A stretch of 64,000 nucleotides of DNA from positions 128,001 to 192,000 of the forward strand of contig JBEKSS010000003.1 of assembly GCA_049516875.1 (NCBI GenBank), written 5' to 3'. Below, in pieces: positions 1 through 64,000 of the stretch. Position 1 is the stretch's first letter. Every line of letters starts with the position of its first letter. The notes under the pieces were generated by a model. The model ran no database searches. It saw only the letters and a list, made by a program, of their open reading frames with translations, and was not told the DNA's origin. Both the position numbers and the translations under genes were made by a program. The DNA is from Candidatus Bathyarchaeia archaeon (GTDB lineage Archaea; Thermoproteota; Bathyarchaeia; Bathyarchaeales; Bathycorpusculaceae).

Positions 1-589
1 CATATTTGCCGAGGTATTTCTCGCCGTTTACAGTTTCGACCCCTTCAACGGCGCCATTCTTCACTATCAACCCTTTCACGTCGCTTCTCGGCTTGAACTC
101 AACCTTCCCGTTCAGTTCTTGCCGCATTTTTCGAAGAGTCTGAGCGCATCTTTCCGTGCCCATGTGCCGAATCTTTTGGCGGATGAGTTTCAAGCCTGCC
201 AACGATGCTTTCCGTTCAAACTCCTCCACTTTCTCGTCCTCTGCTCCGTACGTGTGTTCAGTCGCTCCGAATTTCAGGTAGACCGTGTCCACGTAGCTTA
301 CGAGTTCTTCAAGCTCTTTGGGCGACACGTACTGGTTGAGCCATCCGCCCACTTCTGGAGACAACGTGAGTTTGCCGTCGCTGAAAGCTCCTGCCCCTCC
401 CCAACCGGACAGAACCGAGCATGGGTCACAATTGACACACTCGAAACCGCGACTCGCAGGGCATTTGCGCTGGTTTATGTCCTGTCCTCTGTCCAGCATC
501 ATAACACGCATGTTGTTTTTCTCTGCAAGTTCCAAAGCCGAGAATATTCCTGCAGGCCCAGCTCCAACGATTACTACGTCATATTTCAA
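1..589 (-). CDS. FAD-dependent oxidoreductase (COG2509-like), partial, runs off the left edge
   Basis: Read manually on the minus strand from TTG at 589: MKYDVVIVGAGPAGIFSALELAEK...CPASRGFECVNCDPCSVLSGWGGAGAFSDGKL; has the GxGxxG Rossmann motif and the GGAGAFSDGKL signature. Not in the ORF track because there is no stop codon in the window. Confidence 0.85.
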   Translation of the reverse strand, partial: MKYDVVIVGAGPAGIFSALELAEKNNMRVMMLDRGQDINQRKCPASRGFECVNCDPCSVLSGWGGAGAFSDGKLTLSPEVGGWLNQYVSPKELEELVSYVDTVYLKFGATEHTYGAEDEKVEEFERKASLAGLKLIRQKIRHMGTERCAQTLRKMRQELNGKVEFKPRSDVKGLIVKNGAVEGVETVNGEKYLGKY

Positions 590-782
590 CGGGCTTATCC
601 CCTGAAACCCAGAACTACATGTAGCAACTAGCATATATTTCTAGCGAGCGACTTAATGGCGCTTCAGCGAAGAAACCATAGCGTCCACGCTAAGCCCTCC
701 CTGTCGGAATTGCTAGGTCCAAGCTCTGTTACGCTTAAATGTGCGAACCGAAAATAACTAGGTGAAAAGGGGAGTTGATGAA

Positions 783-1322
783 ATGGTCAATTTGTGGCGA
801 GACATTCCGTGCGGTCCGGATCCTCCGCACAAAGTCTATGCAATAATCGAGGTGCCAAACGGAAGCACCAACAAGTACAAGTATGATTGTAAAGCTGGGT
901 TTTTCAAGCTTGACAGAGTCTTGTATTCTGCCCTTTACTACCTTGGTGATTATGGCATAATCCCCCGTTCATGGTCGTTGGACGGAGAGCCCCTCGACAT
1001 CTTGGTCTTGACAACAAAGCCCACCTTCACAGGCTGCGTGGTCACCGCGCGTCCTATCGGTGTTCTGACCACAGAGGACGAGAACGGACAGGATGACAAG
1101 ATCCTTGGAGTACCGGTCGATGACCCGAGGTTCGAGGAAGTTCAAGACATGGGCGACATTGCGAAGCATTTGAAGACAGAGATTGCAGACTTTTTCGTTA
1201 ACTACAAGAGGCTCGAACCGAAGAAATGGGTTAAAGTCAAGGAGTGGAAAGACGCGAAAGCTGCAGAAAAAATGATACTTGCCGCGTTTCAACTTTACAA
1301 AGAAGAGTTTCACACCACCTAA
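783..1322 (+). CDS. ppa: Inorganic pyrophosphatase, family I
   Basis: IIEVPxGSxNKYxYD, KLDRVL, YGIIPRS, DGEPLDILVL and DDKILGVP motifs; ATG at 783 follows a GGAG SD-like sequence. Confidence 0.93.
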   Translation: MVNLWRDIPCGPDPPHKVYAIIEVPNGSTNKYKYDCKAGFFKLDRVLYSALYYLGDYGIIPRSWSLDGEPLDILVLTTKPTFTGCVVTARPIGVLTTEDENGQDDKILGVPVDDPRFEEVQDMGDIAKHLKTEIADFFVNYKRLEPKKWVKVKEWKDAKAAEKMILAAFQLYKEEFHTT

Positions 1323-1436
1323 CCCGAGAAAGTGAAATGTGGACTTTTTCTAAGCACCTGCTCCTGTCGGAAACTAAATTTCCAGAAATTTAGATCGCTA
1401 GTTGCAAGCTGCTAGAAGTCGAAGCACCGGTAGTGA

Positions 1437-2915
1437 ATGAACAAAGTGTCCAAAGTCAAACTGCAATCTCAACTCACTCTTTTCGATGTCACAAACCTCG
1501 TGGTCGGAGCAATCATAGGAGCAGACATTTATGTGGCCTCAGCGTACGGAGCGCAGTACTTGGGTCCCTTTTCACTTGTTGTTTGGGTCATCGCAGGATT
1601 GATGGCCATCGTGATTGCACTATGCTTTGCCCAATGTGCATCGTTGCTTCCCAAGGTAGGCGGGCCGTACGCCTACGCAAGAGAAGCTTGGGGACCGTTT
1701 GCAGGTTTTATCGTCGGCTGGTCGCTCTGGCTTGCCGAATGGGTGTCACTGGCTGTTTTTCCCGGCGCCTTTGTTAATTACCTGAGTGTTTTCCTTCCAG
1801 GCCTTGATCTGGTTTACCAAACTCTTATCAAAGGGCTGTTCGTGCTGTTTCTCATTGCTACGAACATTTTCGGAGTCAGAGCGGCCGGAAGAACGAACGA
1901 CGTTCTTACTTTGGTCAAACTTGCTCCACTGATTCTCTTTGCGGCAGTTGGCTTATTGTTCGTGGTTGTTAACCCCGCTGTTGCGGCCTCCAATCTCTCC
2001 CCGTTCGCACCAAAGGGGTTTGGAAATTTCGGACTTGCTCTCGTCCTGATTTTCTGGGCTTACGCAGGCTTCGAAATTTCAACCATCCCGGCTGAAGAGA
2101 TAAAGGATGCGAAGAAAACTATCCCTAGGGCCATCGTTGTTGGGATTGCAATCGTGACGGTTTTCTATCTGGTGACGAACATCGTGCTTTTTGCCGTTCG
2201 ATCATACACTCTTTTAGGTTCAGACACTGCGCCGCTTGCTGAGGCAACCCTAGCAGTCCTGAGTTTTAGTTCTGTGCTGGTTCTCGTGGGCAAAGCAGTC
2301 GTGGGTGGTGGCGCGTTGGTGTCCGTTGCAGGTTCTGATGAGTCAGGGATGATAGGAACTTCAAGACTCGGATACGCTTTGGCGGCTGACGGTCTGTTCC
2401 CACGTGCCTTCGCCAAGATTCACCCAAAATACAAGACGCCTTACTTGGGAATAATAATCCAAGCCGTCACGGCGCTGATAGCTGCAATCTTCGGCACACT
2501 GCCAATCTTGATGGCAACCTCTGTTTTTCTGTTGGCAATAGCGTACACGGCCACCGGCCTGTCAGTCTTCTGGCTGCGCAAAAAGTTTCCAACACCCCAG
2601 TCTCGCTGGGAGGCCAGCTCTCTCATTCCGGCCTTGGGAATCATTTTCTCTCTTTTCCTAATCTTTGAGTGCGGAGTTGTCCAGATTGTTATAGGCGTAC
2701 TGATGCTTCTAGTTGGAATTCCAATCTACATCAGGTATTCTCCGAAGAAAGAACTGACAGATCTCAAGAACGCATTAATCGCCAGAGAAGCCGTTCTGGA
2801 AAGAGCCTACAAACAGGAGGACAGGTTTCTCGCTCACGTGCTGCGCCACGTGAAGAGGGGATACAGGAGAATTAGGGGTAAAGAGCAAACGTGGCAGACA
2901 ACAGACAAAGATTGA
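1437..2915 (+). CDS. APC-family amino acid permease
   Basis: About 12 hydrophobic segments; GAIIGADI, GGPYAYAREAWG, WAYAGFE, EEIKDAKKTIPRAI and SRLGYALAADGLFP motifs. Confidence 0.92.
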   Translation: MNKVSKVKLQSQLTLFDVTNLVVGAIIGADIYVASAYGAQYLGPFSLVVWVIAGLMAIVIALCFAQCASLLPKVGGPYAYAREAWGPFAGFIVGWSLWLAEWVSLAVFPGAFVNYLSVFLPGLDLVYQTLIKGLFVLFLIATNIFGVRAAGRTNDVLTLVKLAPLILFAAVGLLFVVVNPAVAASNLSPFAPKGFGNFGLALVLIFWAYAGFEISTIPAEEIKDAKKTIPRAIVVGIAIVTVFYLVTNIVLFAVRSYTLLGSDTAPLAEATLAVLSFSSVLVLVGKAVVGGGALVSVAGSDESGMIGTSRLGYALAADGLFPRAFAKIHPKYKTPYLGIIIQAVTALIAAIFGTLPILMATSVFLLAIAYTATGLSVFWLRKKFPTPQSRWEASSLIPALGIIFSLFLIFECGVVQIVIGVLMLLVGIPIYIRYSPKKELTDLKNALIAREAVLERAYKQEDRFLAHVLRHVKRGYRRIRGKEQTWQTTDKD

Positions 2916-2999
2916 AATTTCGCGCGTTTGCAACATTATCTAAAACGAAAAAACGATATAGGACAGACGTTGATATGGGTGTTGGAAGGCGGTTGCAAA

Positions 3000-3347
3000 A
3001 TGAAGGTATTTCCATACACAGATGTTGAATCACAGGACGCTGATTCAGGAGCAGAAAAGGTGAAGGTAAGATGGCTAATCACGAAGGAGATGGGTGCCCC
3101 CAACTTCGCGATGAGGTTGTTTGAAGTCGGTAAGGACGGATGCAGTCCTTTCCACAATCATGCGTGGGAACACGAAGTTTTCATACTTGAGGGCGAAGGA
3201 ACTGTTATGAGCGAAAAAGGACCTAAGAAGTTCAAACAAGGCGGCGTTGTTTTTGTTCTTCCAAACGAAAAGCATCAGTTCAGGAATGAAGGCAAAGGCG
3301 TATTGAAGTTCCTGTGCCTAGTACCTATCGAAAAGAAAAGTGAGTGA
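3000..3347 (+). CDS. Cupin domain protein
   Basis: SPFHNHAWEHEVFILEGEG...PNEKHQFRN cupin motifs 1 and 2; ATG at 3000. Confidence 0.9.
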   Translation: MKVFPYTDVESQDADSGAEKVKVRWLITKEMGAPNFAMRLFEVGKDGCSPFHNHAWEHEVFILEGEGTVMSEKGPKKFKQGGVVFVLPNEKHQFRNEGKGVLKFLCLVPIEKKSE

Positions 3348-3391
3348 GAGCGCACTAAGCTTTATATTTCGCCGCCAGCGCGAGTCACTCC

Positions 3392-4062
3392 ATGCCTTCC
3401 AAGATGGGGAAGAGGTACCCAAGCGACTACACCGAAGAGGAGCTTCGAGCCCAAGCCCGTGAACTCGAGAGCACCGTCACGATCCCTGCAAACGTTGAGA
3501 TTGAAGCTGATCACAGAGTACTTGACCTCGGTGAAGTGGAGAAGCTCCTGAGGCAGGCTAAGAACATCATCCCCCAGGACTGTGGCTGCCGCAGGACAAG
3601 GGGAACTGCGATGCCCCGCGAGACGTCTGCATCACCATAGACCCGCCGGAAGATTACATCGCCAAGAACGCAAGATGTCACCCCCACGAGTCCACGCTGG
3701 AGGGGACACTCAACGCTCTGAGGAGGAGCCACGAACTCGGCCTTGTCCACATGGCTTACACGATGAAGGACAACGATCATCCCACGGTAATGTGCAGCTG
3801 CTGCCCTTGCTGTTGCCACACGCTGGGCGGACTTCTTCGCCACGGTATAGCGGCGCAGGTTCTTACATCCAGGTTCGTTGCCGAGGAGGACGAGGAAAAG
3901 TGTGCAGGGTGTGGTCGGCGTGTTGACCGATGCGTCTTCGGGATCCGTCACCTCGACAACGGCGAGCTTAGGTACGACAGATGTAAATGTTTCGGCTGCT
4001 GCCTCTGCTTCTCTACATGTCCCGCCGGTGCGATATCTCTCGTACCTCGAGCGAGCGCTTGA
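3392..4062 (+). pseudogene. 4Fe-4S ferredoxin-domain protein split by a 1-nt frameshift near 3600-3604
   Basis: The first frame ends ...QDCGCRRTRG; adding one base in the G run (ACAAGGGGAAC) continues as NCDAPRDVCITID...GLVHMAY...CSCCPCCC...CAGCGRRVDRC...CFGCCLCFSTCP. The first ferredoxin motif also lacks one Cys. Confidence 0.75.
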
Positions 4063-4097
4063 AAGAAAAATCGTGAACGTTTTTTTAGGTTTACAGG

Positions 4098-4376
4098 TCA
4101 ATCCTTTATTGCTTCAAGCAGGCTCATTACGTTCCACAGTTTGACTCTGGTGTAAGGTGGCATGTTTGGATCCTGCAGGATTTCGTCCATGAGTGATATG
4201 GCGTTCGCTGCTCTGACCGCGGGTGTGTACTCCTTTGTTTGTAGAGCGTCCAAGGAATCCTTAGCGGCTCTTCTAATGTTTCTAGGTGTCGTGTTGTCCT
4301 CGGAAACAGCTCCAAGCACGGCTAACGCTTGTTTTATCCGCTCTTCGTATTCCTCCATTTTCTTCTTTCTAACCAT
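4098..4376 (-). CDS. UPF0147 family protein
   Basis: DNTTPRNIRRAA...AVRAANAIS...DPNMPPYTRVKLWN archaeal signature. Confidence 0.9.
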   Translation of the reverse strand: MVRKKKMEEYEERIKQALAVLGAVSEDNTTPRNIRRAAKDSLDALQTKEYTPAVRAANAISLMDEILQDPNMPPYTRVKLWNVMSLLEAIKD

Positions 4377-4450
4377 TCTGCCATCCCGCGTAATCCGTGA
4401 TAGCCTTGTTATATAAGCTGGGATACCTATTTACTTTGGGGTTTTAAAGC

Positions 4451-4816
4451 TTGTCGCGAAAACCACGTGAAGAGCCGCACATCAAACGGATGGCTGATCT
4501 CCTGCGCCAAGGCTCGACACTGACAGAGTTAGCCTGTCCCGCGTGTGCTTCGCCCTTGTTCAGACTGAAAAACGGTGGCCTGTGGTGTGGAAGGTGTGAG
4601 AAAAAGGTCATAGTGGTGAAGGAAGGAGAGGGAGAGACAGAAGCAACAGGCTCCATCGCCCTCCAAAACCTCGAAGTCACCCTTCTGGCCAAGGTTCAGA
4701 CAATACAGAACAGAATAGAACACGAAGAGAACCCCGAAGAACTGCAGAAACTGAACACCGCGCTCTCCGGACTCTTAGAGAACCTCGAGAGAATAAGAAA
4801 AACAAAGAAGACATAG
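4451..4816 (+). CDS. UPF0148 / Sjogren autoantigen-1-like Zn-ribbon protein
   Basis: MADLLRQGSTL..LACPACASPLF....G.LWCGRC followed by a coiled coil; divergent from UPF0147, a common archaeal arrangement. Confidence 0.85.
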   Translation: MSRKPREEPHIKRMADLLRQGSTLTELACPACASPLFRLKNGGLWCGRCEKKVIVVKEGEGETEATGSIALQNLEVTLLAKVQTIQNRIEHEENPEELQKLNTALSGLLENLERIRKTKKT

Positions 4817-4823
4817 GCGTCTC

Positions 4824-5339
4824 ATGACAATGCTCGGATTCTACGCAAACTTTCCGCAAAACATTCACAAGGCAGAAACCTTCTCCACCTCAATCTCGAA
4901 CAAGAAGCTGCAGCAGGTGCTGGTAGAGGCTCTGTACAAGTTGAACAGCGAAACCCTCTGCCTGGAAGAAGTCTCTACGCCTTCAATTCCAGGTTGCAAG
5001 GTCATTTTCGAGGTCGGAGTGGCTGAAGGCAACGACTTCAATTACGTAGATAACGAAGAAAGAGAAAGGCTGCTGGGAGCCTTAAACAAGAAGCCCTTCC
5101 AAATAATGGATTTTCTCTGCGTCGTCCGCTATCACAAGATTCGAAAAGAAAGGAAAGCGCGCATGAGGTTTGATTATTACATGCTACGCTTGGTGTTCGG
5201 TGATAAATTCATGGAAATTCAGATTTCCCATGAAAGAGGGCTAATGCACACTTCGGCTGATGATCTCGTAAAACTCGTCGTGAACAAGGTTAACGCTGCT
5301 TTCTCAAAGAGAGTGCTGAGGCCTTCTGAAGCTGCCTAG
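4824..5339 (+). CDS. Conserved hypothetical protein
   Basis: 171-aa ORF with normal composition, 7 nt after the previous stop codon. Confidence 0.7.
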   Translation: MTMLGFYANFPQNIHKAETFSTSISNKKLQQVLVEALYKLNSETLCLEEVSTPSIPGCKVIFEVGVAEGNDFNYVDNEERERLLGALNKKPFQIMDFLCVVRYHKIRKERKARMRFDYYMLRLVFGDKFMEIQISHERGLMHTSADDLVKLVVNKVNAAFSKRVLRPSEAA

Positions 5340-5935
5340 AAGTCTTTTTTCAGAAAACTTTGGACGACAGCAGCAATGTCTCCCGCAACTTCCCTCTTGG
5401 GTTTGTTTCCGTCCACCCTGACCAGTTCGCCCTTTTCAATGAATTTAACGTAGACTTGTCGCACTTTTCTCTGTGTTTCAAGGGTCTCCATAACTGACTT
5501 CTTAGGCTTCAGCCTTTGAACGACGGTTTCAGGTTCCACGTCGATGAAAATTGCCAGGTCGGGGCGTACCGCGTGCTCGTTTATCTTCTCAATCCACTCC
5601 AGGTCAAGCCCGGTTGCTCCTTGATAGGCTAGGGAGGAGTAGACGTAACGGTCAGAAACAACTATTTTCCCTTTTTTCAGAGCGGGCAGAACGGTGTTTT
5701 CAACGTGTTCAAAACGGTCTGCAGCAAACAGCAACGCCTCAATCACGCCTGAACTGCGCTTGTCACTGTGCAGACAGTGTTTCTTGATGAACATTCCTAT
5801 TCTTCCACCGCTCGGTTCAGCCGTGTAAACCGCATCATAGCTTCTCCTCAGCCTTCTCACAAGCAGCTTTGCCTGCGTGGTCTTTCCACATCCGTCTAAC
5901 CCTTCGACGCAAATGAAAACTCCTTTGGAACTCAT
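5336..5935 (-). CDS. tmk: Thymidylate kinase
   Basis: EGLDGCGKTTQ P-loop, ALLFAADR, VSDRYVYSSLAYQG, PDLAIFID. Confidence 0.95.
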   Translation of the reverse strand: MSSKGVFICVEGLDGCGKTTQAKLLVRRLRRSYDAVYTAEPSGGRIGMFIKKHCLHSDKRSSGVIEALLFAADRFEHVENTVLPALKKGKIVVSDRYVYSSLAYQGATGLDLEWIEKINEHAVRPDLAIFIDVEPETVVQRLKPKKSVMETLETQRKVRQVYVKFIEKGELVRVDGNKPKREVAGDIAAVVQSFLKKDF

Positions 5936-6088
5936 CCTCCCCCATCCTACGACCCTAAACAATTATGCATTGTAAGGATAGGAATATTAAATGTTATTTT
6001 GCATTTCTCAAAGTGCCGCTGCAAAGCGGCAAATTCTTGATATAGCTCTTTAGGGTAATAGCGCAAGTGGACTCGATTTGGAGTTGAT

Positions 6089-7024
6089 GTGATGGCGCGT
6101 GTTGGTTCGGATAATAGTGTCGACAGATACCCCAATGAAACCATGAGACTGCTTTTTGAGAGGTCGAGTTGTCGAAGCTTCTTGGACAAGAAGATTCCAG
6201 AAGATGTCCTGAGTCTTGTTCTTGAAGCAGGGATTCACGCTCCCACCGCGGGAAACCTGCAGCCCTATTCCATCATAAGAATAGAAAACAAAGAAACGAA
6301 GCAGAAACTGGCCGAAATGTGTGAACAGAGTTTCATAGGCAAGGCTCCAATCCTTCTGCTGTTTTGCCTTGACTTGCACCGCAACGAGAGATGGGCAAAC
6401 CTGGAAGCTGCTCCCTACACGGCAACCAGTTCCTTCCGCCATTTCTGGGTGTCTTTCCAAGACACTATCATATGCGCGCAAAACATCTGCACGGCTGCAG
6501 ACTCGATGGGGCTGGGCTCAGTGTACATTGGCACAGTAATCGATTATCCCGCCAAAATTCAGGCGATGTTCAAGTTGCCGAAAGGAGTGTTTCCAGTTGT
6601 GCTTCTCTGCATGGGATACCCAACGAAGAGAATGAAACCGCGAAACAAACTAGGTGCCAAAGTTGTTGTCCATTCGGAATGCTACCGGGAAATGAAAGAT
6701 CAAGAAGTAATAGACGCCTACAACCAGAAGTATAGTGACGAGAAGCATCGTGGCGAGAAGCTTGGCATTTCCGAAGAAAGGTTAGAGACAATAATGAAAG
6801 TCTGTCGTGCAGTTGCTGGAGAGGAGTTCGCCAAGAAATGCGCTGACCGAATCAAGGCAGATGGATACATAAACATAGCGCAACACTATTTCGGACTCCA
6901 TTACCGAGCTGATGTTATGCCTCAAGGAAATGATGACTATATCAGACTGATGGAAGAATCAGGGTTCAAATGGTTCAAGAAATATCAGGCTCCATTTGCA
7001 GCTAAGGGAACACAAAAAGAATGA
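6089..7024 (+). CDS. Nitroreductase family protein (NfsA-like)
   Basis: RSSCRSF, HAPTAGNLQPYS, QNICTAADSMGLGSVYIG, LLCMGYP. Confidence 0.9.
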   Translation: MMARVGSDNSVDRYPNETMRLLFERSSCRSFLDKKIPEDVLSLVLEAGIHAPTAGNLQPYSIIRIENKETKQKLAEMCEQSFIGKAPILLLFCLDLHRNERWANLEAAPYTATSSFRHFWVSFQDTIICAQNICTAADSMGLGSVYIGTVIDYPAKIQAMFKLPKGVFPVVLLCMGYPTKRMKPRNKLGAKVVVHSECYREMKDQEVIDAYNQKYSDEKHRGEKLGISEERLETIMKVCRAVAGEEFAKKCADRIKADGYINIAQHYFGLHYRADVMPQGNDDYIRLMEESGFKWFKKYQAPFAAKGTQKE

Positions 7025-7114
7025 GACCAACCAGCAGGCTCTGCCCAAAGCAGTGTTAGGCATTATAAGAATAGACGCACCTAATGGATATCCAAAGGCT
7101 GAGGAAGGTTGTAA

Positions 7115-8395
7115 ATGCCTAAGAATTACTGGGGTGAGATAAAGGATCCCGTGCACGGTTACGTGTACATTACTGAAGAGGAGAGAGCCCTTATTGATTC
7201 TTATCCTGTCCAGAGGCTACATAGGCTGCGTCAGCTTGCGGGCGCGGAGTATGTCTATCCTGGAGCAAATCACACGCGTTTTGAACACTCAATCGGCGTG
7301 ATGCACTTGGCCAGCAGCGTGGCTGAAAACCCCAACATTTCACAGTACATTGGTGAAGATGAAGCGGAAATGGTCAGGATTGCCGGTCTGCTTCATGACG
7401 TTGGACACGGGCCTTTTTCACACGTTTTTGAATATTTGCTCGACAAAGAGCTGAACCAGACACACGAGGACATTACCCTGTGGATAGTCAAGAACAGTGA
7501 ACTGAAAGACAGGTTGAAAAAGGCGGGTTACAGGCCGGAGGATGTTGGAAAACTGGCGGTCGGCAGACTTCACAGGCCTGGGAAGGCTTTCCTAGATCAG
7601 ATAATAAGCAGCGGGGTTGATGTGGACAAACTGGACTTCATAGTGCGTGACACGTACCACACGGGCGCGGAATATGGTTTCATCGACATTTTCAGGTTAA
7701 TCCACACGTTAGACGTGTTGGAGGGCAATTTGGCGGTTGACCTTGGCGCCTTGTCAGCCCTTGAATCCCTCATAATAGCCCGAATAGAATCCTTCAGGAG
7801 CATATACTTCCACCGCGTCGGAAGGGCAGCACAAATCATGCTTGCGATAGCAATGGAAAAAGCAAACGATGAACTTGGGTTGACGAGTTTCAAAACTCCA
7901 GAGGAATATCTGGCCATGGACGATTACACCGTTTGGACGATGCTAAAGAACTGCAAAAAATCAAGCGGAATCATAAGAGACCTTGAAAGGCGAAAGATGC
8001 TGAAATGCGCCTATGAAAGAACATTCTACGAAAAAGACGCGATGGTTTCGAACATTTTCAGCCGTGAAGCCAACAGAAAGCAGCTGCAAGCCGACATTGC
8101 AAATGAAGCGAAGGTTGACGCAGAAGCCGTTATCATAGACGTGCCCACCGTTCCATCCGTCCCGAATCATCACTCGGTCCTGATGGAAAACATGGAAATC
8201 CCCGTGTTCTACAAAACGCCGAAGGGCGAAAGAATCCCGCAGCGGCTAAGCGAGACTTCAAAGATATTCGAAACCCTCAGAGGCTTCATAAACATCCTGC
8301 GCGTCTACACTGAAGAGGAACACCGTGAAAAAGTCAACGCTGCAGCATCAAAGATTTTAGGCAGAATCCCCTCTTCAGCAAGAATATCCTACTAA
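7115..8395 (+). CDS. HD-domain phosphohydrolase (dNTPase/SAMHD1-like)
   Basis: IKDPVHG, QRLHRLRQL, HTRFEHSIG, LLHDVGHGPFSH, DVDKLDFIVRD, YFHR. Confidence 0.92.
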   Translation: MPKNYWGEIKDPVHGYVYITEEERALIDSYPVQRLHRLRQLAGAEYVYPGANHTRFEHSIGVMHLASSVAENPNISQYIGEDEAEMVRIAGLLHDVGHGPFSHVFEYLLDKELNQTHEDITLWIVKNSELKDRLKKAGYRPEDVGKLAVGRLHRPGKAFLDQIISSGVDVDKLDFIVRDTYHTGAEYGFIDIFRLIHTLDVLEGNLAVDLGALSALESLIIARIESFRSIYFHRVGRAAQIMLAIAMEKANDELGLTSFKTPEEYLAMDDYTVWTMLKNCKKSSGIIRDLERRKMLKCAYERTFYEKDAMVSNIFSREANRKQLQADIANEAKVDAEAVIIDVPTVPSVPNHHSVLMENMEIPVFYKTPKGERIPQRLSETSKIFETLRGFINILRVYTEEEHREKVNAAASKILGRIPSSARISY

Positions 8396-8408
8396 AGCGT
8401 GCCAGAAG

Positions 8409-8837
8409 ATGCAACTTCTAACGTTAAAGGGCCGAAAAATCGTGGAAGGAACATGTACGTCAGAAGCCCTTGTGAGCACAAAACCAATCAGCTTTTTGGG
8501 CGGAGTTGACCCGGCTGACGGAAAAATAATTGAAAAGAACCACGACCTCTGTGGCGCATGTATAAAAGACAAGGTTCTGGTCTTCCCACACGGACACGGC
8601 TCCACGGTGGGCAGCTACGTGATGTACTCATTGGCCAAGAAAGGCTTAGCACCCGCAGCCATCATCAACCAAACAGCCGACCCCGTGGTTGTGGTCGGTG
8701 CGATTATAGCTAACATCCCGATGATAGACCGAATCGACATTAAACAAATTAAAACAGGCGACACCGTTGAAGTTGACGGCTACAAAGGCGTCGCAAGAAT
8801 CTCAAAACAGAAGGAGAACCGAAGCGCGTGTACTTGA
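8409..8837 (+). CDS. Aconitase X swivel subunit (DUF126), probable phosphomevalonate dehydratase small subunit
   Basis: ISFLGGVDP.DG, GHGSTVGSYV, GAIIANIP; overlaps the large-subunit gene. Confidence 0.88.
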   Translation: MQLLTLKGRKIVEGTCTSEALVSTKPISFLGGVDPADGKIIEKNHDLCGACIKDKVLVFPHGHGSTVGSYVMYSLAKKGLAPAAIINQTADPVVVVGAIIANIPMIDRIDIKQIKTGDTVEVDGYKGVARISKQKENRSACT

Positions 8838-10000
8838 CGCAAGAGGAAGAGCGCGTTTGCGACGGCGAGAGCGGCTGGGCAAACCAGACCTGCATGGAAA
8901 TACTCGTACGTTTGGGCGAGCTGTTCGGTGCAGATAAACTCATACCAATAGCCTCAGCACATGTTTCGGGAGTCTCATACAAAACACTGGGCGACGCCCC
9001 AATCGAGTTTCTGAAAGCCCTAGCTGACGATGACGCGAGAGTAAAAGTCAGAACCACTTTGAACCCGCAAAGCCTTGACTCCCAGTACCTTGTGAAGAGA
9101 CTTCCAAAGCGTCTACGGGAGCCCCAATTAGATATTTTGAAGCAGTTTGAAAAAATGGGTTTAACACAGTCTTTGACGTGCACACCGTACTACTTGCAGA
9201 AGCCAAAACGCGGCTCACACCACGCTTGGGCCGAGTCTTCAGCCGTGGTCTACGCCAATTCAGTCTTGGGCGCATGGACAAACCGTGAGGGCGGACCGAG
9301 CGCCCTTGCGGCAGCGATAATTGGAAAGACACCAGATTATGGAGTTCACAAAATGGAAAACCGGCAGCCAAACGTCACGGTGAATGTGGAGACTGTGCTG
9401 CGAAACGAAACAGAACTCGGAGCACTAGGAATCCTTTTGGGCAAAACGCTGGGAAACAGAATACCAGCGATTCAAGGCCTGCCAAAAACCTCAAAAGACG
9501 ACTTAAAGCAGGTTTGCGCCGCCCTTGGTACTACAGGAATGGCAAACATGTTTCATCTCAACACAGGCCCGAAGAGCAAAGGAACCGAGAGGATAAGTGT
9601 GGACCGACAGCAGATCAAACATACTATCGGAGAACTGTCCACAGCCTCAACCTCTAAGCCTGACTTGGTCTTTCTCGGATGCCCACACTGTTCGCTGAAC
9701 GAGGTGAAACGAATCGCTCAACTTGTCGAAGGGAAGAGAGTGAGAACTGGAACGGAGTTTTGGGTTTGCACCTCCTGTCACGTCAGACGAATGGCCGGTG
9801 ACTGCGTGAAGAGGATAGAAAGGGCTGGAGGACACGTGCTCGATGGCGTCTGCACGGTCGTCTCATGGACCGAAGAACTTGGAATAAAAAGGATAATGAC
9901 AAACTCGGCCAAAACAGCCTATTACGCGCCCACACTGAACAAGGCTGAACCCCTACTTGCGCCACTGCAAGACTGTCTGAAAGCAGCGTTGCAAGGATAA
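8828..10000 (+). CDS. Aconitase X catalytic subunit (DUF521), probable phosphomevalonate dehydratase large subunit
   Basis: HVSGVSYKT, TCTPY, WAESSAVVYANSVLGAWTNREGGPSAL, GCPHCS, MTNSAK. Confidence 0.9.
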   Translation: MYLTQEEERVCDGESGWANQTCMEILVRLGELFGADKLIPIASAHVSGVSYKTLGDAPIEFLKALADDDARVKVRTTLNPQSLDSQYLVKRLPKRLREPQLDILKQFEKMGLTQSLTCTPYYLQKPKRGSHHAWAESSAVVYANSVLGAWTNREGGPSALAAAIIGKTPDYGVHKMENRQPNVTVNVETVLRNETELGALGILLGKTLGNRIPAIQGLPKTSKDDLKQVCAALGTTGMANMFHLNTGPKSKGTERISVDRQQIKHTIGELSTASTSKPDLVFLGCPHCSLNEVKRIAQLVEGKRVRTGTEFWVCTSCHVRRMAGDCVKRIERAGGHVLDGVCTVVSWTEELGIKRIMTNSAKTAYYAPTLNKAEPLLAPLQDCLKAALQG

Positions 10001-10049
10001 GGTTTATTCGAACGAAGACCTACTCAGCATGATGCTTCCGGGCGGCAGA

Positions 10050-10127
10050 GCTCCGGTAGTATAGCCCGGTTAAGTATTCCGGCCTTTCGAGCCGGAGACC
10101 CGGGTCCAAATCCCGGCCGGAGCACCA
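10050..10127 (+). tRNA. tRNA-Glu (TTC), intronless, CCA encoded
   Basis: Acceptor stem GCTCCGG/CCGGAGC followed by ACCA; anticodon stem CCGGC/GCCGG with loop CT-TTC-GA; T stem CCGGG/CCCGG. Confidence 0.95.
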
Positions 10128-10463
10128 CATTATTCAGCCTTAATTCGCACCTATTTTGTCCAAAAAGGCTCAGTTTGAGTTGCTTTGGAAGCATGGCTGA
10201 AATCGGAGCGCGACTTTACTGGCAAAAACATTCAGAATTCACCATGATTCCGCTTCTCTCTCAACTTGACGGCAGGAGTCTCGAACTCCTCGGATAGCGA
10301 TTAGTGGTTGAAAAACCAGCAACTCTGATTCAGGCAGCCGAAGTTAGTTAAACATTTTCGCAGCAGGCATCTGATGAAACTATTGAACCTGAATGTATCA
10401 AACTCAACATTCAAATACAAGTGCGAACTATCGAGTAAGCTTCAAAGGGGAAGGTGGAAATCA

Positions 10464-11999
10464 ATGGCCAGGAATTTGGTGTCAGACTACAAGAGGCTGA
10501 TGGAGAAAGCCAAGGACCTTGCTGTTTTGCAGTCAACGGAATCTATTATGGGCTGGGATATGGAGACGATGATGCCGCCGAAGGCCATCAAACTGCGCAG
10601 CCAGCAACTCTCCTTGCTCAGCATAGTTGAGCACAAGATGAGCACTGACCCAGAGATTGGAGCCTTGCTGCAGGAGGTCAAACGAAACTCAGAATATGAC
10701 AAGCTTGACGAGGTGCAAAAAAGAAACGCCTACCTCATACAGAAACGCTACGACGAGCAGACGAAGCTTCCCGAAGAACTTGTGGCGGAGATTGCAAAAC
10801 AACAGGCCTTGACCATTGACATATGGAAGAAGGCCAAAGCGGCCAAGGACTATTCCATGTTCAGGCCAGAACTTGAGAAACTTGTTGAACTGCAAAAGAA
10901 AGCCGCAGGCATTTTGATGAAGGTGAAAGAAACGGCAACACCCTACGACGCGCTGATAGACATTTACGAAGCCAAGATGACCGCCAAGGCAATCACCAAG
11001 ATCTTCGATGAGCTCAGAGAAGGACTGGTTAAGCTGCTGAAAAAGTGCCAGAGTTCTCCTAAACAGCCGGATCCAAGCATTCTGAAGCGCAACGTCCCAA
11101 TTGACGTACAACGCAAGATTGCAGTGGCACTCGCAGAAGCCGTGGGATACGATGTGACTTCAAAACAGGCAGGAGGAAGAATCGACACCACTGAGCACCC
11201 GTTCACGACAGGCTACTACGACGACGTGAGAATAACCACGCACTATTATGAGAATCTCTTCGCGTCCTCCATCTTTTCAGTTCTGCATGAAGCAGGACAC
11301 GCCATGTACGAACAGAACCTTAGGCAAGAGTGGATGTACCAACCGGTCGGCAATGCCGCCTCATCCGGCTTCCACGAGTCTCAATCCCGCGTGGTGGAGA
11401 ACATGGTGGGCCGATCACGCGAGTTCTGGACGTATTTTCTGCCAAAGCTCAAACAAGTTGCCGGCAGCACACTGTCAGGGTTGGAACTGGACAAGTTTGT
11501 TCACGCCATAAACCAGGTCAAACCCTCAAAAATCCGCGTTGAGGCAGACGAAGTCACGTACGGACTACACATAATAATAAGGTTCAACATTGAACGCGAC
11601 CTCTTCACCAACAAAATAGCTGTCAGGGAACTCCCTGAAATATGGAACCAAGGCTACGAAGAATATCTAGGCATAAAGGTTGAAAACGACTCTGAAGGTG
11701 TAATGCAAGACACTCACTGGGCCGGCGGAATGTTTGGCTATTTCCCAAGCTATGCGTTGGGCAACATCTACGGCGGACAAATACTCGCGGCGATGGAGAA
11801 GACTTTGCCAGACTGGCGAAAACGGCTAGCGAAAGGCAACTTCAACGACATGAAACAGTGGCTCAACAAAAACGTTCACAGCCAAGGATACCTCTACGAC
11901 CCCGCCGACCTTATCAAGAAAATTGCCGGAACAGAACTAAACATCAAACCGTACTTAAGCTACTTGAACGAGAAGTACTCGGAACTCTACGGTTTCTAA
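10464..11999 (+). CDS. Thermostable carboxypeptidase, peptidase family M32
   Basis: HPF, DVRITT, HEAGHA zinc motif, HESQS, IRVEADEVTY, GVMQDTHW, GYFPSYALGN. Confidence 0.95.
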   Translation: MARNLVSDYKRLMEKAKDLAVLQSTESIMGWDMETMMPPKAIKLRSQQLSLLSIVEHKMSTDPEIGALLQEVKRNSEYDKLDEVQKRNAYLIQKRYDEQTKLPEELVAEIAKQQALTIDIWKKAKAAKDYSMFRPELEKLVELQKKAAGILMKVKETATPYDALIDIYEAKMTAKAITKIFDELREGLVKLLKKCQSSPKQPDPSILKRNVPIDVQRKIAVALAEAVGYDVTSKQAGGRIDTTEHPFTTGYYDDVRITTHYYENLFASSIFSVLHEAGHAMYEQNLRQEWMYQPVGNAASSGFHESQSRVVENMVGRSREFWTYFLPKLKQVAGSTLSGLELDKFVHAINQVKPSKIRVEADEVTYGLHIIIRFNIERDLFTNKIAVRELPEIWNQGYEEYLGIKVENDSEGVMQDTHWAGGMFGYFPSYALGNIYGGQILAAMEKTLPDWRKRLAKGNFNDMKQWLNKNVHSQGYLYDPADLIKKIAGTELNIKPYLSYLNEKYSELYGF

Positions 12000-12305
12000 T
12001 CAGACACGCACCTCGCCTGAGGCAAGCATATTCCCAGAAACACGTATATGAAAATCCTTTCGGCAAACAAGCCCAAACACACCAACCGACAACAGCGCCT
12101 GCTATAGACTCAAATCCGAACCCAAAACGACAGACACCGGCGCACAAACCGCTTTGGACACACGCCACAACCAACCTCAGATAGCCAGGCCTCTTTAAGC
12201 TTTCCAGCGCACTTGCAGACAACGTCACGAACGTGCCGAAAAAGCTTCGACGCCCTCATCTCATACCGACACTCCAATGCACAATCGTCCAACACTTGAC
12301 TTTTG

Positions 12306-12334
12306 CACTGTCTGTTTCCGACAGTGTTATATAC
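12306..12334 (+). promoter_or_regulatory. Palindromic operator-like site CACTGTC-N7-GACAGTG adjacent to a TATA box (TTATATAC) upstream of fae-hps
   Basis: Perfect 7-bp inverted repeat at 12306-12312 and 12320-12326; TATA at 12327-12334; ATG at 12369. Confidence 0.6.
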
Positions 12335-12368
12335 ATGGTACGCATTCGGATAGCATGTGTGATTGTAA

Positions 12369-13823
12369 ATGTCGGAACACAACGTGAAAAAGCCGGAAAC
12401 AAGAGAAGAGTTTATCGACATGCTCGTGGGAGCCGCGAAGAAAGCTGCTGAAGACCGCGGTGTCCCGAAAGCTAAACCGACAAAACCCACAGTTCTTGGA
12501 ACGGCTGACGTATTAAACATACATAGAGACACCCTTTATGCGTGGCTCAAAGAGTTCAATGTTGATTTCAAAGAGATATCAGACAATCTTCCGACAGATG
12601 TTATGTCGGAATATGGAGATGCAAAGGGGAGGGTTTATTTGATTGGGGAAGCCCTTGTCGGAGAAGGCAATGAAGTTGCCCACATCGATCTTCTAATAGG
12701 CGACAAGAACGGGCCGGTCGGAGACGCGTTTGCTCAAGGCATGTGCAATCTTTCGGCAGGACACACACCGCTTTTGGCGGTAATACGTCCCAATCTTCCT
12801 CCTAAACCGTACACGCTTCTCGTGCCCAAAGTCACTACAAAGAATATCGAAGATGTGAACAAGATCTTCGGCCCCGCTCAGGCTGCAGTGGCGAAGGCCG
12901 TTGCGGACGCCGTTGAAGACGGAATAATTCCAAAAGACAAGATTGATGATTGGGTGATCGTGTGCAGTGTCTTTGTTCATCCGGCAGCAAGCGACTTTCG
13001 AAAGATTTATCAGTACAATTACGGAGCAACGAAGCTGGCTTTGAAACGGGCCCTAGCGAAGTATCCGTCGTTGGAGAAGATGTTCTACGACAAGGACAGA
13101 GCCAAACACCCGATAATGGGATTCAAAGTGCCACGTCTGTGGCGACCGCCATACCTGCAAATCGCACTTGACAATCCTGAATTGGACAGTGCAAAGAAAG
13201 TCATAGCTCAGCTACCGGGAAGCGACAGGATAATCATCGAAGTGGGCACGCCGCTTATCAAGAGATACGGAACAAAAGTGATAAACGAACTCAGAGAAGC
13301 GGCCAAGAGCATGTTCTTCGTTGCAGATCTTAAAACACTGGACGTTGGAAAAGTCGAGGTTGACCTTGCCTACGACGAAACAGCAGACGCCGTGGTTGCC
13401 GCAGGACTCGCGCCCCCAGAAACCCTCGACGCATTCATCCACGAAGCAAAAAGACTGGCAACGTACGCGGTCGTGGACATGCTGAACGTGGAAGACCCCC
13501 TTAAGAAGCTAAAGTCTCTCAAAGAATTTCCAGACATCGTGATTTTGCACAGAGGAATTGATCAAGAAACGGGAAGAGCACACGGACTTGAAATCATCCC
13601 CGAAATACGCCAAACATTCAAGGACAAGAAATTCCTCATCGCCGTAGCGGGCGGAATAGTGCCGGAAACGGCAAAAGAAGCCCTGCAAAAAGGTGCAGAC
13701 ATAATCATCGTCGGACGATACATAACCCAGTCAAAAGACATTGAACGCGCAGTGAGAGACTTCCTAGAAGCAACACCCGAAATGCTAGAAGACATCGACC
13801 TGTTCAGGGTGCACGTAGAATAG
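12369..13823 (+). CDS. fae-hps: Bifunctional formaldehyde-activating enzyme / 3-hexulose-6-phosphate synthase with an extra N-terminal HTH domain
   Basis: Fae domain (IGEALVGEGNEVAHIDL, GHTPLLAVIRPNL, FGPAQAAVAKAV, YNYGATKLA) followed by Hps (PYLQIALD, IEVGTPLIKRYG, ADLKTLDVG, HRGID, VAGG); about 80-aa N-terminal extension with an HTH pattern. Confidence 0.92.
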   Translation: MSEHNVKKPETREEFIDMLVGAAKKAAEDRGVPKAKPTKPTVLGTADVLNIHRDTLYAWLKEFNVDFKEISDNLPTDVMSEYGDAKGRVYLIGEALVGEGNEVAHIDLLIGDKNGPVGDAFAQGMCNLSAGHTPLLAVIRPNLPPKPYTLLVPKVTTKNIEDVNKIFGPAQAAVAKAVADAVEDGIIPKDKIDDWVIVCSVFVHPAASDFRKIYQYNYGATKLALKRALAKYPSLEKMFYDKDRAKHPIMGFKVPRLWRPPYLQIALDNPELDSAKKVIAQLPGSDRIIIEVGTPLIKRYGTKVINELREAAKSMFFVADLKTLDVGKVEVDLAYDETADAVVAAGLAPPETLDAFIHEAKRLATYAVVDMLNVEDPLKKLKSLKEFPDIVILHRGIDQETGRAHGLEIIPEIRQTFKDKKFLIAVAGGIVPETAKEALQKGADIIIVGRYITQSKDIERAVRDFLEATPEMLEDIDLFRVHVE

Positions 13824-13843
13824 ACGTGCCCACCTTTCCAAGA

Positions 13844-15040
13844 TTATGCAAAGAGTTTGAAGAAAACGAATGCAACGAAGAAGATTAAGCCAGCAACGAC
13901 AAATACGTCAAGAAAACCCAAAGCCTGGGCGATGAAAGGACCTGCAAAGGAGCCGAAGGCTCCTCCCATGCCTATCAAAACATTGATCAAACCCGCCTTG
14001 CCCGCTGGTATGAGCTCCATTGACAATGAGAGAATATGCACCATGAAAACTGCAAAGAGAAACCCCATCAGAATCAGAATACCAGTTGTTAGCAGCACGC
14101 TAAAAGATGAGACCTGCAGAGCTGCGAGCAGTGTGAAGGCGAGTAGACCTCGACCCAACACCAGCCCGCCTACGAAGCGTTTTCCATTCCACTCTTCCGA
14201 CCTTCTGCCGACCAAGGTGTAACCCGTTATGGCTCCTCCGGAACTCAGAACGAAGATAGCGAAGACAACCCCTGCTGGCAAGTCTACGGCGATATGGTTA
14301 ACGAAAACGGGAAGAGGCGTGAACAATATACTCGTGGCCAGCGAGAAAAACACGAGTCCACAGCAGAAGGCGGTCACGTTCTCCCTTTTCAACCTTTCAT
14401 CCAGAGCCATGCCATCCATCATCTTTGAAGCCAGAAAAATGCCATGAGACGCAAAGTCAACAGTCTTCTCAATGCTAACCAAGCTTCTTTCAAAAACCAA
14501 AGGCGGGTCTACCACAAATATTGCAGAGAGAACAAAAGCTACCAAGTTCAATCCTGCGACCAAAAACAGCGTGTTAGCTGTACCAAAGCCGTAAGTTGAG
14601 GCGAAGAAGCCTAACACTAGGCCGATTAGCGATCCGACCTCCGTGAAACCTTCATAGAAAGCAAAGTTCTTTCTCCACTCGTGATGAGAATACAGTTCAG
14701 AGATCAGGACGTTCTTAGGAGCCTCGTGAGCCACGTGGAAAATGGACATCACTGCATAGAGCACAGTCAACAGGACGATGTCTTTAGTAAAGGTGAAGAG
14801 GCAGAGCATGACGGTTGAAGCGAGGAATGCGAGAAGGATGTAGCGTTTGTAGTGCCTTGTTTTGTCGCACAGGTAGCCCCAGAAGAATGAGGCTGGGATA
14901 GCTGCAAACAGGGCGATACCGGCCATCACTCCGACCCAGAACAGCCCGTCAGCCTCCCTTATTAAAACCACGTACAACGGCAGGAAAATGGACAGTAACC
15001 CGAAGCCCATTTCGTGGAAGAAGAACCCAAGCCGCCACAT
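13844..15040 (-). CDS. MFS transporter
   Basis: About 12 TM segments in a 6+6 arrangement; WGYLCDKTRHYK resembles MFS motif A. Confidence 0.88.
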   Translation of the reverse strand: MWRLGFFFHEMGFGLLSIFLPLYVVLIREADGLFWVGVMAGIALFAAIPASFFWGYLCDKTRHYKRYILLAFLASTVMLCLFTFTKDIVLLTVLYAVMSIFHVAHEAPKNVLISELYSHHEWRKNFAFYEGFTEVGSLIGLVLGFFASTYGFGTANTLFLVAGLNLVAFVLSAIFVVDPPLVFERSLVSIEKTVDFASHGIFLASKMMDGMALDERLKRENVTAFCCGLVFFSLATSILFTPLPVFVNHIAVDLPAGVVFAIFVLSSGGAITGYTLVGRRSEEWNGKRFVGGLVLGRGLLAFTLLAALQVSSFSVLLTTGILILMGFLFAVFMVHILSLSMELIPAGKAGLINVLIGMGGAFGSFAGPFIAQALGFLDVFVVAGLIFFVAFVFFKLFA

Positions 15041-15580
15041 AGCCAGAAAACGTCCTCAAAGTGAGATTAAAACTTTTGTCCTTTCCTCCTGAATTCTGTA
15101 CAATCTGGGGGCGTGAGAGACTCCACCTCAACAGCGGAAACGCGTCGAGTTTCTATCGCGCCAACTGATGCATAGCCTGAAGGAATTACTCTTTCCGGAT
15201 TCACTCACGTTGACAGTCATCCCCCCATTGCTTCATATTGCCTGTTTGTGTACTTGACTTATTTCATTATCACCTTCTAGTAATAGCTGTTAATCACGCT
15301 CGATCTATAGAACAACAAGAAAAATTCCAAGGCAGACTCCAAATAACTACAAAACTAACGAGTCCAACTCTGACGATGATTCATCTATTAGTAACAATGT
15401 TCATTTACATCACTTTATTCATAGCAGCCCTAATTCTAGCTTACATGGTTAATCTTATGTAGTCATCACCCGACAGTTAACAAGGACAACCATCACCCAC
15501 CAAGTTAACAGAACCCAAACACGCAATTCTTAATAGAGAGATGCCCAACTTTCATAACACTGCCGGAGAGTTCATCGATA

Positions 15581-16054
15581 ATGGCAAAGTTCAAAGTGAT
15601 CGTTTCAGATCCGGAAGCTGGGACTTCAAAGGTAGTGGAGCTTGAAGAAGCACGAGCAGCACCGCTCATCGGCAGGAGAATAGGCGAAGTGATAGACGGC
15701 TCAATCGTCGACCTGCCAGGACACAAAGCCCAAATCAGGGGAGGCTCAGACAAAGATGGGTTCCCCATGAGACCAAGCGTGCACGGCGGCGTTCGCCGAA
15801 GAATCGTCCTAAGCGGGGGAGTTGGGTTCAATCCACTGAACGAAGGATCAAGAAGACGCAAAACAGTCCGCGGCAACGTGATAACGGAGGAAATCGTCCA
15901 AATAAACATGAAAATCACGGAAAAACCAAAACAAACCAAAGAAACCAAAAAAACAAAGGAAAAGAAAGAAGAAAAACCAGCACCGCAAAAAGAAGCACAA
16001 ACCACAAAAACAGCCAGCACCCAGCAACAACCCGACACCACTCAAAAAACCTGA
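15581..16054 (+). CDS. rps6e: 30S ribosomal protein S6e with a K/E/T/Q-rich C-terminal tail
   Basis: FKVIVSDP, GGSDKDGFPMR, RRRKTVRGN, QINMKI. Confidence 0.96.
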   Translation: MAKFKVIVSDPEAGTSKVVELEEARAAPLIGRRIGEVIDGSIVDLPGHKAQIRGGSDKDGFPMRPSVHGGVRRRIVLSGGVGFNPLNEGSRRRKTVRGNVITEEIVQINMKITEKPKQTKETKKTKEKKEEKPAPQKEAQTTKTASTQQQPDTTQKT

Positions 16055-16192
16055 CACCCACCGTCAAACCTCGCCGGTTTAAGTTTCAACCGCGCTCAGG
16101 GCACAGCACTCTTTTTGAGCGAAAGAACGGAACATCTTCGTGGTTTTATCTTTATTCACACAATCCCACGGGACAAGATACGCTTGGAGCGG

Positions 16193-16343
16193 GCATGTGT
16201 GGTCCTAAATTCAGTTTCTTGAGTGCGATACAGTTGGTCGCACCTTCTGAACAATGCTTCTTATGTTCAGAGGTGCCTTACCATCTATAGACGAAGCAAA
16301 CTAAAATAAACTGCCTCGCAAACGAATTTAGGAACAGACATGC
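16193..16343. mobile_element. Candidate MITE-like or structured element with 20-bp terminal inverted repeats and an internal hairpin
   Basis: GCATGTGTGGTCCTAAATTC (16193-16212) versus the reverse complement of 16324-16343, 18/20 match; inner stem 16240-16253 / 16264-16276; 19-bp exact copy of the right part at 32642-32660. Confidence 0.45.
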
Positions 16344-16598
16344 GTCTAACTGCTTGTAAGCACAAGCTACATTTTAGACAAGTTTCAAACGCTGGACTAA
16401 GAGGAAACAGCGAAGATCAAAAATAGTGCGCGTATTATCAAAGAAGACAATGTTAACGAAGTCTGGTGGAGAATATTGGGCATCGTCTGGGATATTAAAT
16501 CAAAAACATGACACGACCTTTGTTGAGCAGCCAACATTTATTAACTCGCACATTTTATTCCTTCAATAATTCGTAAACATTTATGGGAAAAGTAGAGA

Positions 16599-17846
16599 AT
16601 GAGCAGCGAAAAACCCACAGTCCTAGCGCGTCAGCCCGAAATAAACATCGGAACAATGGGCCACGTTGACCATGGCAAGACAACACTAGTGCAGGCTCTG
16701 ACAGGCGTCTGGGCGTCAAGGCACAGCGAAGAACTCAAGAGAGGCATAACAATCAAGCTGGGCTACGCTGACATGCCAGTTTACAGATGTCCAAAGTGTG
16801 AACCGCCCAAAAACTACACGACAAAACCTGTCTGCCCTGCATGCGGCTGCAAAGCAGTTTTCGTAAGAGCGGTCAGCTTCGTCGATGCTCCGGGACACGA
16901 AGCCTTGATGGCAACCATGCTTTCGGGAGCAGCCATCATGGACGGAGCCATACTTGTCATAGCCGCAGACGAGCCGTGTCCCCAGCCGCAAACAAGAGAA
17001 CACCTGGCCGCAGCCAACGTCATAGGAATAAGAAACATCATCATCGTCCAAAACAAGATCGACATCGTCGACGAGAAAAGGGCACACCAAAGCTACGCGG
17101 AAATCAAGAACTTCGTAAAGGGAACAGTCGCTGAAGACGCGCCTATAATCCCAATCTCAGCACAGAGAGGAATAAACACAGACATCTTGCTCCAAGCCAT
17201 GGAAGAGCTCATGCCCACACCAAAAAGAGACGAAACAAAACCTCCCTTCATGTACGTTGTCCGTTCATTCGACATCAACAGACCAGGCACGACCATCGAC
17301 AAACTTGAGGGTGGAGTCATCGGAGGCACGATAGTCGAAGGCAAACTCAAAGTCGGAGACGAACTAGAAATCCGCCCCGGAATAGCTGCTGCCGAGGGAA
17401 AAAACACTTACACCCCACTGCACAGCGAAATCGTCAGCCTGCAAGCTGGAGGAAAAAAGGTCGAAGAAGCCCACTGCGGCGGCCTCGTAGGCATAGGCAC
17501 ACTCCTAGACCCCTCATACTCAAAAGCGGACGGCCTGACAGGAAACATCGCCGGAAAAACAGAGATGCTCCCACCCATACTCACAGAACTGACCCTGGAA
17601 ACACAAATCCTCGACCGCGCCGTCGGAACAAAAGAACTCATGAAAATAGAAGAAGTGAGCATGAACGAAACCCTACTCCTACACGTAGGCGCAGCGATAA
17701 CCGTTGGAAAAGTAGCCTCCATAAGAAAAGACACCGTTCTAATCAAACTCACCCGCCCAGTCTGCGCCCAAACCGCCTCAAGAGTCGCACTGAGCAGAAA
17801 AATCGCAGGCAGATGGAGACTCATAGGCTACGGAACGATAAGGTAA
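16599..17846 (+). CDS. eif2g: Translation initiation factor 2 gamma subunit
   Basis: QPEINIGTMGHVDHGKTT, GITIKLGY, Zn knuckle, DAPGHE, QNKID, RWRLIGYG. Confidence 0.97.
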   Translation: MSSEKPTVLARQPEINIGTMGHVDHGKTTLVQALTGVWASRHSEELKRGITIKLGYADMPVYRCPKCEPPKNYTTKPVCPACGCKAVFVRAVSFVDAPGHEALMATMLSGAAIMDGAILVIAADEPCPQPQTREHLAAANVIGIRNIIIVQNKIDIVDEKRAHQSYAEIKNFVKGTVAEDAPIIPISAQRGINTDILLQAMEELMPTPKRDETKPPFMYVVRSFDINRPGTTIDKLEGGVIGGTIVEGKLKVGDELEIRPGIAAAEGKNTYTPLHSEIVSLQAGGKKVEEAHCGGLVGIGTLLDPSYSKADGLTGNIAGKTEMLPPILTELTLETQILDRAVGTKELMKIEEVSMNETLLLHVGAAITVGKVASIRKDTVLIKLTRPVCAQTASRVALSRKIAGRWRLIGYGTIR

Positions 17847-18084
17847 ACAAAAATCTATACGTGCCCTTCTAGCGCGCAAGACTGGTTTGCTGGTTACCGG
17901 TCTCTTTTGAGCCAACCTTTGATTCCAAGCTCCTCGACTATATTGGTTACTGGTTCCGGTTCGTGCGACTTACAATTGCCGTCTTCATCTATGTAAAGCA
18001 TCTTTCGTTTCAGTTGGAATTCTCCTTGTTTTCGGCCTCAGAACGACTTCCACCTCTTCAGTCCTCGCGCACGCACTCTATCGC

Positions 18085-20088
18085 TTAAGGCGCTAGGGCA
18101 CTGTTTACTATGTCTTTGGGATTGATGAAGACAGGTATGGTGGCAAGTGTAGCTTCATCGCAGGCAATCCGGACTTCGACTTCAAACATGCCGTTGTCGT
18201 TCAAATCTAGAAAAAGCCCATGGAAGTCAGAGTCGCCTCCAACGAGTTGGATTGGCCAAGCCCCGTCGTGCGCACTCGTGCCATTGGGCAAACTGGCAAC
18301 AGTATCGTCGACCGGAAAAGCCTGGGACGGGCATCGAACATAAACGTGGTGGGCATCGCCGCCAACTGCTGTGACGTTCAGATCTAGGAGTGTCAACAAC
18401 ACGGTTGTGTTGTCTCTGATTGTTCCGTTTGAGTACGTGGGGAATTTGCCTTCGTTTGCGTGGGCGCTTGACACGATGAAGTATTGGTCAGCCGATAGTT
18501 TGGTTTGGGCTTGATTCTCGTGTTTGTTGAAGTTCGTGATGGCTATTGCTACATCGCTCATGTTGACTATGCCGTCGTTGTTGATGTCAGCGTTGGGGTT
18601 CCAGTTCGGCGAGTTCGCCTCAGTGTTGAGCAGTGTAACAATGTAGGCGATGTCTTTCATGTTGACAATTCCATCGTAGACCCCTGGCACTGTGCCTGAC
18701 ACGTCCCCCGGAACACCCACATGAACTGGAATGTCACATGTGTAGTTGTTGTTTACGATATTTGTCTCGTTTGGAACTGGTGTTGCATAAGCAGTTATGG
18801 CGTAGTTGCCATAAACGAGGCTGCTAGTATTCAATATGAGAGTTATTGTTGCTGAAACCCCGCTTGCTAGGGCAATTTCCTCTGTTTGGATGGTAGCTGC
18901 GTTAGCGAAGACGGTCATGTTGAAGTTTTCCGTGTAACTACCTTGGTTTGCTACTGTGACACTCACGTTCAGGCTGCAGCCCTGACCAACGACAGCCTTG
19001 GAAGGCAGAACATTTGTAACAGCTATGTCGTGCCCGCTTGCCGTGTTGACCGTGAAGTTCACTGTTGCACCTATTCTGTCACTGTAGATGTAAGCGGCAT
19101 AGTTCTGGCTAGCTCCGACCGATCCTGAAATCATTCCTTCAACCGTTACGCTCACCGTGCCCGCTACGGAGGAGCCTGCGATTAGCGTCCAGCTCAAACT
19201 GGAGCTGTTCCCTGCTTGCAAAAAGCCTGTACCTAATGTTTTCTCTTGGCTTTCGCCTTGATCAAGGCTTAGGTTGGCAGGTAAGGTTATTGATGCAATG
19301 CATGAGGAAGCTGGATAGGCAAATAGTGCGTTTGGAAGCGGCTGTGGATACGTGATCGTGAACTCCATTTGGAACGGTGTTCCAGGCGTGAGATAGGCTG
19401 GGGCAGACATGTTTACCGTCCAAGGAGAAACGTAAAGAGTCCAATTGTCATAGTACGACCAGAGGTCCAAGAATTGGCTGTTGTTAAAAGCTATGTTGGG
19501 ACCACCATATGTTCCTCCCCATAAGGGCTGGTTCCATGGGTCATGCAGGAAAACGTGGGTTTCATTGTAGCCCGTTGCAACGCGATAATGAGTTGAAACA
19601 TGATGACTGCTGTACCACATCAGCAAAATGAGGGGTTTGCCTTGGTCAAGGAAGTCCCTAAGGGTTGTCAAGTCTATACCTTGCGCCTCAAAAGCTGCAT
19701 AGCCTAATTGCCGTAAAGTGTACCCTGTAATATTACTAGGAAGCTCGTCGCCCATTGACGTGCTGATGTTGCTAAACTGTCCAGCCCTCCTCAGTTCGTC
19801 TGTATAAGTTACATACAAGGGATCGCCGATGCTTCTAGCCACGCATGCTATCTCAGATTGCGAAATGTTTTCACCGTAATAGTTGAAGACCATCTGGAGC
19901 GCGGCAGGACCGCAGTAGTAGTCTTTCTCTTGGTAGTAGAACGGAACAGGAAGATGAATCTCGCTGTAAGCAGGCAAAAGCGATTGATCAGTGGTTAGTT
20001 CTGCTCTGCTGGGCTGAACCTTGAGTAACAAGGTGAACGGACACATTAACAGCAGTGCCAAGATTATTCCAGAGACCGCTTTCTTCAA
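18085..20088 (-). CDS. Secreted C39-like cysteine peptidase with CARDB and dockerin-like domains
   Basis: Signal peptide; VPFYYQEKDYYCGPAALQMV (Q..C), THYRVATGY (H), LHDPW (D); HDIAVTNV CARDB start; paired Ca-binding repeats DGIVNMKDI and DINNDGIVNMSD. Confidence 0.85.
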   Translation of the reverse strand: MKKAVSGIILALLLMCPFTLLLKVQPSRAELTTDQSLLPAYSEIHLPVPFYYQEKDYYCGPAALQMVFNYYGENISQSEIACVARSIGDPLYVTYTDELRRAGQFSNISTSMGDELPSNITGYTLRQLGYAAFEAQGIDLTTLRDFLDQGKPLILLMWYSSHHVSTHYRVATGYNETHVFLHDPWNQPLWGGTYGGPNIAFNNSQFLDLWSYYDNWTLYVSPWTVNMSAPAYLTPGTPFQMEFTITYPQPLPNALFAYPASSCIASITLPANLSLDQGESQEKTLGTGFLQAGNSSSLSWTLIAGSSVAGTVSVTVEGMISGSVGASQNYAAYIYSDRIGATVNFTVNTASGHDIAVTNVLPSKAVVGQGCSLNVSVTVANQGSYTENFNMTVFANAATIQTEEIALASGVSATITLILNTSSLVYGNYAITAYATPVPNETNIVNNNYTCDIPVHVGVPGDVSGTVPGVYDGIVNMKDIAYIVTLLNTEANSPNWNPNADINNDGIVNMSDVAIAITNFNKHENQAQTKLSADQYFIVSSAHANEGKFPTYSNGTIRDNTTVLLTLLDLNVTAVGGDAHHVYVRCPSQAFPVDDTVASLPNGTSAHDGAWPIQLVGGDSDFHGLFLDLNDNGMFEVEVRIACDEATLATIPVFINPKDIVNSALAP

Positions 20089-20211
20089 AATTCCTCTTCC
20101 CTAATCCTATCTTGGTTTAACGAACAGATATCCTTTGTGGAAAAATGCCCTAATGCATTGCCTTGGCATCAGGAAACAATTCTAACATCAAAATGCACAG
20201 ACAAATGGACG

Positions 20212-21063
20212 TTAAGCCTTGGCGCGCGCGAGAAGTCCACTCACTGCATTGATGAGGGCTTCGCATGCGACTCGTCTGACTTCGAGAGAGCCATCGATCT
20301 CTTGGTCCTCGCTCTCTTTCTGCTGATCTCGCATCTGCTCGATGATAGGCTGCTTCTTTCTCTCGTATTTGTCTCGGAGTCTCTGTTGCTCAGCAGTAAA
20401 AGTCTGCACCGCTAATGCGAGATCCCCTTGTGCTGAGTTCAATCTCTGGGTTGCTTCTGCCTCTTTTTGCGCCTTAGCCTTCTTTGAGACAGCTCTGAAG
20501 ATGCCCGTTTTCATTCGAGATGTGCGATCCAGTTCTTCTCTGAGGCCATCAACATTGCTAGACAGACGCTTGATTTCCGCATCCTTCCGCCCTTCAATCT
20601 CCTTCTTGTTAGCGGTATTTTCTTCTTCGATTCGTTCAAGAAGAATTCTATTGTCCGAGAGACTCTTGAATGCTTCCTCACCAGAAGCCTCTTTGCGCCG
20701 TCTTTCCTCAAGCTCAAGCTCAACGTTCGCGAGTATTTGTGAACGCTCCTTCACGAATTGATCATCTACGCCTACGGTGGGACTTGACTCAAACTCGGAT
20801 AGAAGGACCCTTAGATCCACTAGCCAACGGCCGAAATGCTCACTGAACGGAGAAAGGGCAAATATCTGATTCCCTAGGTTACGTAGTCTGTTGAGAGTTC
20901 TGTCCGTAACGTTTGAGGTCGGAACATAATTCTCCTCCGACACGTAGCTACCACTAGATCGACGTTTCTGTCTCCTAGCCTTGGCTTTGGCCTTTTCACG
21001 ACGTGGCATTCCACGTCCTCCGCCAGAGTTTCTGGGTGACCTTGTCCGCGCTTGGTATCCCAT
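20212..21063 (-). CDS. Hypothetical coiled-coil protein with a basic N-terminus
   Basis: R/K-rich N-terminus and long E/K/R/Q heptad region; the last codons (ARAKA) are encoded by a (CG)n run. Confidence 0.7.
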   Translation of the reverse strand: MGYQARTRSPRNSGGGRGMPRREKAKAKARRQKRRSSGSYVSEENYVPTSNVTDRTLNRLRNLGNQIFALSPFSEHFGRWLVDLRVLLSEFESSPTVGVDDQFVKERSQILANVELELEERRRKEASGEEAFKSLSDNRILLERIEEENTANKKEIEGRKDAEIKRLSSNVDGLREELDRTSRMKTGIFRAVSKKAKAQKEAEATQRLNSAQGDLALAVQTFTAEQQRLRDKYERKKQPIIEQMRDQQKESEDQEIDGSLEVRRVACEALINAVSGLLARAKA

Positions 21064-21240
21064 GAACAAAACCTCTTGCATTTGAGCTATTTAGGAGTGT
21101 CTGTTTTGTGTTATGCCGACGATTGCCGAAAGGCTGCAGACTTCACTAAACAAAAGGAATCAAACATTCATAAATGAAAGCAAATCCATAAGAATATGAA
21201 GAAGCACATGTTTTCAGACCATACGGAATGATACGTTAAC

Positions 21241-21663
21241 ATGACAATGAAACCAAAACCGCCCAGAAGAACTGTAAGAATAGTTTTAGACTCGAACGCA
21301 CTGTTCGTTCCAATTCAACTTAAGATTGACATTTTCCAGGGTCTGAAAACGCTGCTTAACAGAAACTTTGAGCTTGTGCTCCTCAAGCCGATTCAGCAGG
21401 AACTGGAGAGACTCGCAAGGGAAGGGTCTCCGCAAATACAGAAAAAGGCATCGTACGCTCTGAAACTCGCCGAAAAGTGTACGGTAGTCGGCGTGAAAGA
21501 TGAGTCAACCTCACCGGACGACGTAATTCTTCAAACTGCCAGCAAATGGAACTGCCCAGTTTTCACTAACGACAGAGAGCTCAGAAAGAAGCTAAGGAAT
21601 ATAAATGTGCCAGTCATTTATGTGAGACAAAAGTCACGTCTAGAGATTGACGGGAGGCTATAA
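21241..21663 (+). CDS. PIN-domain protein (Fcf1/Utp24-like, DUF188)
   Basis: IVLDSNAL, QELERL, PDDVIL, FTNDRELRKKL; usual position between eif2g and rpoE1. Confidence 0.9.
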   Translation: MTMKPKPPRRTVRIVLDSNALFVPIQLKIDIFQGLKTLLNRNFELVLLKPIQQELERLAREGSPQIQKKASYALKLAEKCTVVGVKDESTSPDDVILQTASKWNCPVFTNDRELRKKLRNINVPVIYVRQKSRLEIDGRL

Positions 21664-21664
21664 C

Positions 21665-22279
21665 CTGTTTAAACTTGTAACGTTAGAAGACACGATTCGG
21701 ATTCCGCCTGAAACATTCGGCAACCCGCTTGAAGCGGTTGGGCATCAACAAGTCAAGACAAAGTACGAAGGGATCGTCGGCGAAGAACTGGGCTACGTCC
21801 TCGCTGTGATCGACGTGAAGGTCAGCCCCATAGGAAAGATAATTCCAGGCGACGGCGCCACGTTTCACAAAGTCAACTTTTCACTATTGACATTCTACCC
21901 CAAAATCCAGGAAGTCGTGGAAGGCGAAGTCGTGGAAATCGCTGATTTCGGTGCTTTCGTCCGAATCGGACCCATCGACGCCCTGCTTCACGTTTCCCAG
22001 CTTATGAACGACTTCATTTCATATGATGAGAAACAAGGCGTCCTAATGGGCAAAGAGACACGGCGAAAACTCGCGAGCGGCGACCAAGTTCGAGTCCGCA
22101 TCACGGCAGTTTCACTCGGCAAAGCAGGAAGCTCCGGAAAAATAGGCGTAACAGCCAGACAGCCCTTCCTGGGCAAACTAGAATGGATAGAATACGACCT
22201 GCAGAAAATCAAGGAAGAGGCAGAGAAGAAACCCGCACAGAAACAGGAAACACCCCCGAAAAAGGGTGGGTCCAAATGA
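21665..22279 (+). CDS. rpoE1: DNA-directed RNA polymerase subunit E' (Rpo7)
   Basis: EDTIRIPP, IIPGDGATFH, EVVEGEV, FGAFVRIGPIDALLHVSQ, RQPFLGKLEWI; probable CTG start at 21665 (ORF-track alternative is TTG at 21647). Confidence 0.95.
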   Translation: MFKLVTLEDTIRIPPETFGNPLEAVGHQQVKTKYEGIVGEELGYVLAVIDVKVSPIGKIIPGDGATFHKVNFSLLTFYPKIQEVVEGEVVEIADFGAFVRIGPIDALLHVSQLMNDFISYDEKQGVLMGKETRRKLASGDQVRVRITAVSLGKAGSSGKIGVTARQPFLGKLEWIEYDLQKIKEEAEKKPAQKQETPPKKGGSK

Positions 22280-22461
22280 GCGAAAAGGCCTGCACCACCT
22301 GCCACCACCTCACAAGAGAAAACACGTGCCCAAAATGCAAAACAGCAACCATGAGCGATGACTACGGTGGGCTCGTAATAGTTTTAGACCCGGAGAACTC
22401 GGCAATCGCAAAAGCCATGGGCATCAAAGAGAAAGGACGCTACGCGATAAAGGTCAGATAA
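22276..22461 (+). CDS. spt4: Transcription elongation factor Spt4 (RpoE'')
   Basis: KACTTCH...CPKC...GLVIVLDPENSAIAK..GI...GRYAIKVR; ATGA overlap with rpoE1. Confidence 0.95.
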   Translation: MSEKACTTCHHLTRENTCPKCKTATMSDDYGGLVIVLDPENSAIAKAMGIKEKGRYAIKVR

Positions 22462-22462
22462 A

Positions 22463-22993
22463 ATGCCCATCAAGTACAATCTGACGCCGGAACTGCGCAT
22501 AAAACTCAAACAACCCTTAGGCACACTCATTCGAGGCTCGTTCACCGAAACAACAAAAAGATTCAGTGCAATGGTGAACAAGGAGAAACCATCCAGCATA
22601 ATCTCTGTCGGAGACACTGTCTCAAGAAACCTTGCCAAAAACCATATTCTTCCAACGTTGTCAATAATCGACAACAAGTGCATGAGAAAAAGCATAACGC
22701 CAACCATGCTTGCAACGGAAAAAACCTTCTACGTTAAAAACCCGCGGGGAACAATAACGGAAGAGGCAATCGCAGCAATACAGGAAGCCTTGCAAAGCAG
22801 TCAGCATGCCAAGATAGTTGTTGAAGGCGAAGAAGACTTGCTGACCCTCATCGCCATTATGCAGGCACCGCAAGACTCGTTTGTCCTGTACGGTCAACCG
22901 CACGAAGGAATCGTCGTCGTCAAAGCCACAACAGACAAGAAGACCGAGGTATCAGAAATTCTCAAAGGTATGGAAAAAGGTTCGAAAAACTAA
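22463..22993 (+). CDS. GTP-dependent dephospho-CoA kinase (DUF359)
   Basis: LKQPLG, SVGDTV, NPRGTIT, VEGEEDLLTL, YGQPHEGIV; conserved context. Confidence 0.9.
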   Translation: MPIKYNLTPELRIKLKQPLGTLIRGSFTETTKRFSAMVNKEKPSSIISVGDTVSRNLAKNHILPTLSIIDNKCMRKSITPTMLATEKTFYVKNPRGTITEEAIAAIQEALQSSQHAKIVVEGEEDLLTLIAIMQAPQDSFVLYGQPHEGIVVVKATTDKKTEVSEILKGMEKGSKN

Positions 22994-23037
22994 ATAAGAA
23001 GGTATCCCATCAACTCAACACCGCACGAGGAAACATC

Positions 23038-23346
23038 ATGGAAATCAAGATAATCTCACAGAAGGAAAACCCGCTGCTGAAAAGAAAAGAAGTTCAATTC
23101 AACGTAGAACACGACACGGGAAGCACCCCACCCAGACTAGAAGTGAGAAAAGGAGTAGCCACTGCCCTGAAAGCAAACGTAGACTTGGTTTTTATAAAGA
23201 AATTCGAAACCAAGACAGGCACACACACGGCTGTGGGAACCGCGAACCTCTACGAATCAGTCGAACAAGCAAGGCTTATTGAGCCCGAATACATAGTGAA
23301 GCGAAACATACCGCCTGAAAAGCCCAAAGAAGAGGCAAAGGAGTAG
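23038..23346 (+). CDS. rps24e: 30S ribosomal protein S24e
   Basis: ENPLLKRKE, STPPRLEVR, IEPEYIVKRN. Confidence 0.95.
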   Translation: MEIKIISQKENPLLKRKEVQFNVEHDTGSTPPRLEVRKGVATALKANVDLVFIKKFETKTGTHTAVGTANLYESVEQARLIEPEYIVKRNIPPEKPKEEAKE

Positions 23347-23355
23347 AAGTGAACC

Positions 23356-23679
23356 ATGTCCAAGAAAGCCGAAAAGAAAGAAGCGCCAAAGAAAGGAGAA
23401 GAGCCCAAGAAGGAGACAAAGAAGGCAGCGGTAGAAGCGCCTGTTGAAGCGCCGAAAGAAGAGGCAAAGCCGGCGAAGGTTGAAAAGGCACCGAAGCCCG
23501 AGAAAAAGAAGAAGGAAGAGAAGGGTGTTTTCAAGCTTTACAAGGTTGAAAACGACAAGGTCACGAGGCTGCGTCCAACTTGCGAACGCTGTGGACCAGG
23601 CTACTTCATGGCGGATCACGGCAACAGATACACGTGCGGACACTGCGGATTCACAAAGTACAAACCTGCCAAAGAATGA
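23356..23679 (+). CDS. rps27ae: 30S ribosomal protein S27ae with a long K/E/A/P-rich N-terminal extension
   Basis: C-terminal YKVE...CERCGPGYFMADHGNRYTCGHCGFT. Confidence 0.93.
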   Translation: MSKKAEKKEAPKKGEEPKKETKKAAVEAPVEAPKEEAKPAKVEKAPKPEKKKKEEKGVFKLYKVENDKVTRLRPTCERCGPGYFMADHGNRYTCGHCGFTKYKPAKE

Positions 23680-23728
23680 ACAGCTTTAAATCAACCGAGG
23701 GTTTGAATATTCTCTGACGATGATTTAG

Positions 23729-24154
23729 ATGATCCGCGTGAACGTTTCCATATCCAATGTTTCTGCAGAGCGTTATCTGGACTTCAGAAAACCCATGCCT
23801 CCTGTACAGATAAACACTAACCTCAACCTGACAGGTATGGAGAAGAAGCCGGACGATTCGCTTGAAGTCCCGTTCATCCTAACAATCAATTATAACCCTT
23901 CGGTGGCACAGATAAGCCTGAAGGGAAAAGCCTACGTGATAGGCGACAAAGGCGAAGCTGACAAAATCTACAAGGAGTACGAGGAAAAGAAACCTCCCCC
24001 GCCACTGATAGTGCAGTCAGTGTCGAATATCGCGTTCATCGAATCCGTGTTGATATCCAGAACGCTGAACATTCCACCGCCTATCCCCCTGCCACAGATA
24101 CCTGAAACCACCAAACCTGCTGAAAAACCGTCTGGCAGAGACTACAGCGCTTGA
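23729..24154 (+). CDS. Conserved archaeal hypothetical protein
   Basis: 141-aa ORF with its own TATA-like TTTAAAT near 23685; beta-rich, ends NIPPPIPLP. Confidence 0.8.
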   Translation: MIRVNVSISNVSAERYLDFRKPMPPVQINTNLNLTGMEKKPDDSLEVPFILTINYNPSVAQISLKGKAYVIGDKGEADKIYKEYEEKKPPPPLIVQSVSNIAFIESVLISRTLNIPPPIPLPQIPETTKPAEKPSGRDYSA

Positions 24155-24187
24155 ACAAACAGAAGAATAGAGGGATGAGAGAAACGG

Positions 24188-24592
24188 CTATTTCAGTGGC
24201 ACGTACATTGAAGAACGCGAGGCTCCGATGCCTGGGGTTCCGTGCCTGACAGGCTTATTTGTGACCGCGAACTCCCCCAGGTAGTGCCCAATCATCTCCG
24301 GCTTCATTTCTATCTGAACGAATTCCTTGCCGTTGTGCACGTGTATCGCTATGCCCACCATTTCAGGGAGGATTATCATGTTTCGAACGTGCGTCCTGAC
24401 GGTTGGGATGCCTCCCTTTCTGAGTTCTTCCATTGATCTTCTTACTTTTTCAAGAAGTATTCTCTGTTCTGGCTGCAGGCCGCGATGCAGGCTTCTCCTC
24501 TGCCTTGAAGGGAGCAGATTGATGAACTCGTCCATCGACATACTCTGCAACTGATTGAGCGTCAACCCGCGATACATGAATTCTTTGGGCAT
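24188..24592 (-). CDS. rps19p: 30S ribosomal protein S19 (uS19)
   Basis: [44 protein letters not shown]. Confidence 0.97.
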
Positions 24593-24622
24593 TCTTCTTC
24601 GCCTGATCCGTAGTTCTTAATG

Positions 24623-25399
24623 CTATAAACCTTCTGTTTGTCTACTCATCTTTTCTTTTTCACGTGCACTCTTTGCTTTCCTTCCTGTTCCTCTAGCCGC
24701 AATCAGCCCGACCTTCTGGCCTGGTGGAGCACCGTGAGAGGTCGTGGTTCCTTTCCGCGCGCTTCTCTTGCTACTGCCGTAAGGATGCACGGCAGCAACC
24801 ATTTTTCGCCCGCTCGTCCTCGGATATTTGCGTCCTCTTGCCCTCATTAAATGGAATTTTGCACCAGCCTTCAGAAAAGGTTTATCTGTCCTGCCAGACG
24901 CCGAAACTATGCCAATTGTCGCCCTGCAGTGGTCAGCCACGTACTTTGTTCTTCCAGACGGAAGCTTCACCATCGTTCCCTGCGGAGTATGAGACACCAC
25001 CGTTGCGTATGATCCCGAGGATCGCGAGAGCTTGCCGCCGTCTCCTGGACGCAGTTCCACGTTGCATATCATGGTGCCCTCCGGCACTTTTCCAACCGGA
25101 AGGATGTTACCAACGTCAACCGGGGCTCTTCCGCCGATCTGGATTCGCTCGCCTGTGTAAACCCCTTCAGGAACGACGGTGTAACATGTTTCGCCGTTCT
25201 CGAACCTTATTAGAGCAAGAGGTGCGCCCCTTCCCGGATCATGCACAAGCTCTTCAATTACGCCTTTGATTGCTGCTTCAAAGTTTTCCTTCGGCCCGAT
25301 TTTTGAAGGATATTTTGCCGGGGCAACTCTCTTGTGGGTTGAAGCGCGGAACGTGGGAGCACCGCGCCCGCGTCTTTGAACACGAATTCTCTTTCCCAT
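24623..25399 (-). CDS. rpl2p: 50S ribosomal protein L2 (uL2)
   Basis: MGKRIRVQRRGRG, HDPGRGAP, GDGGKL, KPFLKAG, HPYG. Confidence 0.97.
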   Translation of the reverse strand: MGKRIRVQRRGRGAPTFRASTHKRVAPAKYPSKIGPKENFEAAIKGVIEELVHDPGRGAPLALIRFENGETCYTVVPEGVYTGERIQIGGRAPVDVGNILPVGKVPEGTMICNVELRPGDGGKLSRSSGSYATVVSHTPQGTMVKLPSGRTKYVADHCRATIGIVSASGRTDKPFLKAGAKFHLMRARGRKYPRTSGRKMVAAVHPYGSSKRSARKGTTTSHGAPPGQKVGLIAARGTGRKAKSAREKEKMSRQTEGL

Positions 25400-25420
25400 C
25401 AGTTAACCCGCCATGCAAGG

Positions 25421-25681
25421 TTACAGTATTCCAAGCTTGATCGCCACGTCAGCCGCTCGGTAGTCTGGGTGAAGCTTAACGAAAGCCTTCTTCTCTCCTT
25501 TCGGGGTCACTTGAGTGTGGACACTTTCAACTTTCACTTCGTAGAGTTCCTCAACCGCCCTCTTGATATCGGCTTTGTTTGCCTTCAAATTGACTGCGAA
25601 GGTCAGCTTGTTCTCTTTTTCAACCATCAGGCTCGCCGACTCAGTCATTAGCGGATACAGCACAATTTCATAGGGATCCAT
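25421..25681 (-). CDS. rpl23: 50S ribosomal protein L23 (uL23)
   Basis: YPLMTE, ENKLTFAV, IKRAVEELY, KKAFVKL. Confidence 0.97.
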   Translation of the reverse strand: MDPYEIVLYPLMTESASLMVEKENKLTFAVNLKANKADIKRAVEELYEVKVESVHTQVTPKGEKKAFVKLHPDYRAADVAIKLGIL

Positions 25682-26472
25682 TATTCCTTTTCTCCTCTGC
25701 CGTAAAGCTCGCCCAGTTTTTCAATCGCACTATTCGTCCACACGGTTAACCTTCCAGGATGAGTGCCCGGAGCAAGCATTTCAACGTTTAGATTAGCGAC
25801 TGTGACAACGTCCACTCCAGGCACGTTTCTTGCTGCCTCAACTATCCCCTTGTTTTCAGCCACGACCACGAGAGGTCCGACAGCCCGCTTCATCTTCCTT
25901 CCTCTGCTTTTGCCTTTTCCCGCGCGCACTTTTACGCTCTCTTTTGCCCTGAAGATCTCGGATAGGACGCCTAAGCGGATCAAAGCCGCCTCAGCTTCCT
26001 TGGTCTTTGTGAGACCTTCAAAATCGCTGGTCACCACCAACGGGATCTCTGGAACATCCTTAACGTGGTGACCCCGTGAAGCTACAACCTCTTTCGACGC
26101 CGTCGCAGCTATTGCCGAAAACAAAGCCAACCGCTTTTCTTTTTTCGGTATCTTCTTGACGATGTTCTTTTCCGAGAGGGGGGGATGTCCCTGTCTTCCG
26201 CCGACCGTTCCCGGAGCAAAAGCTGCCCTCCCCGACCCGCCTTTGCGCCTTGGAAGGCGAGCAATGCCCATACCCGTGCCACGTGATTCTGCCGAAGTTC
26301 TCTTCCCAGCCATCGGGTCTCTGCCCTGCGGCTGGAGCCTGTTCGACTGTATCGCCAGAACGGCTCTTTTTATGACGTCAGGTCTTAATGGCGTGGCGAA
26401 AACAGGTGGAAGCTCAATTTTTCCAGCTGCTTTTCCTTCTATGTTAAAAACCTTCGCCGTTTTCTTGACCAT
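25681..26472 (-). CDS. rpl4p: 50S ribosomal protein L4 (uL4)
   Basis: RPDVIKRA, AGKRTSAES, RAGKGKSRGR, LAPGTHPGRLTVWT. Confidence 0.97.
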   Translation of the reverse strand: MVKKTAKVFNIEGKAAGKIELPPVFATPLRPDVIKRAVLAIQSNRLQPQGRDPMAGKRTSAESRGTGMGIARLPRRKGGSGRAAFAPGTVGGRQGHPPLSEKNIVKKIPKKEKRLALFSAIAATASKEVVASRGHHVKDVPEIPLVVTSDFEGLTKTKEAEAALIRLGVLSEIFRAKESVKVRAGKGKSRGRKMKRAVGPLVVVAENKGIVEAARNVPGVDVVTVANLNVEMLAPGTHPGRLTVWTNSAIEKLGELYGRGEKE

Positions 26473-26485
26473 CCGTTCTCACCGT

Positions 26486-27499
26486 TCATCTTCCTTGTGG
26501 CGATTCAAGCGACACGTGAGTGATTTGCGGTGGTTCTTCAGCCACGTTTCTCGGTGGACGAGCCGGATACCGCAGTCGGATCGGACGTTTTTCAGTACCA
26601 GCTATACTTCCCGCAAGTATCATGTACGATCCGCGCACTAAGCCGTACCTGAGAAAACCGCCCTTCGGGGTCACTTCTTTTCCATCCTTGCCTATTTTGA
26701 GGATGCGCTTGTTGTACTCTGTTCTCTGGTGATAACCCATCTGTCCAGCTCTCGCGACGCTGTACATCACGTGGTGCGGATTCCACGGACCAAGCGTTGC
26801 AACGCCTCTCTTGGTTTTCCTTCCCTTTGCTTGAAGTATCGTCACGCCCCAACGCTTCACTGGACCTTGGAAGCCCTTTCCAGTCGACACCGAAGCTACA
26901 TCCACGTATTGGCCTTCCTTAAAGATCTCCGCAGGAGTAACAGTCTTACCTATCAGATTCTTTGCAAACTCAAACTGCTGCTGAACCGTTCCCCCGCCTA
27001 ACTCGATCTCAGCGATGTCAGGCTTCTTCTTCGAAAGACTAGCCTCCTTCGGCTGAGTCACCGCGACAACGCGGACCTTCACTATCTTGGCCAAGTCCTG
27101 TTCAATTCGCTTCAACCCTTCCTCAGCCTTGAAGCTCTCTGGAATCGTTAACACACGTTCGAGATCTTCAGGCGGGTCCTTAGTCCAAGCCTCTGTAAGA
27201 GTGCGCAAACCATCAACGTTCCGAGTGTAAGCTCTCATGGCACATATGAGAACCGGGGGCGTTTCCAAAACTGTAGCCGCGGCAATGACTTCCTTGCCAA
27301 AGTCGGGCGAACGCTTTCTGTCCTCTATCGCGAACACATGGGTCATCCCGGCCTTGTAAGCCATGAAACCCAGAAGTCTCGGCGCATCCGCCTCTATCGT
27401 CGGCCAGAAGTTCATTCTAGCCAATAAATGCTCAGCACGTTTCCTAGGCAAATAAGCAAGCGAACCGTGTCTGGGAGCGTGTGTTTTCCTGTGACCCAT
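26486..27499 (-). CDS. rpl3p: 50S ribosomal protein L3 (uL3)
   Basis: PRHGSLAYLPRKRA, YKAGMTH, GKGFQGPVKRWG, AGQMGYHQRTEYNKRI. Confidence 0.97.
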   Translation of the reverse strand: MGHRKTHAPRHGSLAYLPRKRAEHLLARMNFWPTIEADAPRLLGFMAYKAGMTHVFAIEDRKRSPDFGKEVIAAATVLETPPVLICAMRAYTRNVDGLRTLTEAWTKDPPEDLERVLTIPESFKAEEGLKRIEQDLAKIVKVRVVAVTQPKEASLSKKKPDIAEIELGGGTVQQQFEFAKNLIGKTVTPAEIFKEGQYVDVASVSTGKGFQGPVKRWGVTILQAKGRKTKRGVATLGPWNPHHVMYSVARAGQMGYHQRTEYNKRILKIGKDGKEVTPKGGFLRYGLVRGSYMILAGSIAGTEKRPIRLRYPARPPRNVAEEPPQITHVSLESPQGR

Positions 27500-27843
27500 T
27501 GCTTTTTCGCTTCGTGTCTTCTAGGAATGAGAACGATAAGTTATAAACGTTACCGTCACGTTTGTAAGCGACGGCGTGATTTTCTCGGTTTACTATGATA
27601 CCCAATGTCTCCTACCCTGCCAAGCCTACTGCAACACAAAGCACACCTATAACGGGGAATATTACCGCTCCTACGTATACATCCCTTATCGACAACGCAT
27701 TCTAAGGGGCAAGCTTTTGATACTTTGGGCCTCAAGATATCCCGACTTAGGTGCTCACGCGCAAAGACTCAGATTTCAACATTCCGGCGACACTGGAGCG
27801 GGAAGTGTTAAATTTCGGCTCTTCTAGTCTTCTGGGGGCTGAC

Positions 27844-28458
27844 ATGAAGGATATTGTGTTTGAAGTTGGAAGTGCGCTGTATGATTCTGGATGTTTGAAG
27901 TTTGGCAGTTTTCGCATTAAGTCCGGAGCCTCCAGTCCCTATTACATTGACCTCGCATGCCTGCTCTCCTCCCCCAAAGCCGTTTGCACGGTCGCCGACA
28001 TCGCTGCCGATGAAATCAAAGAGATTGCTGCTTCGGCAAGAGTAGACAAGCTGGCCTCGATCGAACTGAAAGGCGCCCTGCTGTTGGCAAATATCGGCTG
28101 CCGAACAGGTCTGCCGTGCACAGTTGTCAGGAAAGAAGAGAAGACATATGGTGCGACTGGAAGAATAGCTGGCGCAGACGTCGCAAGAGGCGAGCATATA
28201 CTGTTTTTTGACGATGTGGTCAGCGAGGGATTGTCCAAACTGGAGGGAATCAAGCCTCTCGAACAGTTGGGGGCCAGAGTCGAAAACATCATGGTCGTCG
28301 TCGACAGAGAACAAGGAGGCAGAGAAAACCTTGAGAACGCAGGCTACAAGGTTCATGCCCTCGCAAGAATATCTGAACTCGTCGATTTCCTCTTCTCCAA
28401 CAAGCACATTTCAAAGGAACAGGCAGACGCCGTCCTAAACTACATCAAAAGGCCGTGA
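27844..28458 (+). CDS. pyrE: Orotate phosphoribosyltransferase
   Basis: KFGSFRIKSGASSPYYIDL, VRKEEKTYG, PRPP loop FDDVVSEGLSK, VVDREQGG. Confidence 0.92.
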   Translation: MKDIVFEVGSALYDSGCLKFGSFRIKSGASSPYYIDLACLLSSPKAVCTVADIAADEIKEIAASARVDKLASIELKGALLLANIGCRTGLPCTVVRKEEKTYGATGRIAGADVARGEHILFFDDVVSEGLSKLEGIKPLEQLGARVENIMVVVDREQGGRENLENAGYKVHALARISELVDFLFSNKHISKEQADAVLNYIKRP

Positions 28459-28625
28459 TGAAATCCTGCTTTTCCCGCCAGCTTCAATACGCAATATCCT
28501 TTCGCGCTCTGGGAAATCACGCACACGCCCGATAGTGTGCGCCGCTTGATGCGCGTGCTGACTGGCTTCTTTTTATATCCCTATGTGGTTGATTCATATT
28601 CAATCAGTGACGTAAAGGTTGCTAA

Positions 28626-29660
28626 ATGCTGTCAAGGAAGCGGATCCAGTGGATGTCGGTTCAGAAGCAAGTTGTGGAAGCTCTCATGAGACCTGAGGCT
28701 TATGAAGAGCAACCGGGTAGGATTGAACTGACCCAGACCCACATATCCTTCGTCTTTCTAACCGAAAACTTTGTTTACAAGGTGAAGAAGGCTGTGGACC
28801 TCGGGTTTCTGGACTTCAAAACGCTTGAAAAGAGGCGGTTCTTCTGCGAAAAAGAGTTAGAGCTCAACAAACGACTGTGCAGAGGCATGTACCTTGAGGT
28901 TGTTCCCATCAACAGATCAAACGTGATCAAGATTAAGGGCGAAGGAGAAACTGTCGAATATGCTGTGAAGATGAAGAGAATGCCTCAGGAAAAGATGATG
29001 AGCAATCTCCTCGAAGAGAAAAAGGTGGATTGTAAGCTCATTGAGGAAATAGCGAAAATCATCGCGGAATTCCATTCAAAAGCGGAAACGAATACAAGGA
29101 TAAGCGAGTTCGGTTCCTTGGCGATAATAGAAACCAATTGGAAAGAAAATTTCGAGCAGACTCGGGAGTTTGTCGGCAAGACCATATCCATGGCGGATTT
29201 CGAATTAATCTCTGGGAGAATAGGCGATTTCATGAAGAGAAACGTGTCGTTTTTTAAGAAGAGGATAGAGGAGAGCCGAGTTAGGGACTGCCACGGAGAC
29301 ATTCATTCTGGTAACATCTTTGTTGCAGACCGAATCTACATTTTCGATGCGATAGAATTTAACGAAAGGTTTAGGTATTCTGATGTTGCCTCAGACATTG
29401 CTTTCTTGGCCATGGACTTAGACTTCAAAGACCGAGCCGATTTGTCTAGCTTCTTCGTCGAAAGATATGTCAAATATTCTGGAGACCAAGAGTTGACGAA
29501 GCTTCTTCCTTTCTATAAATGCTATCGGGCCTATGTGAGGGGGAAAGTCGTTAGTTTCAAACTTAAAGACCCCCGCTTGGGTAGTGAGGAAAAGAGGGCA
29601 GCGATGAAAGAAGCAAGAGCATACTTTAAACTGGCCTCCGCCTATGCGAAGACTTTTTGA
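28626..29660 (+). CDS. Aminoglycoside phosphotransferase-like kinase (COG2187; N-terminal half of Rv2004c-type proteins)
   Basis: QTHISFVFLT...VYKVKK.VDLGFLDF, ELELNKRL, RDCHGDIHSGNI, FDAIEFNERFR..DVASDIAFLAMDL, YRAYVRGKV; start could be 28653. Confidence 0.88.
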   Translation: MLSRKRIQWMSVQKQVVEALMRPEAYEEQPGRIELTQTHISFVFLTENFVYKVKKAVDLGFLDFKTLEKRRFFCEKELELNKRLCRGMYLEVVPINRSNVIKIKGEGETVEYAVKMKRMPQEKMMSNLLEEKKVDCKLIEEIAKIIAEFHSKAETNTRISEFGSLAIIETNWKENFEQTREFVGKTISMADFELISGRIGDFMKRNVSFFKKRIEESRVRDCHGDIHSGNIFVADRIYIFDAIEFNERFRYSDVASDIAFLAMDLDFKDRADLSSFFVERYVKYSGDQELTKLLPFYKCYRAYVRGKVVSFKLKDPRLGSEEKRAAMKEARAYFKLASAYAKTF

Positions 29661-29684
29661 TCAGTTCAAGAAATGCACGCGTGC

Positions 29685-30560
29685 TCACTTGAAGTTGATT
29701 TGTTCAGCTACATATTCGGGGATTTTCACTGTTCCCATGAGTATCGGCTTTTGATGGCAATCGCTTCCCCCAGTCATGATTAGCCCACGTTTTTTTGCAA
29801 ACTCCACATAATGATTCGTTGTTAGGGCGTCGTTTCTGGAGTGCCAACACTCTACGCCATTAATGTATCCTAAAAATGATTCTTCTATTATCTTTGTCTG
29901 TTCAGGCAGCGATTTAGTCAGCGTCACAAGTGAGGTTCCATGGGGATCGTTGGGGTGAGCTAACACTATTATTCCTCCAGCGTTTCTCACCAGTCTCGAA
30001 GCCTCGGTAATGTAAAGAGGATACTTGGGAACGTCGCATTTCACAAGATACTTGTCAAAAGCCTCTTGTTTGGTTCTGACAATCCCTTTCCGCACTAAAT
30101 AGTCCGCTATGTGAGGCCGTCCAACCACGCCGTCAACGGAACGCTGAATCTCCCTAAAATCCTTCTGCGTCAACTTTTCAATTCCCTCTTTTTCAAATTC
30201 CGCATTAACATTATCCAAGATTTTGGCAGCTCTTTCCTCTCGATATTCCGCGATTTCTTGAAGTTTGTCCTTTAACTCCTTATTTCTTACGTCAAATTGA
30301 TAACCCAACAAATCTAACGATATCGATTTACCCTCGTTGTATCTGGGATGCGAGAAGGTTACATTCAATTCAACCCCAGAAACATAACGTATTCCGTTTT
30401 TTCCCGCCAAAGCCATGGCTTTCTCTTGACAGCCGATCGAGTCGTGGTCTGTAATCGACATCAACCCGATATTTCTGATCTTGGCTTCCTTAACAATTTC
30501 CTCAACGGTCAAGTTTCCGTCTGAACAACTTTTTGAATGAATATGCAAATCTATTATCAT
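29685..30560 (-). CDS. PHP-domain phosphoesterase (TrpH/YciV-like)
   Basis: DLHIHS..SDG, ITDHD, GVELN, GRPHIA, LAHP, GGSDCH. Confidence 0.9.
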   Translation of the reverse strand: MIIDLHIHSKSCSDGNLTVEEIVKEAKIRNIGLMSITDHDSIGCQEKAMALAGKNGIRYVSGVELNVTFSHPRYNEGKSISLDLLGYQFDVRNKELKDKLQEIAEYREERAAKILDNVNAEFEKEGIEKLTQKDFREIQRSVDGVVGRPHIADYLVRKGIVRTKQEAFDKYLVKCDVPKYPLYITEASRLVRNAGGIIVLAHPNDPHGTSLVTLTKSLPEQTKIIEESFLGYINGVECWHSRNDALTTNHYVEFAKKRGLIMTGGSDCHQKPILMGTVKIPEYVAEQINFK

Positions 30561-30577
30561 GATAAAACGAGGTCCAA

Positions 30578-31180
30578 TTACCTTTTTTCCATCCCGATAA
30601 TGTACCAATCCTCAGGAGGATCATGTTCAGTGTCGACAGTCAAGTGCAATATTTTGAGTTGCGGATATCTCTGTTTCAAATCGTTCAAGTCGACAGGTTC
30701 AAATTTCTTCTTGTTGTTAAGATAAGCTTCCCTAGTTAAGGCGTTTGACTCATAGTTCTCTTTGGTTCTTCTAAGAATCCTCGCAATTGACACTTCTTCA
30801 GAGCAGTGAGTCTGAAGTATGGCAAAAGTCATGTTGTACTTTGCAGCTATCGCGGCGGCACGTCTTCGCAATTCTTGGGTTACAAAAGTAGCATCTAATA
30901 TTACGCCTTTATCCTTCTTTGCAAGGTCTTCTGCTCGGCGAAACGTCTCATCATAGACAAGCTCTCGTTTGCTCATGTTTGACGCAACTTTTTCGTCAAA
31001 AATGTTCTCATTCTTGAGAACTTCGAGTCGGATCAAATCGGTTCGAAGAATGGGGTATCCCTTGATTTTTGAGACCTCCTCGGAGGTCTCTGTTTTCCAT
31101 GTTCCTGGAAGCCCGCATGTGATCAGCAGAGTTCTGGGCTCTAACTCGGCCTTGACAAACTCGGCAAAAGGTTCCCTCAA
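30578..31180 (-). CDS. P-loop kinase, AAA_33/COG0645-like
   Basis: CGLPGTWKT Walker A variant, RTDLIR, VILDATF; matches the C-terminal half of Rv2004c-type proteins. Confidence 0.85.
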   Translation of the reverse strand: MREPFAEFVKAELEPRTLLITCGLPGTWKTETSEEVSKIKGYPILRTDLIRLEVLKNENIFDEKVASNMSKRELVYDETFRRAEDLAKKDKGVILDATFVTQELRRRAAAIAAKYNMTFAILQTHCSEEVSIARILRRTKENYESNALTREAYLNNKKKFEPVDLNDLKQRYPQLKILHLTVDTEHDPPEDWYIIGMEKR

Positions 31181-31472
31181 CTGGACATACCCTTACATCA
31201 AGTTTAGACAAAGCAAAATTAAACCTTTGCGGCAAGAAACGGTTTGGACCTGTATGGAACTAGTAATAACACGTTTTGCAGACAGCAGATTCGCAGTGTC
31301 ATTTCTAATGTTTCATCAGTTTTTTCCGCGGCATCTAAGCCTGCGGTTTCCGCACTTCTCTTAGTGTTGATTGGAGAGGTTTTGAGCTTTGGTCCGCGCG
31401 CTGCAGGGATATCCGAACTCGTCGATTCTCTCTTCAAGGCAAGTACGTTTCAAAGGAACAGGGGGCGTGGTT

Positions 31473-32480
31473 CTAAACTACATCAAAAAAACTTGATTGG
31501 GTCCCGCTCTTCCTGCCGACCTCAGCTAGCATTATCTTTTCCAGCACTTTCTGAGCGCACGCCACAGGCGAACACTTCGTCGTGTCCAACGTTATTTCGG
31601 GATTAGATAGTGGTTCGTACGGTTGCCCCACTCCCGGAACTGTCGGCGCCTTGCCCTTCTTGGCCCGCTCGTAGATTGATTTCGGCGCATGATGGGTTCT
31701 TGCCCTTCTGCCTTCGCGCTGCACGCAGACCTTTAATGAGCATTCCAGATAGACTTCAATGAACACCGAGATTCTCTTTCTAGCGTTCTCGCGGTAACGC
31801 CTCAGGTTGCCAGTGGCGTCGATAACCACGTTCACGCCGTTCTGTGTCAAGAGCTCGGCAATATAGACGAGGGTTGCATAGACCGTGTCTCGTTCTTCGA
31901 GCGAATAGGACGGCTTGGGGGTTAGAAATCTGCGGAGAGCGTCTGAAGACAAGAGTTGAGCATGAACGCCTTCCTTCTTGAGGAGCTCAAGTATAGCTTC
32001 TGAAACGGTAGATTTACCGCTTCCGGGCAGGCCGGTAACCCAGACACACCAACCATTCTTCGCCACCAACACCATCCTGCGGAAGGGCTTTAACCCTATT
32101 TCCCCCATGATTTCACTTAAATGTTCGTAGGCTTCAACCCTGAAAAGATGACCCTTGCAAGAGCAGTCTGACGAACCGAACCCCATTATGGGACTAGCTA
32201 TTTCGGCCATCCTTTCAGCAACTCTGCACTCTTCAGGCCTTCCAGCTTCCTTGTAGAACACCTTGAGAACTTTTGCTTCACGATTGTTGAGCAGATAGTC
32301 GATGTGCCAAAACTTTCGTTTCACTCTTCTGAGGTGCCGCTCCACTCTTTTCTCCAGGTTGTTCTGAGCCGAACCGACGTATGCATAAAGCCCTTCCTGA
32401 AAACTCTTATCGCCCAAACCGCCAACGCGTACGCTTATGTTCTTGGCTATCGAAACCAGGAGGACATAGATTCCTTTCAT
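31473..32480 (-). CDS. Fusion of a GIY-YIG (DUF123/Uri) nuclease domain and an adenylyl-sulfate kinase-like P-loop domain
   Basis: N-terminal MKGIYVL...YAYVGSA...RH...WHIDYLL...GFGSSDCSCKGHL; C-terminal WVTGLPGSGKST, VYLECSL.VC..R, VPGVGQPYE. Confidence 0.85.
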   Translation of the reverse strand: MKGIYVLLVSIAKNISVRVGGLGDKSFQEGLYAYVGSAQNNLEKRVERHLRRVKRKFWHIDYLLNNREAKVLKVFYKEAGRPEECRVAERMAEIASPIMGFGSSDCSCKGHLFRVEAYEHLSEIMGEIGLKPFRRMVLVAKNGWCVWVTGLPGSGKSTVSEAILELLKKEGVHAQLLSSDALRRFLTPKPSYSLEERDTVYATLVYIAELLTQNGVNVVIDATGNLRRYRENARKRISVFIEVYLECSLKVCVQREGRRARTHHAPKSIYERAKKGKAPTVPGVGQPYEPLSNPEITLDTTKCSPVACAQKVLEKIMLAEVGRKSGTQSSFFDVV

Positions 32481-32496
32481 GCCTTTCTGTCAACGC
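32414..32496 (-). repeat. Direct repeat copy A: 5' end and upstream region of the GIY-YIG gene
   Basis: Aligns to 42303-42385; 64/75 identical over 32422-32496. Confidence 0.85.
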
Positions 32497-32578
32497 TGCC
32501 TTATGATTAACAACCTGATGGTGTTTTCGGCGAATAATCTTATTGTATTATGCTTTCTTCGTGGATGGGAGGATCGTT

Positions 32579-32623
32579 ATGGAGTTTATGGAGGTCGTGG
32601 CCGCAAGGAAGCGCGTCCGCTAG
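32579..32623 (+). pseudogene. N-terminal stub of a nitroreductase-like gene
   Basis: GGAGG SD followed by MEFMEVVAARKRVR*, similar to the MEF.EVI..RRSIR start of nitroreductases. Confidence 0.4.
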
Positions 32624-32817
32624 AAGCACATAAGCTACCGTGCAAACGAATTTAGGAACACGCATGTGCGCTTCTATTTCTGCCTGAGTCTCTAAAACTT
32701 TCGGCAAGCTCTAGGCTTGATGTTGCGAACAAGTTGTACGAAAATCCTTTCGAAACCTTCATAAATGCTGAAGGGTGTTCGAGAAACGCTGAAGAGCGCA
32801 GGAAGAGAACAACAAGG

Positions 32818-34050
32818 ATGGAAAGACGTAGACTTGCAGTATTCGATGTTGAAGGTGTGCTAATTCCTAAAAGGCGCTATCTACTCTTTGAGGTAGGCAG
32901 GAAACTTGGCTTTTCGCAGTTTGCAAGAATAGCTTTATATGGAGTATTCTACGAGCTGGGTCTGATCTCACTGAAATCCGCAATGAAGCATGTGTTCAAG
33001 TTTTTCGAAGGTTTCCCGGCCGATGAGCTTCTTCAGATTTTTAGGCAGATTCCATTATTGCCTGGTGTAAAAGAGGTTTTTAGGAAACTGAGCAGCGCAG
33101 GCTGGAAGACCGCGTTGATAAGCTCTGGGTTGCCAACTTTTGTCGTTCGAGATTTGGCGTCAACGCTTGGCGCTGACTATGCTTTCGGTTTTGAGTTGGG
33201 AACGAAAGACGCTGTTGTGACAGGAGAGATATGGGGAGACACTATTGAGCATGAAGGAAAGCTTACGATTTTGAGGAGGATCTTGGAAACCGAGGGATTA
33301 ACCCCAGAAGACTGCGTTGTGGTTGTAGACGACCGAAATAACGCTCCAATAATGCTTCCAAAGATGCTGAAGATAGGCTACAACCCTGATTTTATGGTCC
33401 GTATGAAAGCGGATTATGTAGTGACTGGGGATCCAATCAAAATCCTTTCCATGATTGAAGGTCAACCGAAAAGCCGAAGTTTGCCAACTAAGAATGATGT
33501 CCTTCGAGAGATCATTCATGCGTCCGGCTTCGCAGTACCCGTTCTTTCGAGTCTGATGGGTGTCTACACCATTGCTTACCTCATCTTGTTCGTGACCGCC
33601 TTCTACGTTATCTCCGAGTTAACAATGATGGAGAAAAGGAGCTTGCCAGTAATCTCGTCAATAACTCGCCATGCCGCCACACCAGAAGAACTCTATGAAT
33701 TCCGCGCCGCACCCGTATTCTTTGCTTTCGGAATACTGCTCACTCTACTCCTTTTCCCACGTCCTGCAAGCAGCGCCGCCATTGTGATATTCGCGCTTGG
33801 AGACAGCACAGCTTCAATCTTCGGAAAAATGTTTGGAAAGAAAATACTCTTTTTTAACAAAGGAAAAACATTAGAGGGTTCACTCATTGGTTTCGCTTTT
33901 GCCTTCTCGGCGGCCGCATTCTTCGTGACCCCGTTGAGGGCAGCATCAGGGGCAGCTGTAGCCATGTTGATTGAAAGTCTGCCATTGCCAATAAACGACA
34001 ACCTGGCTGTCCCATTAGTCACAGGAGCTTTGCTGACTTTCATGCGTTAG
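32818..34050 (+). CDS. Fusion of a HAD (SerB-like) phosphatase and a dolichol/phytol kinase-like membrane domain
   Basis: AVFDVEGVL, LISSG, VVVDDRNN; then REIIHASG, multiple TM segments, ALGDSTASIFGK.FG, KGKTLEGS, INDNLAVP. Confidence 0.85.
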   Translation: MERRRLAVFDVEGVLIPKRRYLLFEVGRKLGFSQFARIALYGVFYELGLISLKSAMKHVFKFFEGFPADELLQIFRQIPLLPGVKEVFRKLSSAGWKTALISSGLPTFVVRDLASTLGADYAFGFELGTKDAVVTGEIWGDTIEHEGKLTILRRILETEGLTPEDCVVVVDDRNNAPIMLPKMLKIGYNPDFMVRMKADYVVTGDPIKILSMIEGQPKSRSLPTKNDVLREIIHASGFAVPVLSSLMGVYTIAYLILFVTAFYVISELTMMEKRSLPVISSITRHAATPEELYEFRAAPVFFAFGILLTLLLFPRPASSAAIVIFALGDSTASIFGKMFGKKILFFNKGKTLEGSLIGFAFAFSAAAFFVTPLRAASGAAVAMLIESLPLPINDNLAVPLVTGALLTFMR

Positions 34051-34141
34051 CGCGCGCGAAAAATAGAAAATTCCGAGAATATTCTGTCAGGGTTCGCCAT
34101 AGAAAAATAAAACAACGCGCGCTAGATATCTCCCGCGCGCG

Positions 34142-34761
34142 GTAAGGGTCTCCTGGCTTGATCAGCACAGGTTCCTTGCCGAAGATTCGCATACCCAGTT
34201 TTTGCTTAATAGCCTCCTTAATTAATTCCTGAAGATGCAATAGAAATTTCTCAAATCCTTCTTCGTCCTTCAACATGTACTCGTAGGCAGTTCTGTCGAT
34301 GAAATGGGTTTTGAGGACGTCAAGGAGCTCTTTTTCGTCACCATTATATTTCTCAAACAGTAATTCCTTCAAGTACACCGACGGCTCTTTTGCCTTGGCT
34401 ATTTTTTGATTTGTATTATTCGTCAACCATGTGATATTCAGTACCGAGTCCAATAGATATGGGGATTCTGAGGCAATGGCCCCTTTAGGGAATATGTGAT
34501 GTTTCTGATATGAAGCTGCATGCCCAACCTCCTTTTTCTCTGCAAAATCCCTTGCATGCTCGAGGAAAAATAAGGATAGAATTCCTTTGTAAATGGCGTG
34601 GTAGTGAGACTCCATCTTTGTTAGATCCAATAAATCTATCTGGCGTCTCTCTTGTTCCACGACGGTGGGAACCTGACTTTCATCATCAAACCACGACATC
34701 AGCTCTTTGTAATGTGCACTCATTGTGCTGTCAACCGCGCCGGAATAGGCGTTGGTAAAAA
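34142..34761 (-). pseudogene. Internal fragment of a DUF262/GmrSD-like protein (C-terminal HNH/DUF1524 region)
   Basis: VFTNAYSGAVDST...HHIFPK...LNITWLTNNTNQKI..KEPSVYL...LIKPGDPY; no N-terminal DUF262 domain; both ends abut (CG)n runs. Confidence 0.7.
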
Positions 34762-35180
34762 CGCGCGCATGTCTGTTTCGAAAATGGTCAAAAATGGTTT
34801 TAATTCCGTTTCGAATTCCCAGAGCCCTGATTGCTTAAAAGAAAATACGAGCATATAGGGAGTACAGAATTGCCCCCAAGCCCGAAGAGAAGAATAAAAA
34901 CCATTTTAGGCCAATTAAGGAACAACCATGCGCGCCAAAAGAAGTTTAGAATAAGAGAGAAAGTAGGGGACGGCAATTTCCTGAGAAAATGACGAGTTAG
35001 TGTCGAGTTTGTTTGAAACAGGTTTTTCCATCATTTTAGGCTTAAACCACTTTCGCAGGTAAGGCGTGAATTCGGTCAGCAACAGGGCTTGGGGGTTTTT
35101 GTGCGCAGGCTGACGTTGAACAGGTACAACTATATAACGGGTCCTGCCAAGTAGTCACTAGTATTGGACCTTGATGTGAG

Positions 35181-35441
35181 TTGTCTGCGAGCATCTCTTA
35201 CGTTCTTGCTAGATTCGCCTTGTTCTTAGAGCCAATATCACCTCGTTTCATCTCTTTCCTGCTTCGAAGAAGACTCAGTGAATGGGAAAGAAAAGGGCTG
35301 ATTGCAGGGTCCAAGACAAAAACACGAAGAATCGGCAAGTTCCACTATAGAATTGAGGTTGATTTGGATTTGACACAGCAACAGGCCAACCGGATATTGG
35401 CGGTGACGCTGGCTCGAGTATTTAGAAGGTTGAGGAGGTGA
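35181..35441 (+). CDS. Small basic hypothetical protein
   Basis: 86 aa; TATATAA near 35131; followed by an SD-linked small ORF. Confidence 0.55.
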   Translation: MSASISYVLARFALFLEPISPRFISFLLRRRLSEWERKGLIAGSKTKTRRIGKFHYRIEVDLDLTQQQANRILAVTLARVFRRLRR

Positions 35442-35445
35442 TGTG

Positions 35446-35601
35446 ATGGTTGAAGAGAAGAAGGGACACGCAAAAATCACCCTCGAAATCGAGTTAAACG
35501 AGGCCTTGATGGAAATCATGAAAGAGGGCATGAAGAACATGCCTCAAATGGGCGGAATGATGCGAAGGATGATGCAAGGAAGAAACAAAGAGAGCGAATA
35601 G
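35446..35601 (+). CDS. 51-aa Met-rich small protein
   Basis: Strong SD GGAGGTG; MVEEKKGHAKITLEIELNEALMEIMKEGMKNMPQMGGMMRRMMQGRNKESE*. Below the ORF-track length cut-off. Confidence 0.65.
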   Translation: MVEEKKGHAKITLEIELNEALMEIMKEGMKNMPQMGGMMRRMMQGRNKESE

Positions 35602-35805
35602 CGTCAGCAGCCCAGCACAACTTCACGCGCTGTTTTTGATGTCTGTTCAACAGTCGAGATGCCTCTGCTACCGCTGGGTATCGCTCAGCCGCCGCACGTG
35701 ATGCAGCAGAAAAGCTGTCGATAAGTCCCAAACGAGTAGTCCTTCTTGCCCGGTGCCTTTCAGAGGGGAAAATGCCGCTTTTTTTCCGGCGCCGAACGGG
35801 CCGCG

Positions 35806-36111
35806 TTACTGTTTTTCGGGCTCTCTCTTCTCTGTTTCCTTTGTCTCGTTCGCGCTTGTTATTTCTTCTATTGGTTTTGGTGGTGGTGTGGTGGCCATGG
35901 TCCAGCCTATCCACGCGCCTATTCCCATTACTGCGGTGAAGGCGATGAACACTGGTATCGCTATGACCCAGAATTGGGCGTTAGAGAGCCATTGAACTTG
36001 CACTCCGAACACCGAAAGCCATTGAGGATAGAAGAGTGTGACTAGGTAGAAGAGGGCTACTAGAACGCAGACAACAGTAATTGCCGCACCGAGTGCTTGG
36101 TCTCTGTTCAA
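35806..36111 (-). CDS. Small 2-TM membrane protein, WIGWTMATTPPPKPIEE family (paralog 1)
   Basis: SD GGAGGTGA with TTG start; two TM helices; motif shared with 44160-44558. Confidence 0.85.
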   Translation of the reverse strand: MNRDQALGAAITVVCVLVALFYLVTLFYPQWLSVFGVQVQWLSNAQFWVIAIPVFIAFTAVMGIGAWIGWTMATTPPPKPIEEITSANETKETEKREPEKQ

Positions 36112-36218
36112 GAAAGTTTCACCTCCGTGACGTGTTTGGCGATGTGTATTTGTGTTGTTAATGTGAACAATAATGTTTATTAAGATTCACGATTCAGTTC
36201 TTGACTTGATGAAAGATT

Positions 36219-36662
36219 ATGGCAATGCAAAAGGCAACCATGGCATCAGTCGTCGTAATGGTGGTCATGGGCTTAATGGTGAGCGCCCTGGGTGCACTTG
36301 TTGCAACTCGCACGATTTCTAACAGCGGAAGCATTACAGCAGTAGGAGTAGGTGTATACTCAGACAATGCTTGCGCAACTGCGCTCTCCACTATCGGTTG
36401 GGCAACCCTGAACCCCGGCGATGTAAAAACGTACACGATGTACGTGAGGAACGAGGGCACTGTGCCAGTAACCTTGAACATGGCAGTACGTAACTGGAAT
36501 CCCGCATCCGCTTCGAGCTACATTACTTTGACTTGGAACAAAGAGAATTACGTGCTGCCAGCCGGCCAAGTCGTCCAAGCAGTGCTGACCCTCACGGTCT
36601 CATCAGGCGTCAGCGGAGTCACAACGTTCAGCTTCGACATAACCATAACAGGAACACAGTAG
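36219..36662 (+). CDS. Secreted or membrane-anchored Ig-like hypothetical protein
   Basis: Hydrophobic N-terminus; T/V/S-rich beta domain (YVRNEGTVPVTL...FSFDITITG). Confidence 0.8.
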   Translation: MAMQKATMASVVVMVVMGLMVSALGALVATRTISNSGSITAVGVGVYSDNACATALSTIGWATLNPGDVKTYTMYVRNEGTVPVTLNMAVRNWNPASASSYITLTWNKENYVLPAGQVVQAVLTLTVSSGVSGVTTFSFDITITGTQ

Positions 36663-36881
36663 TTCCATACGGGGCGCGCAACAGCAGTAATATCGGAAAC
36701 CAGAGATGGTGCTGAGAATCAAGAAGGGCAGCTTCTTTTTGTTTCTGTTAGTGATTCAACGACTGACGAGTACCGGCGCGTTGGTTCCTGTCGCGCGCGG
36801 TTGAAACGACTCGCGCGACCTCTATGTTGACGTTAGCATTCCATAAATGCGAGTGGCCACTTCCTCCTGCGGCGAGTTTCG

Positions 36882-36950
36882 TTACGCTGCAACTATTATC
36901 TCGTAAATGCGTATGGCGACTGTTGCCAAGAAGAGCAGGCCCGTTGCTAG
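36882..36950 (-). pseudogene. C-terminal stub of a paralog of the small membrane protein at 37573
   Basis: LATGLLFLATVAIRIYEIIVAA* compared with MGILFLTTVTIHIYTIIAST*; starts at the palindrome CTAGCGCGCGCTAG (36947-36960). Confidence 0.6.
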
Positions 36951-37041
36951 CGCGCGCTAGGTTTAAGGTACAAACGAATTAGTTGAAGGACCGCCGAAAA
37001 TTTTAAATCGGCATCTACAATATGTACTTGTGGTGTTTTAT

Positions 37042-37290
37042 TTGGTTAAAGTGAAGAAACATTCGGGAGCTACGCAGGATTTCGATAAGGCAAAACTTAA
37101 AGCTTCTGTTAAGAAAGCTGGAGCTAAAGAGGAACACGCAACAAAGGTTGCCGACAACGTTGCAAGTAAAGTGAAGGAAGGAACGGTGACTGTCGAGATA
37201 AGGCGATGGTGTATAACCGAACTTAGACCACTAGACCCCAAAGCTGCAAAAGCCTACGAGACATTTGAAAAACCAGCAAAGAAAAAGTAA
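37042..37290 (+). CDS. Stand-alone ATP-cone domain protein
   Basis: VKVKKHSGATQDFDKAKLKASVKKAG...TVEIRRWCITELR..DPKAAKAYE. Confidence 0.85.
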   Translation: MVKVKKHSGATQDFDKAKLKASVKKAGAKEEHATKVADNVASKVKEGTVTVEIRRWCITELRPLDPKAAKAYETFEKPAKKK

Positions 37291-37447
37291 GTCTAGCCAA
37301 AAATCCAGATACTTCTCTTTTTTTAGAAAAGTCACTTCTGAAGGGTTAATTCTGTCTAATACAACAGTGCGCTAAACAGTATTTCTATTTAACAAAATTC
37401 ATAAACAAAGAACTATAATTATTTGTTCTTAGCGAGGTTTGAGCAAG

Positions 37448-37486
37448 ATGCCAAAGAGCAAGAAGAAAAAAGGAAAGAAGAAGTAG
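37448..37486 (+). CDS. Candidate 12-aa Lys-rich micropeptide MPKSKKKKGKKK
   Basis: GAGGT SD-like sequence upstream, AT-rich promoter-like region, clean ATG...TAG. Confidence 0.4.
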   Translation: MPKSKKKKGKKK

Positions 37487-37572
37487 GCGCGCGCTCCTGG
37501 GTTTGCGGCGGAAAAGCTGTCGACAAGTTCAGACTGGGCTATAAGCTGGAAAAAAGCAGCTCGGCTGATGCT

Positions 37573-37785
37573 TCACGTTGACGCTATTATCGTGTATATG
37601 TGTATGGTCACTGTTGTTAGGAAGAGTATTCCCATCGTGAGTGCTGCGGCTTTCAGTTTCCTCGAGTCTATCAGCAGCGTTGCGGGCCCGTCGTATGCTG
37701 ACACGAGCTGAGCGGTTATGAGGAGTATTATGGAGGTTGCTGCGAGCCAGAGGCTCAAGTTCCAGAAGTCTAAAGGAACCTGCGC
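37573..37785 (-). pseudogene. Small 2-TM membrane protein, start codon apparently lost
   Basis: (A)QVPLDFWNLSLWLAATSIILLITAQLVS...; GCG occupies the expected ATG position after the GGAGG SD; a TTG start at 37758 is possible. Confidence 0.55.
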
Positions 37786-37788
37786 TGT

Positions 37789-38424
37789 CTAGTCCTCCAG
37801 CATTCCGTATTGGATGGTTGTCGTCTGGTCTGACGTGGTTTCTTCTTTTTGTATGACTATGGGTTTTCCAGTTGCTTTGGCTAGGACGCAGGCTAGTGCG
37901 CTGGACAGGGGGGAGCCTACTGTTTCATGTGCCCTTCTTAGCTTGGCTGTTTCTTCGCAGAGGTGTATGAATATGTGTTTGGCGATTCTGATGGTTGCGG
38001 TTGTGTCGTTTGCTTCTATGATTGTGTCTTTAGATATTTCGAACTTCTCGAAGAGTCGTGGGAGTTCCTTCTGGAGATATTTCAGGTCGGTTTCCGTGAA
38101 TGAAACGTTCCGTTCCTTCTCGAACAGCCTCGATAAAGCTAAGCCGGGCGGCGTGAGATAGATGCCGTCTGGCTTCTTGGAGTAGAGTTTCTCCATGTCC
38201 ACTTCTTCCCGTTTTGGCAGGCCAGCTTCAGCGTTTGAAGGAACAAACACTAGGCTGGACCTGTAGTCTTTCAGGAGCTTTGGAGGCAGATAGACGCCTT
38301 TCGCAGTCGAGCCCGAGCTTGTGAGTATTCTTTCGATGTCCGCGAAGCTTGAGATACCTGTTGCCGTCAGCAGGTCCAGTCTCACGCGTTTGGACGGGAC
38401 GAGATAGAGCAGGAGGGCCCCCCA
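37789..38424 (-). pseudogene. 5'-truncated conserved hypothetical membrane-associated protein
   Basis: Protein-like from WGALLLYLVP (38424) through GVYLPP, LTPPGLAL, GSPLSSALAC.LAKATGKP; the 33 codons upstream look unrelated. Confidence 0.55.
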
Positions 38425-39123
38425 CGGATAAGAAAAATTCAAGCAGCAGATGGTCTGACAACTAGCCTCTTTTCGCCTTCCTCCTTTCTCACTTAACCCT
38501 GAATAACCAAGGTAGAACAACATATTGAGGAATACTGTATTAAAAACTAATGGAACTTAGTTCTATAACATCAACACTGTAGGCTGTGCCGACTCTACGT
38601 ATCAAATGATTCACAGAGCCCGAGCAAACACGACCGTCAAGAAGCATTAACAACAACAGTTATCATCATCTGCCCAAAATGTCAGCATAAGATACAGAAA
38701 AAACACGCTAAACAGCATATCCCAGATGCTCCGATACTGCTGCAACGCTACAAGAAGAAAACAAGGAACTAAAAGGAAATTTGGACCGCCTCAAAACGAG
38801 ATACGACGAACTTGAACGTCAACATCAAGACGCCGTAGACATGAGACTCCGAGATCCCACGGTCAAGTCAAACAGTCAGGAGCCACCAGAGTGTAAGTTT
38901 TAAAGGCCTTATCAGCGCGTGCGAATACCCCAACAATCCTAAAACACAATATCTGGTCAAGGGCCCATGCTAACACTTCGAAAGCAAATTGAAAATCCCA
39001 GAACGCGCGTGCACCTACGATTTCCAAAATCAATATGCGCATTGTTCAATCACTGAGGAGAGCACCAGCTCCCTTTTTCTGTGTATGGAAAGCAGGCGCA
39101 AGATCGAACTTGTGCTTAGCGCG

Positions 39124-39360
39124 CTATGTGCTGCGAAGCTTCGTTTGTTCATCTGCTTTTCGCATGAAATCCATAATCATTGGTTGCATGGCTTCAGGAT
39201 ATCGTCTAATGCATGCATTCCCTTCAGATGGCTTCAAGAAACATTGTACTAGCTTCTTTTGCAGGATTTCCTGTTGAACCTGCCTTCTAACTTTCCAGCC
39301 AAGCTTAATGCTTTCGGCAGCTTTGACGTCAAGCAGTTTAACCCTTTTCTGTTTCTTCAT
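39124..39360 (-). CDS. Small hypothetical protein
   Basis: 78-aa ORF with ATG start; stop codon lies within the TAGCGCGCTA palindrome; no recognisable motif. Confidence 0.35.
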   Translation of the reverse strand: MKKQKRVKLLDVKAAESIKLGWKVRRQVQQEILQKKLVQCFLKPSEGNACIRRYPEAMQPMIMDFMRKADEQTKLRST

Positions 39361-40043
39361 ACCCCAACATCCTGTGCCATCACAATTCTATATCGTAAAT
39401 CTCAATAAAGCACTTCTTTCAGCTTTCGATATGTATCAAAAACCGGAATATCAGAGTTGTCGGTTGCACAATGAAATGGACGGCGCGCGCGGTAGGCTGA
39501 TCCCTGATTGAGACTCAGTGCCTGTTCTTTCATATTCGACTTTCAGCGCGCTTCTTAACATGGTTACCGTGCTTATCAACGGTAAATACTACGGCTAAAC
39601 AAGCTTCTCATAACCCGAAGCGTCAAATTGACTATGCAAACCAATATTGCATACTCGCTCATGGGACAAAATGCAAGGCTGCTAACAGAATTGTGGAAAC
39701 GACGAAAAAGCAAAGCCGCGAATGAATTAATGTTGGTTCTCCGTTACGAGCTTCTGAGAATTGTGTGCGAAATGATTTGGGATCTAAATTTGCTCAAGAC
39801 GTCCATACTTGTAACCAAAACGCCATGGACTACACTCAAGTGTCTATCTCGCAAGCACGTTGGCCGCAAGCGCGCTAGCCACGCCTCCGTCAGCAATGTG
39901 AAAGAGAGAATGCTCGGAGCAGCCAAAGACATTAAAGAAAATTCGCTTCGGGCTTTGATCCAGTTCGTCGATCACCGCTAATGTCGTCTATACCTAAGCT
40001 CAAAATGAAGTGTTCGCAGTGCGACTGATGGAACAGCGCGCGC

Positions 40044-40290
40044 TCTTTCAACGAAAAAGCTAGAGAAGAATTCGGGCACCATTCTAGGTTTGCCCACGTT
40101 CTACCAGACTCCTGAGGAACTGATTCTGGCAAAGCTGCGCAGGACAAAGGCCACCGTTACTCGAGAAAGGGCTCTAAAGGACGAGGAAGACATGAAAGCA
40201 ATCTTAAGTTCACCAAAGTAAACGTCCTCAGAAAAAAAGAGTCAAGGAACAACACACTTTCAATACTCACAGACATACTCAAAGAAACAA
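40044..40290 (+). pseudogene. C-terminal remnant of a nucleotidyltransferase-like protein
   Basis: KLEKNSGTILGLPTFYQTPEELILAKLR...RERALKDEEDMKAIL (the PEDLIL.KL...R.KD..D pattern), then frameshifts; begins right after GCGCGCGC at 40036. Confidence 0.55.
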
Positions 40291-40437
40291 AAGGCCAGCG
40301 CAAACAGACGTGTGCACGCTGGACGCACGTGGATGAGCGGCCGCTTAATCACGGTTGCAACATATTGGTTTCAGCCAAACCTTAAGGGGAGATGTATCCC
40401 GCAACTGCCTTCTTTTTTATGCAAAGCTTCTGAATCA

Positions 40438-41679
40438 TCACTGGAAGGTATGTGACTCCAAGATTTTGTCGATTCGTTCTACTCTTTCTTTCTCGTTGTT
40501 TCTCGTCGCGCTTGCTCTCCAGCTCCATAAGCACTTTCTTAAACGTTCTGTCTCATCTTTGTCCAACCTGCTTAACTCTATTGAATTGAAGAGGTTCTGA
40601 AATTCGATTGGTGTCCAAGTCTCGATTGCATCTACAACAAGCGTGTTCATGATCTTTGGGTCGTATCTTTGTAGCCTCTGAATAATGCCCAAAGCGTCAC
40701 TTTTTTCTTCGGTTGAAAGAGTAGAATACATTCTGTGGATTCTGTCCAGAAACAATTCTTTCATCTTTGCATTTACCACTTCGTCCCTTCTCCCTGACAC
40801 TATCGATAGAATGTCGAGACAACGCTTTCTCATTGTTTCACTGTTGCATTCATTTTCCAGAGCAGATAGTAAGGCTATGACGTTGCTTCGGATACTGTCA
40901 GGCATTCCGTCGTAGGGCAGGTAAGTAGTTTGATGCCGTATGGTTTCCAAGATTTTCTCCTTCGTGTCTCTTTCCTGAATATCTTTGAATATGGAGATGT
41001 TGGAAGAGAATCTCTTTACGTCGAACTGGGATTCATATCTGGTTTCCGGCAGCCAGACCATTTCTTGGCCTATCCTGGCGCCAAATCTTTTCAAGGTTTC
41101 AAGTACAGACTGCGATTTTCGGTGCGGAAGCAGTATTGATGCTATTCCCGTTCTTTTTCCACCCAACTCGTTAACGAGCCCCTTCATTTTGCTGGTGTAC
41201 ACCTTTCCTTTGAATGATCTTCTGGTTTCATATCCGTACAGTGCCCTCTTAACCTTCATTTTGTCTGACGAGCTAAGATTCGTCAATTCATAGTGGATCA
41301 ATACGTGTGGAGAGAACCCGAGCTTGTTGTCCAGCATTATGATGGGTCTTCCGAAGAGCAGGATGCCTTCTCTCAAGAGTTCTTCGATGAATTGACCATC
41401 AAGCTTGTCGAATCTTATGTTGGAGAAAACAAGCTGGATGTTCCTGTCAAATCTCTTCTCCAAGTCTAAAGCGATCTTGGACACTTTGCCTCTTTCGTCC
41501 AGTAGGTCTGGATCCTGTTCCGTGTCCAGAACTACCAGGAAGTCTATGTCGCTTCTTGCGTCTGCTTCTCCTTTAGCAACCGATCCAAACAGGAAGACGC
41601 CATATATGTTTGGCATGCTTGAGATTTGTTTCACAAATTCAAAAACAGCATCCTGAAACTGTTCCTGCAAACGGACCAT
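40438..41679 (-). CDS. MNT nucleotidyltransferase with a long multi-domain C-terminal extension
   Basis: LFGSVAKGEADARSDIDFLVV (GS-x10-DxD), REGILL; then a middle alpha/beta domain (LIHYELTNLSSSDKMKVKRALYG...GG) and a helical domain of about 190 aa. Confidence 0.88.
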   Translation of the reverse strand: MVRLQEQFQDAVFEFVKQISSMPNIYGVFLFGSVAKGEADARSDIDFLVVLDTEQDPDLLDERGKVSKIALDLEKRFDRNIQLVFSNIRFDKLDGQFIEELLREGILLFGRPIIMLDNKLGFSPHVLIHYELTNLSSSDKMKVKRALYGYETRRSFKGKVYTSKMKGLVNELGGKRTGIASILLPHRKSQSVLETLKRFGARIGQEMVWLPETRYESQFDVKRFSSNISIFKDIQERDTKEKILETIRHQTTYLPYDGMPDSIRSNVIALLSALENECNSETMRKRCLDILSIVSGRRDEVVNAKMKELFLDRIHRMYSTLSTEEKSDALGIIQRLQRYDPKIMNTLVVDAIETWTPIEFQNLFNSIELSRLDKDETERLRKCLWSWRASATRNNEKERVERIDKILESHTFQ

Positions 41680-41683
41680 CCTA

Positions 41684-41730
41684 ATACAGTATTGCGGGGC
41701 GTCCAATTTATGGGTTTTGTAATACTGTAT
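41684..41730. promoter_or_regulatory. Paired ATACWGTAT palindromes upstream of the MNT gene
   Basis: ATACAGTAT at 41684-41692 and ATACTGTAT at 41722-41730. Confidence 0.65.
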
Positions 41731-42076
41731 TGCAAACGCTTTCTATTCTTTTCATAACATCTTGAGCCCGTTGGAGCTGAGGACCATCGATTCTGCCACC
41801 ATATGCTTGACCAGGACGAATTTGATTTTCAAGTTCTTGGAAAGCTCGCCACACTAATTCAGAATTCTCTCCAAAAACGCTTTCGTGTTCGTTTATCATT
41901 GATCTCACGTTGCTATGCTTGTTTATGTGCAACCCTTCCTTTGCCATGCATGCCTCAATCAAGTGAAAACACGCCTCGAATATTGTCTCGATTCTGGTAG
42001 GGATGGAGTTCTGTTCGTTCTCAGAGTCTCGCTTGAACATTCCGTATTTCTGCAAATAAACGTCTTGGGAGGCCAT
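41708..42076 (-). CDS. HEPN-like domain protein (partner of the MNT)
   Basis: Helical 122-aa protein: FEACFHLIEACMA...KH...LENQIRPGQAYG; directly upstream of the MNT gene. Confidence 0.7.
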   Translation of the reverse strand: MASQDVYLQKYGMFKRDSENEQNSIPTRIETIFEACFHLIEACMAKEGLHINKHSNVRSMINEHESVFGENSELVWRAFQELENQIRPGQAYGGRIDGPQLQRAQDVMKRIESVCNTVLQNP

Positions 42077-42081
42077 GTTAT

Positions 42082-42129
42082 ATACAGTATTGCGAACAAA
42101 GACCACTTAATCCTTTCTGTATACTGTAT
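42082..42129. promoter_or_regulatory. Paired ATACWGTAT palindromes upstream of the HEPN gene
   Basis: ATACAGTAT at 42082-42090 and ATACTGTAT at 42121-42129. Confidence 0.65.
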
Positions 42130-42279
42130 AACGAATTTCTGTGGGTACCAAAGACAACAGAAGCGGAGACGTCTCCTACGAACACCTTTTTCTCTGTCGA
42201 GTTTCAACGCATTATTCTCGTCTATCAGAAATGCACGATTGTTGGATGCCAGTGTGACGAATGGGATATGTGTTATATG

Positions 42280-42369
42280 CTAAGGAAACAAAATCGCGCG
42301 CGCCAAAGCACCAACGCTTACGCTGATGTTCTTGGCCATCGAAATCAGAAGAGCACAGATTCCTTTCAT
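42280..42369 (-). pseudogene. Truncated second copy of the GIY-YIG gene 5' end (repeat copy B, 42303-42385)
   Basis: MKGICALLISMAKNISVSVGAL versus MKGIYVLLVSIAKNISVRVGGL; homology ends at CGCGCGCGC (42295-42303). Confidence 0.8.
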
Positions 42370-42587
42370 GTCTTTCTATCAATGCCTCTGCTCATACCAT
42401 TTCAGAATTTCTTTAACGGCACTGTCCGAGTAGCCTGTCTCTCTAAGCTTTTTTTCAAGGTCATTGAGAGTCTCAACCTTCAAGCCGGGGCACCATCCAA
42501 CAAAGAGCTTTACTAGGCATATCCTATTTATCCTTTGACCCGCGTGTCGATACATGCCTGCACTTTCGGAAGAAGCTTTGCCTAATG

Positions 42588-43685
42588 CTACTTCAGATAG
42601 GACTCTGGCCTTTCGAAGTCAAACTTTTTGGCCTTAAGCACTTTGGTGGCGAACCGAAGAATCTGTTTGCGCACTTTTGTTGACAGGTGTGGATACCACA
42701 GGGGTGAGGCTAGGACGAGGCTGCGCCAGGCGTAGAAGGGTTGGATCACGGTTAGGATTTCTTCGTCGTCAGTCTTGTCCAGATAGTTCCGCCAGAAGAG
42801 CCGAAACAGCCTCTCGAACGGCGTTCCGATAATCTCTCCGAATGCTTGCAGGGAATAGAACAGGTAGTTTATGGTCATGGTGCTCACGTCGTCGGCGGGT
42901 TCACCCCACTCGCCTCCTTTGCGGTCCAGCACCGTGAAGTCTAAGCCCTGCCTGAACATGACGTTCCAAGGGTGAAAGTCTCCGTGCACCTGCGACAGCC
43001 TGTGAACCTTGCGTCTGAGCCGCCAGCGCCACTCCACACACGATTTCTCGAGATTAACAAAGAATTTCTCATCAGCGTACTCTAGACCGCTCGGATAGCT
43101 GTCCGTCAACCCGAAGATTCCCTCGCCGTGCCCCAGCAAATCGCGCACACGCCTAACATACAGTCCCGGCGAATCCTTCTTCTTAACCGAGTGAATCCCA
43201 ACAAGATAGTCGGACAGAGCTAAACAGCGCTCCTCATCCAGACCACTCACGTCGCAGACCACCCTAATCTTATCCAAGTCAGCATGGTAGAGCACACCAT
43301 CAACAAACTCGGTCAGAATGAAGAACTCGCAGCAATCACCCAACGACTTAAGCGTCTCACCGTCACCCGTGAACGAACCGACGTCAACGGAACGCACGTG
43401 CCGGGGCAGCTTGTTAAACGTCGAATGCTGCATCAGCAGAACCGCCGCACGGTCAGCAAAGTGATCATGCCCGAAACCCTCCTGCCGCAACGTCTCCAAA
43501 ACCACATTCCGAGTCTCCCCTCCCACGCTGAACTCTATCAAGCACGGCACACCATAACCGAAACCCTTCAACTCCTCAGCGCCCTCCGCCCCCTGTAGCG
43601 GAACGACACGAGAAACCTCCACAGGTTCCTTGTACACGCATGAAAGATACTGCTGCACCCGCTCAACCTTCAACTCCAACAACAA
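42588..43685 (-). CDS. Phosphotransferase (APH/choline kinase-like family)
   Basis: KGFGYG, FNKLPRHV, VHGDFHPWNV, TVLDR.GGEWGEPADD, PLWYP; SD GGTGAGG with TTG start. Confidence 0.85.
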   Translation of the reverse strand: MLLELKVERVQQYLSCVYKEPVEVSRVVPLQGAEGAEELKGFGYGVPCLIEFSVGGETRNVVLETLRQEGFGHDHFADRAAVLLMQHSTFNKLPRHVRSVDVGSFTGDGETLKSLGDCCEFFILTEFVDGVLYHADLDKIRVVCDVSGLDEERCLALSDYLVGIHSVKKKDSPGLYVRRVRDLLGHGEGIFGLTDSYPSGLEYADEKFFVNLEKSCVEWRWRLRRKVHRLSQVHGDFHPWNVMFRQGLDFTVLDRKGGEWGEPADDVSTMTINYLFYSLQAFGEIIGTPFERLFRLFWRNYLDKTDDEEILTVIQPFYAWRSLVLASPLWYPHLSTKVRKQILRFATKVLKAKKFDFERPESYLK

Positions 43686-43794
43686 ACCTCACCGGAACAA
43701 CAGGTGCCAAACAACGGTTAAAAACATAACGATGCGTGCAGCCAACGATCAGAGAAAATCACCCTTGAACACATATGTCGCAGCGCTCGCGAGA

Positions 43795-43986
43795 TTGAGC
43801 CTCAAAAGAATCACGGATTGAGTACTCAAACACAAGGACGCCAACTCTAACATGAGAAACTCAGCATGCCGAAACTTTTGACACTCAAAAACCTCGCAGA
43901 ATTGAGTAGAAAAACCTTCAAACCAACATGCTTCAACAATGTTTTGAGGCTCAAAGAAATCACGGGTTGAGTACTCAAACACAAGG
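43795..43986 (+). repeat. Three degenerate tandem units with double palindromes TTGAG(C/G)CTCAA and TTGAGTACTCAA
   Basis: Units start at 43795, about 43878 (degenerate) and 43944; TTGAGTACTCAAACACAAGG is exact at 43818 and 43967. Confidence 0.8.
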
Positions 43987-44159
43987 GCTCACACGTCGAC
44001 ACACCAAAGCGTGCCTTCTCAATAAGAAAACTCTGCGCTTAACACTTGCTAAAGCCAAAACCAGATCCAAGCAGACTATTAGCTGGATGTCAGTTAGTTT
44101 CCAAAATAAGACATGGGCGGAAACAGCTTTCCAGAAAATAGAAGGTTAAGAAGCAGTTA

Positions 44160-44558
44160 CTAGGTCTTCCGCTTCTTTTCGGGCTTCTTCTCTTCTCCCA
44201 CCTTAGGCTGCTCAGGCTGCTCCTCTTCAACGGTCGGCTTCCCTTCCATCGTCGGCTTCTCTTCCGCCACAGGCTTCTCCTCAACCGTCGTTTTCTGCTC
44301 TGTTTCCATCTCACTCGTAATCTCTTCGATGGGCTTCGGAGGCGGTGTCGTGGCCATCGTCCAACCTATCCAAGCGCCTATGGCCAATATGGCGATGAAC
44401 GCTATGAACACTGGAAGCGCTACGAGCGTGAACGAGATATGCCACACGCCGGAGTCCAACCAGTACCCCCAGTAGAACAGTCCGAGACTGTAGAGCACGC
44501 CTATTACCACGCAGACCGTGCAGATTAATCCGCCAATCGCTTGATCTTTGCTAACCAT
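44160..44558 (-). CDS. Small 2-TM membrane protein, WIGWTMATTPPPKPIEE family (paralog 2) with EEKP repeats
   Basis: SKDQAIG...PVFIAF...GAWIGWTMATTPPPKPIEEITS followed by about four 6-aa (V/A/M)EEKP-type repeats. Confidence 0.88.
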   Translation of the reverse strand: MVSKDQAIGGLICTVCVVIGVLYSLGLFYWGYWLDSGVWHISFTLVALPVFIAFIAILAIGAWIGWTMATTPPPKPIEEITSEMETEQKTTVEEKPVAEEKPTMEGKPTVEEEQPEQPKVGEEKKPEKKRKT

Positions 44559-44632
44559 TCACATATCACCACATATTAGCCCTTTTTATGGCTCTAAGAC
44601 CTTTTAAAGTTTACCGTACCTCTTGATATTTG

Positions 44633-45889
44633 CTAACTTGTTCCCGACTCCCACGTCGTCAGATACGTCTTCTGCTCCTCGGTCAACTCGTCTATCCTAA
44701 TTCCCATCGCGTCAAGCTTCAGCCTCGCCACTTTCTCGTCAATCTCCTTGGGCACCGGGTAGACCTTCGGCTCCATCCTTCCCGCCTTGGCCAAGTGTTC
44801 CACGCAGAGAGCCTGGTTCGCGAAAGACATGTCCATGACCTCCGACGGATGGCCCTCCGCCGCCGCCAAGTTGACAAGCCTGCCCTCGGCCAGAAGGTAC
44901 AGTCTCCTGCCATCCTTGAGAGTGTACTCGTCCAGGTTGGGCCTTATGTTCCTCTTCGACGTTGCAAGCTCTTCAAGGTACTTCGGGTTAACCTCAACGT
45001 TGAAGTGTCCGCTGTTGGCCAACAACACCCCGTCCTTCATCCTCAGCATGTGCTCCTTCCTGATGACGCTCGTGTCGCCCGTCGCCGTGACGAACACGTC
45101 GCCCACGACAGCGGCCTCCGCCATGGGCATCACACGCAGACCGTTCATAGCCGCTTCAAGAGCCCTCGTGGGGTTCACCTCGGTGACTATGACGTTTGCG
45201 CCCATCCCCTGCGCTCTCAGGGCTATGCCCCTTCCGCACCAGCCGTAGCCGCAGACAACGAAGTTCTTGCCCGCGAAGAGAACGTTTGTGGCCCGTAGAA
45301 TGCCGTCCAGAGTGCTCTGGCCGGTTCCGTAACGGTTGTCGAACAGGTACTTCGTGTAAGCATCGTTCACGGCGATTATCGGGTACTTGAGGGCTCCGTC
45401 CTTCTCCATGGCTCTGAGCCTTAAGACGCCGGTTGTGGTTTCCTCCGTGCCGCCTTTGACGCCCTGTAGGAGTTCTGCTCGTTTGCTGTGGAGTGTGCCC
45501 ACGAGGTCGGCTCCGTCGTCTAGGGTGATGGTGGGCTTGGTGTCCAGCACTTTTTCTACGCACCAGTAGTACTCGTCGGTGGTTTGGACGCGCCAGGCGT
45601 AGACTCTGGTTCCTTCTCGTGCCAGGGCGGCTGCGACGTTGTCCTGTGTTGAGAGGGGGTTCGACCCGCACAGTGCGACGTTTGCTCCGCCCGCGAGGAA
45701 TGTTTCGACGAGAAATCCGGTTTCTTTGGTCACGTGCAAACAGGCGGCCAGCATCAAACCCATGAGGGGCTTCTCCTTGGCAAACCTGTTTTTGATCTGG
45801 GCGAGAACGGGCATGTGTTTCGACGCCCATTCGATTTGTAAGCGTCCTTCAGGAGCCAAACTCGCATCCTTAACCTTGAAGTCCTCCAT
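44633..45889 (-). CDS. ahcY: Adenosylhomocysteinase
   Basis: [76 protein letters not shown]. Confidence 0.97.
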
Positions 45890-45939
45890 AAACGTTTCAC
45901 TCTCCCTATGTCCATTTGCCGTTTGCTATATAAAACTAA

Positions 45940-46028
45940 GCGTCTAAAAGTCTGCAGCTTGTGATTGTCATGTTGGGTTTCGAGGCCTTGTGTTTGAGTA
46001 CTCAATTCGTGTTTTTTTTGAGGCTCAA
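45940..46028 (-). repeat. Inverted copy of the 43795 repeat unit, directly upstream of the ahcY TATA box
   Basis: Reverse complement reads TTGAGCCTCAAAAAAAACACGAATTGAGTACTCAAACACAAGG...AACATGA...ACTTTT.GAC.CT, colinear with 43795-43885. Confidence 0.8.
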
Positions 46029-46351
46029 TTCGTTGAGCAACGGGCGCTTTGAGGGAATAGGGGCGATTGCGTTTTTTTTTGTCTTTGGTGTTTTTTTCTG
46101 CATCTTTTTTCGTCTAAAGCGGTTCGTAGCTTGAGTGATGGATGTTATGGTGTCTGGAGGCCGCGGGGAGAAGTCTGGCTGCGTTGCATGAGTCATGGTG
46201 GACGGCGAGTTTGTTGGAGTTCATGTGGATGCTGTGACAACGGTTGATAACTCTGAAGCTTGGCATGTTAAGGCAAACTTTTATGGGTGAAATAGTCAAC
46301 GGAGATCAGCTTCCAAGTTTGCAAAGAGGAGCATGGAACCTATCAGGTTAA

Positions 46352-46558
46352 GATAATGGACAAACAGGCACCATAACCGTCGTTCCGGAGTTGCCATCCC
46401 TGTTAGGCCTGCTAATGTTGTTAGCATTGTTGACTGCATTAGTGGTCTATGCGAAGAGAAGATCCAGAGTGAAACAAGGATTACCCAAAGAAGGTTCTAA
46501 GACTGACGGAACCATCTTCCCATCAGCTTCTTCAGCAGACGATGCTGTTTACGTTTGA
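46352..46558 (+). pseudogene. Orphan PEF-CTERM-like sorting tail of a lost surface protein
   Basis: After an in-frame TAA: GQTGTITVVPELPSLLGLLMLLALLTALVVYAKRRSR (motif, TM helix, basic cluster). Confidence 0.55.
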
Positions 46559-46875
46559 AAATTGCTTAGCGTCCGCTTGGGTATGCTTCTCCCCTAGATA
46601 GAAAAAGCGAGCGCGCGCACTTTTTGCCGACTCTACTTTAGCATGTTACTCATGTTTTTGCAGAACTTGCACGCGATCAATCACTCTTCTCTATTCTATC
46701 TGTTTTGTCCTTGATTCCACTGTAAGCTTCGTGCGCTGTGAAGAGAAGGCGGCTGATTGTTAGTCGGTGATCTGGTTGTAATCTGTTCTTTTCACATTCG
46801 AGTTGAGGTGTCTTCCGGGCAACCTTCTTTTTAGTTGCACTTGAGCGGGTCCTTTGGAGGGCTTGCTACGGTGTA

Positions 46876-48252
46876 TCATTTTGTTGCGAATTCTTTGAGT
46901 TCTTTGAGTTTGTGTATCTCAATCAGGTTGCTTGCGTGTTTTCGAGAGGTTCTGAAGGCAGCCGTGAACAGTATCGTTTCCTCGTCGTTGATAAGGCCTG
47001 TTGATTGAAGCTTCTTTGCAACCGCCAGAATTCGGTCGTTCTCTTCGCGGTAGTCCATTTGCATTGTGGATACGCCGAAGGCCAGTTCAAGTTGCCTCTT
47101 GACTTGCGCGTCGGGGGTCACGGCGATTATCGGCTGGGTTATCTTGAATCTTGAGATCATTTTGGCTGTGTAGCCTGATCTGGTCAGGGTGACGACTTTG
47201 CCTACGGGCATCTCTTGGCATATTCTTTGAATTGCCCTGCTTATGGTGTCTGAGATGTTGATGAAACCCTCGTCTTCGACGTGGTTTTCGACTGCCTTTT
47301 CAGTTTCGACCGCGATTCTGGACATCATCGAGACGGCTTCTACTGGGTACTGTCCTACTGCTGTCTCGCCTGAGAGCATCGTTACTTCTGTTCCGTCCAG
47401 TATTGCGTTGGCTACGTCGCTGACTTCGGCTCTGGTCGGGATTGGGTTGTGCATCATTGATTCTAGCATTTCTGTTGCCGTCACAACGGTCTTTCCTCTC
47501 TGGTTGCACTGTCTGATTATTGATTTCTGGACGAGCGGAACCTTTTCAGGTTCTATTTCAACGCCTAAGTCGCCTCTTGCCACCATGATTCCGTCTGCAG
47601 TGTTCAGGATTTCGTTGAAGTTGTTGACGCCTTCATAGTTCTCTATCTTGGCGATGATTGCGCCCTTGCACCGGTGAGCCTCTTTCCTGAGGTTTTCTAC
47701 GTCTCGAGCGTTTCTTGTAAAAGAGAGAGCTATGAATTCAACGTCCCTTTCCTTTGCCAAGCCTAATATCTCGCGGTCCCTGCCTGAGAGGGTTGGAACT
47801 GCAAGTCTCTTGTAGGGGATGTTAACTCCCTTTCCGTCATCTATTTCTCCAGGGGTCAAAGCCACTAGTTTTAGGGTGCTCTTCTTTTTTTCGGCGATTT
47901 TCAGTCTCAGCTTTCCGTTGTCAACCATGACATTGTCGCCGACATCCACGTCGTCGTAGAAATTCCTGCTGAAGCTTATTTTCTCGCGTTTGAAGCCGGC
48001 TTCGAAAACGTCTCCTTTGTCGATGGCCCTCTTGTTTTTTACTCTGAGCCTTATTTCAGGCCCTTTAATGTCAACTATTACCGGGATATCTGCGACTTTG
48101 CGAACGGTGTCAATCATGTTCTTGTATTGGTCGAGTGTTCCATAGGCAGTGTTTATTCTGGTGCCATTCATTCCCGCACGATACATTTTCTGAAGCGTTT
48201 CCTTAGAAAGGCTGGTCGGACCAATCGTGCAGACGATTTTGGTTTTCTTCAA
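46876..48252 (-). CDS. pyk: Pyruvate kinase
   Basis: KTKIVCTIGP, DIKGPEIR, KGVN, IAKIEN, GIMVARGDLGVE, ATEMLESM..NP.PTRAEVSDVANA, MLSGETA.G.YP. Confidence 0.96.
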   Translation of the reverse strand: MKKTKIVCTIGPTSLSKETLQKMYRAGMNGTRINTAYGTLDQYKNMIDTVRKVADIPVIVDIKGPEIRLRVKNKRAIDKGDVFEAGFKREKISFSRNFYDDVDVGDNVMVDNGKLRLKIAEKKKSTLKLVALTPGEIDDGKGVNIPYKRLAVPTLSGRDREILGLAKERDVEFIALSFTRNARDVENLRKEAHRCKGAIIAKIENYEGVNNFNEILNTADGIMVARGDLGVEIEPEKVPLVQKSIIRQCNQRGKTVVTATEMLESMMHNPIPTRAEVSDVANAILDGTEVTMLSGETAVGQYPVEAVSMMSRIAVETEKAVENHVEDEGFINISDTISRAIQRICQEMPVGKVVTLTRSGYTAKMISRFKITQPIIAVTPDAQVKRQLELAFGVSTMQMDYREENDRILAVAKKLQSTGLINDEETILFTAAFRTSRKHASNLIEIHKLKELKEFATK

Positions 48253-48410
48253 AAACCCATCTCCGATGCCCAGCTTCAAAGATACTGTTGATCTTTGCTT
48301 TAACGCTAGCGTTTAGTCTTCAGTGGCACGTGTTAGAAGCATTTCTTTCTCTATCGCAACTTTCCAAAAGTCATTTATATTATGGCTGCAAGAGTGAAAA
48401 ACGATCTTGA

Positions 48411-48716
48411 ATGAAGTTCTTGATAATTGCGAAAGTGAGACAGACTCCTGTGGATGTCTGGGCTAAGCTGCTCCCAGCCCACTTCAAGTATCTTGACGAG
48501 TTGGAGAGGAAGAAGACTATCGAGGTTTCGTACCATCTGATTGGTCATCAGGGCGATGCTTTGATTGTCAACGCGAATTCAGATGAAGAGTTGGCGAGCA
48601 TAATAGGTGAAGATCCACTGTTCTTCTACACCGAAAGAGAAGTCTACCCGCTTACGACGCGTGAGGTTCATAAACGAAGACTGGAACAGATGTTCGGAAA
48701 GACCCGCCCGCGCTGA
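48411..48716 (+). CDS. Muconolactone isomerase-like / YciI-fold small protein
   Basis: MKFLIIAKV...IVNANSDEEL..II.EDPL......EVYPL pattern. Confidence 0.65.
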   Translation: MKFLIIAKVRQTPVDVWAKLLPAHFKYLDELERKKTIEVSYHLIGHQGDALIVNANSDEELASIIGEDPLFFYTEREVYPLTTREVHKRRLEQMFGKTRPR

Positions 48717-48827
48717 GACGGCTTTGAATATCTTCTACACTTGGCGATGCTGTGCTGTTCCACGATGGGATGTAGATTCGGAAATCATTGGATTCCAATT
48801 CGCACCTGTAGTTGAGCGGGTGGTTGC

Positions 48828-49559
48828 GTGGTTATTCGGGTTGATCTTGAGTTGTGGGCGAGAGATGCGGGGAAAGCTGTTGGCCGAGGAGACTTGATCA
48901 TTGTTATCGATGCTTTGAGGTCTGGAACGAGCGTCTTGAACGCGTTGACCAACGGTGCAGAGGCTGTGATTCCGGTAGTAAGTCTGAAAGAGGCTTACAG
49001 GCTTCGCAGTCAACATCCAGAATATCTCCTAGCGGGTGAGAGAGGGGGACACAGGCCCGAGGGCTTTGGCCTTGGAAATTCACCTTTAGAATTTACGCGT
49101 GAAAAGGTTGCTGGTAAGAGCCTGGTGATGACGACCACGAGCGGCACGGCGGCTTTGGTTAAGTCTCAGGAGGCGAGATGGGTTTTGGTTGGAGCATTCT
49201 TGAATGCTGGGGCAGTGGCGGAAAAAGCTGAGGAGATAACTGCGAAGGAAAGGGTAGGGGTGTCGTTTGTCTTGGCTGGAGAAAAAGGCGGTTTTTCTTT
49301 GGAAGACTTCCTGTGTGCAGGCGCAATCGCTGAGGGTTTTACCGCAGGGGGTGCTGGTTTTTCAGACAAGGTTCAGGCGGCGCTGTTGGCGTTCAGACAG
49401 GCAGCAAGCGATTTGACCGGAAGCGTCATGGGGGCGGAGCACGCGAAGCATTTAGTCAGACTCGGGTTCAAGGGGGACGTGGATTTTGCCTGTCAACTGA
49501 ACGTGTTGCGAACAGTGCCGATATACAGCCTTGGCAGAATAACGTTGCAAAGTAGATAA
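48828..49559 (+). CDS. comB: 2-phosphosulfolactate phosphatase family protein
   Basis: IVIDALRSGTS, LAGERGG....FGLGNSP, MTTTSGT, GAFLNA, FSLEDFLCAG. Confidence 0.9.
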   Translation: MVIRVDLELWARDAGKAVGRGDLIIVIDALRSGTSVLNALTNGAEAVIPVVSLKEAYRLRSQHPEYLLAGERGGHRPEGFGLGNSPLEFTREKVAGKSLVMTTTSGTAALVKSQEARWVLVGAFLNAGAVAEKAEEITAKERVGVSFVLAGEKGGFSLEDFLCAGAIAEGFTAGGAGFSDKVQAALLAFRQAASDLTGSVMGAEHAKHLVRLGFKGDVDFACQLNVLRTVPIYSLGRITLQSR

Positions 49560-49749
49560 TCTGCGGTGTTCAGGACCGTGATGATGTGACAGTGTGCACA
49601 GTCTGTGTTAGGACTATCTTCCTTGTTTTTCATGCGTGCAGTGGTAATTCTGACAGTGGTTGCGGTTCTTTTTTGCCATTGGCAGAAGAGGATGTGGGTA
49701 ACAAGGAGTGTTGCAATATTCCTAGTCAGTGCTGGGGCACTGGCATGAT

Positions 49750-49998
49750 TTATCTTTTGATTCTCCAGACTAGGTATACTACTGAGAAAATCAGGAACGA
49801 CGCGTCTAAGACGTTCGGGAACGATGGAAAGTAGACCCATTTGTTGAAGTACGTTGTGAATTTGAGTGCTATCCCGATCGTGCCGAAGACCATTGCCAAG
49901 AGTACGCAATCATTGAGCAGTTCTTTCCAATTTCTGTACATGGACTTCATTTTTCCACTGAGGAGCCTCTTGGTGTGCCCCGGTTTTGGTTTACACAC
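49750..49998 (-). CDS. Small 2-TM hypothetical protein
   Basis: Two hydrophobic segments and a basic end; start uncertain. Confidence 0.4.
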   Translation of the reverse strand: MCKPKPGHTKRLLSGKMKSMYRNWKELLNDCVLLAMVFGTIGIALKFTTYFNKWVYFPSFPNVLDASFLIFSVVYLVWRIKR

Positions 49999-50097
49999 TG
50001 CATATTTTAGGTTTTCATCAATCGCAGGTGTGGTTGCTGTTGTTAGAGTCAGCTTTTGTTAGACACTTATATAAAAAACTTTGTTGAGGTAGAGTGT

Positions 50098-50748
50098 TCA
50101 GGTTATCCTTGTTGCTGTTTCTATTGTGAAGCCTCTTTCTCCTATTGAGTAGGGAAGCATTCGTGTTGGAACGATGGCTCCGCTTATCTTCTTTATCATT
50201 ATGTGTCTGGAGGTGGCTTCGGTTCCCTGTGTGGTCGTGAAGACTATGACGCCGTCCGCGAAATGCTGCATTGCGGTTTCAGTTTTCCGCTGCTGCATCC
50301 CCTTGGTCAGGAGGACTAGGTGCAATTCTGCGCATTCTCTGTTCTGAGTTGACATAGAGTTGAGCAGAGTGGCTACTTCTTGGGTTTTATGCGTGAGGAC
50401 GAGTTCAGAGAGGGAGTCCACGACGACGCTTCTGTGTTGTTTCATCTCTCCTGTGATAGCGTCCATCAACGAGTCGGTTTGGGTGAAGTTGACAAACCTC
50501 CATCTTCCCGCTTTCTCCAATGATGATGTCTGCCACCCGTAAGCGGACATGTCGTCCCTGACGGAGTCTGCGGATCTCGTCACGGTGAAATACGTGATCC
50601 CAACCTCCTTGGCCCTCCAGTGGGCGACCTGTCTGGCGAAGACTTCGCTCCCTGACCCGGGTGAGCCTAAGAGCAAGAAGACTCTTGGGGGTAGGCCTCC
50701 TTGGAGGAACTCGTCGAGACCGGCGATGCCTGTTTTAAGCAGTTTCAT
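50098..50748 (-). CDS. KaiC/RAD55-like single-domain ATPase with a degenerate Walker A motif
   Basis: KTGIAGLDEFLQGGLP, GSPGSGSEVF (GKT replaced), VVDSLS, FADGVI, PYSIGERGF; divergent from the pilus operon. Confidence 0.85.
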   Translation of the reverse strand: MKLLKTGIAGLDEFLQGGLPPRVFLLLGSPGSGSEVFARQVAHWRAKEVGITYFTVTRSADSVRDDMSAYGWQTSSLEKAGRWRFVNFTQTDSLMDAITGEMKQHRSVVVDSLSELVLTHKTQEVATLLNSMSTQNRECAELHLVLLTKGMQQRKTETAMQHFADGVIVFTTTQGTEATSRHIMIKKISGAIVPTRMLPYSIGERGFTIETATRIT

Positions 50749-50851
50749 TCGTGTTCTTCCTTGTTGAAGTTTGTGACGCATTATGTTATAATGCTTTTCT
50801 ATCGGGATCTTTGGACTCGAGTAGGCTTGTTCAGAAGCGCGCTATTGTGGT

Positions 50852-50895
50852 ACTAGAGGTTAGCTCTATAGGATTAATCCTTGGCTGTTTAAATA
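50852..50895 (+). promoter_or_regulatory. Pilin promoter box copy 1 (TAGAG-N5-CTCTA plus TTTAAATA)
   Basis: 38/44 identical to 56168-56211. Confidence 0.7.
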
Positions 50896-50940
50896 ACTGC
50901 TTTGGGAAGTTGAATATGTCAAAACATGAGGAGGAGAGAA

Positions 50941-51372
50941 ATGAAAATGAAGAGTTTCAGAAGGAACAAGAAAGGAGTTTCGGATGTTATAGCCGTGCTA
51001 CTGATGATAGCAATCGCTGTCGCAGCTTCGCTCATAGCCTACGCATGGGTTATGGGATACTTGGGAGGCACAACCAACAAAGTGGGCAAGGCAATACAAA
51101 TACAAAGCATGTACTACAGCGGCACAACCTTATACGTCTACGTGCAGAACGTCGGAACTGCGCCGGTGACGTTAAGCAGTGTTTACAGAAACGGAGTTCT
51201 TGACACTACAGCTACTTTCACCAACAACAGTCCAACATTAGCAATAAACCAAACATCCATGGTAACCACTCTGGTTCCGGCCGGCTTCAATCCCACCAAC
51301 GCAGTTGACGTCAAGGTGGTTTGCAGCGACGGGACTTTCATGGAAGCCACGCAGACAATTCCAGGCTCTTAG
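50941..51372 (+). CDS. Archaeal type IV pilin (probable major pilin)
   Basis: Class III signal peptide RRNKKG|VSDVIAVLLMIAIAVAASLIAYAW; YVQNVG. Confidence 0.9.
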   Translation: MKMKSFRRNKKGVSDVIAVLLMIAIAVAASLIAYAWVMGYLGGTTNKVGKAIQIQSMYYSGTTLYVYVQNVGTAPVTLSSVYRNGVLDTTATFTNNSPTLAINQTSMVTTLVPAGFNPTNAVDVKVVCSDGTFMEATQTIPGS

Positions 51373-51395
51373 CACCAAGCAGTTGAAGTCGAAGA

Positions 51396-51420
51396 CTGAT
51401 CGGGTCATGCGACCGGTCAG
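51396..51420 (+). terminator. Stem-loop after the major pilin gene
   Basis: CTGATCGGGTC-ATGC-GACCGGTCAG followed by the pyrimidine-rich tract TTCCCCTTATTCTTT. Confidence 0.45.
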
Positions 51421-51468
51421 CTAGTTCCCCTTATTCTTTAGTCTGCACGTTAATGAATGATCGTGTAA

Positions 51469-53091
51469 ATGGAGGATTCATTGCCGTTGGCTCTTAAGGA
51501 TACGCTGAAAAAGCTGTTCGCTCGTAAAAGACCAGTTCATATTCCTAAATGGGTATCTTCGCCTCAGGCATCAATTGTAGAACCTGTTTCAAAAGTTGCA
51601 AGCACGCGTATTGAAGAACCTAACCTAGTCGAAACGTACCCACTGAACGAGCCGTACGCCTACGCAAATATTGTGCGAAATCCGACCCGTGGAAACCTAA
51701 CGTATATGGTTGACGAGCCGAAGCTCAGCCAAAACGATGTTCTTCAGCTGGAACGTTTGAAAGGCTTGTTAATGGAAGTTCTGGACGTACACATGTCGAA
51801 GTTGGAGTCGAAGGAAACGGCTAGAGGGTACCTTGGACGGAAATCCGAGGAGGTGCTGGACCACTACGACTTCAAGTTGGACAAGGCAGCCAAAGGCAGA
51901 CTTCTGTATTACATGCTCAGGGACAACCTTGGGTTCGGGAAGATAGATCCTCTGATGCATGATCCGTCCATAGAAGACATATCGTGTGACGGGACAGGAA
52001 TAAGAATCTACGTCTGGCACAGAAAATACGAGTACGTGCCTACAAACGTTCGGTTTGAAACCACGGAAGAACTCAACTCTTACGCGTTGAGACTGTCCTA
52101 CTTGTGCGGGAGCCACGTCTCGATTGCGCAGCCGATGCTGGATTCTTCGTTGCCTGATGGAAGTCGTATCCATCTGACCTACGGAACGGAGATCACGAGG
52201 AGGGGGTCTACGTTTACGATTCGGAAGTTCAAGACGGACCCGCTGACCATAATCGACTTGATAGGCTTCAACACTGTCTCGGCAGAGGTCGCTGCCTATT
52301 TCTGGTATGCAGTAGAGAACCGTGTCTCAATCATGGTTTCCGGGGGAATCGCTGCAGGAAAGACAACTATGCTCAACTGCCTCAGCATGTTCATCAAACC
52401 AGACTTAAAGATAGTTTCAATAGAGGACACGCCAGAGCTGAATCTTCCTCATGAAAACTGGATACCCGCAACCACGAGGGCGCACATCGGCCTCGGTACC
52501 GAGGCGACTGATATAGGCCTGTTCGAGCTGCTTAAGGCCTCGCTCCGGCAGAGACCGGACTACATAATCGTTGGCGAAGTTAGGGGTGCTGAAGCTTACA
52601 CGCTTTTCCAAGCGATGAGTACTGGACACCTTGGAATGTCAACTCTTCACGCCGAGTCCGTGGAATCCGCAGTTTACAGGCTTGAATCAGAGCCGATGAA
52701 CGTTCCGAGAACTCTGATTTCAGGGATAGACGTAATCACTATTCAGAAACGGGTTGAACACGTTGACAAACCGACTAGAAGGACTGTGACGACATCTGAG
52801 ATAGTCGGTCTGGACCCAAGGTCGAGGGAGATTTTGACGAATGAAGTCTACAAGTGGAACCCGGCGAAGGATGCCTTCGAATACACTGGAAGAAGTTACC
52901 TTGTGGAGAGGATAGCAGAGAAAAAGGGCATTACCACGGATGAAGCGAACGAGGAGATCCAGCGCAGATCTCGCGTACTTGAATGGATGCGTGAAGGGAA
53001 CGTGAGAAAATACATGGACGTCTCGGATGTCATAAGGCGATACTACGAGAATCCAGAACGCGTTTACAAGGAGGCGACGAATGGTGGATAA
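51469..53091 (+). CDS. Type IV pilus assembly ATPase (FlaI/TadA/VirB11-like)
   Basis: IEDISCDG, FTIRKF, GGIAAGKTT, IEDTPEL, LRQRPDYIIVGEVRG.EA, TGH...TLHA. Confidence 0.95.
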   Translation: MEDSLPLALKDTLKKLFARKRPVHIPKWVSSPQASIVEPVSKVASTRIEEPNLVETYPLNEPYAYANIVRNPTRGNLTYMVDEPKLSQNDVLQLERLKGLLMEVLDVHMSKLESKETARGYLGRKSEEVLDHYDFKLDKAAKGRLLYYMLRDNLGFGKIDPLMHDPSIEDISCDGTGIRIYVWHRKYEYVPTNVRFETTEELNSYALRLSYLCGSHVSIAQPMLDSSLPDGSRIHLTYGTEITRRGSTFTIRKFKTDPLTIIDLIGFNTVSAEVAAYFWYAVENRVSIMVSGGIAAGKTTMLNCLSMFIKPDLKIVSIEDTPELNLPHENWIPATTRAHIGLGTEATDIGLFELLKASLRQRPDYIIVGEVRGAEAYTLFQAMSTGHLGMSTLHAESVESAVYRLESEPMNVPRTLISGIDVITIQKRVEHVDKPTRRTVTTSEIVGLDPRSREILTNEVYKWNPAKDAFEYTGRSYLVERIAEKKGITTDEANEEIQRRSRVLEWMREGNVRKYMDVSDVIRRYYENPERVYKEATNGG

Positions 53092-53965
53092 CAGGCTGGT
53101 CACTTTCCTCTGGAAGTTCTCAAAGATAGTTCATCCAAGCATCGTCTCAAAACTCGGGGGGCTGGAGAAGAGTTTGGGTAAAGCCAGTGTGAGGACAGCT
53201 TTCAGGGTGTATGTCGGGTTGATGATGTTTACCTCCTTGGTCGCTGGCGTAGGTGTCTTTGCGGTGTCCTATTCTTTGCTCTTGTACGCTAATTTTCAGA
53301 TTTTGCATCCTCTCGTCGTGCCAGCTCTCGTCGGCGTCCTGGTAGGAGTTTTGTCGATGGGTGTTTACTTCATCTACCCCGGTTTTGTTGCCCGTTCGAG
53401 AGCGAGCAATATCAACGCGAACTTACCTACGATAGCAAATTTCATGTCTGTTCTGGCGAGTTCTGGAATGCCCGCTGAGAGCGTGTTTCGGTCCTTGGGC
53501 AGGGTGGGAGAAGAGTTTGGCGTCAGCAAAGAGGTCGAGGGGATCATGAGGGACATCCAGCTTATGGGCATGGACCTTCACACGGCTGTTAAAAAAGGCG
53601 CTGAGAAGTCACCTTCAAGAGGGTTTGCAGCGCTGCTGGACGGGATAGTCACGACTTCTCATATGGGAGGCGATTTGGCTCTCTATCTAGGGGAACAATC
53701 CGAAAAGTACAAACGCGAAAGAATGCTGAACGTGAAGCATTTTATTGACAACCTTGGTATAATCGCCGAGACCTACATCACCTTCATGGTGGCTGGTCCG
53801 CTCATGCTCATAATAATGCTGTCGGTAATGTCCTTCATAGGCGGCGGGATCACCATCGCGGATGTGGATCCAACGATCCTCCTGAACCTTCTGACGTTTG
53901 TTTTTCTGCCGGCTGGAGTCGGCATGATGATCCTGGTAGTCGACGGCATGAATCCGCAGAGGTGA
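53081..53965 (+). CDS. T2SSF/TadC-like pilus platform membrane protein
   Basis: TM pair, NLPTIANFMSVLASSG, MGMDL..A, SPS, GGDL, C-terminal TM segments. Confidence 0.9.
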   Translation: MVDNRLVTFLWKFSKIVHPSIVSKLGGLEKSLGKASVRTAFRVYVGLMMFTSLVAGVGVFAVSYSLLLYANFQILHPLVVPALVGVLVGVLSMGVYFIYPGFVARSRASNINANLPTIANFMSVLASSGMPAESVFRSLGRVGEEFGVSKEVEGIMRDIQLMGMDLHTAVKKGAEKSPSRGFAALLDGIVTTSHMGGDLALYLGEQSEKYKRERMLNVKHFIDNLGIIAETYITFMVAGPLMLIIMLSVMSFIGGGITIADVDPTILLNLLTFVFLPAGVGMMILVVDGMNPQR

Positions 53966-53972
53966 ACGAACG

Positions 53973-54824
53973 GTGAAAATCTCCATAAAAACAAGACAAA
54001 TTGCAGCCGCAATTTCTGTGGTCGTTGCCTTGGGCTTCTGCGTCGGGCTTTTCATCTTTCAGCCTGACACGGTCGCCGTTTTCTTCAGCGAGATATTACT
54101 TGTTGCGATTGTCATCGTGTTGGCTCCGTCGGCGATTCTCGAACACGTGAATCAGAAATGGATGAACGGTATAGAAGATCAGATGCCCGTTCTGGTGAGA
54201 GGCATCAGCGAAAGCCAAGAGACGGGTATTACCTTCATAAAGGCCATCGAGAAGGTCGTGGAGGATAAGATGATTCGTCCACCGCTTTCCGACGAAGTGA
54301 AGAAACTCACGGTTCAGATGTCTTGGGGTCTGTCTTTTGAGGATGCTCTCAAAGGGTTCAGGAACAGGATCAATTCGTCCATTGTGAACCGATTCTGCAC
54401 CCTTGTTTTGGAGGCAAGCCGTTCGGGCGGTCAGATAAGGAAGGTTTTCACGGCGACATCCGGGTTCATGGAGGATATGAGGCAGATGGATAGAGAGACG
54501 ACCTCTCAGATGAAACCCTACACCATCGTGGTCTATGCGGCATTCTTTGTTTTCGCGTTCACGTCCGTCGTCCTCGTAAGGTCTTTCTTCGCTCCGCTTC
54601 AAGGGCTTCCCCAGATACTCAGTCCTCTCAGCGTGGGAGGCGTCAGCGATTTGAAAGACTTCTTCTACAGGACCATGTTGATCTCCGCCTTGGTAGGTGG
54701 TTTGATGGCGGGGAAGATAGGTGAGCGTCGCGTTGCAGGAGGCCTGAAGCACTCCATCGTGTTGATGGTCGTGGGATACTTCATATTCTATTTCCTGATT
54801 CCACCAAACTGGGCGGGGAAGTGA
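53973..54824 (+). CDS. T2SSF/TadB-like pilus platform membrane protein
   Basis: IEDQMP..VRGISES..TG, WGLSFEDAL, EASRSGG, GLMAGKIGE....GLKH. Confidence 0.9.
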   Translation: MKISIKTRQIAAAISVVVALGFCVGLFIFQPDTVAVFFSEILLVAIVIVLAPSAILEHVNQKWMNGIEDQMPVLVRGISESQETGITFIKAIEKVVEDKMIRPPLSDEVKKLTVQMSWGLSFEDALKGFRNRINSSIVNRFCTLVLEASRSGGQIRKVFTATSGFMEDMRQMDRETTSQMKPYTIVVYAAFFVFAFTSVVLVRSFFAPLQGLPQILSPLSVGGVSDLKDFFYRTMLISALVGGLMAGKIGERRVAGGLKHSIVLMVVGYFIFYFLIPPNWAGK

Positions 54825-55247
54825 ATGAGCGGGTTGTCGAGAAACAGGAAGGCAGTTTCATCCGTCATCGGTACAATCTTGATGATTCTAGTCGTAGTCA
54901 TCGGCATGAGCATGGCGTTCGGCTATTTCGTAAACTTCGTGAAGGATTATCAAGCTGGCAGAGGCGCATCGGTGATGGAGTTGATAAGCGTCGAGGACGT
55001 CTGGTTCAAGGTCGGCGGAAACAATGTCGAGATGTGGCTCTACAACTATGGAAAGGTGGGTGTCAAGATGAGCACTTTCTACGTCGACGGTAGACAGGTC
55101 AGCCTAAACAGCGTCGACGTTCCCGTCGGCGGACATGTACCTGTGACTGTGCAAACGCAATGGCTCCCGGGCGTAACATACCATTTTAAACTGGTGACGG
55201 ACAGGGGCTCGGTTTTCGAGGGTGATTACGCATCTTCAAGCATATGA
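54825..55247 (+). CDS. Minor type IV pilin
   Basis: RNRKA|VSSVIGTILMILVVV class III signal; LYNYG; VTDRGS.F. Confidence 0.88.
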   Translation: MSGLSRNRKAVSSVIGTILMILVVVIGMSMAFGYFVNFVKDYQAGRGASVMELISVEDVWFKVGGNNVEMWLYNYGKVGVKMSTFYVDGRQVSLNSVDVPVGGHVPVTVQTQWLPGVTYHFKLVTDRGSVFEGDYASSSI

Positions 55248-55265
55248 AAATGAGGTTAGAGAAGG

Positions 55266-56144
55266 ATGAAGAGACTGTTGAAGAACCGCTCTGGCACCGC
55301 TGAGATAGTGGGAACGGTGCTGTTTCTCGTGATACTGTTCTTCTTTTTCTCCAATGTATTCCTCTGGCACAACCAGGTAACCCGAGAAATGGACCAAGTA
55401 GTCGCTGACAAGACAAACTCAGCGGTCAGAATAGAAAAGACAGTGCTCCTGGGGATACCTGTGAACAGCAGTGATTGGCGGCCATATCAGTATCTACGTG
55501 AGAGCAAGACGCCTAATGGTTATTGTCTAGTAGGGGAGACCTATACGTTTATCACGGGAGTAGATGAGGCTGAAGAGACGCTGGTCGCGGATATTCGTGT
55601 TAGCATTTATGCAAGTTACAATGACCCCTACAGCGAATCATGTTTCGTATACATTAAGGACTTTAATCAAGTGGCATGGGTGAACACGGGACTGATGATA
55701 ATGAACGGATACAGATGGTGCAACACCACTCTGTCACTTCCGGGCAGTTACATAGACACCGGAGGGAACGTCGAAATCGAGATCGCGGATGCCAGCTCGC
55801 AATTGGGTTTCAACGATACTGCACAGGGGACACTTAGCATAGCGTCCATGGACGTCTGTGCAGATTGGATAGCGCTACAGGTCACTAACATTGGCGGATC
55901 AGATGCTGCTTTGTCTCGTCTGTGGATAGTCACGGCCACAGACCATGCCTACAGAGATCTTAATGATGCATTGGTCGCTGGTGGATCGACGCGAACCATC
56001 ATGTTCACCACCGAAACCACAATGGTGGCTGATGATGCTAGCAGCTTGGTTGTCAACTATGCTCCGACAGCTGGACAGGCTACGTTTAGGGTTCTGACCA
56101 CACTGGGAAACAATGCCGCTTGTAGCATTGACTTTCCTGACTGA
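55266..56144 (+). CDS. Minor pilin-like protein
   Basis: KNRSG|TAEIVGTVLFLVIL class III-like signal; VTNIGG; LTTLGN. Confidence 0.8.
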   Translation: MKRLLKNRSGTAEIVGTVLFLVILFFFFSNVFLWHNQVTREMDQVVADKTNSAVRIEKTVLLGIPVNSSDWRPYQYLRESKTPNGYCLVGETYTFITGVDEAEETLVADIRVSIYASYNDPYSESCFVYIKDFNQVAWVNTGLMIMNGYRWCNTTLSLPGSYIDTGGNVEIEIADASSQLGFNDTAQGTLSIASMDVCADWIALQVTNIGGSDAALSRLWIVTATDHAYRDLNDALVAGGSTRTIMFTTETTMVADDASSLVVNYAPTAGQATFRVLTTLGNNAACSIDFPD

Positions 56145-56167
56145 ACAATGATCTCCAAACTCGTGCA

Positions 56168-56211
56168 ACTAGAGCTTTGCTCTATAGGTTTATTCCACGG
56201 CTGTTTAAATA
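56168..56211 (+). promoter_or_regulatory. Pilin promoter box copy 2 upstream of the adhesin
   Basis: 38/44 identical to 50852-50895. Confidence 0.7.
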
Positions 56212-56252
56212 TCGCCAGCATGAGATTGAATAATGGAAGGGGAGATATCGAA

Positions 56253-59200
56253 ATGAAAGTGAAATTCCTTGGTAAGCGCAAGAGAATTGTGCATGTTGTG
56301 AGATTTGTGAAGGCTGTTTCAACCGTTGTTGCAGTTTTGTTGATGATAGCTATCGCCGTGATCGCCTCGCTCGTGGCCTACTTCTGGGTGACGGGATACT
56401 TTAAAACAACCAGCACAAAAATCAGCAAAGCCATACAGATAGAGAATGCATACTACACTGGCCAATATCTTGGCGTCTACGTGGAGAACATCGGTCAAGG
56501 CAAAGCCACGTTAATCGCGAATCAATGCCTTTACGTTGACGGAGCACTACGAACGTCAGCAAACGTAAACCCAGGCAAACTGCAGGAGACTTCATATATG
56601 TTGCAGGAAAGCGACATCGCATTGGTGGTTGACGCTATCTCCCTGAACTTGGGTCAGACTATCAAGATTAAAATCGTCACATCTGAAGGGACTTTTGTTG
56701 AATATTCATTCACGATTAACACATTCCAGGGACAGAATCCGTATTCACTTGCCCTATTTGCTAACCCACCTGCTGGAGGCTCTGTGGCGGCGGACAACAA
56801 TGGACCCTACAGCTACGGCGACGTGGTCGAATTGACGGCTAACCCCGCTGCAGGATGGAGCTTCTCAGGCTGGAGCGGAGACGCTTCTGGGTCTACAAAC
56901 CCAATTAGCATCGTGATCAATGGCACCAATACGGTGACTGCCACTTTCACTCAGAACGAATATGCGTTGACATTGGACATAGTCGGCGGCGGTTCAGTGT
57001 CCAAGCTTCCTGACAAGGCAACCTACCATTCCGGTGATTCTGTCCAACTGCAGGCGAATGCTGCTTCGGGCTGGACTTTCTCCGGATGGAGCGGGGACTT
57101 GACTGGCACAACCAACCCAAGCTCGGTCGTCATAGATGAGACTCCAGAAGTGACTGCGACCTTCACTCAGAACCAGTACACGCTAACGGTTAATATGGAT
57201 CCATTAGGAAGCGGCCTTGTTTCATTGAACAACACTGGACCCTACTACTACGGCGATGTGGTCGAATTGACGGCTAACCCCACCGTGGGCTGGAGCTTCT
57301 CAGGCTGGAGTCAAGATCTGACTGGGTCCATGAACCCTGGTGGGCTGGAGCTTCTCAGGCTGGAGTCAAGATCTGACTGGGTCCATGAACCCTGCGACCA
57401 TTCTGATCGACGGTGGCAAGACTGTTACCGCTACCTTCACTCAGAACCAGTACACGTTAACGGTTAATGTGGATCCATTAGGAAGCGGCCTTGTTTCATT
57501 GAACAACACTGGACCCTACTACTACGGCGATGTGGTCGAATTGACGGCTAACCCCACCGTGGGCTGGAGCTTCTCAGCATGGAGCGGAGACGTGGGTGGT
57601 AGCAACAATCCCGAGAACATACTCATCGATGGGGACAAGAGTGTCAATGCAGCATTCAGTCAGCAGACACGGGTCATCCATGCTTCTGCCGGCCCTCACG
57701 GGCTCATTTCGCCTTCTGGAGACGTAACTGTCACCTACGGGGGCGACCAAGATTTCACGTTCACCCCAGAAGCGGGATACAGCGTTGAGGATGTGCTGGT
57801 TGACTTCGTATCGCAGGGTCCATCGGACTACTACAACTTCACGAACGTCGTCGCGGAACGCTGGATATCAGTCTCCTTTGTGCCGAGCACGTACACCATC
57901 ACCGCTTCTTATGGACCTGGCGGAACAATTGATCCGTCGGGATCGGTGTCCGTTGGCTATGGCAATGACCAGGCCTTTGTCATCACGCCTAACGTGGGCT
58001 TCCACATTGGAAATGTCCTGGTTGACGGTGGCTCGATAGGTGTCCCAAGCGGATACACGTTCTACTCTGTTACAGCTGATCACACGATACAAGCCTTCTT
58101 TGCTCTGGACGTGTACACGTTGACGGTCAATGTGAATCCACTAGGAGCTGGCATTGTTTCATTGAACAACACTGGGCCCTACCACTATGGCGACTGGGTT
58201 CAGCTGACTGCTAATGGCAACCCTGGCTGGAGCTTTTCAGGCTGGAGCGGGGACGCGTCTGGATCTGCGGGTTCCACAGTTATTCTTATGGACGGCGATA
58301 AGACTGTTAACGCAGCTTTCACTCAGATTGAGTACACGTTGACGGTTACCACGATTGGCAACGGCGTTGGCACCGTGACCAAGACTCCGGACCTAGCTAC
58401 ATATCACTACGGTGACAGTGTTCAACTTAACGCTGCAGCTAATGTTGGTTCCTACTTTGCAGGTTGGAGTGGCGACCTCTCTGGTATGACTAGCCCTGTC
58501 AACATTACGATAGACGGCAACAAGGCGGTAAATGCAAACTTCACCCGTACTCAGGTTCAAGTGTCGTTTGTTGCAGAGCCATCAGGAAGGGGCACGACGA
58601 GTCCAACAGGAACTCAGACATATGATTTGGGACAAACCGTTTCAATATCTGCTATTGACACCAACGCTAGCGATAGTTATGCATTCGGCTACTGGAGTGC
58701 AACAGGATCGATAACCTTCGGGAACTCATCAGCGGCATCCACGACAGCGGTCATGAACAGTGCAGGTACGATAACAGCCCACTTTAGAATCCCAACCTCA
58801 ATCAAGTGGATAAACACCCCAGCAACCTTAACCATCGGCGATACCGAGACTATCTATGGTCAACTTGTTGAATACGGCTACACCGGCTATCTGAATATCG
58901 ACAATCCGACGGCGATGAACGGCAAGACGATCTCTTTAGTCTACACGAGACCGAACGGTACCACTTTCACTAGAACCGACACAACTGGAGTTTATATTCT
59001 CTTTTGGAACGGCGTCTTCTCTGATAGCTACGTGCCCGATGCTGTTGGAACTTGGCACGTATACGCTCGTTTCGACGGAGATGGAACATTCAACGCAAGT
59101 GTGAGCACAACTGGCAGCTTCACGGTGACGCAAAGCTCGACATCGCTGACCTGCACCGTTTCCCCCACAACCATACAAATGGGCAGTACAGTAACAGTCT

Positions 59201-60075
59201 CAGGCACCCTGACCGATTCGAGCAGCAACGGAGTACCCAGCAAAACCGTCACTCTGACCTTCACTAGACCCAATAGTTCAACAATCCTCGTAAACGTAAC
59301 GACTAGTACCTCGGGCTCCTACACGTACACGTTTGCCCCTGATGCCATTGGACAATGGAGCGTTCATTCCACATGGGCCGGAGATGCAAACTATCAACCA
59401 TCCACAAGTCCAACCCAACAGTTCACAGTCGAGCCCCGCCATGTGACTTTTGTTTCTGCTGGAACAGGTTCGGGGACAACAAGCAACCCATCGCCAGCAT
59501 ATCCTTCAGGCTTAGCAGCCAACGACCTAATCCTATTACAAGTTACCGTAAGAGACACAACCAATACTCCAACAACACCAGCTGGCTTCACTTTACTGTA
59601 TGGACCCGACTCCACAGGAACAGGAAGACAGTGGATCTACTACAAGTTTGCCACTGGAACTGAATCTGGAACAATAACCATCACCATCAGCGGTAGCAAT
59701 TGCAAGATAGCGAGAATGTATGCTTTCAGAAACGTGGCTCTCTCAAGCTTCACTGAAGGCGGAGGCTTTGGTTCTGGAACTAGTAGGACAATTTCAGCAC
59801 AGTCAGTAACTACAACTGGTACTGGACGACTTACCGTTTCATTTGTCTTTGTGAACAATGATAACTCTGTTGGAAGCTTTACGGGAGAAGCAGGCGGAGA
59901 CTGGACTGAAGCTGTGTCGGAATTCACAACGAGCGCTGGAAGTAACGGGTGTGTTCAGCTTCAAACTGCAACTATGGCAAGTGCTGGAACAATTTCTGGT
60001 GGAAGCTACGATATGGGTTCTGGCAACTCAGACCCTTGGGGCGTAAGAGCGTTTGCACTAATACCCTCGCCCTAA
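56253..60075 (+). pseudogene. Giant pilin-adhesin (pilin N-terminus, InlB-B-like repeats, Ig-like domains), frameshifted by a 55-bp duplication
   Basis: KA|VSTVVAVLLMIAIAV pilin N-terminus; repeated Y.YGDVV.LTA.P..GWSFSGWSGD units; removing one 55-bp copy joins the two ORFs into 1255 aa. Confidence 0.85.
57285..57394 (+). repeat. Perfect 55-bp tandem duplication
   Basis: 57285-57339 is identical to 57340-57394 (GTGGGCTGGAGC...ATGAACCCTG). Confidence 0.95.
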
Positions 60076-60101
60076 ACTATGAACTCTCAGAAAAGCTAAA
60101 A

Positions 60102-60129
60102 GGACGACGACCCAATCGTCCATTTTTTT
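60102..60129 (+). terminator. Hairpin plus T-tract after the adhesin gene
   Basis: GGACGA-N8-TCGTCC followed by ATTTTTTT. Confidence 0.55.
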
Positions 60130-60845
60130 GTTAACTTGAAATTCGCATGAGAATATTGTCTTCTTGACTCTTTGCCAATGATGATTTACCTATGATAACT
60201 CAAGGCTTGAACTGCTCTACCTGCAGAATAGCATAAACAGCAAAAGCATTTCAAGCCTCCAGACGCTTAACAAGTAGCACTCTCTTGCGCCAGAACTTTA
60301 TCCGTTGTTCCAAACACGCGCGCGCTCTACTAGTTTGATGCCATAGGATATCTCTCTTCCAGACAGCCATCCATTCAAGAGATGGCGATCATACTTTACT
60401 GATTCGTAGCCAGTTACTGACAATTGGTAGAGTATCCGCACGCGTCACATCTGTCACATGATCGATCGATGAACTGGGATCTCCAAGGGGGTGGAAGGGT
60501 ATGCAAAGATAGTATATATACTAGATTCGCGCGAGCTAAGATTGGGCAATGATTGCGAATGTGGCAAAGCAAGCACTGTAAACACCTACTTCACTGGCGT
60601 CCCGATTTTTTCATCATTTTTTAAGTTCAAAATTGGCTGTTCTCTCTAGCTATTTTTATGTCAAAATATGGAATCTTGAATTTTGAAGCGACCACACCCT
60701 GGAGATTGTTCTTGAAGCAAGAGTGCAATTCCTCTGGGTTTCTATTATTTGCCAACTATTCTTAAATACGCAAAGGACAGAGTTATACGCGGTGTCATAC
60801 GTCATGAATCATGCGTTCAACGGGAGAATTGTATTCTCTGCGAAC

Positions 60846-62387
60846 ATGCGGAAGCTAGGGTTCGCTTCCAGCTTACTGGCTACTGTTCTGCTGTTGCTAG
60901 TTCTGTCTGCAATGCTCCCTAGAATACAAGCTTCAGGCAATGATGATTGGCCGATGTTTCATCACGATTTGCAACACAGCGGCTACTCCACATCCACGGC
61001 TCCAAACACGAACTACAAACTGTGGAATTACACAACAGGCGGTTGGGTTTCTTCTTCGCCAGCGGCGGTCCACGGAGAAATCTACGTAGGATCCAACGAC
61101 AATGAGATCTACTGCTTGAACGCTTCGACAGGAGCATTGATATGGAATTTCACAACAGGCGGTCCAGTTAGCTCTTCACCAGCCGTTGCTGACGACAGAG
61201 TGTACGTTGGATCCACGGGCAGCCAAGTCTACTGCTTGAACGCTTCGACAGGAGCATTGATATGGAATTTCACAACAGGCGGTCCAGTTAGCTCTTCACC
61301 AGCCGTTGCTGACGACAGAGTGTACGTTGGATCCTTCGACGGAAATGTCTACTGTTTAGACGCTTCCAATGGGGCACTAACGTGGAATTATGCAACAGGC
61401 GGTTTCATTGTTTGCTCTCCTGCTGTCGCCTATGGTAACGTGTACGCGGGATCAGGGGATAAGAACGTTTATTGTTTGAACGCTTCGACAGGAGCATTCG
61501 TGTGGAACTTCACAACAGGTGCAGGAGTTTTTTCTTCACCTGCAATTTTCAACGGCAATGTGTACATAGGATCCGATGACAACAGAATCTACTGCTTGAA
61601 CGCCTCGACAGGAGCGTTGATATGGAAAGTTTCCACGGGTGGTTTGGTCGAATCCTCTCCAGCTGTCAGCTACGGCTATGTGTACTTCGGATCTTACGAC
61701 AGAAACGTTTATTGTTTGAACGCTTCGACAGGAGCATTAATATGGAACTTCACAACAGGCGCTGAGGTTTTTTCTTCGCCGGCTGTTGCTTACGGCAACG
61801 TGTATGTAGGGTCCTTCGACAGGAATATTTACTGCTTAAATGCCTCCACGGGAGCATTGGTGTGGAACTACACAACGAATGATGAGATCAATGGCTCTCC
61901 CGCCATAGCCTATGGTAACGTCTACATAGCATCTGGAGATTACAAGATTTACTGCTTCGCTTTTGTCGATATAACTCCTCCAAACATCACGGGTGTGTCT
62001 CAAGCTCCGCCCAAAAACAATGTTTCGTCACAAGATATAGTTGAGGTCAACGCCACCGTCACCGACGACGCAAGCGGAGTGAAGGAAGTCACTCTGAGCT
62101 ACGCCAGCAACAATGGAGCATGGACAAACGTCACTATGTCAAACCTCTTGGAAAACGTGTGGAGCGCCAGCATACCAGCGTTTCCGTACGGCACAAACGT
62201 AACGTACATAATCATAGCACAAGATAACGCAGGCAACGCGATAACAACTCTAGGAACAGCTTACGAACATCAATACGTGGTGATCCCTGAGTTTCCAACT
62301 CCAACAATAGCGCTACCATTATTCATGATATTCACACTGCTAGCAGTCGGATTTCGCAGAAGAAAACAACTCAGACACCAGAACTGA
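60846..62387 (+). CDS. Secreted PQQ-like beta-propeller protein with a PEF-CTERM-like anchor
   Basis: Signal peptide; WPMFHHD..HSG; eight 40-aa SSPAV..G.VYVGS.D..VYCLNASTG.LIW repeats; Ig-like domain; VIPEFP + TM + RRRK. Confidence 0.92.
   Translation: MRKLGFASSLLATVLLLLVLSAMLPRIQASGNDDWPMFHHDLQHSGYSTSTAPNTNYKLWNYTTGGWVSSSPAAVHGEIYVGSNDNEIYCLNASTGALIWNFTTGGPVSSSPAVADDRVYVGSTGSQVYCLNASTGALIWNFTTGGPVSSSPAVADDRVYVGSFDGNVYCLDASNGALTWNYATGGFIVCSPAVAYGNVYAGSGDKNVYCLNASTGAFVWNFTTGAGVFSSPAIFNGNVYIGSDDNRIYCLNASTGALIWKVSTGGLVESSPAVSYGYVYFGSYDRNVYCLNASTGALIWNFTTGAEVFSSPAVAYGNVYVGSFDRNIYCLNASTGALVWNYTTNDEINGSPAIAYGNVYIASGDYKIYCFAFVDITPPNITGVSQAPPKNNVSSQDIVEVNATVTDDASGVKEVTLSYASNNGAWTNVTMSNLLENVWSASIPAFPYGTNVTYIIIAQDNAGNAITTLGTAYEHQYVVIPEFPTPTIALPLFMIFTLLAVGFRRRKQLRHQN
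61108..61334 (+). repeat. Intragenic 120-bp-period repeat with a 107-bp exact duplication
   Basis: 61108-61214 is identical to 61228-61334; further diverged units continue to about 61950. Confidence 0.9.
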
Positions 62388-62902
62388 AGCAAACCGCTGA
62401 ACCAGGAGCAGACGACCAGTCTGCTCAGGCACAGGCAAGCCTGCTTGCCGCAATCTTGTCGGAAACCCTGACCACTAAATCGCCGTCTATCGCAGTTCTC
62501 GGCAAACCGTAGAAACTTGCCGCCAAAGTCCCAGAAAACGCATAATCAAGTCCAACAGTTCCAAAAGCCTTGGCCAATCGCCTGATCAAACGTGATGAGC
62601 TTCCACCCTAATTCACGTGTCAGCCTCGTGTTTCCACCTGTTTCCCACTTCAAGCCTCTCCTCCACATCCCGACTCCGAGACGCGCTCTCTCTCGCGCTA
62701 ATGAGCTACCTCGGCAGCTTTTCACGCTTGGCACTCGAATCCAAAATGAACAAACTTTTACGTGGATAACACTCGCGACCACCTATAATCTACGCGCGAT
62801 GTCTCACGATAGGACGTAGCTTGTTCACTCCAAAGACGATAGAAGAGTGTTCCATAAGTGTTAATTCTTCGAATTTGCCCTTCTATGTCAGTAGAGGGGA
62901 GA

Positions 62903-64000
62903 ATGTTGAGGAGAGCAGTGTCTTCAGCACTTTTGATTCTTCTAATTATCAGCATATTGTCCTTGGGCGTTGTTCCAGGCACACGCTTGAACGAGGTATC
63001 AGCTTCTCATGAATGCCGGCTCTGGGGGATCACCTCGACTTCACTTTCCTCGTATGTGGTTCTGAACCAACTGATCTACCTGCCTAATTCGCTAAAGGCT
63101 CTTGGAGCTAGCAATCCGAACGGATGGGGCCTCGGCTTCTACAACAACACCGAACCAACCGTCCTGAGGGGTCAGTCTGCTGCCAACACGGACCCGAACT
63201 TCGATTTGGCCGCGAGTGAGGTCGCGGGAAGTGGGGCGATAATAGCCGTTGGCCACGTCAGAAGAGCCTCTTCTGGACTTGTGAACATACCCGATCCGCA
63301 CCCGTTTGAACGCTATAAGGACGGCAAGTGGTGGTTGTTCTGCCACAACGGCGGGATCGACAAGACCATCCTCATTAATCTTATCGGAACAGAATATTTG
63401 GCGCAGAATCCACCTTCCGTTGGCAGCAACCAAGGCGAATGGATAGACTCAGAACTCTACTTCATCTACATACTGAAGTGCTGTGAGCAGAGCAACTGGA
63501 ACGTCCAAGAAGGAATAACGAAGGCGATAGTGGGCATCTGCAACGCAGTTTCAGGAACAGGTGAAACGTTGAACTTCCTCCTAACGGATGGACAAACGCT
63601 ATGGGGCTTCAGCAAGGGAAACACCCTCTATTACTACCGTGACCCGCAATACCTGGCAATCGCCTCTCAATACCCTACGGCCTCTCATGGAGCATGGATG
63701 ACCGTAAGCGACTTCTACTTAGTTACGCTCTTCAGAGGCAACGCGCCCTCTGTACAGCGCCTGTGTTACAGTGTAACGGCACTCGTGAAGGACTCTTCGA
63801 CCGGAAGGTCTGTTTCCCAAGCCAATGTGACTCTTGATGGTGCCTATATCGGAATGACGGATAGCTCTGGCAAGCTTTTCCTGCAAGCCGTAGCGCCAGG
63901 ATCGCACACTCTAACCGTCACTAAGACGGGATATTACAACGCCGCAGCCTCAATAAACGTCACATCTGACGTGACAGCAACGGTGCGCTTGAAGAGGAAG
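62903..64000 (+). CDS. Secreted class II glutamine amidotransferase-like (YafJ/EgtC-type Ntn hydrolase) with a C-terminal PEGA-like domain, partial
   Basis: Read manually: MLRRAVSSALLILLIISILSLG...VSASHE-CRLWG...NPNGWGLGFY...GHVRRAS...PHPF...FCHNGGI...DSELYF...LNFLLTDG...IASQ; open to the window end. Confidence 0.85.
   Translation, partial: MLRRAVSSALLILLIISILSLGVVPGTRLNEVSASHECRLWGITSTSLSSYVVLNQLIYLPNSLKALGASNPNGWGLGFYNNTEPTVLRGQSAANTDPNFDLAASEVAGSGAIIAVGHVRRASSGLVNIPDPHPFERYKDGKWWLFCHNGGIDKTILINLIGTEYLAQNPPSVGSNQGEWIDSELYFIYILKCCEQSNWNVQEGITKAIVGICNAVSGTGETLNFLLTDGQTLWGFSKGNTLYYYRDPQYLAIASQYPTASHGAWMTVSDFYLVTLFRGNAPSVQRLCYSVTALVKDSSTGRSVSQANVTLDGAYIGMTDSSGKLFLQAVAPGSHTLTVTKTGYYNAAASINVTSDVTATVRLKRK

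Follow-up and report, generated by a model that had tools for sequence, protein, structure and literature searches.

The locus considered here, within a 64,000-nucleotide window of the genome of an uncultured sediment archaeon of Candidatus Bathyarchaeia, raises the question of whether an enzyme of formaldehyde metabolism may control the transcription of its own gene. Fae-Hps combines two activities, the condensation of formaldehyde with H4MPT and the interconversion of hexulose-6-phosphate with ribulose-5-phosphate and formaldehyde. In the published literature searched, no description of a DNA-binding domain on Fae-Hps was found, and in those parts of PMC10321748 that mention it fae is treated as a plain enzyme.

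The first-pass annotation had described the gene as a Fae-Hps fusion with an N-terminal extension, and the open reading frame, the domains and the motif TVLGTADVLNIHRDTLYAWLKE all lie where it had placed them (Table 1). Pfam matches to Fae and Hps begin only past residue ~90, and the NF009833 equivalog model of Fae/Hps aligns end to end with residues 90-483, covering its positions 2-390 of 392 and scoring 581.1 bits where the cut-off is 274, which by sequence model places the protein among the bifunctional Fae/Hps enzymes. Many columns are invariant in both enzyme domains across the 29 orthologs compared, which argues that both halves are likely to be catalytically active. Between this body and the N-terminal head runs a linker that varies in both sequence and length in an alignment of 30 orthologs, and for which AF2 assigns a pLDDT below 50 to residues 76-87.

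Table 1. Features of the fae-hps locus (positions in the window; signed offsets are counted from the start codon)
Feature	Position	Strand	Details
Distal CCGACA box	12266-12271	+	about -104 from start codon; 52 nt from proximal box
Proximal CCGACA box	12318-12323	+	3 nt upstream of TATA box; overlaps BRE position
TATA box TTATATA	12327-12333	+	orthologs: TT(A/T)(A/T)ATA at -46 to -39
Shine-Dalgarno-like GTGAT	12359-12363	+	5 nt before ATG
Open reading frame, 484 aa	12369-13823	+	contains TVLGTADVLNIHRDTLYAWLKE; N-terminal helical domain, variable linker, Fae, Hps
N-terminal HTH domain, residues 1-73	12369-12587	+	helices 12-29, 42-48, 53-62, 67-73
Inverted box TGTCGG	12370-12375	-	over codons 1-3 (ATG TCG G..); 52 nt from proximal box
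In-gene CCGACA box (+108)	12477-12482	+	encodes Pro-Thr of KPTKPT
HTH proper, residues 42-62	12492-12554	+	AF2 helices 42-48 and 53-62
Variable linker, residues 74-89	12588-12635	+	boxes 12591-12596 (+) and 12604-12609 (-); non-conserved ATG 12603
Fae domain, residues 92-250	12642-13118	+	PF08714 3e-70; TIGR03126 1.9e-76
Inverted box	12656-12661	-	within first codons of Fae domain
Hps domain (OMP decarboxylase/HUMPS fold), residues 261-464	13149-13760	+	PF00215 4.8e-34; TIGR03128 7.4e-40

The fusion itself is widely conserved. The extension is present at full length, as a single frame without stops, in 32 of 41 related genomes and is conserved across one Bathyarchaeia order. In the species genomes searched, 335 of 346 candidate extension stretches were confirmed, and the conservation counts given below for 80 loci refer to the best 80 of these 335, all of which come from Bathyarchaeia/Bathyarchaeota except for one from Crenarchaeota and one from an uncultured archaeon. 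Among proteins, the extension is found in at least 614 clusters, accompanied by Fae in all 120 of those listed and also by Hps (OMP decarboxylase) in nearly all of them. An apparently standalone copy of 89 residues in one relative (G025) was rejected, as its reading frame is simply cut off where the contig ends. Besides a conserved start codon, the loci have a Shine-Dalgarno-like 4-mer at positions -18 to -4 in 67 of 77 cases, compared with 12% of random 15-nt windows; on this evidence the extension is a real and translated part of the protein. Among the sequencing runs listed, none of RNA contains this stretch, and one of uncertain kind shares 5% of its words.

Twelve columns of the head are invariant in the 30 orthologs, including His52, Arg53, Asp54, Thr55, Leu56 and Trp59. 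Taken as a single sequence, the extension matches Pfam and NCBIfam models only below their curated cut-offs (HTH_23, E 0.0038 and 17.4 bits against 24.6; GP3_package, PF16677, E 0.038 and 14.6 bits against 29.4). A 30-sequence profile searched against 1.84 billion proteins, on the other hand, retrieves HTH proteins at E values of 1e-5 to 1e-19, comprising multi-HTH proteins, transposase-type HTH proteins and GP3_package (small-terminase-like) proteins of ~150 residues, the latter at about 1e-4 to 1e-7, and the matched stretch in the proteins found is a Pfam HTH or GP3_package domain. Nine of the GP3_package proteins were scanned and match PF16677 with E values of 6.7e-10 to 3.8e-24. By profile, the nearest relatives of the head are the GP3_package and HTH_23/28-type domains.

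The predicted structure is compatible with this relationship: AF2 models a helix (42-48)-turn-helix (53-62) with pLDDT values of 77-86, and the helices agree between the model of the domain alone (mean pLDDT 65.8) and that of the full-length protein (82-86 for residues 41-70). With few exceptions, the best 50 VIA-align matches are HTH domains through which regulators or sigma factors bind DNA, with Z scores of only 4.4-6.5, a range which VIA itself labels common. The small terminase of P22 (3p9a, Z 4.8) is one of the fold neighbours; TetR N-domains are weak ones (Z 4.4-5.4), and here the head is followed by Fae-Hps and not by a TetR ligand domain. Foldseek returned no match of the extension in the PDB at E ≤ 0.001, and a sequence search of the PDB with the HTH profile gave weak matches only, the best being the phage protein 2ao9 (E 0.12). 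The HTH proposed in the first-pass annotation is retained at the level of profile homology. Its designation as Fis/TetR-like lacks support, HTH_8 (PF02954) and TetR_N (PF00440) not being among the Pfam matches of the extension at E ≤ 1. Taken together, the comparative evidence, namely conservation, a retained start with its Shine-Dalgarno-like word and profile homology, supports a genuine fused domain of DNA-binding type.

Exact copies of CCGACA or its inverse TGTCGG start at positions 12266, 12318, 12370, 12477, 12591, 12604 and 12656. These seven sites lie within 396 nt, where a genome-wide density of 0.39 per kb would lead one to expect 0.15 (Poisson P 3.5e-10; about 2e-6 once multiplied by the number of such spans), and no other span of this kind in the 2.43-Mb genome is as dense. 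The first-pass annotation had listed 12266, 12318 and 12370 as half-sites, and 12591 and 12604 lie in the second palindrome that it described; a further listed site, 12289, reads CCAACA and is a degenerate word at a position that is not conserved. The sites at 12477 and 12656 are absent from that description. A box of 6 bp is short if it is to be recognized specifically by a monomeric HTH.

The operator had been conceived as a pair of short-spacer palindromes. A repeat search indeed recovered CACTGTC/GACAGTG at 12306-12312 and 12320-12326, with arms 7 nt apart, and ATCTTCCGACA/TGTCGGAATAT at 12586-12596 and 12604-12614, together with the inverted repeat TTCCGACA/TGTCGGAA at 12316-12323 and 12370-12377 and direct copies 52 nt apart at 12259/12311 and 12604/12656. 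The left arm CACTGTC, however, is found within one mismatch in none of 78 related loci, and a second palindrome of the form CCGACA-N5-9-TGTCGG in only nine of 80, neither exceeding chance. As judged from these comparisons, what is conserved in the DNA is not a palindrome but the single box CCGACA, repeated in steps of about 52-54 bp over the promoter, the start codon and the HTH-coding DNA.

Among the best 80 loci, CCGACA-N2-4-TATA is present in 78, and (A/G)TGTCGG lies on the start codon, ~52 bp from the TATA-side box, in 77. A distal box on the + strand at -106 to -95 accompanies them in 31 of these 80 loci, in-gene + boxes at +92 to +121 number 88 over the 80, and in the linker region a + box at +206 to +223 occurs in 47 and a - box at +230 to +247 in 31. 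Boxes are dense in the promoter (12 per kb) and over the first 270 coding nucleotides (11.6 per kb) but sparse in the remainder of the gene with its flank (0.91 per kb) and in the genome at large (0.39 per kb). Codon choice is bent towards the box, since Pro-Thr is coded as CCGACA 41 of 60 times in the N-terminal extension versus three of 21 in the enzyme part, and 28 of 30 orthologs use TCG for Ser2, although TCG makes up only 99 of the 478 Ser codons in these genes.

The association of the box with this gene is also specific. The pattern CCGACANNNTTWWATA, which joins box and TATA box, occurs once in the present genome, and 32 of the 35 matches to the box-TATA pattern in 41 relatives lie directly upstream of fae-hps, accounting for 32 of the 33 relatives that possess the gene. 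Elsewhere in the 41 genomes there are three matches, compared with 12 for the reversed control; these, two in G035 and one in G010, precede unrelated downstream genes with no TGTCGG at the start and were set aside as falling within the control rate. A lineage-wide generic BRE consisting of CCGACA next to TATA was likewise rejected, given one match per genome. At the PHI-like gene, a lone TGTCGG was found ~130 nt upstream, with no array.

Fae-Hps proteins of other Bathyarchaeia lineages carry different N-termini, and three box patterns were compared across them. Loci with the HTH type of this gene (best 80) have CCGACA-TATA in 78, GTGWCAC-N6-GNCACR in none and two or more TTGCGGCA-type boxes in one; the 20 loci with no N-terminal extension have none of the three patterns; the 18 loci with a ribbon-helix-helix (RHH) head have GTGWCAC-N6-GNCACR in 14 (17 when relaxed) and neither of the others; and the two loci with a second HTH type both have at least two TTGCGGCA-type boxes and neither of the others, the RHH and second-HTH patterns having been defined after inspection of those very loci. 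The RHH box is found exactly once per genome in all five genomes tested, at the fae-hps promoter, with no control matches. By sequence comparison these heads belong to the ribbon-helix-helix (CopG/ParD) group: an 18-sequence profile matches the ParD structures 3kxe (E 3.8e-5) and 7b22 (6.4e-4), two of five scanned heads exceed the PF03693 cut-off of 21 with 22.4 and 21.4 bits, and RHH_1 reaches 19.7 against 20.5. The occurrence in Bathyarchaeia of lineages with a headless and boxless Fae-Hps, of an RHH head with a genome-unique box and of a second HTH with a third box is a new observation of this analysis. In the loci compared, N-terminal domain type and promoter box type change together across lineages, a co-variation that, with lineage confounded with domain type, amounts to perhaps three or four evolutionary events and not to 120 independent loci.

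A predicted DNA-binding domain and an enzyme are thus joined in one polypeptide, with a conserved start, in 32 of 41 genomes, and the promoter of the same gene has a box array that is conserved and unique in the genome as putative operator, with the fused domain as presumed binder. Since the domain is conserved and CCGACA clusters only around its own promoter, the gene is most likely under the control of the enzyme that it encodes. We consider it reasonably probable that this Fae-Hps, with an HTH head on a flexible linker, is an autoregulating enzyme-regulator comparable to PutA or RbkR. The self-regulation first proposed is partly supported, in so far as, on comparative evidence, a box-TATA motif at its own promoter accompanies the HTH domain, but not in its palindromic operator.

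A separate transcription factor might instead bind the CCGACA boxes, the fused HTH serving to tether the enzyme to the nucleoid or to make protein contacts. The fused head is linked to the boxes by inference, boxes and HTH are both lineage traits that could be inherited together without interacting, and 6 bp is little for one HTH. This arrangement nevertheless appears unlikely, as box type follows the type of the fused domain and is absent without a head (0/20, 14-17/18, 2/2 and 78/80), the boxes extend into the HTH-coding DNA and influence its codon usage, and recognition helix (His52-Leu56, Trp59) and box are both invariant.

It is quite improbable that the extension is a structural or oligomerization module that binds no DNA and that CCGACA is an unusual core-promoter element of this gene, such as a variant BRE serving a single TFB paralogue. 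In its favour, the proximal box overlaps the BRE position, the extension alone misses all Pfam cut-offs and its fold matches are weak. Against it stand the profile homology to HTH domains (E down to 1e-19 in 1.8 billion proteins) and the presence, at the same position of the enzyme in other lineages, of an RHH or a different HTH, folds that classically bind DNA; a BRE variant also leaves the boxes at -104, +1, +108 and +222 unexplained.

Two isoforms had also been envisaged, a long HTH-bearing form from ATG 12369 and a short enzyme-only form from ATG 12603 under the second palindrome. In this genome both ATGs read ATGTCGGAA, the palindrome spans 12586-12614, and GGGGAGG stands 5-6 nt ahead of a TTG at 12639; among the 30 orthologs, however, residue 79 is Met in this genome alone, so that the internal ATG is not conserved, only 13 of 77 loci have a start codon with a Shine-Dalgarno-like word inside the linker, a share near the 12% at which that word alone occurs as background, and the palindrome is rare among the loci (9/80). 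A short isoform is accordingly very improbable. Least credible of all is that the boxes act in the mRNA, where base pairing between CCGACA at +108 and the UGUCGG of the start codon would mask initiation. These words are complementary and both conserved, but those CCGACA copies that are conserved best precede the TATA box and so are not transcribed. Folding of the 146-nt 5' region is also no more stable than that of shuffled sequences (z 0.07), and its minimum-energy fold leaves the words unpaired.

Under the preferred reading of autoregulation, the HTH heads of the oligomeric enzyme would bind the CCGACA boxes. With the proximal box overlapping the BRE/TATA region and the inverted box just downstream of the expected transcription start, the core promoter would be bracketed, and binding would most likely turn off transcription of the gene by hindering TFB/TBP or RNA polymerase, the sign of the effect being a guess. 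Whether the boxes are occupied would probably depend on how the Fae-Hps body is loaded with ligand or on its catalytic state; the effector is likewise a guess, with formaldehyde, H4MPT species, hexulose-6-phosphate and ribulose-5-phosphate as candidates. By analogy with PutA, BirA and RbkR, enzyme levels would then track demand, as occupancy would depend on the state of the enzyme. The regulon under such autoregulation would comprise a single gene, a point against this reading. A more elaborate version, which we advance tentatively and regard as doubtful in its entirety, is a metabolite-gated transcription factor built on an oligomeric enzyme core, whose flexible heads each grip one box, ~53 bp (five helical turns) apart, from about -214 to +350; since the boxes are phased at about this distance over this range, the enzyme particle might wrap or zip up the promoter DNA along itself, in the manner of a small terminase on its packaging site. 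A head would have been captured at least three times (HTH, RHH and second HTH), each with its private operator, and a self-sensing enzyme for formaldehyde and pentose homeostasis would then be a recurrent solution in Bathyarchaeia.

Bathyarchaeia rank with the most abundant uncultured archaea of sediments and soils and, to our knowledge, almost nothing is known about their gene regulation. In this locus a domain of 73 residues and a box of 6 bp form a concrete candidate pair of regulator and operator that can be approached without culture. One enzyme with three heads and three private boxes lends autoregulation support that does not depend on bench work, and the set constitutes a system for studying how enzymes turn into regulators. 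If the proposal is correct, C1 and formaldehyde handling and pentose synthesis are tied to gene control through the enzyme itself. Hundreds of database entries named 'bifunctional enzyme Fae/Hps' contain an unannotated predicted DNA-binding domain (at least 614 clusters of the HTH form and at least 78 of the RHH form).

The enzyme body, residues 90-483, resembles methanogen Fae-Hps (NF009833, 392 positions) from end to end, but that model leaves no room for the 89-residue extension present here. Small terminases are ring oligomers whose peripheral DNA-binding domains engage repeated sites; GP3_package domains are the closest sequence relatives of the head by profile, whereas the protein described here has no terminase oligomerization core and no phage context, and its head sits on an enzyme of metabolism. 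In bacteria, the enzyme-repressors BirA and NadR, whose HTH is likewise N-terminal, form ligand-induced dimers on one palindromic operator. They share with Fae-Hps the N-terminal HTH joined to an enzyme and the setting of promoter occupancy by the state of the enzyme, here proposed, and differ from it in their operator, no short-spacer palindrome being conserved at fae-hps.

RbkR is an archaeal riboflavin kinase and regulator that binds DNA more or less strongly in response to its substrate and product, whose operators, found by comparative genomics, differ between lineages, and whose regulon includes its own gene; it controls several riboflavin genes and was validated by EMSA and a DNA co-crystal (PMC5397151). 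RbkR and the present protein are both archaeal enzymes fused to an HTH-type domain, with lineage-varying operators derived from comparative genomics; RbkR combines a winged HTH with a kinase, has several target genes and is bench-validated, while here the array is at the enzyme's own promoter only and was recognized from sequence.

PutA of Escherichia coli and Salmonella combines an N-terminal ribbon-helix-helix with proline dehydrogenase and P5C dehydrogenase and represses its own locus through a short operator present in several copies. Its enzymes bear no relation to Fae-Hps, the head of the present protein is an HTH, and its boxes are single 6-bp words placed ~52-54 bp apart and extending into coding DNA. 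The likeness lies in a small N-terminal DNA-binding domain on a metabolic enzyme and in control of its own locus, predicted in the present case, through repeated short sites, and the RHH-headed Fae-Hps of other Bathyarchaeia has the head fold and position of PutA itself.

Upstream of the Fae domain (residues 92–250; PF08714, 3e-70) and the Hps/OMP-decarboxylase fold (residues 261–464; PF00215, 4.8e-34), the product of fae-hps carries additional sequence: the match to the curated Fae/Hps equivalog NF009833 runs end to end at 581 bits (cut-off 274) but spans residues 90–483, which leaves an 89-residue N-terminal extension. Comparison among relatives indicates that this extension is real and conserved. 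Of 41 related genomes, 32 have a full-length match (residues 1–484, or starting at residue 2–5), and a 33rd, G025, has the gene truncated by a contig end. An alignment of 30 orthologues contains 12 invariant columns in the first ~70 residues (M1, P9, P40, T41, H52, R53, D54, T55, L56, W59, V65 and F67), followed by a stretch, residues 70–89, that varies in both sequence and length. The extension is present in 614 clusters of a large protein collection; among the 120 clusters listed, Fae is present in all and Hps (OMP decarboxylase) in nearly all. In species genomes, 335 of 346 candidate stretches were confirmed to carry it, and the 80 best loci were kept, all from Bathyarchaeia/Bathyarchaeota except for one Crenarchaeota and one with an uncultured-archaeon title. 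In two of these (L050 and L103) in-frame stops break the linker between the head, as we call the N-terminal domain, and Fae, reflecting either real split genes or assembly errors. The gene itself is solitary, with an upstream neighbour on the same strand and a converging downstream neighbour; the aconitase X, M32 carboxypeptidase and MFS transporter genes nearby have no evident link to C1 metabolism.

Features of the fae-hps locus in the window, and box positions across 80 species loci
Feature	Position	Strand or orientation	Detail
fae-hps ORF	12369–13823	+	484 residues
M32 carboxypeptidase gene	10374–11999	+	2.9e-183
MFS transporter gene	13844–15040	converging on fae-hps	3.7e-28
Aconitase X gene	8828–10000		PF04412, 1.1e-138
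Exact CCGACA/TGTCGG boxes	12266, 12318, 12370, 12477, 12591, 12604, 12656		
Further boxes, 80 loci	-106	+	31/80
Further boxes, 80 loci	-160	+	8
Further boxes, 80 loci	-214	+	12
In-gene boxes, 80 loci	+92 to +121	+	88 boxes
In-gene boxes, 80 loci	+206 to +223	+	47/80
In-gene boxes, 80 loci	+230 to +247	inverted	31
In-gene boxes, 80 loci	+344 to +355	inverted	25

Translation from the upstream start is consistent with the initiation signals: in 77 loci the start codon is ATG (72) or GTG (five), and an SD-like 4-mer lies at -18 to -4 in 67 of them, compared with 12% of random windows. The proposal in the first-pass annotation that long and short isoforms are made found no comparative support, because the internal Met79 (ATG at 12603) occurs only in the window's own genome among the 30 orthologues and because a linker start codon with an SD-like word, present in 13 of 77 loci, is near the 12% background of the SD-like word alone. 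At 12626–12641 in the window, GGGGAGG precedes by 5–6 nt an in-frame TTG (Leu91) with which the Fae core begins, and it resembles a ribosome-binding site; despite this, linker starts with an SD-like word are no commoner than background across relatives.

Judging by its profile matches, the head most likely belongs, as a divergent form, to the HTH domains of transposase/terminase type. As a single sequence, the extension gave sub-threshold matches throughout (HTH_23, E 0.0038; HTH_29; HTH_28; GP3_package, 0.038; excisionase, 0.051). Its profile, searched against 1.84 billion representatives, yielded 94 matches at E<=0.001, part of them short fragments of fae-hps itself; they include proteins with 3–7 tandem HTH_23/HTH_28/HTH_Tnp_1-type domains (E down to 3.6e-19) and small-terminase-like proteins of the GP3_package family (PF16677), ~150 residues long, at E about 1e-4 to 1e-7. 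The earlier label 'Fis/TetR-like' is not specifically borne out. An AlphaFold2 model from a 30-sequence alignment has four helices (12–29, 42–48, 53–62 and 67–73), with the helix-turn-helix at 42–62; mean pLDDT is 65.8 for the head modelled alone, and in the full-length model it reaches 82–86 across residues 41–70 and falls below 50 in the linker (76–87). Foldseek returned no match to the head at E<=0.001. Among the best 50 VIA-align rows, almost every one is a DNA-binding HTH domain from a regulator or a sigma factor (AraC, sigma region 4, TetR N-domains), and one small terminase and one transposition protein are also listed; Z scores are just 4.4–6.5, a range which the tool calls common. The profile evidence for HTH kinship is stronger than the structure comparison.

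Every sequence feature named in the first-pass annotation was recovered in place from the window sequence and a repeat search. The conserved DNA unit, as judged from relatives, is nevertheless the single CCGACA box and not the two palindromes that had been put forward as operators: none of 78 loci has the left arm of the first, CACTGTC, even with one mismatch allowed, and the second palindrome is present in nine of 80. In 78 of 80 species CCGACA precedes the TATA box by 2–4 nt, and in 77 (A/G)TGTCGG sits on the start codon, with 49–55 nt, mostly 51–52, between them; boxes are stepped by about 53–54 bp, or five helical turns. In the window's genome, seven boxes fall within 396 nt where 0.15 are expected (P 3.5e-10, or about 2e-6 once the number of spans is taken into account). 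No other such span in the 2.43-Mb genome reaches this density, and the three box pairs exactly 52 nt apart genome-wide are all at this locus. The sole other dense cluster, five CCGACA at an exact 24-nt period (contig C10, 26738–26839), looks like a tandem repeat. A perfect 8-nt inverted repeat, TGTTTCCG/CGGAAACA (12313–12320 and 12394–12401, 73 nt between arms), overlaps the proximal box.

Box density per kilobase is 12 in the promoter, 11.6 in the first 270 coding nucleotides, 0.91 over the remaining gene and its flank and 0.39 in the genome. The in-gene boxes are paid for by codon choice: Pro-Thr is encoded by CCGACA at 41 of 60 occurrences in the extension, where the codon use of these genes predicts about 12%, and at three of 21 in the enzyme part, while the Ser2 codon is TCG in 28 of 30 orthologues. 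Folding against shuffles detected no unusual structure in the 5' mRNA (z 0.07), and the boxes that are conserved best come before the TATA box; the constraint is therefore on DNA.

The box could have been a general promoter element, but next to a TATA box it occurs essentially once per genome, at fae-hps, with fewer stray matches than a control gives, and this reading is rejected. The combined pattern, CCGACANNNTTWWATA, is found once in the window's genome and 35 times across the 41 related genomes, 32 of these 36–60 nt upstream of a fae-hps start; a reversed control gives 12 matches. It stands at the fae-hps promoter in 32 of 33 related genomes with the gene, the other (G029) having CCGGCA in place of CCGACA. 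Seven of the eight genomes lacking a fae-hps copy also lack the pattern, and two of the three strays fall in the remaining one, G035. All three lie ahead of unrelated genes whose starts carry no TGTCGG.

The window's genome has a second Fae copy, a 492-residue fusion (L154:1520–2998, minus strand; contig C5, about 52.0–53.5 kb) of a DHDPS-family domain (PF00701, 1.6e-80) and a C-terminal Fae domain (2.4e-60); similar frames of ~495–505 residues occur in many relatives. The gene in this genome most like a 6-phospho-3-hexuloisomerase (TIGR03127; contig C1, 200170–200735, minus strand; L158, L159) is broken into two frames, through a frameshift or else an error of assembly, with the halves scoring 82.6 and 66 bits, both under the 160-bit cut-off. 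No CCGACA array was found upstream of it.

Fae-Hps is present in 127 of the 251 genomes of a class-wide sample, and 40 genes, all from outside the window's order, were compared at their 5' ends. Twenty have no extension (3–19 open codons before the Fae core) and none of these has the CCGACA–TATA box. Eighteen, in families f15, f18, f21, f24, f33 and f34, carry instead a ribbon-helix-helix (RHH) extension of ~50 residues, unlike the HTH head, with the consensus RAPGRITxEQYxFLExLVxxGRYxSVSEAVRAAI; PF03693 exceeds its cut-off in two of five scanned, RHH_1 scores 19.7 against 20.5, and the profile matches ParD structures (E 3.8e-5). This head is found in 78 clusters of the protein collection, mostly ~448 residues long; every one has Fae, and almost all have Hps too. 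Its promoters have CCGACA–TATA in 0 of 18 cases and GTGWCAC-N6-GNCACR 10–14 nt upstream of TTAAATA in 14 (17 when relaxed). The latter pattern occurs once per genome, at the fae-hps promoter, in five of five RHH-type genomes (control matches, 0); as it was derived from those promoters, only the absence of further copies is informative. One RHH-type locus, L153 (G107), lacks the usual GTGACAC box and has a palindrome, GTGGTAC-N4-GTACCAC, upstream of its TATA box. The two remaining loci, family f17, have a second HTH type (HTH_7, 26.6 against a cut-off of 23.8; HTH_23, 26.1 against 24.6), both with TTTGCGGCA-type boxes just past the TATA box and upstream, while a third f17 genome, G100, has neither head nor boxes. 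In sum, genes with no head have no box, and each of the three head types is paired with a private box type of its own, a co-variation that amounts to a handful of evolutionary events, since head type is confounded with lineage. Even then, the exchange of one DNA-binding fold for another at one and the same terminus of the enzyme, with a new operator arising at its promoter on every occasion, is hard to explain unless the head binds the promoter.

The sequences document a conserved fusion, a head with HTH kinship, a private array of boxes and the co-variation of head and box; in the mechanism that we propose, the heads would bind the boxes. The usual archaeal TATA-to-start distance puts the expected transcription start 11–15 nt before the ATG, so that the inverted box would lie at roughly +14 to +20. 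Because the proximal box overlaps the BRE position and the inverted box lies past the expected start, a bound protein would hinder TFB/TBP or RNA polymerase and may thereby repress its own gene. Fae forms pentamers and HUMPS-fold enzymes form dimers; should this apply here, each particle would present many heads, suiting single half-sites phased on one DNA face. Repression is the favoured reading, and activation is also possible, as are several effectors.

A literature search found no paper on Fae-Hps as an enzyme-regulator, on a phased single-box array running into head-coding DNA or on three-fold head swapping of Fae-Hps; in part of PMC10321748, fae is handled as a plain enzyme. Enzyme-regulators are a known kind, and the Fae-Hps case is no new category. 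By analogy with PutA, BirA and RbkR (for the last, PMC5397151), box occupancy may depend on the ligand load of the enzyme body or on its catalytic state.

Follow-up and report, generated by a model that had tools for sequence, protein, structure and literature searches.

The window analysed here is a 64-kb stretch of DNA (64,000 nucleotides) from a Bathyarchaeia MAG, that of a peat archaeon, whose contamination is 5.4%. It holds 11 alternating C/G runs of 8–9 nt, every one of them at the coordinates given in the original prediction, and no further run of at least 8 nt. Judged by the list of open reading frames (ORFs), each run falls in a gap between ORFs, at the end of one, or within an ORF that is short and doubtful. 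The features of the region are given below, with strand where there is one; the strain data used for comparison are assembled contigs (metagenome contigs, and Logan contigs such as those of sequencing runs X5 and X8).

20222..20230: run GCGCGCGCG, 10 nt inside the 3' end of ORF 20212-21081 (minus strand)
32611..32620: broken octamer, GCGCG-TC-CGC; intact GCGCGCGC in the 98%-identical strain contig L057 (2-bp indel) and likewise in X5
32650..32671, minus strand: IS5-like/MITE family inverted-repeat end (ATTTAGGAACACGCATGTGCGC), solo and slightly decayed, lying just upstream of the HAD gene
32734..34050, plus strand: HAD-hydrolase/cytidylyltransferase-like gene, the TAG stop overlapping the first G of the next run
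34050..34058: run GCGCGCGCG after TTA; strain contig L059 has TTA|GCGCGC-ATGG... and a full MITE at the same position
34134..34141: run CGCGCGCG, a GCGCGC core between C and G, directly next to where the GmrSD-like fragment ends
34142..34768, minus strand: internal fragment of a GmrSD-type gene (PF03235, PF12102), residues 631-839 of ~1003, 73% identical to P0001
34763..34935: 173-bp MITE with 44-nt inverted repeats starting GCGCGC, among about 18 genome copies, most of them TA-flanked
36792..36799: run CGCGCGCG in ORF-poor DNA
36950..36957: run CTA-GCGCGCGC-TAG; a 27-bp strain indel (36959-36985) starts right after GCGCGCGCT
37478..42356: 4.9-kb strain-variable segment, replaced by 430 bp in L057 and X5
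37487..37494: run GCGCGCGC, 10 bp inside the left edge of that segment
39483..39491: run GCGCGCGCG between short ORFs
40036..40043: run GCGCGCGC, allelic with an element end in X8
40042..42344: 2.3-kb strain-variable segment holding a nucleotidyltransferase (40438-41706, minus strand) and HEPN (41708-42106, minus strand) pair
42295..42303: run CGCGCGCGC in an 82-aa ORF; the two strain-variable segments have their right edges (42345, 42357) 42-54 bp further on
46611..46618: run GCGCGCGC in the spacer downstream of pyruvate kinase
60317..60325: run CGCGCGCGC in spacer 60076-60722

Runs do sit at the points where homology stops, as claimed, both in the window and genome-wide: in strain contigs, in the GmrSD-like fragment and at gene-fragment ends. 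The fragment is bounded on both sides, as had been proposed: positions 34768..34142 correspond to residues 631–839 of a 1003-aa PF03235 protein and abut run 34134–41 on one side and GCGCGC 34763–68, at the MITE tip, on the other. The HAD gene does stop at a run, but its description as a kinase did not stand, the Pfam matches being to HAD and, weakly, to cytidylyltransferase. This gene lies in another genomic context in L059, and at its end an X8 contig jumps from 34050 to 35128; an X8 contig joint ends at 36966, near run 36950..36957. The supposed GIY-YIG stub ending at 42295 has no Pfam match at E ≤ 1, and where a membrane-protein stub was expected after 36947–60 the next ORF (37030–37290) encodes an ATP-cone domain. 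The proposed nucleotidyltransferase remnant begins 395 bp away from the run at 40036, whereas the strain-variable 2.3-kb segment that contains it does begin inside that run. Here X8 has the same left flank and GCGCGC, followed by the transposon inverted-repeat end TAGCGTATTCCTAAG and then window position 42345. The 430-bp allele of segment 37478..42356 carries CGCGCG-A-GCGCGCG 10 bp ahead of the resumed homology. At the position of the 46611 run, no run is found in the relatives' loci L008–L014.

Over-representation of the runs was confirmed against a dinucleotide-matched background: GCGCGCGC occurs nine times in the window against 0.80 on average in 100 dinucleotide-preserving shuffles (maximum 4; none of the 100 reaches 9). 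The window is typical of its genome and not special for runs, as the whole genome has 416 of at least 8 nt (11.0 per 64 kb). The commonest octamer of the genome is GCGCGCGC, with 447 sites against 23–31 expected, an excess of 15–19-fold under 0th-, 1st- and 3rd-order models (894 against 47–61 when both strands are counted). The genome-wide comparison of coding and non-coding DNA also upheld the prediction: 351 non-coding sites are found for 4.5 expected (~78-fold), and 92 sites for 20 expected (4.6-fold or less) in coding DNA, taken as ORFs of 100 aa or more called by a greedy heuristic of our own. Between 67 and 90% of the runs are non-coding across four ORF-length masks, and they are equally dense in convergent, divergent and tandem spacers (0.68–0.80 per kb). 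Genome-wide, the flanks show no conserved sequence past ±2 nt, beyond A/T. All five genomes of the genus are octamer-rich; most relatives are not.

Breakpoints are enriched in runs. Three of the nine indels in the 14.7 kb aligned to L057 touch CG runs, and some indels are inside or next to runs with no element visible. Four of the 12 endpoints of the six non-repeat contig joints listed fall within 10 bp of a run, where our own arithmetic predicts ~0.16, and 11 of 138 gene-fragment ends do so for 3.4 expected, a number reached in none of 500 randomisations. A 278-bp gene piece (C7:14348-14625) has runs on its flanks where its source gene has none. In a comparison with one contig of one relative, non-syntenic spacers contain 1.18 runs per kb and syntenic spacers 0.31 (P = 6e-4). 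Among 82 aligned syntenic spacers of G000 and G004:C1, four contain five runs in G004 and none in G000, with none shared. One well-aligned interspecies case has GCGCGCGC where the other species has CTTGGGC, an 8-for-7 replacement rather than a clean insertion of TA plus 8 bases, and four paralogue comparisons likewise resemble patch changes. The runs are found at places where pieces of DNA have been cut and rejoined.

The runs have a preferred phase and a limited set of lengths. Exact 8-mers comprise 212 GCGCGCGC and 28 CGCGCGCG, and the GC-phase classes of 6, 8 and 10 nt stand at 345:212:47. With all phases included, lengths from 6 to 12 number 503, 204, 240, 112, 56, 5 and 1, a series which is not monotonic and is cut off at 10, only 8 runs in total being longer. 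TA follows 32% of (GC)4 ends and is the favoured flank, found on both sides of 23 of the 212 runs and of one of the 11 in the window.

The same letters occur at the ends of a transposon family, an IS5-family insertion sequence (DDE_Tnp_1 plus DUF772) and the MITEs derived from it. Its transposases, of 328–348 aa and encoded by MITE parents about 1.1 kb long, match DDE_Tnp_1 (PF01609, E 1e-23 and 4e-13) and DUF772 (PF05598), and one open copy (C7:36805-37906, a 333-aa open frame) is present in the window's own genome. The original prediction that the window itself has no recombinase gene is not contradicted by our non-exhaustive look, though it has the non-autonomous MITE 34763-34935, with the transposase elsewhere in the genome. 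The pattern GCGCGC-NNGCNTGTYCC is found at both ends of elements of 1.1–1.9 kb and MITEs of 173–185 bp; among the MITE ends listed, TA adjoins 14 of 18 left ends and 12 of 18 right ends. Almost every copy has 6+6 tips, which are kept across four diverged end subtypes, and (GC)4 equals 4+4 tip bases of the element. In a related outgroup element (G023, a genome with 3 octamers) the place of the tip is taken by CGTGC, inverted at both ends, which makes the tip a component of the repeat rather than a target duplication. No empty sites of the elements were found by flank search, so that the TA on most element flanks may belong to the repeat instead of being a short target-site duplication. The end pattern has the same genus restriction as the octamer, with 35, 7, 24, 3 and 69 occurrences in the five genus genomes and 0–1 in each of 26 others. 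At 34050 and at 40036 the window's run corresponds to an element end in a second strain; the left flank is shared and the sequences diverge after GCGCGC. In both cases the match is confined to the left flank, and no site was found at which element, empty and scar alleles occur with collinear sequence on both sides. Recognisable element interiors show no enrichment of runs around them (8 at distances of up to 100 bp, 7.5 expected), and solo (GC)n runs, being without an element interior, are therefore not MITEs themselves.

We give about an even chance to the reading that the runs are joined tips of IS5-family transposons and MITEs left by break repair. The (GC)3–5 words would derive from element tips, that is, from inverted repeats starting GCGCGC and usually flanked by TA. 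If an element or its interior is lost, whether it is excised, deleted from an end or dropped in an abortive gap repair, two self-complementary GCGCGC tips would rejoin, and a tip overlap of 6, 4 or 2 bases would give TA-(GC)3, TA-(GC)4 or TA-(GC)5-TA. The same breaks may lose, capture or swap adjoining DNA, and scars would therefore be expected where gene fragments and strain-specific segments begin or end. Only between genes, where a small insertion does no harm, would they persist. On this reading the elements would have made the scars rather than inserting into them, and the place of the transposase cut is a presumed one.

The search for end-joining enzymes met with success, since the LigD Prim-Pol, Ku and ligase-plus-phosphoesterase genes lie side by side in the genome. 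This Ku/LigD operon occurs in three of the five genus genomes, where it would seal such breaks, and the co-occurrence suggests that Ku/LigD does the joining. Ku was absent from our searches of G001 (77% complete) and G003 (93% complete), which have 168 and 253 octamers, respectively, G003 having only 3 element ends; G010 has Ku and only 7 octamers. It weighs against joined tips that these two genomes are octamer-rich though Ku was not found, that TA is at only 32% of ends, that 447 scars compared with ~20 living elements need many excisions, and that so few fragment ends (11/138) are at runs. The lack of a collinear element, empty and scar series, the patch-like replacements and the absence of enrichment near element interiors also count against it. 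Of the origins put forward in the original prediction, self-complementary microhomology from end-joining fits best, with the addition that the GC letters probably came from the transposon and MITE tips, and sites of a DNA-shuffling system are right in part, because the DDE transposase family uses TA|GCGCGC ends.

The order of events may be reversed, with (GC)3–4 as a sequence-specific break or recombination hotspot or as a preferred IS5-like target in which the elements then sit (e.g. with a 4-bp GCGC duplication), and this we regard as possible but unlikely. Since the word is a palindrome, TA-GCGCGC...GCGCGC-TA ends also have the form that an insertion into TA-GCGCGCGC-TA would give; both allelic cases share GCGCGC and diverge only after it, and indels occur inside or beside runs even with no element in sight. 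Such an order leaves the origin of 447 copies of the word unexplained, and both the inverted CGTGC at the homologous position in the G023 element and the constancy of the 6+6 tips across the four end subtypes speak against it. In a bolder proposal the (GC)n words are no passive scars but working joints: either a palindromic tip of 6–8 nt would by itself allow the transposase to cut and move any DNA between two words, or Ku/LigD would glue broken ends of any kind by their self-complementary GC tails. We consider these two forms, taken together, to be distinctly doubtful. If true, every cut-and-rejoin event across the genus could be read from the runs, which would also drive the mosaic of run-bounded gene fragments and strain-specific cassettes, such as the GmrSD piece, the C7:14348-14625 piece and the 2.3-kb nucleotidyltransferase/HEPN segment. 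A transposon-independent glue, with alternating GC added or copied by the Ku/LigD polymerase wherever an end is broken and the ends pairing through it, seems very improbable. The complete operon, the captured gene piece flanked by runs that its source is without and the runs at strain breakpoints are in keeping with this; TA flanks and identity with the element tips are left unexplained by it, and G010 has Ku with few octamers, G001 and G003 the octamer with no Ku found.

A process favouring GCGCGCGC in the manner of HIP1, whether methylation-linked, repair-biased or by selection for a genome-wide function, is improbable in our view. The word is, like HIP1, a GCG-NN-CGC octameric palindrome, the top octamer at 15–19-fold and common to the whole genus, and among its one-off variants inner-position transitions exceed transversions. 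Against this, it is 78-fold enriched in non-coding DNA and 4.6-fold or less in coding DNA, and none of the five runs in the 82 syntenic spacers is shared between G000 and G004, such spacers being run-depleted. The proposed methylation link also went without support: the genome has no match to the C5 methyltransferase family (PF00145), and its PF01555 matches are mostly tRNA/rRNA-methylase-like (Trm14/TIGR01177-like), one being weakly adenine-type. This N4/N6 family is present in 28 of 31 relatives, with or without the motif, and is not genus-specific. Growth by slippage, and breakage, of (CG)n tracts prone to Z-DNA or cruciforms, as the original prediction also suggested in part, would account for alternating purine–pyrimidine runs adjoining indels; with a phase bias of 212:28, non-monotonic lengths stopping at 10, favoured TA flanks and restriction to one genus, such a structure-driven microsatellite is highly improbable. 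An assembly or binning artefact is hardly credible. The sequence is a MAG with measurable contamination and the comparisons use assembled contigs, but two metagenome contigs from other assemblies have runs at the same positions, L057 being identical to the window in 9 of 12 runs of at least 6 nt over the aligned 14.7 kb, runs occur in Logan contigs from several studies, all five genus genomes have the enrichment, and a word of 8–10 nt is shorter than assembly k-mers.

Cut-and-paste DDE transposons of eukaryotes (Tc1/mariner, hAT) leave footprints of a few terminal bases between the copies of the target duplication. Such scars build up in places where they do no harm, as marks of former insertions, and they arise by end-joining repair, sometimes with deletions or captured filler DNA. 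The joined-tip reading resembles them in the tip bases left, the harmless places and the end-joining repair; it differs in the archaeal host, the IS5-family IS and MITEs, and a word that has become the commonest octamer. The tips being a perfect palindrome, the scars would form one word in three sizes. Ku/LigD non-homologous end joining is found in bacteria and a few archaea, as in the Methanocella paludicola system, and the same gene set (Prim-Pol, Ku, ligase, phosphoesterase) lies side by side here. We know of no genome-wide sequence signature of this pathway and, to our knowledge, there is no earlier genome-scale trace of Ku/LigD repair acting in archaea in nature; if joined tips are correct, the runs would be the first such trace. 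A transposon family and an end-joining pathway rare in archaea would then have written one word hundreds of times in an uncultured Bathyarchaeia genus. The word would be a cheap marker of past insertion and excision sites, of deletion and gene-capture junctions, and of strain-variable cassettes in metagenomes, and for annotation it would explain the gene fragments that end at GC runs here.

HIP1 is found both inside genes and in the DNA between them, and its sites are kept at orthologous positions. GCGCGCGC differs in being almost only non-coding, in positions that are not conserved and in the lack of a matching methyltransferase in searches with PF00145 and PF01555; shared are the octameric GCG-NN-CGC palindrome, the many-fold over-representation and the lineage-wide occurrence. 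HIP1 (GCGATCGC) is a hyper-abundant, lineage-wide octameric palindrome GCG-NN-CGC of cyanobacteria (PMC4390886, PMC5861425), and it is linked to orphan methyltransferases (PMC4390886). If the joined-tip reading is true, a HIP1-like top palindromic octamer can come from mobile-element ends and not from methylation. REP/BIME sequences with RAYT are also short palindromic intergenic repeats in hundreds of copies, but REPs are imperfect hairpins of 20–40 nt with a Y1 transposase, and here the word has 6–10 nt and no Y1_Tnp (PF01797) gene was found in the genome; this absence and that of a conserved flank beyond ±2 nt speak against a REP/RAYT identity. The MITE at 34763-34935 and its other copies are ordinary MITEs, from which the solo runs differ in being without an interior.

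The original prediction counted 11 alternating C/G runs of 8–9 nt in the window, and we find exactly these 11, at the same positions. The GC-phase octamer GCGCGCGC occurs nine times there, whereas 100 dinucleotide-preserving shuffles contain it 0.80 times on average and never more than 4 times. The density is unremarkable for the genome (G000; 2.43 Mb, 20 contigs, 47% G+C, completeness 97.5%, contamination 5.4%; nearest relatives Candidatus Bathyarchaeia of peat and soil metagenome origin), which holds 416 runs of at least 8 nt, or 11.0 per 64 kb. GCGCGCGC is its top octamer, with 447 sites (894 on both strands, against 47–61 expected with both strands counted under 0th-, 1st- and 3rd-order models), and the shifted word CGCGCGCG is found at 223 sites. 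Runs of 6, 7, 8, 9, 10, 11 and 12 nt number 503, 204, 240, 112, 56, 5 and 1, a non-monotonic series. Exact 8-mers comprise 212 GCGCGCGC and 28 CGCGCGCG, and exact 6-mers and 10-mers split 345:158 and 47:9 between the GC phase and the CG phase. Odd lengths and CG-phase words fit a (GC)n core with a chance neighbouring C or G, and the unit is therefore (GC)3, (GC)4 or (GC)5.

The genome-wide comparison of coding and non-coding DNA, based on a heuristic greedy ORF mask, gives 351 GCGCGCGC sites in 475 kb of non-coding DNA against 4.5 expected, a 78-fold excess, and 92 against 20 expected in the 1.96 Mb within ORFs of at least 100 aa. Across four ORF-length masks, 67–90% of runs are non-coding. 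The claim that every run in the window lies between genes or at gene ends holds for those between ORFs or at ORF ends; others fall inside short, doubtful ORFs. Density is the same in all three spacer types (0.80 per kb in convergent, 0.69 in divergent and 0.68 in tandem ones), on which ground a promoter or terminator role was rejected, and it is independent of spacer length above 50 bp. Besides one tRNA, no Rfam family was found in the window. One-off variants of GCGCGCGC show an excess in non-coding DNA as well, and transitions outnumber transversions at their inner positions; for this reason, the related purine–pyrimidine tracts remarked on between genes would fit decayed copies of the word.

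A profile of ± 25 nt around the 447 sites carries information only at −2/−1 and +1/+2, with A/T adjoining the word, and is blank beyond, which rules out a larger repeat unit. TA follows 32% of word ends, the two sides being independent (23 of 212 exact words have TA at both ends). When the outward flanks of runs of at least 6 nt were compared, 77 of 2242 fell into families, the largest of which (47) is the end of a MITE of an IS5-like family. Two members of this family in G000 are:

Window 34763–34935: MITE of 173 bp with 44-nt inverted repeats
Contig C7, 36805–37906: transposase copy with a 333-aa open frame and GCGCGC tips as in the genus elements

About 18 MITE copies were collected in G000, with GCGCGC at both termini, the consensus GCGCGCATGCGTGTTCCTAAAATGG, and TA flanks in 14 of 18 on the left and 12 of 18 on the right; GCGCGC-NNGCNTGTYCC is common to related end subtypes. 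In G002 and G003, two other genus members, full elements of 1.1–1.9 kb have genes for proteins of 328 and 348 aa with matches to DDE_Tnp_1 (PF01609) and DUF772 (PF05598), which identify them as predicted IS5-type transposases. Self-BLASTP of G000 revealed no multi-copy transposase, the repeated families being glycosyltransferases, proteases and an integrase; its single copy was found only via the elements of relatives. A related element in the outgroup G023 (41% protein identity; 3 octamers in that genome) has CGTGC in place of GCGCGC, inverted at both ends, which makes the tip a part of the inverted repeat and excludes a target duplication. The pair of ends spanning 1971 bp at C1:76833–78803 was rejected as an element, having no transposase ORF, and what seemed to be a long element at C1:53994 measures only 110–124 bp. 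No empty site was found for any of 10 elements (9 in G000 and 1 in G004), and runs are not enriched near recognisable element interiors in G000. Several MAGs have family ends no more than about 130 nt from the end of a contig (G004:C19:2–18, G004:C16:110–126, G002:C8:103–119, G002:C9:103–119 and G014:C50:41–57), which suggests that these repeats break assemblies and that IS5-like/MITE copy numbers are underestimated.

All five genus members (G000–G004) contain 168–646 copies of GCGCGCGC, about 112–239 per Mb using rounded sizes, and 23 of 26 other family or order genomes contain 0–14 each. The exceptions are G013 (30), G024 (53) and G018 (227), the last of which holds the reversed control word just as often (209). 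The element end pattern occurs 35, 7, 24, 3 and 69 times in G000 to G004 and 0 or 1 times in each of the 26 others, its reversed control never being found. Thus, across the 31 genomes, both word and element are confined to one genus, whose members, as kin, are not independent. G003 has many octamers though only 3 element ends and no Ku found.

G000 also carries genes for end joining side by side, adjoined by a DUF72 gene:

Contig C9, 90150–93944 (locus L092, 4150–7944): Ku/LigD-type set of Prim-Pol (285 aa), Ku (269 aa) and ligase plus phosphoesterase (466 aa)

The primase-polymerase is of LigD type (E 3e-82), Ku is matched at E 2e-40 and the ligase has a 3′-phosphoesterase domain; the predicted gene set is complete. 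Of the 31 genomes, 4 yielded a Ku match. Three of them, G000, G002 and G004, are the richest in octamers and element ends, and the fourth, G010, has 7 octamers. In G001 (completeness 77%) and G003 (93%), the search for Ku gave no match.

Gene fragments bear out the proposed link between runs and the points where homology stops. The GmrSD-like ORF is a true fragment, covering residues 631–839 of 1003-aa PF03235/PF12102 proteins at 73% identity, and is bounded on both sides as was claimed, its DNA match extending from 34142, beside the run at 34134–41, to 34768 in the MITE tip. For G000 as a whole, we took 138 fragment ends (TBLASTN at ≥ 50% identity, outside ORFs of ≥ 150 aa, query cut by ≥ 40 residues). 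A run of at least 8 nt lies within 5 bp of 10 of these and within 10 bp of 11, where random placement in the same segments gives means of 2.2 and 3.4 and none of 500 randomisations reaches the observed values; the other 127 ends are away from runs. One further gene piece is flanked by CGCGCGCGCG and GCGCGCGCG, both missing at those places from its source gene on C14:

Contig C7, 14348–14625: 278-bp gene piece sharing about 81% identity with a repeat inside the C14 gene

An 86-aa ATP-cone ORF (window 37030–37290), alone in ORF-poor DNA 73 bp past the run at 36950, is possibly another fragment.

Synteny was compared between G000 and contig C1 of G004 only (387 kb; median protein identity 85%; spacers of 50–400 bp). 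Where the two genes bordering a spacer are neighbours in both species, 4 runs occur in 13.0 kb of spacer DNA (0.31 per kb), against 49 in 41.5 kb (1.18 per kb) in non-syntenic spacers (Poisson P = 6e-4). Among 82 aligned syntenic spacers, runs occur in 4 in G004 and in none in G000, with none in common. In the best-aligned interspecies case, GCGCGCGC stands where the other species reads CTTGGGC. Paralogous copies span a run in 4 of 416 cases, too few and too diverged to separate insertion from substitution.

The HAD gene of the window was found on three metagenome contigs. One of these, L057, is 97.9% identical to the window over 14.7 kb, and in this alignment 9 of 12 window runs of at least 6 nt are unchanged, the other three showing an altered neighbouring base, a 5-bp change beside a 6-mer and an adjacent deletion. 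Three of the 9 indels touch CG runs:

Window 32616: 2-bp indel by which an octamer is gained or lost
Window 36812: 5-bp change at a 6-mer
Window 36959: 27-bp indel beginning directly after GCGCGCGCT

Window 37478–42356 is absent from L057, which has 430 other bases instead. The window allele has runs 10 bp inside its left edge and 54 bp before its right edge; in the L057 allele, CGCGCG-A-GCGCGCG lies 10 bp ahead of the point where homology returns. In a second strain contig, L059, the HAD gene is 97.8% identical in a different genomic context. After ...GCGTTA the window reads GCGCGCGCG and L059 has a complete MITE, GCGCGC-ATGGGTGTTCC...:

L059 9228–11610: 2.4-kb insertion next to a tRNA gene, containing the HAD gene and a MITE, in a strain 96% identical to the G000 C5:88700 region

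A 13-nt direct repeat, TTTCGGAACTCTT, bounds this insertion, which resembles a small cassette or integrated element; the site at C5:88700 is empty. A run as its left boundary was rejected, the boundary being the repeat, and TTTCGGAACTCTT is not there near the HAD gene in the window.

Logan contigs from four sequencing runs were placed on window 30000–49000, their depth and coverage holes being left out of the breakpoint evidence. Among the joints listed (15 of 28), we set aside five inside the MITE and four linking repeated elements. The remaining six include:

34050 to 35128: begins in a run
35680 to 36966: ends 9 bp past a run
37477 to 42357: the L057 allele
40041 to 42345: begins in a run, with 15 intervening letters

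At the last of these, the preceding GCGCGC and the 15 letters read as a transposon end, 13 of 15 positions matching one of the related end subtypes. Among these six joints, 4 of the 12 endpoints are within 10 bp of a run, compared with about 1.3% of the stretch by our own arithmetic, and two of the six have no run nearby.

We give an even chance to the reading that the runs are joined tips of the IS5-like family, left when its breaks were sealed. The transposon family would make the break, and sealing would join the element tips and leave a run; the palindromic tips could act as microhomology, an overlap of 6, 4 or 2 giving (GC)3, (GC)4 or (GC)5. The direction (scar, not target), the cut positions and a role of Ku/LigD are steps that we infer. 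Tip joining is the simplest account because it covers phase, size classes, TA flanks, the restriction to non-coding DNA, positional non-conservation, genus restriction, allelism with element ends and breakpoint enrichment. Against it, no complete allelic series was found, the few alignable cases (4 paralogue, 1 interspecies) show patch-like and not clean-insertion differences, only a third of word ends carry TA, the octamer-rich G003 has 3 element ends and yielded no Ku, and the gene calls are heuristic.

The other readings fare less well. A methylation-linked, HIP1-like origin of GCGCGCGC, one of those first offered, is improbable given the distribution of the word, concentrated in non-coding DNA and never shared between species in aligned syntenic spacers, and the results of methyltransferase searches (PF00145, PF01555). 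Z-DNA, also offered at first, or a microsatellite as the sole origin is very improbable indeed, the 212:28 phase bias and the length series both disfavouring it, and that the runs are an assembly artefact is scarcely credible, as they recur in independent assemblies. In a handful of full-text searches, we came upon no account of GCGCGCGC as an iterated palindrome or of such scars in archaea, and nothing on Bathyarchaeota MITEs and transposase. A term search of the HIP paper PMC4390886 gave no GCGCGC, though its supplementary tables might list other words. We rate transposon-end-derived scars as already known, and as new their standing as the top octamer of an archaeal genus, marking rearrangement junctions.

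Several other features adjoin the runs or stand out in the genome. At window 40438–42106, the ORF of a 422-aa nucleotidyltransferase (Polbeta/NTP_transf_2) lies end to end with one of 132 aa that has a HEPN domain, arranged like an MNT-HEPN toxin–antitoxin pair; the whole 2.3-kb segment is missing from a strain in sequencing run X8. A second small repeat family with GAGTACTC (3-fold over-represented) occurs at window 43794–43872, 43937–43990 and 45951–46035, flanking the S-adenosylhomocysteine hydrolase gene (44633–45889) in inverted orientation, and is present many times over in G000, G002 and G004. Over window 43314–44581, contig depth is about 7–10 times that of the surroundings in runs X4, X5 and X17, and X8 likewise shows a peak. 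Two G000 contigs of roughly 5 kb each, C18 (59% G+C) and C19 (39% G+C), have a composition strongly off the 46–49% of the rest of the genome and may be mis-binned or mobile DNA. Finally, a 667-aa protein on the minus strand (window 18085–20088) combines a C39-like peptidase domain with a type I dockerin domain, which is unusual for an archaeon.
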